A stretch of 25,349 nt of DNA, from IMG/VR virus record IMGVR_UViG_3300011335_000312, positions 1-25,349 of that record; one strand, given 5' to 3'. This stretch comes from a virus. Taxonomy: Duplodnaviria; Caudoviricetes. Under the pieces are notes generated by a model. The model did no database searches. It had not been told where the DNA came from and saw nothing but the letters and a program-made list of their open reading frames with translations. The position numbers were made by a program, and so were the translations under genes. Shown one piece after another: positions 1-25,349 of this stretch. Numbering within the stretch: position 1 is the stretch's first letter; each line of letters opens with the position of its first letter.

Positions 1-443
1 GGATTAAACGCAGGATCTGCAAATGTTATTGTTGCTGTAGTTCCATCACCACTGGCACCAGTTACAGCATACAAACCACCAATTCGCATGTTGTTGTTAA
101 CTCGGGCTTCGCCACCCATGCTGGTTAAAGCATCGTCTATATATAAACTACCTTGCCCAGCAGTGGCATTACCGCCTACTGCAAGCAGTCTAACATCAAA
201 GTCTGGACTGCCAGCACTACTGTGAAAGTCAGCATATGGAAAACCTGCCACTGTTCTATTTGGTTTACCAATTTCAATTCTGCCATTATCACTAACATCT
301 GTGCCAATAATAACTTGCCCGTCAGTATCAGCATCAAATGTGCCAGTTCCGTTGGTAACAAGATCACCTGTAGTGCCATCTATTGTGGCTTGGGTATCGC
401 CTACTGCAAGACCAAATTTTACTTTAAATTTTTCGTTTGCCAT
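1..443 (-). CDS. Tail fibre/virion protein, N-terminal part (3'-truncated; missing from the ORF track)
   Basis: Hand translation from ATG 443 is open to the window edge: MANEKFKVKFGLAVGDTQATIDGTTGDLVTNG...PYADFHSSAGSPDFDVRL...AVTGASGDGTTATITFADPAFN. SD TAAGGA upstream; G/T-rich beta-strand composition; directly follows the 825-aa fibre gene. Confidence 0.8.
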   Translation of the reverse strand, partial: MANEKFKVKFGLAVGDTQATIDGTTGDLVTNGTGTFDADTDGQVIIGTDVSDNGRIEIGKPNRTVAGFPYADFHSSAGSPDFDVRLLAVGGNATAGQGSLYIDDALTSMGGEARVNNNMRIGGLYAVTGASGDGTTATITFADPAFN

Positions 444-463
444 AATTCACACAATCCTTATGT

Positions 464-2941
464 TTAATCTAAACTAGTTCTTGCCACTGTAAATGTGGTA
501 GAATTAGTGCTTGCTGGTGTAGCCAAGATTCTAATTGATCCTGCACTAACATCAGCGGTAAATGTCGCTAATGCGGCACTTGAATACATTTCAGCATATG
601 TGGTAAGATACGCTGTAGCACCTTTGTAAAATGCCAAGGCTTCTAACATATGGATTTCACCTGTGACATTGTCAATAATTCTAATCACAGCCTTTTGACT
701 TGCTCGCATAGTGCTACTAACAGCAGTTGGAGTAAGTGCAGTTGTTGTGGTTGTTTGAGTGTTGATTGTAGCAACACCGTCAATAATCACTTGACTAAAA
801 GTAGCATCACTGGTTGTGTCTAAGTTTTGATTTGGCAAGTTAAAATAGTTAGTGCCATCAATAGTGTCTTGCCATCTATTGGTTGTGTCATTCCATCTAA
901 AGTTAGCATCAACACCTGCACTTACACCACTCTTAACAATTAAATTACAATCGCCAGGCGGATTAGTATCTTCATTGTTGTAGTAAATGTAGTTGCCATT
1001 AGTAGCAAGACCATTACCACCGATTACATAATCATCAGCATACAAATTACTGCTTGCTCTCCAGAAATCATATGTTTCATCCCAAGCAAATGTTTGATTA
1101 ACACCAGTAGTGCCACGCTCAATTTCAATGCCTGCTAGTCCAGTAAAAGGTATACCAGTATTGGTTGCGTTTAATAAAATTGTAGATGCAAATAAATCTA
1201 CACTATTACTGGTAGCAGTAAACAAGCGTTGTGAGCCATTAAAGAAATACAATGATAAACCAGTGCCATTTGTTAATGCTACTGCGCTACCACCTAAAGT
1301 TAAACTAACTTGACATTGAGTAGTTGTAAAGCCTGCGGCAATGACATAATATGTTGTGTTGTATGTCAAACCATTTTGTGTTGGACCAGAATATGTTAAT
1401 TTGTCACCAACTGCAAATCCGTGAACTACAGGAAACACCAAAGTGTTGCTGGTAATAATACTTGTGGCTAGGTCATTGGCAAAATTGTTTGTGCTGGTGC
1501 TTAATCTAACTTCATGATTACCTGTGGTGTCATATGCTACAGTAAAAGTGCCTATTGCCGCCGACGATTGACCGTCACTGTCAACACTTACTAATACGCC
1601 ACTGCCATCACCAGTTGTATAATTTACTGCACCAGTGTTATTACTAACTTGTGCACCAGTTTGAGTTCTTCCGTATGTTCCTGAATCACCTTGGAAGTTA
1701 GGACGATATGTAGCGTTGCTCCAAGGTATTAAATTACTGTTTGTAATAGTTGGTGTAACATCATCGCTGACATACAACAACTGTCCTTGATGCACTGGAG
1801 TTGTTAAATTAACTAAAACACCTTCAGTAGATATAGTTCCACTAAATTTACCATTACCAGTTACATCCAATGCTTCTGTGGGGCTACTATTTGCAACACC
1901 TAATCTACCACTGTTAAACCATTGATTACCACCTGTGGCATCAAACTGAAGTCTATTAACAACAGAAAATGGTGATGGTATAACAACACTATATGATATT
2001 AAATCATCGCCATCGTTGTTAGTAACTAACCAAATGCGTTCAGTGTTCTCCATGCCAATTTGGCAATAGCCATCACCACCAGCATTTACTGTAAGTTCTT
2101 GAAGTGGTGCAGTAGTATTGACACCAACTCTGTTATTAGTGGGATCTACAAATAAAGTTCCAGAATCTACATTCAATCCACCAAAACTAACGCTACTTGT
2201 TGTAGCAATGCTCTGTGGTAAACTCAGTGTCACAGCACCTGTTGAACTGCTGGCAATAACTTGATTGGCTGTGCCAGTAATTGATGTTACACCAGTGCCA
2301 CCAGGAGTGGCATTAGTAATGGTAATTGTGTTAGCATCTGTTCTACTAACAGTAATGCCTGAACCACTGGCAAACTTAATTGAATCTGTGGTTAAATCAC
2401 TGCCTACCAAATTTAAATTAGCACCACCAGTTGTTGTGCCAGCATTTATTGTATATGTAGTGCCAGTGGCATTTACTGTAACGGCACCTGTTGCACCACT
2501 AATTGATATATTTGAACCAGCAACAATACTGGTCACGCCTGTATTACTAACAACAACAGCACCAGTTGTGGGGCTTACACTAATACCTGCACCAGTACCA
2601 CTAACGCTACTGACCAATCCCAGACTACTTGGAGTTGTCCATGTTGTTACGCCCAGACCATTAGTTGTTAAAACTTGTCCTGCTATACCTGTTGAATTGG
2701 TTAAGGTATAATAGTTATTACTTAAATTACCTGTGGCGGTTAAATTGGCAAAAGTAACACTGGCACTGGTAGAAACATCTTGTCCGATATTAACTACAAC
2801 ATTACCTGTTGTTGGATTTACTGTTACACCTGTGCCACCATTTACGCTGTATACGCTACTGTTAACTACACCAGCGGTAAAACTGGTAGTGTTGCTGTAT
2901 AAACTTGTTAGGTTACTTGAAGATACTGTTCCTGTTGTCAT
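464..2941 (-). CDS. Tail fibre protein (825 aa)
   Basis: T/S/G/V-rich. Four V(T/S/Y)S(I/V)...TG(A/N)V repeats, fibre motifs TLFVDPTNNRVGVNTTAP, RLGVANSSPTEALDVTG and AGIEIERG...FAWDE. SD TAAGGA; downstream of the adaptor. Confidence 0.8.
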   Translation of the reverse strand: MTTGTVSSSNLTSLYSNTTSFTAGVVNSSVYSVNGGTGVTVNPTTGNVVVNIGQDVSTSASVTFANLTATGNLSNNYYTLTNSTGIAGQVLTTNGLGVTTWTTPSSLGLVSSVSGTGAGISVSPTTGAVVVSNTGVTSIVAGSNISISGATGAVTVNATGTTYTINAGTTTGGANLNLVGSDLTTDSIKFASGSGITVSRTDANTITITNATPGGTGVTSITGTANQVIASSSTGAVTLSLPQSIATTSSVSFGGLNVDSGTLFVDPTNNRVGVNTTAPLQELTVNAGGDGYCQIGMENTERIWLVTNNDGDDLISYSVVIPSPFSVVNRLQFDATGGNQWFNSGRLGVANSSPTEALDVTGNGKFSGTISTEGVLVNLTTPVHQGQLLYVSDDVTPTITNSNLIPWSNATYRPNFQGDSGTYGRTQTGAQVSNNTGAVNYTTGDGSGVLVSVDSDGQSSAAIGTFTVAYDTTGNHEVRLSTSTNNFANDLATSIITSNTLVFPVVHGFAVGDKLTYSGPTQNGLTYNTTYYVIAAGFTTTQCQVSLTLGGSAVALTNGTGLSLYFFNGSQRLFTATSNSVDLFASTILLNATNTGIPFTGLAGIEIERGTTGVNQTFAWDETYDFWRASSNLYADDYVIGGNGLATNGNYIYYNNEDTNPPGDCNLIVKSGVSAGVDANFRWNDTTNRWQDTIDGTNYFNLPNQNLDTTSDATFSQVIIDGVATINTQTTTTTALTPTAVSSTMRASQKAVIRIIDNVTGEIHMLEALAFYKGATAYLTTYAEMYSSAALATFTADVSAGSIRILATPASTNSTTFTVARTSLD

Positions 2942-2950
2942 AATTGTTCC

Positions 2951-4147
2951 TTATCTAACATTGTATTGACGATAAATTCGTGGCTGCCATACTGAAGTCA
3001 ATTTAGTATGACCTCCGCTCCACTTACCGAGATTGTTTTGATCTTCGACAATATTGTAAGCGTTATCATATTTCTGTGCGTATACTGCGGCATCTTCTGC
3101 ATTGTGGCGTTTGATATAATACTCACGCAGAGTAGCATATACATAACCTTCAGCCCATGTGTTTAATACAGCATTGGTCTGCACTACTTGATTAGTTATT
3201 GTAATATTAGTAACAGTTCCTGCTATAGGAGTTGAACCTCCAGTGGCTGTAATAGTAACACCAGTGCTGCCAACTAAACTTGCTACTTTGATTGTGCCAG
3301 TGCCTATACTACCAGTGCCCACTGTAGCAGTAATTGTATCACCAATACTTAATCCAGCGTTATTGACCATACCTGTAATACTTGCAGTCCATGGTCCCGT
3401 GCCGCTGATACTGCCCACTGTGCCAGTTGTGCTGACAATAGCATCTTGAACAGGGCTAAACAATAATGCCCATGCCTTATAGTAATACATGTTGATAGCA
3501 GTACCTTCACCAATTAGCGGTAAAAACTGATACTTGTTATATACTTCACTGAACTTACCACGGATAACTTGTGGCACGTTGTATGGTTGCATGTATAACT
3601 GTGATAGCATACCCTGCGTAATAATATCTCTGTCGCCAATTCGGTCATAGACTAACCAAGGTCCGTTGCCTGTGGTGCCGCCTGCTGGAGTTGAAAATGT
3701 AATAGTGCCTGTGACGTTACTGGCATTGGCTACACTTAATGTAACGATGCCACTGCCCAAGCCTGTGTTCGTAATAGTAGCACCAGCACCAATACCAGTT
3801 CCACTGACAACCATGCCAGTTGATAAGTTTTGTGCGGGGGTTGACACTAATGTTATTGTATAAGCACCACTGGTGCCTGTGGCTGTAGCAGTAGTTGTTA
3901 TTTGATTGCCTTGTCTGAAGAATACGATAGGCTTGTTCATATCACCAGGAATAGCAATTCGTCCCTGATTATCTGCTATACCAATATTTTCTGTAGCATA
4001 AGGATCACTGCGTAATGCTGGCAATTCGATATTTCTCATTGACAGTTCAGCCATAAAAATACATTTCTTTATTTCTGCGTCATTAGTGCTGCCAGTAAAA
4101 TCTTTAATAAAAGTTACCAGTTCATTGGCTGTTGGTATTACAAACAT
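2951..4147 (-). CDS. Head-tail adaptor (SU10-type podovirus adaptor) with two inserted beta domains
   Basis: Core matches the adaptor pattern I recall: N-term ELVTFIKDF...IFMAELSMRNIEL, IPGDM, YYYKA, and TNAVLNTWAEGYVYATLREYY...AVYAQKY. Position two genes after the capsid gene. Confidence 0.7.
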   Translation of the reverse strand: MFVIPTANELVTFIKDFTGSTNDAEIKKCIFMAELSMRNIELPALRSDPYATENIGIADNQGRIAIPGDMNKPIVFFRQGNQITTTATATGTSGAYTITLVSTPAQNLSTGMVVSGTGIGAGATITNTGLGSGIVTLSVANASNVTGTITFSTPAGGTTGNGPWLVYDRIGDRDIITQGMLSQLYMQPYNVPQVIRGKFSEVYNKYQFLPLIGEGTAINMYYYKAWALLFSPVQDAIVSTTGTVGSISGTGPWTASITGMVNNAGLSIGDTITATVGTGSIGTGTIKVASLVGSTGVTITATGGSTPIAGTVTNITITNQVVQTNAVLNTWAEGYVYATLREYYIKRHNAEDAAVYAQKYDNAYNIVEDQNNLGKWSGGHTKLTSVWQPRIYRQYNVR

Positions 4148-4150
4148 AGT

Positions 4151-4735
4151 TTAGTGTCCTTGAAAGAAGCGTTGTTGTCCCTGCTTGGTAGGATACGGAA
4201 CATCAACTGGAATCGGTAATTTGCCATGTGGATAGCAAACGAATTGGGGATATTCTTTTTCCACAACTCTGTAAAACTGGGCTTTAAGAGTTCTGTCATT
4301 CTTAATTGTATTCCATGGCATACCACCAAAATAGTCATCACTAATTTTAATAGCAATTACTTTTGGTAAATCTATCCATTTCCATCCAACTGTGCCATCG
4401 GGCATATACGGACCCAGCGGGTCAGTAATACCTTTTTCAGCCATTGTTCTGTATTCTTTAACAGCGTCCATGACTGCTTGTAAATTCATTTGCTCACGCT
4501 GAATATAAAACTTACCATCTTCTCTGCCAGTGGTAACTTTAATATTGCCTGTCTTGTTATAGTCGCTGCGAGTCCAATCGCCTTTCATTGCGTTGTATAA
4601 CTTGTCATTTTTTAATAACTTGTCTGCTACGCCATTGTGATTGGTAATTGTTCCGCCATGATCTTGTCTCCAGTAATCGTGATTTTTCTCTGGGTCAGTG
4701 TCATCTAAATATTCGGGTTGATTTATGTCTCTCAT
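4151..4735 (-). CDS. Conserved hypothetical phage protein following the capsid gene (194 aa)
   Basis: Long ORF filling the gap; ATG 5 nt after TATAAATA with no SD. IQREQ...WIDLP...EYPQF resembles the small post-capsid protein of aquatic podoviruses (from memory). Confidence 0.75.
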   Translation of the reverse strand: MRDINQPEYLDDTDPEKNHDYWRQDHGGTITNHNGVADKLLKNDKLYNAMKGDWTRSDYNKTGNIKVTTGREDGKFYIQREQMNLQAVMDAVKEYRTMAEKGITDPLGPYMPDGTVGWKWIDLPKVIAIKISDDYFGGMPWNTIKNDRTLKAQFYRVVEKEYPQFVCYPHGKLPIPVDVPYPTKQGQQRFFQGH

Positions 4736-4739
4736 AGTA

Positions 4740-4748
4740 TTATTTATA
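4740..4748 (-). promoter_or_regulatory. T4-late-type promoter TATAAATA(A); leaderless start
   Basis: Minus strand reads TG-TATAAATA-ATACT-ATG(4735), immediately after the capsid terminator. Confidence 0.75.
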
Positions 4749-4775
4749 CAAACAAAAGGCAGCCGAGGCTGCCTT
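4749..4775 (-). terminator. Rho-independent terminator after the major capsid gene
   Basis: Minus strand AAGGCAGC-CTCG-GCTGCCTT followed by TTGTTTG, 22 nt past the capsid stop. Confidence 0.8.
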
Positions 4776-4797
4776 AAGTTGATACTAAATCCTAATA

Positions 4798-6024
4798 TTA
4801 GGAAACAGAACCAGGTCCTGCGTTTACACGACGAACCAAGTTTGCACTACGTGGAGTAGTAACAATTGTGCTACCAGTGGTAATGTTATTTAACATACCA
4901 ATACCTGCTGGGTTGCGAACAATTAGTGTACCTTCCATAATGAACTGGTCTAATGAAGCGTCAGCTGAACTGAAAACTTCGTTATTTGGACCGAGGTCAC
5001 GTAATGATCCCCACTGCAACACGTCTTCGTTTAAGAAGTAAATGCTGTTAGTAGTACCGCTTTGATCCATAATCCATGAATCATACACTTCGTATGTGTA
5101 ACTAAAGTCACCTTCGTATGTTTGAATCGTGTCACCACGCTCAACGTTACGACGGTTAACTGATGTGTTACTGCTAACGATGTTATCACTGATAGTAGTT
5201 CTCAAACTTGTTGGAACAACCATAGTGCGGATTTTAGCATTGTAACGTTGTTCAGCAGTAGTTACCAATTGCTTGTATAACGTTGGGCTGAAAACTTGGT
5301 TTGCAAAACCACTACCATTACCTGTGTAGTAATAGTTACCGTTGGCTACAACGTATAGTGCGTTAACACCACTTGGGCTACCTGACAATTGACTTAAAGT
5401 TGTAGAACTAGAGTCACTGCTTGGGTTGTTATAGTTAGTTGTCAAACCACTTTCAGTACCACTGACGGTATTGAAAGATAGTGTGCCAGCATAACTTGCT
5501 AATGAACCCATACGACGACCTGAAGTGTTCTGGCTACCTGCTGTAGTTTGACTGTTACCAGTTGCACTACCGCTTTGACCTGAATATTGAGTTCCGATTT
5601 GGTCACTACGAACCAATTGTTGCTCAACGTCGAACATCAATTCGATTAGCTGTTTTACTTCCTGATATGCCTGGGGATCGCCACCAGATTGCATAACAGC
5701 ACGAGCAGTACCAGTGGCACCAATCGTAGTTTGGAAAATCTGCGTAAAGTTGTTTAGGTTATAACGCTGATTTGCTTCTGCATAAGTTGAACTAACACTT
5801 GCACCCTCTTGGACAGCATTAACTGCTGGTAGACGATAAATGTCGTCTGTCCATAAAGGTTGCGTAGAGTTAACCTTACGCTTTTTGCTCATACACATAT
5901 TGAGTACGGGCGTGTCATCTTTGACACGATTGGACACGTCGAGGTCCAAGTCTTTGACAACGATGTCAGTTGCAAACGCACCAGTACCATTGCCAATGTT
6001 TGTAGTTGAAATAAATCCTGCCAT
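4798..6024 (-). CDS. Major capsid protein (HK97 fold, SU10/DUF5309-like)
   Basis: DTPVLNM...WTDD...EG...NFTQIFQTTIGATGT...DVEQQL...RRMG...YEGDF...EGTLIVRNP pattern. Strong SD AAAGGAG; follows the scaffold; followed by a terminator. Confidence 0.9.
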   Translation of the reverse strand: MAGFISTTNIGNGTGAFATDIVVKDLDLDVSNRVKDDTPVLNMCMSKKRKVNSTQPLWTDDIYRLPAVNAVQEGASVSSTYAEANQRYNLNNFTQIFQTTIGATGTARAVMQSGGDPQAYQEVKQLIELMFDVEQQLVRSDQIGTQYSGQSGSATGNSQTTAGSQNTSGRRMGSLASYAGTLSFNTVSGTESGLTTNYNNPSSDSSSTTLSQLSGSPSGVNALYVVANGNYYYTGNGSGFANQVFSPTLYKQLVTTAEQRYNAKIRTMVVPTSLRTTISDNIVSSNTSVNRRNVERGDTIQTYEGDFSYTYEVYDSWIMDQSGTTNSIYFLNEDVLQWGSLRDLGPNNEVFSSADASLDQFIMEGTLIVRNPAGIGMLNNITTGSTIVTTPRSANLVRRVNAGPGSVS

Positions 6025-6042
6025 TTTTAGGCTCCTTTAAAA

Positions 6043-7194
6043 TTATCTACCACCTCTGCTCGCCTTCAATCTTTGAAGTTGAGCGACTAAGAGGTTGTCT
6101 GCGGCTTTTTTATCACCGCCTTTGGCTTGCTCACGAAGTTTGCTAATATCATCGCCTTGGTTTTTCGGTGTCGAACTACCCTTGCGTGATGTTAGTGCTG
6201 CCATAGATGATCCAGCGGATTTTGTAGTTGGCTTGTCTCTGTAGCGTAAACCGTCACGGACGAGACTTAAAAGTGCTTCGTCACTGCTGATTAGGTCTAT
6301 GTTAGGAACTCCAGGTATGATCTCGTCTTTAGCATTCTTCCAAAGTTTGCTAACCTTTTCACGAACTTCATTAAAGACATAATCGTTTTTCAACTCTTTG
6401 TCAGTAAATCCTTTACGTGCTGCTTCTAATCTCTCGGTTACTTGGTGAGCACGAACTTGTCTGAATTGGTCTACTGCAGGTTTCAACTGACCAATGGTCT
6501 GTTGTTGTTGCTGTATCCATCGCTCGTTCTGAGCCATACTCGCCTGTATCCTTGCTATCGCTGCAGGATCATCTGTTCTTGCCAACTGTTGCTGGAATGT
6601 CGTTTGATAATTTTGTGTTTTAACAATTTCATTATACGCTTCCTGTAACTTCGGTTCGACTGTAAATTCCATGGCTAAAGTTAAACCTTCTTGTCTGGCG
6701 TGTGTCTCATTGAGATACTCGTCAAACTCTGCTCGTTCTATCTTTAACTGCCTTGCATCTTCATGTATTGCTCCACCTTGACCTAATATTGCGGCTGCTT
6801 TTTTAGCATCAATAACTACTTCTTTGCCGTTCTTTAAGAACTTGAATTTAGCGTTGGGATTAGTCTCCGCAAATTCTACAAAGTCAATTAGTTCATCTGC
6901 ATTTGAATCACTACTATCAGTGCTTACCTCTTCAGGGGCATCTGCTTCGTCATCACTGCCATCACTATTATAATTTTCAGTGTCGTCAACTTCTGGCACA
7001 GCATCAATGCTGTCGTTTGCCACAGGGCTTGATGGTTGATCTGCCACCCCATCTACTCCTGTTGCAGTTGGTTTAGTAGCACTATTCTGATTACGCATGG
7101 CGGTCATTTTAGCGGCTATTGAGTCTAAACTCGGTACTGCGGCTGATTCAGTGACCGTGCTCTGTGGAGCATTAGGTATGATATCTGTTGTCAT
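6043..7194 (-). CDS. Capsid scaffolding protein
   Basis: Acidic disordered N-terminus, KFLKNGKEVVID motif, Q/E-rich coiled coil and a C-terminal helical hairpin (ISKLREQAKGGDKKAADNLL); directly upstream of the capsid gene; SD AAGGA. Confidence 0.8.
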   Translation of the reverse strand: MTTDIIPNAPQSTVTESAAVPSLDSIAAKMTAMRNQNSATKPTATGVDGVADQPSSPVANDSIDAVPEVDDTENYNSDGSDDEADAPEEVSTDSSDSNADELIDFVEFAETNPNAKFKFLKNGKEVVIDAKKAAAILGQGGAIHEDARQLKIERAEFDEYLNETHARQEGLTLAMEFTVEPKLQEAYNEIVKTQNYQTTFQQQLARTDDPAAIARIQASMAQNERWIQQQQQTIGQLKPAVDQFRQVRAHQVTERLEAARKGFTDKELKNDYVFNEVREKVSKLWKNAKDEIIPGVPNIDLISSDEALLSLVRDGLRYRDKPTTKSAGSSMAALTSRKGSSTPKNQGDDISKLREQAKGGDKKAADNLLVAQLQRLKASRGGR

Positions 7195-7206
7195 TTTAAT
7201 TTCCTT

Positions 7207-7548
7207 TTAAATATTGGGCACTTCGTTAGTGTTACCAATACGGTTTTTTAAGTAAACACTTCTTTTCAGACTGCTTACAAAACTGTCGATGCCTACAAGT
7301 TGGTTACTTAACGCAACTCTTTCAGCATTCTCGTCTGCGGTATGTCCTCTTATACTGGATAATTGGTCTGTTACCTCAAACTTAAAATGGTGTATGAACA
7401 TAGCCAGGTCCTTGTTCTTTAACAAGTTCTCTGCCTGTGTTCCATAATGTCGAACCCTGTCAGTCTGTGCTGGCGATAGGCTCTTCATATTCGTCAAATC
7501 TACATTCAATTTAGAGTTATAAAACTCTACTGTACTATCATTAATCAT
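7207..7548 (-). CDS. Conserved hypothetical helical protein between portal and scaffold (113 aa)
   Basis: GTQAENLL...F...ERVAL pattern at the position where podoviruses of this type often carry a small gene; ATG 6 nt after TAAATA. Confidence 0.75.
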   Translation of the reverse strand: MINDSTVEFYNSKLNVDLTNMKSLSPAQTDRVRHYGTQAENLLKNKDLAMFIHHFKFEVTDQLSSIRGHTADENAERVALSNQLVGIDSFVSSLKRSVYLKNRIGNTNEVPNI

Positions 7549-7553
7549 ATCTA

Positions 7554-7560
7554 TTATTTA
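7554..7560 (-). promoter_or_regulatory. TAAATAA late-type promoter; leaderless start
   Basis: Minus strand TAA(portal stop)-C-TAAATA-ATAGAT-ATG(7548); no SD. Confidence 0.7.
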
Positions 7561-7561
7561 G

Positions 7562-9847
7562 TTAACTATAAACTTTAGGTGTTCCTTGTGCTAACGCCAT
7601 ATAGTCTAATTGGCTTTCTGCATCAGTGCCAGCCATTTCTGCTTTAATCTGTTCTGCTCTGGTATCATCCAATGCCGCACTTGACAACTTCTGCTTGTCT
7701 TCTGGACTTGGTTCTTTGTTCTTCATTGCTTCAGCACCTGCTTGTATCATTGCCTGAATTTCTTCATCGCTGGGCAGATAACTATTACAGTCTTTGACAC
7801 CCAAAACATAAAGAGTGTCCGCAAAAGGCTTCTTGACCTTTTTATACACTTCTGGTGTTAGAGTGCCACTGGCTACCATAGCCTGAGTTGTAGCATATAA
7901 GTCTTGTTGGCACTTTTGAATAATCTGTAATCTACCCAATGAGTTTTCTTCACTCATCATACCCAATGCCAATGATATGTGTATTTGTTTTCGTTCGCAG
8001 AAGTTCATGTCGTCCCATGCCAAAAAGTCTAAATATTCTGCTTTCTTTTCAGGGTGGAATGTCTGTGCTAACTTCTTAACACCATAGTCGTCACCATACT
8101 GTATCAGTGTACGCCATACTAACCATAGTGCTTCTTTTAATCCTTCGGCAGCATTCTTAACAGTATTGTCTTGAATGATTTGGTTAGGTGTCAATGCCAT
8201 TTGTAGTTTGATACCTGAATTGCCAGGAGCCATAACTTCAGGATTGAATACATCTGTGGGTGTAGTCATACCAACCATGCTCATAGTATCTTGTTGGATA
8301 CGTGTCATAGCAGTTTCTAAAAACGCTAAATTACCGCTGGGTGGTGGAATCTGATATACGTCTTTGGCAGGATCGAATTTACTATCCAAAATAAAGATAG
8401 CACTTTCTCCGTCCTGCATCATTTCAAAATCCACTCTGTCAGGCTTAACACCGATACGTGGAGTTGCTGTTAGTAAACCCAGTTGAATTTCTGCTCTGGC
8501 GGCTGAAGTATTATACTCTTGCATAGGAATAACACTTTCACCTAAAGAGAATCCATAGAAGTTTCCTGGCAGTGGTTTTGGACACATGTTAGCCACAGGA
8601 ATAAATTCTACTTCTCTGGCACTAATAATGTAACTACCGCTATAGATAGTTTCTACCAGTTCTAATTCACCATCACCATCAATATCGTATCTGTTCCAAA
8701 CCGTGACGATGCTGACCTGACGACTATCTGGATCGGCACTGGCAGCACTACTAACGGGTATACCCATAATAGGCACACTATCTCTGGCGTGAATAGCCAA
8801 GTTGTTTAATACACTACCTGCTTGATACGCACCGCTTTGGTTGTATTCAGCATGTTTTCTAAATTGTTCTAAATTGATATCAGGATATAATTCTGTTGCT
8901 TCTTGTATGGTCATTGGGTCATAATACCCGCAGAATGGCTGATCTTTCATTTCAGGAACTGTGGGATCGCATACCCAGTAATGTTGGGCAATAGGATGGA
9001 ATTTAACGTTGATACTATAACCAGTTAGTTTGTATTTGGCTTTGTATATAGTGTTGCGTTTAATGGCAGTATTAAGAATTTCTTCTTGTCCTTCCATTTC
9101 TCCCTGTGCCATTTCACTTTGTTCCAAGACCATAGATTCTGGACTCATGTCATCTTCTTCTGTTTCGGCAAGTTGACTGATACGTGTGTCAATCATTTCC
9201 TGCGACATCATATCTTTTTGCTCACCGAATAACTGCTGAACTTCAGCCATTACTTTTTGCATGTCAACGCTGACTTGTCGCTTGCTTTGGCGTAGTGGGG
9301 TTAACCCTGCTTCAGCGGCTTGTTGTTCGAATGCTCTGAGTTGGTCTGTAGTGCCTGTTGTTTCTACATAACGCACTATCTGTTCTCTAACAGGCTTAAT
9401 CATCATCATGCCATTCTTGTGCATAGCAGCATCCATAATCCAACGCTCTAAAATAAAGTGCGGATCGTTCATTTGATTGACAACCTTTGACACCATGTCA
9501 GTGGCTTGTCTGGCTGCTGTTTCATCTTCTTCACTGTCGGCTACGAATTCAAAATTGATTTCGCCACCTGGCATTAATCCTTTGGCAATAACTGCTGTGG
9601 CATAATCAACCACTGGTTTTACAGTTGGGTGTATGTAGTCAATACCATTGACAGGTGCTGTACTTTCAGTAACAGCCAAGCACAAATAGTGATAATCGGT
9701 TGCTCTGTTTACAGCATTTTTAGTTCCAAGATAACGCAGATAGGATGCCATTTTTACATCCATTAAATTTTTCATTCTAACAAAATTAGAATTGAGTTTT
9801 TTATTCTTATTGATATCTTCGACTGGGATATTTTTAATATCGAGCAT
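7562..9847 (-). CDS. Portal protein (761 aa)
   Basis: DETAARQATDMV...WIMDAAMHKNGMM, WVCDP, YDIDGDGELEL and PLPGNFYGFSLGE motifs typical of P22/SU10-like portals; lies between terminase and scaffold. Confidence 0.9.
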   Translation of the reverse strand: MLDIKNIPVEDINKNKKLNSNFVRMKNLMDVKMASYLRYLGTKNAVNRATDYHYLCLAVTESTAPVNGIDYIHPTVKPVVDYATAVIAKGLMPGGEINFEFVADSEEDETAARQATDMVSKVVNQMNDPHFILERWIMDAAMHKNGMMMIKPVREQIVRYVETTGTTDQLRAFEQQAAEAGLTPLRQSKRQVSVDMQKVMAEVQQLFGEQKDMMSQEMIDTRISQLAETEEDDMSPESMVLEQSEMAQGEMEGQEEILNTAIKRNTIYKAKYKLTGYSINVKFHPIAQHYWVCDPTVPEMKDQPFCGYYDPMTIQEATELYPDINLEQFRKHAEYNQSGAYQAGSVLNNLAIHARDSVPIMGIPVSSAASADPDSRQVSIVTVWNRYDIDGDGELELVETIYSGSYIISAREVEFIPVANMCPKPLPGNFYGFSLGESVIPMQEYNTSAARAEIQLGLLTATPRIGVKPDRVDFEMMQDGESAIFILDSKFDPAKDVYQIPPPSGNLAFLETAMTRIQQDTMSMVGMTTPTDVFNPEVMAPGNSGIKLQMALTPNQIIQDNTVKNAAEGLKEALWLVWRTLIQYGDDYGVKKLAQTFHPEKKAEYLDFLAWDDMNFCERKQIHISLALGMMSEENSLGRLQIIQKCQQDLYATTQAMVASGTLTPEVYKKVKKPFADTLYVLGVKDCNSYLPSDEEIQAMIQAGAEAMKNKEPSPEDKQKLSSAALDDTRAEQIKAEMAGTDAESQLDYMALAQGTPKVYS

Positions 9848-9874
9848 ATTGGTAATTTACCTTTAATTTATCTA

Positions 9875-9881
9875 TTATTTA
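9875..9881 (-). promoter_or_regulatory. TAAATAA late-type promoter for the portal gene (leadered)
   Basis: CGC-TAAATA-ATAGATAAATTAAAGGTAAATTACCAAT-ATG(9847). Shares CTAAATAATAGAT with the 7549-7561 site and overlaps the stop of the 40-aa ORF. Confidence 0.65.
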
Positions 9882-9997
9882 GCGTTTTCTTTAGGCACTG
9901 GCTTCTGCTCTTTTGGGTCTTTTTTCCCAAATATTGCGTCCCAATTGTCTCTAACTTTTTTAACGTCTTCCCTGCGTCGGTTACTTCCTTTTCCCAT
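9875..9997 (-). CDS. Small basic phage protein, 40 aa (not in the ORF track)
   Basis: MGKGSNRRREDVKKVRDNWDAIFGKKDPKEQKPVPKENAK; SD GGAGAGG; fills the gap. GKGS...NWDxIFGK is a small-protein pattern I recognise from aquatic phages. Confidence 0.75.
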   Translation of the reverse strand: MGKGSNRRREDVKKVRDNWDAIFGKKDPKEQKPVPKENAK

Positions 9998-10220
9998 AAG
10001 CCTCTCCTACATCTAATGCTGTGCGTATTCTATCCAGTTCTTCTGGACTGACCATAAAAAAGAATTCACGCCAGCCTAATTCTGGCACGTATTTTTTGAT
10101 CTTTAATACATATTGTTCTTCACTGTGCTTGCGTAATGTCAAATCTAATTTATAATCTTCTCTGTTGGTAATGTTTGCTTCTGGTGTTCTGCCTGGTGCG
10201 GGTGTTACTGGTTGTTTCAT
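9981..10220 (-). CDS. Hypothetical protein (79 aa)
   Basis: SD TAAGGA, 9 nt after the TerL stop; plausible beta-beta-beta-alpha pattern. Confidence 0.7.
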   Translation of the reverse strand: MKQPVTPAPGRTPEANITNREDYKLDLTLRKHSEEQYVLKIKKYVPELGWREFFFMVSPEELDRIRTALDVGEAYGKRK

Positions 10221-10229
10221 TTCTGTTCC

Positions 10230-11846
10230 TTAATTTGGTGAGTATGTTTTTTTCCACGCTGGTTTATTCGTGTCATCATATTTAATATATCTTTCTCTGT
10301 GTGCTCGCATACGCTGTTGTGGTGTTCTATCATCCCAGGGTTCTGCGATGCCTTGTAATACCGCTATCAATGCGTATCGGCAACTGTCAATACAATCATC
10401 AGGGTCGCTGAATCTGCCTTTTTCATCAACGAAGTAGTTTTGTGCTTCTGTTAAGAAGTTAGTGCAGTTTTCATTAATATACAATGTGCCTGTTTCAAAC
10501 ATTTGTCGCATTTGGTTAATACCATAACTTTTATGATTAGTCTGCTTGCCATCAGCATCAGGTGGGTTCATAATAGCCTTTTCATACAAGTTTAATCCAT
10601 AGCCCTCAAATAGTTCACGTATACTGTTACTGCTCATAGTATACCTGCCTTTGGTTGACGCATCTGCTGGCAATACAATAGGTGTGCCAAATACTTCAGG
10701 TCTGAGCAGGTGATTGACATATTGTGTAGGTACTGCTTCTTCTATGCCTTGTATAACAATCTGTCTGTGTAAGTATGCCACTTTCTCGTGCGGCTCCCAA
10801 TACATTAGACTGATAACTGTTTTGTCGTTGACAAGTCCAAGGTCAAGTGCTATAACACGCTGAATGTTTGGCATTCTGTTAAAATCAACTTCACCTGTTT
10901 TGTATGTCACTGCTGTCCAATCACCTAACTGGAATACAGCACCTTTGCCCATTACGGGTTTACCCGCAATGCGTGCTTCACGCTCGTGCGGTAGATAATC
11001 TCGTTCTAACTGTCGTCTTGTTTCTTTTAACAGGAACGGCTGACCCCATGGATCATATTCAGGTACATCATCCCAACTTACTCGGATAAAGTTGTAGCCT
11101 TGTTCGTGGTTCCAGAACTTACTTACAAGTCCGTTTAATCCTTTAAGTGGAGTAAACGAACATAGAACTTTTCCTTGCGTAGTTGCTGTTCGAGTAACAA
11201 TCTCACTGAAGAAATCATCAGGCGGTTGTTCATCGAAGACTGCCAAATTAAGTTTAAAACCTTGTAATTGTCTAACCTCCTGCGTATAATTAGCAAATAA
11301 AAGATAACTATTGGCACCACTGACATGCTTAATCTCAACACCGATACAGTTGGCTCCATCATTTCGCATAGTATCGACAATGATACAACTGCGAGGAATA
11401 ACACCAGTTCCCAGGTTTTCAGTAATTTTAACATCTTGGCTTCCTAACAATTCGTTTTGTAGCACCAATGCTACCTGTGACCAGCCTTCGCCAGCCACCA
11501 TACAAGTTATTGGTGCTGTGAATCTATGTCCAACCCACCATTCAGGATATAATCCTGTTAGATGGCAAGCAGTTTCATAACAAGTACTTACTGTCTTACC
11601 AATCCTGTTAGCAGCCAATATGCCTCGTCTGCTGTGTTCGCCTGTGGCAAAGAATTTAAGTTGATGGTCAAATGGTCTAAAGTATTTTAAGTGATTAAAC
11701 TTCATATCTTCAGTTACACTAATAGCCAAATCCATGAGTTGTTCTTTTAGTTGACCGCTGAGATTACCCAGATTATCCATCTGTAAATCATACTTGTCCA
11801 CTGCCCAACGCAATGCTCTTGCCATTAATACATCTTGACCAATCAT
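10230..11846 (-). CDS. terL: Terminase large subunit
   Basis: PFDHQ adenine motif, Walker A AANRIGKT, Walker B LAVFDE, coupling motif FTP, nuclease acidic residues ALDLG and DDCIDSCRY. The ANRIGKT form resembles P22 gp2-like terminases. Confidence 0.97.
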   Translation of the reverse strand: MIGQDVLMARALRWAVDKYDLQMDNLGNLSGQLKEQLMDLAISVTEDMKFNHLKYFRPFDHQLKFFATGEHSRRGILAANRIGKTVSTCYETACHLTGLYPEWWVGHRFTAPITCMVAGEGWSQVALVLQNELLGSQDVKITENLGTGVIPRSCIIVDTMRNDGANCIGVEIKHVSGANSYLLFANYTQEVRQLQGFKLNLAVFDEQPPDDFFSEIVTRTATTQGKVLCSFTPLKGLNGLVSKFWNHEQGYNFIRVSWDDVPEYDPWGQPFLLKETRRQLERDYLPHEREARIAGKPVMGKGAVFQLGDWTAVTYKTGEVDFNRMPNIQRVIALDLGLVNDKTVISLMYWEPHEKVAYLHRQIVIQGIEEAVPTQYVNHLLRPEVFGTPIVLPADASTKGRYTMSSNSIRELFEGYGLNLYEKAIMNPPDADGKQTNHKSYGINQMRQMFETGTLYINENCTNFLTEAQNYFVDEKGRFSDPDDCIDSCRYALIAVLQGIAEPWDDRTPQQRMRAHRERYIKYDDTNKPAWKKTYSPN

Positions 11847-12151
11847 TACTCAGGCTTCATGTTAATGCGAATAGAATTTACAGCAGCCATAGCGTGAGCA
11901 AGGTCTGAGATTTCTCGGCAATTTAATATCCAAGTTTCTGGATTATGCAGGTCTGTGGTTTCCATTTTGGTTAACCCTGTTTGTAATCGTTCTGTGATTA
12001 AACGCAGAACGTGTTCAACCTGACCTGGGTATTTGTCAGCGAATGCTATACGATGAGTGGCATTAACCTTTTGCATGATTAATGTATCTCTGACCATACG
12101 CTCTTGTTGTGCCTGATGGATTTGCCCATCACGGATTGTGTTATCGGTCAT
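11846..12151 (-). CDS. Hypothetical helical protein (101 aa), positional terminase small-subunit candidate; start revised to 12151
   Basis: ATG 12151 (MTDNTIRDG...) has SD GAGGAGG and avoids overlap with the upstream gene; stop is coupled to terL by TAATG. Confidence 0.65.
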   Translation of the reverse strand: MTDNTIRDGQIHQAQQERMVRDTLIMQKVNATHRIAFADKYPGQVEHVLRLITERLQTGLTKMETTDLHNPETWILNCREISDLAHAMAAVNSIRINMKPE

Positions 12152-12152
12152 A

Positions 12153-12953
12153 TCAACCTCCTCTTGTGTCAGTGCCCCATGGGTCGACAATGGCTTCTTG
12201 GTTAAACTGTCCAAAATCACGGTCAACGAATGTGTCCCAGATATTGCCAGCATTAATTCTCATGCTCTGCATCATAGTGCGTAGTCTGCGACCAACTGGA
12301 GTTAGTGTGCCATCTTCACGTTGAACTGTTTGCTCGCCTGTGCAAGCACCAATCCATTTAATGATTTCAGGACGCTCTCTGCCATACTTGTCAATTTTAG
12401 TGCCTGTTTCTTTTTGTTCCCAGGGTCCGTTGATTTCATAACTGATAGTGCCATCATTATACTTGCGGAATGTGCAGTGACATTTCTTACCAATGGCTCT
12501 AAATTCTGGATCGGGATGCGGAACAAACGGACTGAAGAAGTAATTTTGCATTTCACTTACAGGCGGTAATGTAGGATCTCTGTCAGGAATAGGTGGGAAT
12601 GGTTCAACAGGTATCATATCCGTTTTATCAACATAAGGGTTATTACTACCTATGAATAATGGATCTACTTCTTCGCCATTTAATACATCCATGGCTGTTT
12701 GATACTTGAGTTTATTTGCTCTGCCTTTTAGATTGAGAACAATGCCTGTTTCGTCAAAAACAAATCGTTCTAATTCTTTGGCTGTGGGGAAGTCTGTCAT
12801 CAGTCCTTCCAAATCATAGACAGCGTTACTGGTAGATTTAGGTACAATACCTGCTACTTGTTCTGTTGTTGCTGTGACTTTTGGTTGTATGGGTTCGTCG
12901 CCCCAGGGACTTGCTACATCTGTAGGCGTGGTTGATTGTGGTGTTTTGCTCAT
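12153..12953 (-). CDS. Hypothetical protein (266 aa)
   Basis: Long ORF, SD TAAGGA, own TAAATAA box; no family recognised. Confidence 0.8.
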   Translation of the reverse strand: MSKTPQSTTPTDVASPWGDEPIQPKVTATTEQVAGIVPKSTSNAVYDLEGLMTDFPTAKELERFVFDETGIVLNLKGRANKLKYQTAMDVLNGEEVDPLFIGSNNPYVDKTDMIPVEPFPPIPDRDPTLPPVSEMQNYFFSPFVPHPDPEFRAIGKKCHCTFRKYNDGTISYEINGPWEQKETGTKIDKYGRERPEIIKWIGACTGEQTVQREDGTLTPVGRRLRTMMQSMRINAGNIWDTFVDRDFGQFNQEAIVDPWGTDTRGG

Positions 12954-12979
12954 GTCATTTCCTTAATTTACAATACCAT

Positions 12980-13001
12980 AACAAGGGCTATTGCCCTTGT
13001 T
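12980..13001. other. Perfect 9-bp hairpin AACAAGGGC-TATT-GCCCTTGTT
   Basis: Inverted repeat in an intergenic gap. T-run follows on the + strand; on the - strand it begins 2 nt after TAAATA. Confidence 0.7.
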
Positions 13002-13002
13002 T

Positions 13003-13009
13003 TTATTTA
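13003..13009 (-). promoter_or_regulatory. TAAATAA late-type promoter (leadered) for the 266-aa gene/terL operon
   Basis: TGC-TAAATA-AAAAC... in the gap between 13024 and 12953. Confidence 0.6.
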
Positions 13010-13023
13010 GCAGTAGACTGCTG

Positions 13024-13329
13024 TTATTTCTTGGGAGATTTATACTTGCTGGGTAATTTTGCACCATCCGCAGTTGAATTGCGTTTTGGTCCAACATTAG
13101 TGTTAGCGTGTAAACCTTCGACAGTAGGATCAATAAACGGCTTCATACCGATACCACGATTTGCTACTGCATTAGTTACCATGTCTGCAAGTGCTGATTT
13201 CTCATTACCTGAACTGGCTTTTTCCTTCATAAACGTTTCACGCTTACTACCTAAATCTTGGTTGCCCATTGTAGGACCACGCTTTTGATTAATGGCTTTA
13301 CTCTGTGGGTTTGCTGATGACATTCTCAT
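13024..13329 (-). CDS. Basic low-complexity protein (101 aa)
   Basis: ATGA-coupled to the upstream gene; K/G/N/S-rich; contains INQKRGPTMGNQ. Confidence 0.75.
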   Translation of the reverse strand: MRMSSANPQSKAINQKRGPTMGNQDLGSKRETFMKEKASSGNEKSALADMVTNAVANRGIGMKPFIDPTVEGLHANTNVGPKRNSTADGAKLPSKYKSPKK

Positions 13330-13640
13330 AGTTGATTTCCTTTTGTTGGTCCACGACCGAAGTTAAAACTTTCTTTGCCACGGTTAGGGAATTCTTTAGT
13401 GCTGCCATCACTGACTGCTTGACGCTTTTGTGGATGACTGCTACCAGAGATCATATCGCTACAATATGGCATACTTTTTCCGCCACCTGTAGGTCCACGC
13501 CCTTTGTTGATTAATGCATTGGGATTTGGACTTTCATATTGATTTCCTGAGAATTTATTTGAACCACGATTTACTCCATCGCCCTTCATTCCTGCGAAAT
13601 CTAAACTGTGATCGCTTTGTGTAATACTATTTGGTTTCAT
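13326..13640 (-). CDS. Basic G/N/S-rich protein (104 aa)
   Basis: ATGA-coupled at both ends; SD AAAGGA; contains INKGRGPTGGGK and NFGRGPTKGNQ. Confidence 0.75.
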   Translation of the reverse strand: MKPNSITQSDHSLDFAGMKGDGVNRGSNKFSGNQYESPNPNALINKGRGPTGGGKSMPYCSDMISGSSHPQKRQAVSDGSTKEFPNRGKESFNFGRGPTKGNQL

Positions 13641-13780
13641 TTTGCTTTTCCTTTTTTAGCGGCTGCTCTTTTTTCGCTATAAGCGATTGCCACTGCCTGC
13701 TTTTGGGGCTTGCCTGCGGCTATTTCTCGTTTAACATTCTTTGTGAATGCTTGTTTACTTGTTGATTTAATTAACGGCAT
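13637..13780 (-). CDS. Small basic phage protein, 47 aa (not in the ORF track)
   Basis: MPLIKSTSKQAFTKNVKREIAAGKPQKQAVAIAYSEKRAAAKKGKAK matches the widespread MPL...GKPQKQAVAIA small phage protein pattern. ATG 5 nt after TAAATA; ATGA overlap with the next gene. Confidence 0.85.
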   Translation of the reverse strand: MPLIKSTSKQAFTKNVKREIAAGKPQKQAVAIAYSEKRAAAKKGKAK

Positions 13781-13784
13781 ACTA

Positions 13785-13791
13785 TTATTTA
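13785..13791 (-). promoter_or_regulatory. TAAATAA late-type promoter; leaderless start
   Basis: GGC-TAAATA-ATAGT-ATG(13780). Confidence 0.7.
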
Positions 13792-13795
13792 GCCT

Positions 13796-14311
13796 TTAGT
13801 ATTGTCCATAAGTCTTTGTCGGGACTTGATTTTGTGTGTTTTGCATATTTTGTAACATGTCCATTGGTTGAATCATGCCTTTGCCACCACCGTATCCACC
13901 GCCACCACCAATAGGTTGAATTAAACCTTTACCACCACCAAAACCTGGGTTAGGTGTTGGATTAGGATTAAATGGCTGTGGTTGACGCAATTTTAATATG
14001 CCGCCACCAGCCTGACTTTCTGCTACTTTTTGAGCAGGAGTTTGTGGCATCATACCACTTAAATCTAATTTTGGTGGACCGCCTTGATAATTATTATCTG
14101 GGATTAATCCTCTGGCAAAATTTCCGCCTGCTTGTCCTATTGCAGGTAACGCAGTTCTACCAAAATCAGTGGTTGATTGTTGTCCAGCACTGGTCATTTG
14201 GTTTTGTATAGTATCGCCTAAACCATTAGTAATTTGGTTCATTGGACCAGATTTGCCACCACCATAGCCGCCATCTTGTTGTCCACCTTGATTCATTGTA
14301 CTATAACTCAT
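13796..14311 (-). CDS. G/Q/P/M-rich, probably disordered protein (171 aa)
   Basis: ATGA-coupled to the upstream gene; SD AAGGA; three G(Y/F)GGGK repeats. Confidence 0.75.
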   Translation of the reverse strand: MSYSTMNQGGQQDGGYGGGKSGPMNQITNGLGDTIQNQMTSAGQQSTTDFGRTALPAIGQAGGNFARGLIPDNNYQGGPPKLDLSGMMPQTPAQKVAESQAGGGILKLRQPQPFNPNPTPNPGFGGGKGLIQPIGGGGGYGGGKGMIQPMDMLQNMQNTQNQVPTKTYGQY

Positions 14312-14688
14312 TCTGCGTCCTTGGAATTTAGTGCAGTTAATTTTGCCAGTGCATCTGCAAATGCCTGTTGTTTGGCGGCTACTACATCGGAACTATCTGT
14401 GACTTCAATCTTGGCTAATGTGTTCATCACTTTACTTAAAATAAGATTGTGATATTTGATTACAGCCTGACTATCGCCTCTGGCTCGGCAGTTTAAGAAG
14501 TCTTCGATTAATAATTCTTCGTAATCTTTGCCACTTGTTTGAGCATATATATTTTCCAATAAATGTTTGATCGTGACATTATCCTTGCTGCCTTTGGGTC
14601 TGCCAGCATTAGGACGATATCCACCCTTGGCGTTTATACCTTTGGGATTTGGATTTGCTTTTGTTGGAACAATTTTCTTTGTTGTCAT
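14308..14688 (-). CDS. Terminase small subunit-like protein (126 aa); start revised to 14688
   Basis: MTTKKIVP...GGYRPNAGRPKGSKD is an N-terminal motif common in TerS-like proteins, followed by helices and a KIEVT strand. ATG 14688 lies 5 nt after TATAAATA; the track's extension runs through the promoter region. Confidence 0.6.
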   Translation of the reverse strand: MTTKKIVPTKANPNPKGINAKGGYRPNAGRPKGSKDNVTIKHLLENIYAQTSGKDYEELLIEDFLNCRARGDSQAVIKYHNLILSKVMNTLAKIEVTDSSDVVAAKQQAFADALAKLTALNSKDAE

Positions 14689-14692
14689 AATA

Positions 14693-14701
14693 TTATTTAT
14701 A
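14693..14701 (-). promoter_or_regulatory. TATAAATA(A) late-type promoter; leaderless start
   Basis: TG-TATAAATA-ATATT-ATG(14688); nearly identical context to the 4740-4748 site. Confidence 0.75.
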
Positions 14702-14706
14702 CAGAT

Positions 14707-14712
14707 TAAATA
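14707..14712 (+). promoter_or_regulatory. TAAATA late-type promoter for the only + strand gene
   Basis: AT-TAAATA-GTAGAGCA-ATG(14721)-AAAGGA-ACTGCA-ATG(14736); back-to-back with the minus-strand box. Confidence 0.6.
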
Positions 14713-14720
14713 GTAGAGCA

Positions 14721-15221
14721 ATGAAAGGAACTGCAATGAAACAATACACTTGGCGACCAGCCAACGGCACTGATGTCGGTGCTATAGTCGCACTGGCTGA
14801 AAGCCACTTCCAAACTGAAATTGATAACATCTTTACTCCCAGCCCCTTGGCTTACAGTAGGAATATAACCTATGCGGTTGTTAATCAATTCTTCTCTCCT
14901 AATACTGAACTCCTTTACGTCGTTTACGATAATGATAACCTCATTGGTTATACTTGGGCTAAAGCCTGTGAATATGCACCTTGGAGCGATGATCCAATGG
15001 TAAGCGTTCGCATGGTGCATCTTGATCTACACTTAACAAGTAGAGACAGAGTGCGATTAATACAAGATATGATGAAATTGTGGGAAACTTTTGCATCATC
15101 CATCAATGTCAAAATAATCTGTAGTACTACCATGCGTCGTGATCAAACTGTTTTTCTTAAATTACATGAACGCAACGGCTACGATGTACGTGGCAGTTAC
15201 GCATATAAAAAGTTAGTCTAA
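14721..15221 (+). CDS. GNAT-fold (acetyltransferase-like) protein; start may be 14736
   Basis: WRPANGTDVGAIVAL, VVYDNDNLIGY and LHERNGY match the GNAT pattern. Motif A (R/QxxGxG) is not present. The in-frame ATG 14736 has SD AAAGGA. Confidence 0.65.
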   Translation: MKGTAMKQYTWRPANGTDVGAIVALAESHFQTEIDNIFTPSPLAYSRNITYAVVNQFFSPNTELLYVVYDNDNLIGYTWAKACEYAPWSDDPMVSVRMVHLDLHLTSRDRVRLIQDMMKLWETFASSINVKIICSTTMRRDQTVFLKLHERNGYDVRGSYAYKKLV

Positions 15222-15644
15222 TGTTGACCTCAACATCCATATGCTCTTATTCAAATCTAAAATCTGTTCTTGAGCATAGTTGGCTATCTCATCGTGCTCA
15301 TCTTCTTCTGCTACTTCGTTTAATTCTTTATAACAATCGCATAACTGTAGTAAATCAGCCAAGACCATGTTTAACAACTCATCTGCCGTACCTTCTATTG
15401 GGTCTGTGGGCAAATCTGAGTTGCTGATAATCTCACTTAAGTCTGTGGGCATAAACTCTTGTAAGGTGCGTAGTAGTTCACCTATAATATCTATCTGTGC
15501 TTGTCTGCGTTCATACACGCCTTGAAGCAACTTGTGGTCGCTTCTAAAACTTCTGCCAGTGACATTTGCATGTGCGGCATGGCTTCTGTAGTATGCTACG
15601 AAGTTGTCATAAAAGACTTGTGTTAGTTGGTCGGTTGTGTTCAT
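15213..15644 (-). CDS. dps: Dps/ferritin-like protein (143 aa)
   Basis: HANVTGRSFRSDH...Y...DIIGE corresponds to Dps HWNVxGxxFxxLH...DxxAE; C-terminal KSIWMLRS is typical of Dps. Confidence 0.85.
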   Translation of the reverse strand: MNTTDQLTQVFYDNFVAYYRSHAAHANVTGRSFRSDHKLLQGVYERRQAQIDIIGELLRTLQEFMPTDLSEIISNSDLPTDPIEGTADELLNMVLADLLQLCDCYKELNEVAEEDEHDEIANYAQEQILDLNKSIWMLRSTLD

Positions 15645-15648
15645 AATG

Positions 15649-15655
15649 TTATTTA
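15649..15655 (-). promoter_or_regulatory. TAAATAA late-type promoter; leaderless dps start
   Basis: GAG-TAAATA-ACATT-ATG(15644); its TAA is the stop of the 921-aa gene. Confidence 0.65.
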
Positions 15656-18418
15656 CTCGTTTCCAAAATATTTTTTTACTTCATCTTCGACTGACATCCA
15701 ATTTGCAGGTTTTTCTGTTAATGTTTTTTGATTTCGCGGAATACCAGTTATATCTACTTTAGCAGTCATGTACGTTGTATCTTGATATTTTGTATGTGGG
15801 CTTCCTTCCATTTTTGTAATAGTAGACATAGTGCCGTTAGGATGTTCTATTTCAACTTTATGATAGCCGTTATGTTTATGTTCGTGAATAAAATCTTTAC
15901 CGTTTTTATAACTTACACTAAAACCTTTGCCACCATTTTTTATATTTTGTTGCATAACAGAATGGCTGGCTTGTTCAACATCATCAAGTATACCTTTATA
16001 ACTATACATACTTTCTGGACCGTCTTTAGTCATTACTTCCATAACGCCTGGAGGTGAATTACCTTTACTACGATTTTTAATCATTTCTAATAATTGTGCT
16101 TTAGTTAAAGGAGCAGGTTCTGGCACTCCTTCTGGACGAGCAGCCTCTGTTTCTACAGGCGTAGTTATTTTAGGTGTTGAAAGTTTTGGACTTTCACCTT
16201 TGTTTAATAAACTTTTTAGTTTATTATTAGAATCCATAGTTCTTGTTGGTATAGCATCTAATCTGGCTTGTTCTTCAGCACTCAATGGTGGTGGCGGATT
16301 GTTTATTGCTTCTTTTTCTGCTCTACGTTGCTGTGATGACATGCTTTCTTGGCGAGCCTTTAAACCTAATTCTGGAAACTGTTGGTCAATACTATTAAAT
16401 GTCCAAGTGTTCATCTTTTTTCTGGCGTCTGCTACACCCATGCCTTTGACATCTGGTGCAGTAGTCCAATCTAAATCAACACCCATTTGGCGAGCCAAAT
16501 CGTTGTATCCTTCACGATTTACTATAATTTGTTTATTACTTTGCCGTACACCATTAACACCAGTTTGTTTAATCATGTGTCTAACAACTGCTTTTTCATC
16601 AATACTATCTTTGGGATTAGGCAACTTTGATCCTTGCCCTGCATTAGGATTCATTACCTTGGCACGATCTCCAAACTTTGCTTTATTTTCTTCTCTGGCT
16701 GCTATAAGACTTTGTTTAACTTCTTCAACATTATTCATAAAGTTTTGACGAGTAGCGGTTGTGTCGCCTCGAACAATACCACGTTGTTGATCTTTAAATT
16801 CTCTCATAACATCATCGGCTGTTCTTACCGCTGCGGCTTCTGGTGTTTCAATTACTGGTGTTTTAGCCGCAGGTGTTTCAGTTTTTATTGTTCGAGCAGT
16901 TAATGTACCAGTGCCAAAAGGATTGTCACCGTATTTGGCAATAATGCTGTTAACCATTGTTTGTTCGTTAGGCATCATTTGACCGCCATTAGCAATACGT
17001 TGTTGTAATGCTTCCCATGTCATTTTTTCAATTCTTTGTTGATTGGCTAAATTTGCCGCTTGTTTATTTTTTTGAGTTTGTGTAACTATTTGTTCAGCAT
17101 TTCTAACTGGACCAACTAATTCTGGTGTTGGTGCGGCTATTTGTCCAACAGGTCGTACTGGACCGACTAATTCTGGTGTTGCTACTTGTGGTGTTGTTTG
17201 TGCCGCTTTAGCCTGTGTAGTATTAACCGCAGCCTGTGCCGCAGGAGTTGTTGCTGCCGCAGGATTGACCTGTGCCGCAGCCATTGTCTGTGGTGTAGCA
17301 GGATTAATTGGTCCTGCTGCCGTAGGAATAACGCTGGGATGTGGTCTACCATATTGCAAAGCCTTTGCTTCTTGTGCATATAATGGTTGAAATCCAAGGT
17401 CACCAAGTTGTCGCATACTACCAGCAGTTTGACCAGCATTATATAATCCAACACCTTTTCTTATAAGGTTTAATGCAGGGGCTGCAACAGCACCAGCAGG
17501 ACCTAATAAACCATAACCAATAGCGGCACTGGCTAAATCAGGCAAATAACCTGACAATCGTGTATACGGTTCTGCTAACGCTTCGCCTGTGGCTCTGGCA
17601 ACATTTTCTTTGCCATACGGCACCATACCTCCTGTGCGTTTTAACGCAGCCGCTTGTTCTGGAGTATATTGAAGTGCTCTGTTATTAAGTTCTGCTGTGT
17701 CAATAACACCTTCACGCCATGCTTGTAAGTTTTCTGGTGTATTATAAGTTGTTCCTGCAGGTTGTCTGGCACTTTCATATTGTCCAGCGTAAGTTGCTCG
17801 TTGTCCAGGTTTTGTGCCTTGTCTGCCTAATGTGTTAATAGCACCTTCGGCTACATCTGGTAATGCTCGGGCTGTATTAACTATTGCTCTGCCAACTTTA
17901 GGCACCGCTGGTGCTACAGCCATTGACATAGTACCCATCATATTACCAACGTCTGCTTCTGGAATACCAGTGACTTCTGCAATAGGTTTGACAGCTCCTT
18001 CTTCGATAAATTGACCCACTGCTTGTCCAGCACTACGCAATGGTGCATTTTCATAACCTTGAGTTTTTTCAGTGCCAGTTAATCTGCCTACAGTAAATTT
18101 ATTTCCAGGTGCTTGAAATTGAAATTGTTCTCTAAATTTTTCTGCTGGTTCTGTGGGTGTAGGTAAAAACCCTTTGCCCATAGCAGCATTAGCCAAACTT
18201 TCAGCACCTTGTTTAAATCTATATCCAGCATATGCCGCTTCGCCTACTGCGGCTCCAGGCAATCCTAATAATGTGTCTGCTAAACTTGCCGAACCTCTGC
18301 CTACTGTTTGAGCAGCAGTTTCTCCGCCTGATAGATGATCCTTGATTTTTTGTTTGGCAAGATCAGGATCGTCCGTGGGCAAATCATAATAAACACCATT
18401 GTGCGTATATATTGTCAT
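15653..18418 (-). CDS. Large internal virion/ejection protein (921 aa)
   Basis: N-terminal NGVYYDLPTD motif, A/G-rich hydrophobic segments (LASAAIGYGLLGPAGAVAAPAL), A/Q/P/T linker; third of three ejection-type genes. Confidence 0.65.
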   Translation of the reverse strand: MTIYTHNGVYYDLPTDDPDLAKQKIKDHLSGGETAAQTVGRGSASLADTLLGLPGAAVGEAAYAGYRFKQGAESLANAAMGKGFLPTPTEPAEKFREQFQFQAPGNKFTVGRLTGTEKTQGYENAPLRSAGQAVGQFIEEGAVKPIAEVTGIPEADVGNMMGTMSMAVAPAVPKVGRAIVNTARALPDVAEGAINTLGRQGTKPGQRATYAGQYESARQPAGTTYNTPENLQAWREGVIDTAELNNRALQYTPEQAAALKRTGGMVPYGKENVARATGEALAEPYTRLSGYLPDLASAAIGYGLLGPAGAVAAPALNLIRKGVGLYNAGQTAGSMRQLGDLGFQPLYAQEAKALQYGRPHPSVIPTAAGPINPATPQTMAAAQVNPAAATTPAAQAAVNTTQAKAAQTTPQVATPELVGPVRPVGQIAAPTPELVGPVRNAEQIVTQTQKNKQAANLANQQRIEKMTWEALQQRIANGGQMMPNEQTMVNSIIAKYGDNPFGTGTLTARTIKTETPAAKTPVIETPEAAAVRTADDVMREFKDQQRGIVRGDTTATRQNFMNNVEEVKQSLIAAREENKAKFGDRAKVMNPNAGQGSKLPNPKDSIDEKAVVRHMIKQTGVNGVRQSNKQIIVNREGYNDLARQMGVDLDWTTAPDVKGMGVADARKKMNTWTFNSIDQQFPELGLKARQESMSSQQRRAEKEAINNPPPPLSAEEQARLDAIPTRTMDSNNKLKSLLNKGESPKLSTPKITTPVETEAARPEGVPEPAPLTKAQLLEMIKNRSKGNSPPGVMEVMTKDGPESMYSYKGILDDVEQASHSVMQQNIKNGGKGFSVSYKNGKDFIHEHKHNGYHKVEIEHPNGTMSTITKMEGSPHTKYQDTTYMTAKVDITGIPRNQKTLTEKPANWMSVEDEVKKYFGNE
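17106..17181. repeat. 25-bp direct repeat, 51-nt period (TPELVGPVR x2)
   Basis: actggaccaactaattctggtgttg (17106-17130) versus actggaccgactaattctggtgttg (17157-17181); one mismatch. Confidence 0.85.
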
Positions 18419-18419
18419 G

Positions 18420-20783
18420 TTAGAATTTTATTTCGATTGGATTTTCTTTAGTTCCAACTTCTTTTTTGGATTCTTTTTTCTTTTCAGTTTCGCTCATTGG
18501 CTTTAAATTGTATTTTGGCGGCAATCCAAGTTTTTCTCTGCGAATATCAATCATACGCATAACGTTTTCGTTAAATTCTTTGGATGCTTTCTTAAATTCA
18601 TTTTCACTTTGGCTTAATTGCATACGATTTAACGCATCTGTGGCTGCTGCACCTTCTTTTTCAGTGATCTGACCACCGCCACGCAAACTTTCAAATGCTT
18701 GACGGAAGGTTTCACCTTTAATCTGGTTAAATGCACTAATAAAATCTGCTTCTTTAGTTCCAGCAATAGGTTTTTCAAGTAATCCAAAACCAAGACCAGC
18801 ACCTTTAAATCCAACAGTATCTCTAAATGCTTTTCCATCACCAATTTTAAATAAGTTTTCAACTTGAGTAATAAGTTGGTCAGCCTGACTTTCAACCTGT
18901 GGTTGAGTGGCTTTAACTTTACCCATGTCTGTGCCAATAACTTCGGCTGCTGCTGCTTTTGTTTTTTGGTCAATTTCACGTTGTCCTGGGAATGTTCCAG
19001 CAGCACCAGCAGAGGCAGGGGCACCAGCAGCACCTGTAGCCACTGGAGCAACAGCACCAGCAGGAGCACCAACAGAAGCACCAGCAGCACCTGTAGCCAC
19101 TGGAGCAACAGCACCAGCAGGAGCACCAACAGAAGCACCAGCAGTTGTAGGAACTGTTCCTGTAACTGGTAATCTGCCTGCTAATATAGTGGCTTTAACA
19201 GTTGGATCTAATGGACCAAATTTACCTTCACTGTCACTGACAATTTTAGCCAATGTTTCAGCACTGGCAGTGGGTCCAGCATATGCCAATTTGTTTTGTA
19301 ATTCTTGTTGTTGGATAATGTTTTTAGTATTAATATCACTGCCAATACCAAACGGACGAAGATTAGAACTTGGTCCTTTGTATTTTTTACCTTGATTATC
19401 AACTAACTCAATACCCTGCGGTGTTGTGCGTTCATAATAAACTTCACCAGTAGTTGTATCTTGCATTTTACCAGTGTGTGTTTGAGCACCTTTTTGCACT
19501 GAAGCATATTGAGCACCAGCGATTAATTCTTGTGGGGTTAATTCTTTTCCTGTAGTAGCATTAATGCCTGATATAGGTGTACCATTTTCAGCCATTTTAA
19601 TCATAACTGGCTGCCCATCAACCTGTGTCATCATTTCTTTACCAATACCTAACTTGGCAATTTCAGCACCTTTAGAATTTTCCATGCCTAACAATCCAAA
19701 CAATATGGCTTTAACATAACTACCACCTGTTGTTTTTTCACGTAATGCTTTAGCAACAGCATTTTCATCCATAGTTTTAATCTGTGCTTCTGCTTTAACA
19801 AAACCTGCCTCTTGTGCTAATGTATCACTGACTTGTTTTTTAACATGCTTCTGTAAATTTTCAGGAGTGTTTTTGTCATATGCAAAAGCCAATCTATCTT
19901 TTGGATTATCTGGTAAACTTAAATATTGTTGATACGGATCATCAGGTAAATTTAATGGTTGTTGTTTTGCCTCAAATGCGGCAACTTGATTGTTGATAAC
20001 TGAATCGGGTTGTGGCACTGATGCACCACCAGTAAAAGGTGCCGCTCCTGGACGATTACGATCATATGTTGGTATACCGCCTTCATAAGCTGCATTGCCT
20101 GGGCGGTTGCGATCATATGGTTCAAATCCACTGCTGCCTACATTGGCTGGTGGTTGTGGAACTGTGCCTGCTTCTGCACTTGGAATAACGCTGCCAACTA
20201 CATTACCTAACTTTTGAAGATAACCTTGTGTTTCTCTGGGCAATTGACTGACATTCATTTGTCCTTGATTAGCACGAATATTTTGATCTACTCTGCCAGG
20301 ACCTGCATTATACGCAGCCGCTGCTTTGGCTTTGTCTCCGCCAAATTTTTGCAGCATGGCTTGATAATATTCAGCACCAACTCTGTTATACTCTTCTGGA
20401 CTTTCATCTCTGGCAGGAGTAATACCAAAACCAGGATTTCTTGCCGTTGCTGGCATAACTTGATTACGATACATAGCACCTGCAGGACTTTGAATAGGTC
20501 TGCCTTGTGCGTCAAAATCTCTGTTGCCGCTTTCAATCTGTTGCATACGGCTAAACGTGTCATCGGGACTTGCAGGACCAGTAACAGTTGGCGTGTTAGG
20601 ATTCATAGAACTCAAACTTTGCGGAGTTCCTTTAATTGTCATTTCCTGAGTGCCATCAGGGTTAGTTGTTATAGTTTGTTTAACTGGAGTGTCTGCTTGT
20701 TCAGCATCCATTCTACGTTTGCGTTCTTCTTCGCTTTCGTATTCTCCGATTACATTGCCAAGGGCATCATATTCATAAGCCAT
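18420..20783 (-). CDS. Internal virion/ejection protein with a soluble lytic transglycosylase domain (787 aa)
   Basis: SLT motifs IESG (Glu84), AGAMYRNQVMPATA, AAYNAGPGRV and LPRETQGY at aa ~77-192. C-terminal AFESLRGGGQITEKEG motif recalled from podovirus ejection proteins. Confidence 0.85.
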   Translation of the reverse strand: MAYEYDALGNVIGEYESEEERKRRMDAEQADTPVKQTITTNPDGTQEMTIKGTPQSLSSMNPNTPTVTGPASPDDTFSRMQQIESGNRDFDAQGRPIQSPAGAMYRNQVMPATARNPGFGITPARDESPEEYNRVGAEYYQAMLQKFGGDKAKAAAAYNAGPGRVDQNIRANQGQMNVSQLPRETQGYLQKLGNVVGSVIPSAEAGTVPQPPANVGSSGFEPYDRNRPGNAAYEGGIPTYDRNRPGAAPFTGGASVPQPDSVINNQVAAFEAKQQPLNLPDDPYQQYLSLPDNPKDRLAFAYDKNTPENLQKHVKKQVSDTLAQEAGFVKAEAQIKTMDENAVAKALREKTTGGSYVKAILFGLLGMENSKGAEIAKLGIGKEMMTQVDGQPVMIKMAENGTPISGINATTGKELTPQELIAGAQYASVQKGAQTHTGKMQDTTTGEVYYERTTPQGIELVDNQGKKYKGPSSNLRPFGIGSDINTKNIIQQQELQNKLAYAGPTASAETLAKIVSDSEGKFGPLDPTVKATILAGRLPVTGTVPTTAGASVGAPAGAVAPVATGAAGASVGAPAGAVAPVATGAAGAPASAGAAGTFPGQREIDQKTKAAAAEVIGTDMGKVKATQPQVESQADQLITQVENLFKIGDGKAFRDTVGFKGAGLGFGLLEKPIAGTKEADFISAFNQIKGETFRQAFESLRGGGQITEKEGAAATDALNRMQLSQSENEFKKASKEFNENVMRMIDIRREKLGLPPKYNLKPMSETEKKKESKKEVGTKENPIEIKF
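19021..19144. repeat. Perfect 57-bp tandem duplication (~2.2 copies), in frame
   Basis: Unit gcaccagcagcacctgtagccactggagcaacagcaccagcaggagcaccaacagaa at 19021-19077 and 19078-19134, plus 10 nt; encodes AGASVGAPAGAVAPVATGA twice. Confidence 0.95.
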
Positions 20784-20784
20784 A

Positions 20785-21525
20785 TTAGAACCCTTTCATA
20801 ACACGGGTTATATCAGCACCATCAAAACCAAATTTACTGCTTGATGTATTACTGCCCTGAGTACCACGGAAGTCAGGGTTGTAACTACCTTGCGGTGTTC
20901 CAAATATAACTGAAGCGTATTGATTGTATAGTTGTTGTGGAGTCATAGCCGCACTAACACCTTGTCCAGCCGCACCCAAGGCTTGTCCAATATTACTGGC
21001 ACCCTGCGTTGCCAAGAATTGACCTACACCAGCACGTTGATTTGCAATTTGTGCTTGAACATCAGCGGCAGTTTTAGCCATTAACGCTTGGTTGGCTCCA
21101 GCCGTTTGTCTGCCTGCCAAGGCTTGTCTGGCACTACCTAAATTACCTGCACCGCCAAATCCTGCTTCTTGATTAGCAATATTTTGAGCATATTGACTTT
21201 GAGCAGGGGCTAATGCGTTTCTAATTTGATTGGCTTCGTAGTCAGGATTGAATAAACTTTCTAATCCACTGATACCTGTGCGTAATGCACTTTCGCCTGT
21301 TTCGCCAAGACTACCCTGTGCTTGTCTGGCTACACCAGCAAGGTTTTGAGCAGCGTTTAATACACCAGGAGCATTTTGGTTGTATACGTCTGTGGCTCCA
21401 CGAACAGCAGTCTCATAGGTAGGCTTAATAGTGCCTGTAAAGAAATCTGTTTGTGCTTTTATCTGTGCTTTTTGCTCGTCTGTTAGCGTAGGCGATGTTG
21501 TTGAACTTGATTTACCGAAACTCAT
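20785..21525 (-). CDS. Small ejection/DNA-transfer protein (246 aa)
   Basis: MSFGKSSSTT start, A/Q/G-rich helices, NPDY and GGAGNLGSAR motifs typical of podovirus DNA-transfer proteins; SD AAAGGA. Confidence 0.7.
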   Translation of the reverse strand: MSFGKSSSTTSPTLTDEQKAQIKAQTDFFTGTIKPTYETAVRGATDVYNQNAPGVLNAAQNLAGVARQAQGSLGETGESALRTGISGLESLFNPDYEANQIRNALAPAQSQYAQNIANQEAGFGGAGNLGSARQALAGRQTAGANQALMAKTAADVQAQIANQRAGVGQFLATQGASNIGQALGAAGQGVSAAMTPQQLYNQYASVIFGTPQGSYNPDFRGTQGSNTSSSKFGFDGADITRVMKGF

Positions 21526-21546
21526 TGGTTGTTTCCTTTGTATGTA

Positions 21547-21553
21547 TTATTTA
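21547..21553 (-). promoter_or_regulatory. TAAATAA late-type promoter for the ejection operon (leadered)
   Basis: CGC-TAAATA-ATACATACAAAGGAAACAACCA-ATG(21525). Confidence 0.65.
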
Positions 21554-21568
21554 GCGTAGTAATTAACA

Positions 21569-22798
21569 TCAATCACCACCACCTTGATTTTGCTGTTGTT
21601 GCATTACATATTCATATTGACTTTGTATGCGTTGTGCAGTTTCTGTATCGCCTCTGGCAATTGCTTCTTGTTGTTGTCTGGCAATATCAGGACCCATTGC
21701 TGCCGCAACTTGGTTGTATTGAACATTATTACTATAATCTACATTTTGATTGCCTGTATTAGGATTGCCTGTGTTTGGTGTACCTTGTGCATTAATAGTT
21801 GGCATTTGATAACTGTTAGTAGCACTGGGAACAACCATACTGCGTGGATCATAGGCTTCCATTCGCTGTGCGTTAGGCACCGCAGGTCCAGTGGTAATAT
21901 TCTTACCTGCAATAATATCATTAATCTGTGCACCAGTTAAACCACGAGCAAGTTGTTGTAATCCCCATGGCGTTTCACTGCCTGCGGCTTGATTGTATTG
22001 TTTGGCATTAAAATCAGGACCAACCTGAAAACCTTTACTGCCCCAGTTATATTTGCTTTGTGCAGGATCAAACGTTTTGTAAAAATCTGTGGGTGCTATA
22101 AAGCCTGGATTTAATCCCATGCCACGTTGCTGTGGCTGTGGTGCTACAGGTGGAACATATACAGGCGGTATTACCTGCGGTGGAACTACTGGTGGTGTTA
22201 CAACTGGTGGAATTACAGGCGGTAACTCTGGTGGTATTACAGGCGGCAATACAACAGGAGTTTCTGGAGGAACTACAGGAGGAACATAAGGCGGTATTAC
22301 AGGCGGCAACACTGGCGGCAACACGGGTGGAACAACAGGCGGTTCTTCTACAGGAGGAACTGGTTGTAAAATATCAGGTGCTTCAATAAGTGGTGGATTA
22401 TAAGGCGGTAATTCAATTGGTGGTGGCAATGGTATAACAGGACGTTCTGTAACAGGGCGAGTATCTGTAATAACCATTGTAGGCATTTCTGTTACTGGTT
22501 GTTCAGGAACAGGTAATAAAATATTAGGCGATTCAATAAGTGGTGGATTATATGGCGGTAGTGTAATCTCAGGTCCCGCAGGAATAACTGGACGTTCTGC
22601 TACTGGGCGTTTATCTGTGATAGTAATTGTACCCATGTCAGGAATGTCAGGATCAGGTGCTACTGGTCCTAGACCATCAGGATATACACCATCGGGAGTT
22701 GCACCTTCTCTGTTGTAATCAAAATTATCACCAAAGTCATAATCTGCGTCAACATCTTGGTCAAACGTGCCCCAACTGTAATCGTCATAAAAAGCCAT
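21569..22798 (-). CDS. Proline-rich repetitive protein (409 aa), probably virion-associated
   Basis: Acidic/aromatic N-terminus, duplicated 50-aa unit, long PPV(I/L/V) run and Q-rich C-terminus; SD AAGGA. Confidence 0.75.
   Translation of the reverse strand: MAFYDDYSWGTFDQDVDADYDFGDNFDYNREGATPDGVYPDGLGPVAPDPDIPDMGTITITDKRPVAERPVIPAGPEITLPPYNPPLIESPNILLPVPEQPVTEMPTMVITDTRPVTERPVIPLPPPIELPPYNPPLIEAPDILQPVPPVEEPPVVPPVLPPVLPPVIPPYVPPVVPPETPVVLPPVIPPELPPVIPPVVTPPVVPPQVIPPVYVPPVAPQPQQRGMGLNPGFIAPTDFYKTFDPAQSKYNWGSKGFQVGPDFNAKQYNQAAGSETPWGLQQLARGLTGAQINDIIAGKNITTGPAVPNAQRMEAYDPRSMVVPSATNSYQMPTINAQGTPNTGNPNTGNQNVDYSNNVQYNQVAAAMGPDIARQQQEAIARGDTETAQRIQSQYEYVMQQQQNQGGGD
22100..22640. repeat. 150-nt-period duplication plus PPVx tetrapeptide array
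   Basis: ttcaataagtggtggattata occurs at 22382-22402 and 22532-22552; repeated acaggcgg/ggtgg units at about 22140-22350. Confidence 0.8.
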
Positions 22799-22822
22799 TA
22801 TATGTTATCCTTGTTCATTGTG

Positions 22823-22829
22823 TTATTTA
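22823..22829 (-). promoter_or_regulatory. TAAATAA late-type promoter
   Basis: CAA-TAAATA-ACACA-ATG(22818); its TAA is the stop of the 290-aa gene. Confidence 0.6.
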
Positions 22830-23699
22830 TTGTTTAACTACTTGAGCACTTAAACTTCGTAGTCCAAATTTACTGGTTATTACTTGTCCTGTGCCTGTTG
22901 TAAATTTAAATCCTGTTTCTAAAATATACCAATAGTATCCAGTATTAGGTGTGTCAAATATAGCAGTAAAAATTGTTTCTTGTTCAGGTATACTTCCAGC
23001 ATCATTTAATCCTGCGTAAGTATAAACTTTTTTTGCAATAATACTATCAGGTTCGTCAGGGTTAAAAAGATATTCAGGATTAGTAGGATCATTATTTGGA
23101 AAACCATAATAGCGTCTAATTTGTACAGTATAAGTCAATGTGGCATTTACTGCTTGAGTATAACTAATAACGTTGTCAATCTGACCACTAATAAACACTC
23201 GGTCTGTAGCCCCAGTTACAGTAACTCTGGCATTTGCATCAGTGCCTAATGGACTACTGCCTGTAGTCAAAGATATATTACCATTGGGACTTGCAGGAAC
23301 AATATCATAACTGTTAATAGTTCTAACAATAACATATGCAGTGGTGCAACTAACTACACCTTGTCCACCATAGTCATCATTATACCAATCATTATCGCAA
23401 TCAGTGACAGTTACATTATTACCATTAATAAATGGTGCAGCAGTTTGAGCCGTGGCAAAAGTAAACTTCCACGTTCTACCATCTAACATTTCACATTGCG
23501 ACAACGCTATGGGTGCAACATATAATGGTGCCAGTGTTGCCTGCGTGTATGGCACACGAAAATTACCAGTCAACCACGCTGGTGCGTAACTTGAAAAGCC
23601 TGCAAAATTCTGTCCAAGACCACTGGGTCCTGATAACAGATTATTAATGGCTTCAACAATACCATCTTGGTCGCTGACTTCAACAGGAAATTTAGCCAT
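22827..23699 (-). CDS. Virion/tail-associated beta-rich protein (290 aa)
   Basis: TAATG-coupled to the nozzle gene; beta-rich C-terminus (VFISGQ...YTVQIRR...FDTPNTGYYWY). Confidence 0.7.
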   Translation of the reverse strand: MAKFPVEVSDQDGIVEAINNLLSGPSGLGQNFAGFSSYAPAWLTGNFRVPYTQATLAPLYVAPIALSQCEMLDGRTWKFTFATAQTAAPFINGNNVTVTDCDNDWYNDDYGGQGVVSCTTAYVIVRTINSYDIVPASPNGNISLTTGSSPLGTDANARVTVTGATDRVFISGQIDNVISYTQAVNATLTYTVQIRRYYGFPNNDPTNPEYLFNPDEPDSIIAKKVYTYAGLNDAGSIPEQETIFTAIFDTPNTGYYWYILETGFKFTTGTGQVITSKFGLRSLSAQVVKQ

Positions 23700-25349
23700 T
23701 ATCTATCGTCCTCGACCTGCGTATACTGCCATGTCGCTGCACTACACATCCAGATATTAGTGTTACTGGTATTACCAATTTCTAATGCGTTGACACGATA
23801 ACTATTTTGGTCAACTTGTATCCAGGGATTATCAGTGTTTAAGTTCATAGTAACAGCAGCCTGAGTAACAGGTTGTTGCCCAACACTTTGAGCACCTTCA
23901 ACTTTAACATCAATACTGCCTGTGCTGGGTATAATAACAATTTCATCCGTGCTGGTAAAAGGGGTAGCACCCATGTTAACTGCTTCAGGTAAAATCCTGT
24001 GTACCATCATCTTACCTGAATAATCAGGCAATAGTTTAATATTGTCTCTGCGGAACTTACTGACAATAACAGCACCTTCAATAAAACTATAACCATAGTC
24101 TTTTAAGATTGGCTGTTGATTTGCACTACCATTGGCATAGACCACAGTTCGGCTACCGCTGTTATATTCCCAGTATTGTTTAGTGCCATTGTATGTCCAG
24201 ATTGGACTTTCACATGCCATGGTTGCTCGGGTAACATCTCTGGGTGCGTTCCATACATCTATGTCATGTCTGTATGCTAACATCTTGTTGGGCACACCAT
24301 TGACAGCATTACGGTCTGGATAGTAAATCTCAATTTGGTTTTTTTGCGTGTTTGTTTCCATGAACACTCGGTCATAGTATTGTGGATCTAACTGATCGTA
24401 GAACCAGTTTTTGACACGCTGATTACCAATACCAGTAAAGTCTTGTCCGTCAAATACCCAGATATCTCTGGCATCAATACCATAGACCATTTTGTCTGTG
24501 TTAGCCCAGCAGTTAGCAGTTAATAATCCTCTGCCTTGATTAGCCAGACTGACACCCAAGATAGGTGCTGAAGTTGTGCTGTAGTTTAATGGGCTGAATA
24601 CAACTGTGTCCCAGTAACTGCATAAGAACAATTTACCAGCCGCAGGAAACGCATCCAAGGCTGCTCCTCGTAGGGGAACTTCTAACTGGTTGGCTACATT
24701 GGTAATAGTAGTCTGCCATGTTAATGGTGCTTCGTTTAATCCAAATGCCTGTGACCATTGAACAGTTACAGGATACTCACGCTGAGTGCCATCAAGTTCT
24801 GTGGCAGTTAATCCACCAGCCACTAATATACAACCCACATTGGGAGTATTGTATAGTCGCATAAACTTGGCATACACTGAACTCCAGTTTGGATTAAAGT
24901 TCCACGAATACGCTGGACTTACAGTTCCACCTGCATCAGGAAACGCACTTCCAGGAACAGCATAATAATCTATGGTTGTAGTAGTACTTGCAACAACTTC
25001 ATATTGTCCATTATAATACTGATTGACATCACTAATAAGAATATACTCACCAGCAAGATACGGTGCTGTGGCATATGCATCAATTAATGTTATGCGTTGA
25101 ATGTTGGGTGATAGATATGTTATACCACCTTTGCGTTTAATACTGGCTGGCAATATGTTACTATAACTAACTAGTTTAGGATATGGATCACTGACAGCAC
25201 CAGCAACCGTTTGCGGTCCTAGAGTTGAACCTGCGTAACTTATTGAGTTGTTAGTAACCGCAGTTGTAGTATACAATCCTCGGAATGCTATAGGCACTAT
25301 GCCTTCTATTAATACTTTTTGCCCAAGAGCAAATGGAGTATAGATATAA
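23699..25349 (-). CDS. Tail nozzle/DNA-stabilisation protein (P22 gp10-like beta-propeller), 5'-truncated
   Basis: Frame stays open from GTG 25297 to the window edge (YIYTPFALGQKVLIEGIVP...). VQWS, GRGLLTANC, IWVFDGQ...IGNQRV and IEIYYP...AY...W motifs of podovirus nozzles. Confidence 0.75.
   Translation of the reverse strand, partial: YIYTPFALGQKVLIEGIVPIAFRGLYTTTAVTNNSISYAGSTLGPQTVAGAVSDPYPKLVSYSNILPASIKRKGGITYLSPNIQRITLIDAYATAPYLAGEYILISDVNQYYNGQYEVVASTTTTIDYYAVPGSAFPDAGGTVSPAYSWNFNPNWSSVYAKFMRLYNTPNVGCILVAGGLTATELDGTQREYPVTVQWSQAFGLNEAPLTWQTTITNVANQLEVPLRGAALDAFPAAGKLFLCSYWDTVVFSPLNYSTTSAPILGVSLANQGRGLLTANCWANTDKMVYGIDARDIWVFDGQDFTGIGNQRVKNWFYDQLDPQYYDRVFMETNTQKNQIEIYYPDRNAVNGVPNKMLAYRHDIDVWNAPRDVTRATMACESPIWTYNGTKQYWEYNSGSRTVVYANGSANQQPILKDYGYSFIEGAVIVSKFRRDNIKLLPDYSGKMMVHRILPEAVNMGATPFTSTDEIVIIPSTGSIDVKVEGAQSVGQQPVTQAAVTMNLNTDNPWIQVDQNSYRVNALEIGNTSNTNIWMCSAATWQYTQVEDDR

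What the first reader, a model, noticed from the sequence alone, without database searches (positions are those of the whole stretch)
4735..22829. Podovirus-type genome wired with T4-like late promoters: candidate helper-dependent phage that borrows late transcription
Seen: TAAATAA in nine minus-strand gene junctions (4740, 7554, 9875, 13003, 13785, 14693, 15649, 21547, 22823) and TAAATA before the only plus-strand gene (14707). Two are the full TATAAATA. I see no conserved -35 element and no long T7-type promoter. Established: TATAAATA without a -35 is the T4 late promoter, read by host RNAP with phage sigma gp55, co-activator gp33 and sliding clamp gp45; podoviruses do not normally use it. 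Seen: no sigma, RNAP, clamp or replication gene in 25 kb, yet the head, tail and ejection sets are essentially complete. Inference: this phage either carries its own gp55-like factor off-window or exploits the late machinery of a co-infecting T4-like or jumbo phage. The latter would reverse the usual satellite logic, with own virion but borrowed transcription. Caveat: the DNA is AT-rich and three boxes overlap TAA stops.
Basis: partly seen in the sequence, partly recalled or inferred. Interest (0 to 1): 0.9.

Follow-up and report, generated by a model that had tools for sequence, protein, structure and literature searches.

The report
Small phages borrowing jumbo-phage late sigma
This is part of a small (33-40 kb in complete relatives) uncultured phage that builds its own particle but has a T4-type late-promoter box (TAAATA) in front of many of its genes, while no relative examined carries a recognisable factor to read that box, so it likely borrows the factor from a co-infecting giant phage, which would make it a bacterial counterpart of the virophages that exploit giant viruses.

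Summary
All ten boxes are real. TAAATA is not enriched window-wide but sits before 10 of 20 gene starts (1.65 expected). In 21 relatives (5 complete) it lies 4-6 nt before an ATG without Shine-Dalgarno (55 of 57) or 17-29 nt before one, mostly with it. There is no -35: the T4 late-promoter geometry. A sister clade with ordinary regulatory genes lacks it (18/1123 vs 237/1071 starts). No gp55-type sigma was found in 35 small-phage records; jumbo controls were found. No polymerase, integrase or endolysin was recognised; only some relatives carry a primase-helicase. Relatives share with gp55-bearing PA5oct/Atu_ph07-like jumbo phages a small gene, tail-fibre DNA patches and a ~390-nt structured RNA unknown to Rfam. 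A second, unrelated 29-31 kb siphovirus-like clade shows the same wiring. Best reading (0.65): full-virion satellites that use a T4-related helper's late sigma, most likely a jumbo's. Main rival: an unrecognised activator of their own. No host, transcript start or co-infection data were obtained, so dependence is inferred.

The parts
4741..4748 (-). TATAAATA box, 5 nt before the ATG of the 194-aa gene (predicted leaderless); follows a hairpin and T-run after the capsid gene
   Evidence: box before this gene in 20 of 22 genomes at 4-7 nt
7555..7560 (-). TAAATA box, 6 nt before the 113-aa gene that precedes scaffold and capsid
   Evidence: 15 of 22 genomes
9876..9881 (-). TAAATA box, 28 nt before the portal gene
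   Evidence: 20 of 22 genomes at 20-36 nt
13004..13009 (-). TAAATA box, 50 nt before the 266-aa gene that heads the terminase unit
   Evidence: 11 of 20 genomes
13786..13791 (-). TAAATA box, 5 nt before a 47-aa ORF (13637-13780, phrog_2423) (predicted leaderless)
   Evidence: 11 of 11 genomes
14694..14701 (-). TATAAATA box, 5 nt before the 126-aa gene (14308-14688); back to back with the plus-strand box
   Evidence: 12 of 20 genomes at 4-6 nt
14707..14712 (+). TAAATA box before the acetyltransferase-like gene (8 nt to ATG 14721, or 23 nt to ATG 14736, which has an AAGGA leader)
   Evidence: 12 of 18 genomes
15650..15655 (-). TAAATA box on the upstream stop codon, 5 nt before the Dps/ferritin-like gene
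   Evidence: 6 of 22 genomes
21548..21553 (-). TAAATA box, 22 nt before the 246-aa putative ejection-protein gene, with AAGGA leader
   Evidence: 20 of 20 genomes at 19-26 nt
22824..22829 (-). TAAATA box on the upstream stop codon, 25 nt before the 409-aa gene
   Evidence: 12 of 16 genomes
4798..6024 (-). Major capsid protein, SU10-like
   Evidence: PF17236 E 5.9e-33; phrog_1328
6043..7194 (-). Likely scaffolding protein (position between portal unit and capsid; no family hit)
   Evidence: inference; conserved in 23 of 23 records
7562..9847 (-). Portal protein, SU10-like
   Evidence: PF23899 E 4.4e-46; phrog_1216
10230..11846 (-). Terminase large subunit
   Evidence: PF03237, PF17289; phrog_2
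2951..4147 (-). Virion structural protein, likely adaptor/tail tubular A
   Evidence: phrog_2941; role inferred
23699..25297 (-). Virion structural protein, likely nozzle/tail tubular B (5' end may be cut by the window end)
   Evidence: phrog_3287 E 2.5e-20; role inferred
18420..20783 (-). Ejection-type protein with lytic transglycosylase (SLT) domain
   Evidence: PF01464 E 2.5e-9; phrog_342, phrog_2534
3..2941 (-). Tail fibre genes (464-2941 and the start of 3-443)
   Evidence: phrog_25788 for 3-443; 464-2941 by position and homology
15213..15644 (-). Dps/ferritin-like protein: in 22 of 22 clade records, absent from sister MW202484, also in 12 of 80 siphovirus-like loci

Best explanation
The window is the virion module of a widespread clade of 33-40 kb podovirus-like phages with a TAAATA box in front of many genes and no recognisable sigma factor, and these phages likely depend on a co-infecting T4-related phage, most likely a PA5oct/Atu_ph07-like jumbo, whose gp55-type sigma would read the boxes. 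Shown: the box, its two spacing classes, the lack of a -35, its restriction to this clade, and the absence of gp55 homologues from complete genomes. Inferred: the box is the -11 to -6 core of a late promoter, so +1 falls on the ATG for leaderless genes or starts a short SD leader. Inferred: the phage enters with its own tail and ejection proteins and can express a few early genes from sigma70-like promoters. When the helper's gp55 loads onto host RNA polymerase it would also fire the small phage's promoters in trans, switching on virion genes and, where present, the Prim-Pol/helicase unit. Inferred, weaker: DNA polymerase and lysis are also borrowed, since none was recognised, and the HNH-like genes may interfere with the helper or start replication.
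For: Promoter: 4-11 of 17-29 upstream windows per genome against 0.4-3.1 expected, also in members of 48-51% GC. Of 161 sites, 57 lie at 4-6 nt (40 at exactly 5) and 91 at 17-29 nt; 55 of 57 short-class starts lack an SD, 58 of 91 long-class starts have one, and 135 of 161 sites are not on a stop. The commonest preceding pair, AC or GC, is the Aeh1 variant of the gp55 promoter (PMC2988020, passages). Control: 237/1071 vs 18/1123 in the sister clade, separated with SH support 100; MW202484 of that clade has Cro, Erf, SSB, RusA and a chitinase-type endolysin. No own reader: phrog_12791 and phrog_234 match 0 of 22 clade records and 5 of 8 jumbo contigs; an 8-sequence HMM finds only the three jumbo controls among 32,730 six-frame pieces and ORFs; a 62-sequence HMM matches 0 of 35 small records and 2 of 2 controls. 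No early gene is universal apart from a mixed HNH-like set (17 of 21 genomes). Links to jumbos: an 88-aa gene in 12 of 21 relatives matches only 15 of 50,697 phage records, all PA5oct-like, Atu_ph07, Phosso or SCTP-2. PA5oct and Atu_ph07 encode a gp55-like protein and have TAAATA upstream of many genes; complete jumbo G023 has 19 sites at exactly 5 nt. A structured RNA is shared by G011, siphovirus-like genomes and gp55-bearing G032 and G034. Tail-fibre DNA patches of 69-85% identity link G006/7/8/20 with jumbo G034. All 5 Prim-Pol genomes have TAAATA and no sigma70-like match upstream of that gene. Second clade: 171/949 starts, 61 at 4-5 nt, no gp55 in 12,089 frames. gp55 alone gives basal, accurately initiated transcription, best on supercoiled DNA (PMC2988020, passages); jumbo CBB has gp55-like but no detected gp33/gp45, with late motif ATAAATA (PMC5259590 section 17).
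Against: No direct evidence of dependence: no isolate, host, co-abundance or transcript start. Most early ORFs have no family, so a non-homologous activator cannot be excluded; one genome (G015) has a weak hit to Q-like and late-activator profiles (E 0.003-0.007) and two have a weak HTH hit. The base before the box differs: C 48%/A 33% here against A 60-68% in PA5oct, Atu_ph07, G023 and 80 jumbo loci, so the jumbos sampled may not be the helper. In the tree of the shared 88-aa gene the jumbo copies form one clade (97/89) with the small-phage copies outside it, which does not show recent transfer. One accessory gene has cyanophage best hits, and the AAA gene matches 1,299 records. The shared RNA is in only 1 of 22 podovirus-type genomes. 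In T4, full late transcription needs a clamp loaded on the same DNA and is coupled to replication (PMC2988020). An obligate satellite needs co-entry or persistence, yet no integrase was recognised and the clade is abundant (283 capsid-gene stretches). An earlier unchecked scan note on a similar phage (e1-5326346) saw no sign of helper need.
Confidence: 0.65

Rival explanations
1. The phages are autonomous and encode their own late activator, unrelated in sequence to gp55 or too diverged to detect, that makes host RNA polymerase read TAAATA.
For: Many early ORFs lack any family. Sigma70-like promoters precede some early genes, some overlapping a TAAATA. A ~100-aa family occurs in 10 of 10 siphovirus-like and 4 of 23 podovirus-like genomes and, among 120 listed homologues, only on contigs up to 38 kb. 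Weak Q-like/late-activator hit in G015. The virion set is complete and the clade is abundant.
Against: No early family is shared by all complete genomes except a mixed HNH-like set, absent from G015, G016, G018 and G021. The ~100-aa family folds confidently (pLDDT 92.9) with only weak likeness to HNH nucleases such as PacI and colicin DNases, not to a sigma. Two unrelated virion lineages would need to reach the exact gp55 spacing without gp55. Polymerase and endolysin are also unrecognised.
Confidence: 0.23
2. A host factor reads the box: sigma70 on an AT-rich site, or a chromosomal gp55-like sigma in an uncultured host.
For: The host is unknown: no terminase relative in the GTDB scan. gp55-like genes occur in 22 loci of GTDB genomes.
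Against: All 22 loci are on MAG contigs, and 21 have ORFs matching jumbo-phage proteins, most with several, so they look like binned phage DNA. With +1 on the ATG the box lacks the A at -11 that sigma70 needs (recalled consensus). The same genomes use ordinary TTGAC/TATAAT promoters elsewhere, and the sister clade lacks the box.
Confidence: 0.07
3. The box is not a promoter but a by-product of AT-rich junctions, tandem stop codons or a translation signal.
For: The window-wide count is at or below chance; 26 of 161 sites overlap a stop codon.
Against: Enrichment over shuffles of the same windows, strand bias, a sharp 5-nt spacing, loss of the SD exactly in that class, 135 of 161 sites off stops, and absence from the sister clade.
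Confidence: 0.04

Closest known systems
T4 late promoters (TATAAATA; gp55, gp33, gp45) and the ATAAATA late motif of Rak2/CBB/GAP32-like jumbo phages
   Same: TAAATA core about one turn above the inferred start, AT-rich downstream, no -35 (PMC2988020 and PMC7892883 passages; PMC5259590 section 17). The (A/G)C-TAAATA form equals the Aeh1 variant.
   Different: Here the genome holding the boxes encodes no detectable gp55 or gp45; about a third of the boxes give predicted leaderless mRNA; the virion is podovirus-like (SU10-type capsid and portal).
Virophages (Sputnik, Mavirus, Guarani)
   Same: Small dsDNA virus with its own capsid whose genes, including replication genes in Guarani, carry the late promoter of a giant helper (PMC6723459, passages).
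   Different: Bacterial host, tailed HK97-type virion, bacterial RNAP with a phage sigma rather than a viral factory; dependence not demonstrated here.
Satellite phages with their own capsid: MiniFlayer, MulchRoom, Ando, cf-PICIs, Aci01-2-Phanie
   Same: Encode head and packaging genes, lack key replication genes, depend on a virulent helper; MiniFlayer has no integrase (PMC10690885 and PMC13587820, passages).
   Different: Those lack a full tail or lysis set and are smaller (Ando 13 kb); the word promoter does not occur in either paper's main text. This clade has tail, fibres and ejection proteins, 33-40 kb genomes, and helper-type late promoters. Phanie was seen only as cited in other papers.
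P4-P2 system
   Same: A helper late activator (P2 Ogr) can switch on satellite late promoters (recalled, not from a call).
   Different: P4 takes the helper's virion proteins, integrates, and encodes its own activator delta (recalled); here the virion is the phage's own and no activator or integrase was found.
Podoviridae sp. ctfne034 (MW202484) and its IMG/VR clade
   Same: Homologous capsid (58.7%), portal, terminase and several small genes, in similar order.
   Different: 40-45 kb, with Cro, Erf, SSB, RusA and an endolysin, and no TAAATA wiring.

Membership tests
T4-type (gp55-read) late promoter | TATAAATA-like box upstream of late genes, above chance | tested here: met
   The core TAAATA is met; full TATAAATA only at about 12% of sites, AC/GC before the core being commoner.
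T4-type (gp55-read) late promoter | No conserved -35, AT-rich stretch downstream | tested here: met
   at most 0.13 bits at 13-45 nt upstream; about 90% A/T at 5-6 nt below the box.
T4-type (gp55-read) late promoter | Transcript start 5-6 nt below the box | tested here: inconclusive
   Only indirect: ATG at 4-6 nt without SD in 55 of 57. The one RNA run held only contigs.
T4-type (gp55-read) late promoter | Transcription requires gp55 | not testable with these tools
   Needs a reporter or in vitro assay.
T4-related phage (self-sufficient late system) | Encodes gp55 | tested here: not met
   0 of 22; 0 of 35.
T4-related phage (self-sufficient late system) | Encodes gp45 clamp and gp33 | tested here: inconclusive
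   phrog_223 matched 0 of 31 records, jumbos included, with no positive control in that search; gp33 not searched separately, and no such hit.
Satellite virus (own virion, helper needed for multiplication) | Encodes virion proteins | tested here: met
   Capsid, portal, terminase, tail and ejection genes.
Satellite virus (own virion, helper needed for multiplication) | Lacks key replication or expression genes | tested here: met
   No DNA polymerase, sigma, RNAP or endolysin hit among 195 of 196 representative ORFs; Prim-Pol in 5 of 21 genomes only.
Satellite virus (own virion, helper needed for multiplication) | Cannot propagate without a helper | not testable with these tools
   No isolate or host.
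PICI / cf-PICI / PLE / P4 | Integrase and chromosomal residence | tested here: not met
   No integrase hit; no close terminase relative in GTDB genomes (close relatives only).
PICI / cf-PICI / PLE / P4 | Depends on helper for tail or capsid proteins | tested here: not met
   Tail-type, fibre and ejection genes present.
T7-like phages with their own RNA polymerase | Single-subunit RNAP and long phage promoter | tested here: not met
   No RNAP hit and no ORF cluster of that kind outside virion genes; no conserved extension of the motif.

The most novel reading that the evidence does not exclude
Aquatic PA5oct/Atu_ph07-like jumbo phages are parasitised by a guild of bacterial virophages: at least two unrelated lineages (33-40 kb podovirus-like, 29-31 kb siphovirus-like) that keep a complete virion but have given up late transcription control, polymerase and lysis, tune their promoters to the jumbo's gp55, copy its tail-fibre parts to reach the same host, and in some members carry the jumbo's ~390-nt structured RNA as a decoy or replication signal.
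Probability: 0.45. Interest if true: 0.92.

Novelty: new variant of a known kind. Interest (0 to 1): 0.8.

Why it matters
If true, hundreds of uncultured phage contigs now counted as ordinary lytic podoviruses and siphoviruses (283 and about 820 matching stretches in IMG/VR) are parasites of giant phages. That changes how their abundance and their effect on hosts are read. It would also extend the virophage way of life to tailed bacterial viruses. Even under the main rival, a non-gp55 factor reading T4-type promoters would be new.

Tried and rejected
Window-wide motif counts: no enrichment; only the positional test is informative. RNA: one freshwater metatranscriptome held 6% of sampled words; it is kept as contigs, with scattered low-depth pieces mostly of relatives, so no start or strand can be read. 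Host: no terminase relative in GTDB genomes. ESM Atlas gave nothing for the 266-aa protein or the 188-aa protein beside the holin-like gene. Rfam has no match for the shared RNA; I considered RNase P, group I/II intron and HEARO likeness from memory and dropped them, as none was supported by a call. The RNA as a universal origin of the podovirus clade is rejected: found in 1 of 22 genomes and not in PA5oct, Atu_ph07 or G023. The 88-aa gene tree has few columns and long branches and does not give a direction of transfer. The gp45 search had no positive control. The ~100-aa shared protein has no PDB sequence match and no Foldseek match at E<=0.001; the wider structure search was not run. A filter-free run of the 62-sequence gp55 profile could not be done; one search uses a first-look filter. 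ORFs were called with a simple script, so short or overlapping genes may be missed; six-frame searches cover this for gp55 only. ORFs over 700-800 aa and some short singletons were not family-scanned. Ten literature searches found no report of this clade or of a phage satellite using T4 late promoters; the library lacks most subscription papers, and no supplements were read (CBB Table S7 and PA5oct Table S3 could bear on the helper motif).
Full report
Observation. Counted over the whole window they are unremarkable: TAAATAA 11 against 8.7 expected, TAAATA 17 against 28.2, TATAAATA 2 against 2.3. Counted by position they are not: 10 of 20 sense windows of 60 nt before gene starts hold the box, against 1.65 expected from shuffles of those windows (maximum 5 of 200), and only one sense copy lies in 20,478 coding bases. 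Five boxes end 5-6 nt before an ATG; the others lie 8 (or 23), 22, 25, 28 and 50 nt upstream. Two boxes overlap an in-frame stop; I could not find the third. The 24 ORFs scanned give an SU10-like capsid and portal, terminase, two tail-type structural proteins, an SLT ejection protein, a tail fibre, an acetyltransferase and a Dps-like protein, and no transcription or replication family. The record is the window alone, 71% complete by CheckV.

The clade. The capsid protein found 283 related stretches in IMG/VR. I fetched 21 long records whole; five have terminal repeats (33.9-38.5 kb) and a sixth (G045, 39.0 kb) came later. All 21 show the box before shared genes: 4-11 of 17-29 windows against 0.4-3.1 expected, including members of 48-51% GC. 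It is nearly fixed before the portal (20 of 22), the 194-aa gene (20 of 22) and the 246-aa gene (20 of 20). Of 161 sites, 57 lie 4-6 nt before the ATG (40 at exactly 5) and 91 at 17-29 nt; there is no upstream conservation, and the DNA just downstream is AT-rich. The short class lacks a Shine-Dalgarno in 55 of 57 cases, the long class has one in 58 of 91, and 135 of 161 sites are off stop codons. T4 late promoters are an 8-bp TATA box one turn above the start, AT-rich below, with no -35, and Aeromonas phage Aeh1 has a/gC in place of TA (PMC2988020, passages); AC and GC are the commonest pairs here. I infer that +1 falls on the ATG in the short class, giving leaderless mRNA. The control is the sister clade of MW202484 (58.7% capsid identity), annotated with Cro, Erf, SSB, RusA and a chitinase: 18 of 1,123 starts with no spacing peak, against 237 of 1,071. 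The two clades are separated with SH support 100 in a tree of 49 rows, a subsample of 156 capsid sequences.

No reader in the genome. The late-sigma profiles phrog_12791 and phrog_234 match 0 of 22 clade records and 5 of 8 jumbo contigs. An 8-sequence HMM run without filters over 32,730 six-frame pieces and control ORFs finds only the three jumbo proteins. A 62-sequence profile matches 0 of 35 small-phage records and both jumbo controls. PHROG scans of 195 of 196 representative non-core ORFs and Pfam scans of 143 ORFs gave Prim-Pol (5 of 21 genomes), SF3-type helicases, HNH and GIY-YIG nucleases, methyl- and glycosyltransferases, but no sigma, RNAP, DNA polymerase, integrase or endolysin. The sister clade's endolysin finds only itself. 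Against this, most early ORFs have no family, G015 has a weak hit to Q-like and late-activator profiles (E 0.003-0.007), and two genomes have a weak HTH hit. The 4-8 kb early region differs almost wholly between genomes; the only near-universal component is a mixed HNH-like set in 17 of 21. In all five Prim-Pol genomes TAAATA, and no sigma70-like match, lies in the 1.5-2 kb above that gene, although in G012 the nearest copies appear to be inside a coding repeat. Ordinary TTGAC/TATAAT promoters do precede other early genes, some overlapping a TAAATA.

Who could read it. An 88-aa gene present in 12 of 21 relatives (a weak 13th) matches 15 of 50,697 phage records, all PA5oct-like, Atu_ph07, Phosso or SCTP-2. 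About 4,700 IMG/VR stretches match its jumbo form, on contigs up to 415 kb. PA5oct and Atu_ph07 encode a gp55-like protein and carry TAAATA before many genes; complete jumbo G023 has 19 sites at exactly 5 nt. The related jumbo CBB has a gp55-like sigma, no detected gp33 or gp45, and late motif ATAAATA (PMC5259590 section 17). gp55 alone supports basal transcription, best on supercoiled DNA, while full T4 activation needs a clamp on the same DNA (PMC2988020). A clamp-independent sigma would be easier to borrow; this is inference. G006, G007, G008 and G020 share tail-fibre DNA patches of 69-85% identity over about 70-240 nt with gp55-bearing G034. G011 carries a ~340-nt version of a non-coding element that sits after a GIY-YIG-like gene in jumbo contigs (about 430 stretches). 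It has no Rfam match, 22 of 83 predicted pairs show compensatory change in ten related copies, and it is also in G032 and G034. Results against a simple pairing: the base before the box is C 48%/A 33% here but A 60-68% in the jumbos sampled; the jumbo copies of the 88-aa gene form their own clade; one accessory gene is closest to cyanophages; the RNA is in only 1 of 22 podovirus-type genomes.

A second lineage. Two short contigs carrying the RNA proved to be siphovirus-like. Their terminase finds about 820 stretches; 171 of 949 starts carry the box, 61 at 4-5 nt, in 73 of 80 loci; the RNA is full length in 12 of 80 loci and partial in 4. Ten genomes of 28.9-31.4 kb (four with terminal repeats) have no gp55 match, and representatives from eight of them give no polymerase, primase, helicase, sigma or endolysin. 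They share early genes and the Dps-like gene with the podovirus clade. Their one universal early protein (10 of 10; 4 of 23 podovirus-type) folds at pLDDT 92.9 with only weak likeness to HNH nucleases. Two unrelated virion modules with the same promoter geometry, the same missing functions and the same jumbo-linked parts are most simply explained by a shared external reader.

Host factor. No terminase relative was found in GTDB genomes. The 22 gp55-like loci there are all on MAG contigs, 21 with ORFs matching jumbo proteins, so no chromosomal gp55 was seen.

Comparison and novelty. The promoters work like T4 late promoters, but the phage fails the membership test for a self-sufficient T4-type system. 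It meets two of three marks of a satellite virus; the third, dependence, cannot be tested here. MiniFlayer, MulchRoom and Ando encode heads but not a full tail, and neither paper's main text mentions promoters (PMC10690885, PMC13587820; passages). EPIPs lack tail and lysis genes (PMC12822802, part 1 of 2). Virophages are the closest functional match: own capsid, helper late promoter (PMC6723459, passages). P2 Ogr acting on P4 is a recalled precedent for helper-driven satellite promoters. PMC7892883, PMC3121705 and PMC7318152 were read in passages (the last also section 5); the PA5oct passages report only sigma70-type motifs. Ten searches found no description of this clade. Earlier unchecked scan notes report the same pattern in an E. 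coli island, a temperate prophage and another freshwater phage, with differing verdicts on helper need; I did not test those genomes.

Verdict. The promoter call is close to certain on sequence grounds. Helper-supplied gp55 is the best mechanism at 0.65, with a PA5oct/Atu_ph07-like jumbo the leading but unproven helper; an unrecognised activator of its own is the main rival at 0.23. New variant of a known kind; interest 0.8.

Noticed in passing
L095:13593-13930 (G011); L287:1580-1950 (G027); L290-L409: A ~390-nt structured non-coding element with long-range helices and compensatory changes, after a GIY-YIG-like gene in aquatic jumbo phages (about 430 IMG/VR stretches) and in small phages; no Rfam match; function unknown.
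   Followed up: partly
L490 (G030), L491 (G031), L510-L589, G035-G044: A 29-31 kb siphovirus-like clade (about 820 stretches) with the same TAAATA wiring, no gp55, and no recognised replication or lysis genes.
   Followed up: partly
window 14694-14712: Two back-to-back boxes 5 nt apart drive divergent genes (126-aa and acetyltransferase-like); the divergent gene pair recurs in most relatives.
   Followed up: partly
window 4748-4790: GC-rich hairpin with a T-run right after the capsid gene, directly upstream of the TATAAATA box: a likely terminator-promoter cassette.
   Followed up: no
L095:14037-14474, L102:10480-10857, L113:3357-3761: One subgroup of the HNH-like early genes has Gln where intact homologues have the first conserved His, suggesting an inactive DNA-binding form.
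   Followed up: no
window 15213-15644: Dps-like gene in every podovirus-clade record, absent from the sister MW202484, and present in 12 of 80 siphovirus-like loci.
   Followed up: no
L084:5233-5303; L102:9928-10002: Single tRNA genes between the early region and the tail gene in G002 and G017.
   Followed up: no
L102:13674-14240 and homologues: A 120-189 aa protein of no known family lies next to the holin-like gene in 8 genomes, where an endolysin would be expected; no Pfam, PHROG or Atlas hit.
   Followed up: partly
L590-L611: gp55-like genes of jumbo type in 22 GTDB MAG contigs of unrelated taxa, probably binned phage DNA; two are labelled Polynucleobacter.
   Followed up: partly
G023 (L270-L286): Complete 328-kb jumbo with 19 TAAATA sites exactly 5 nt before an ATG and no phrog_223 clamp match.
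   Followed up: partly
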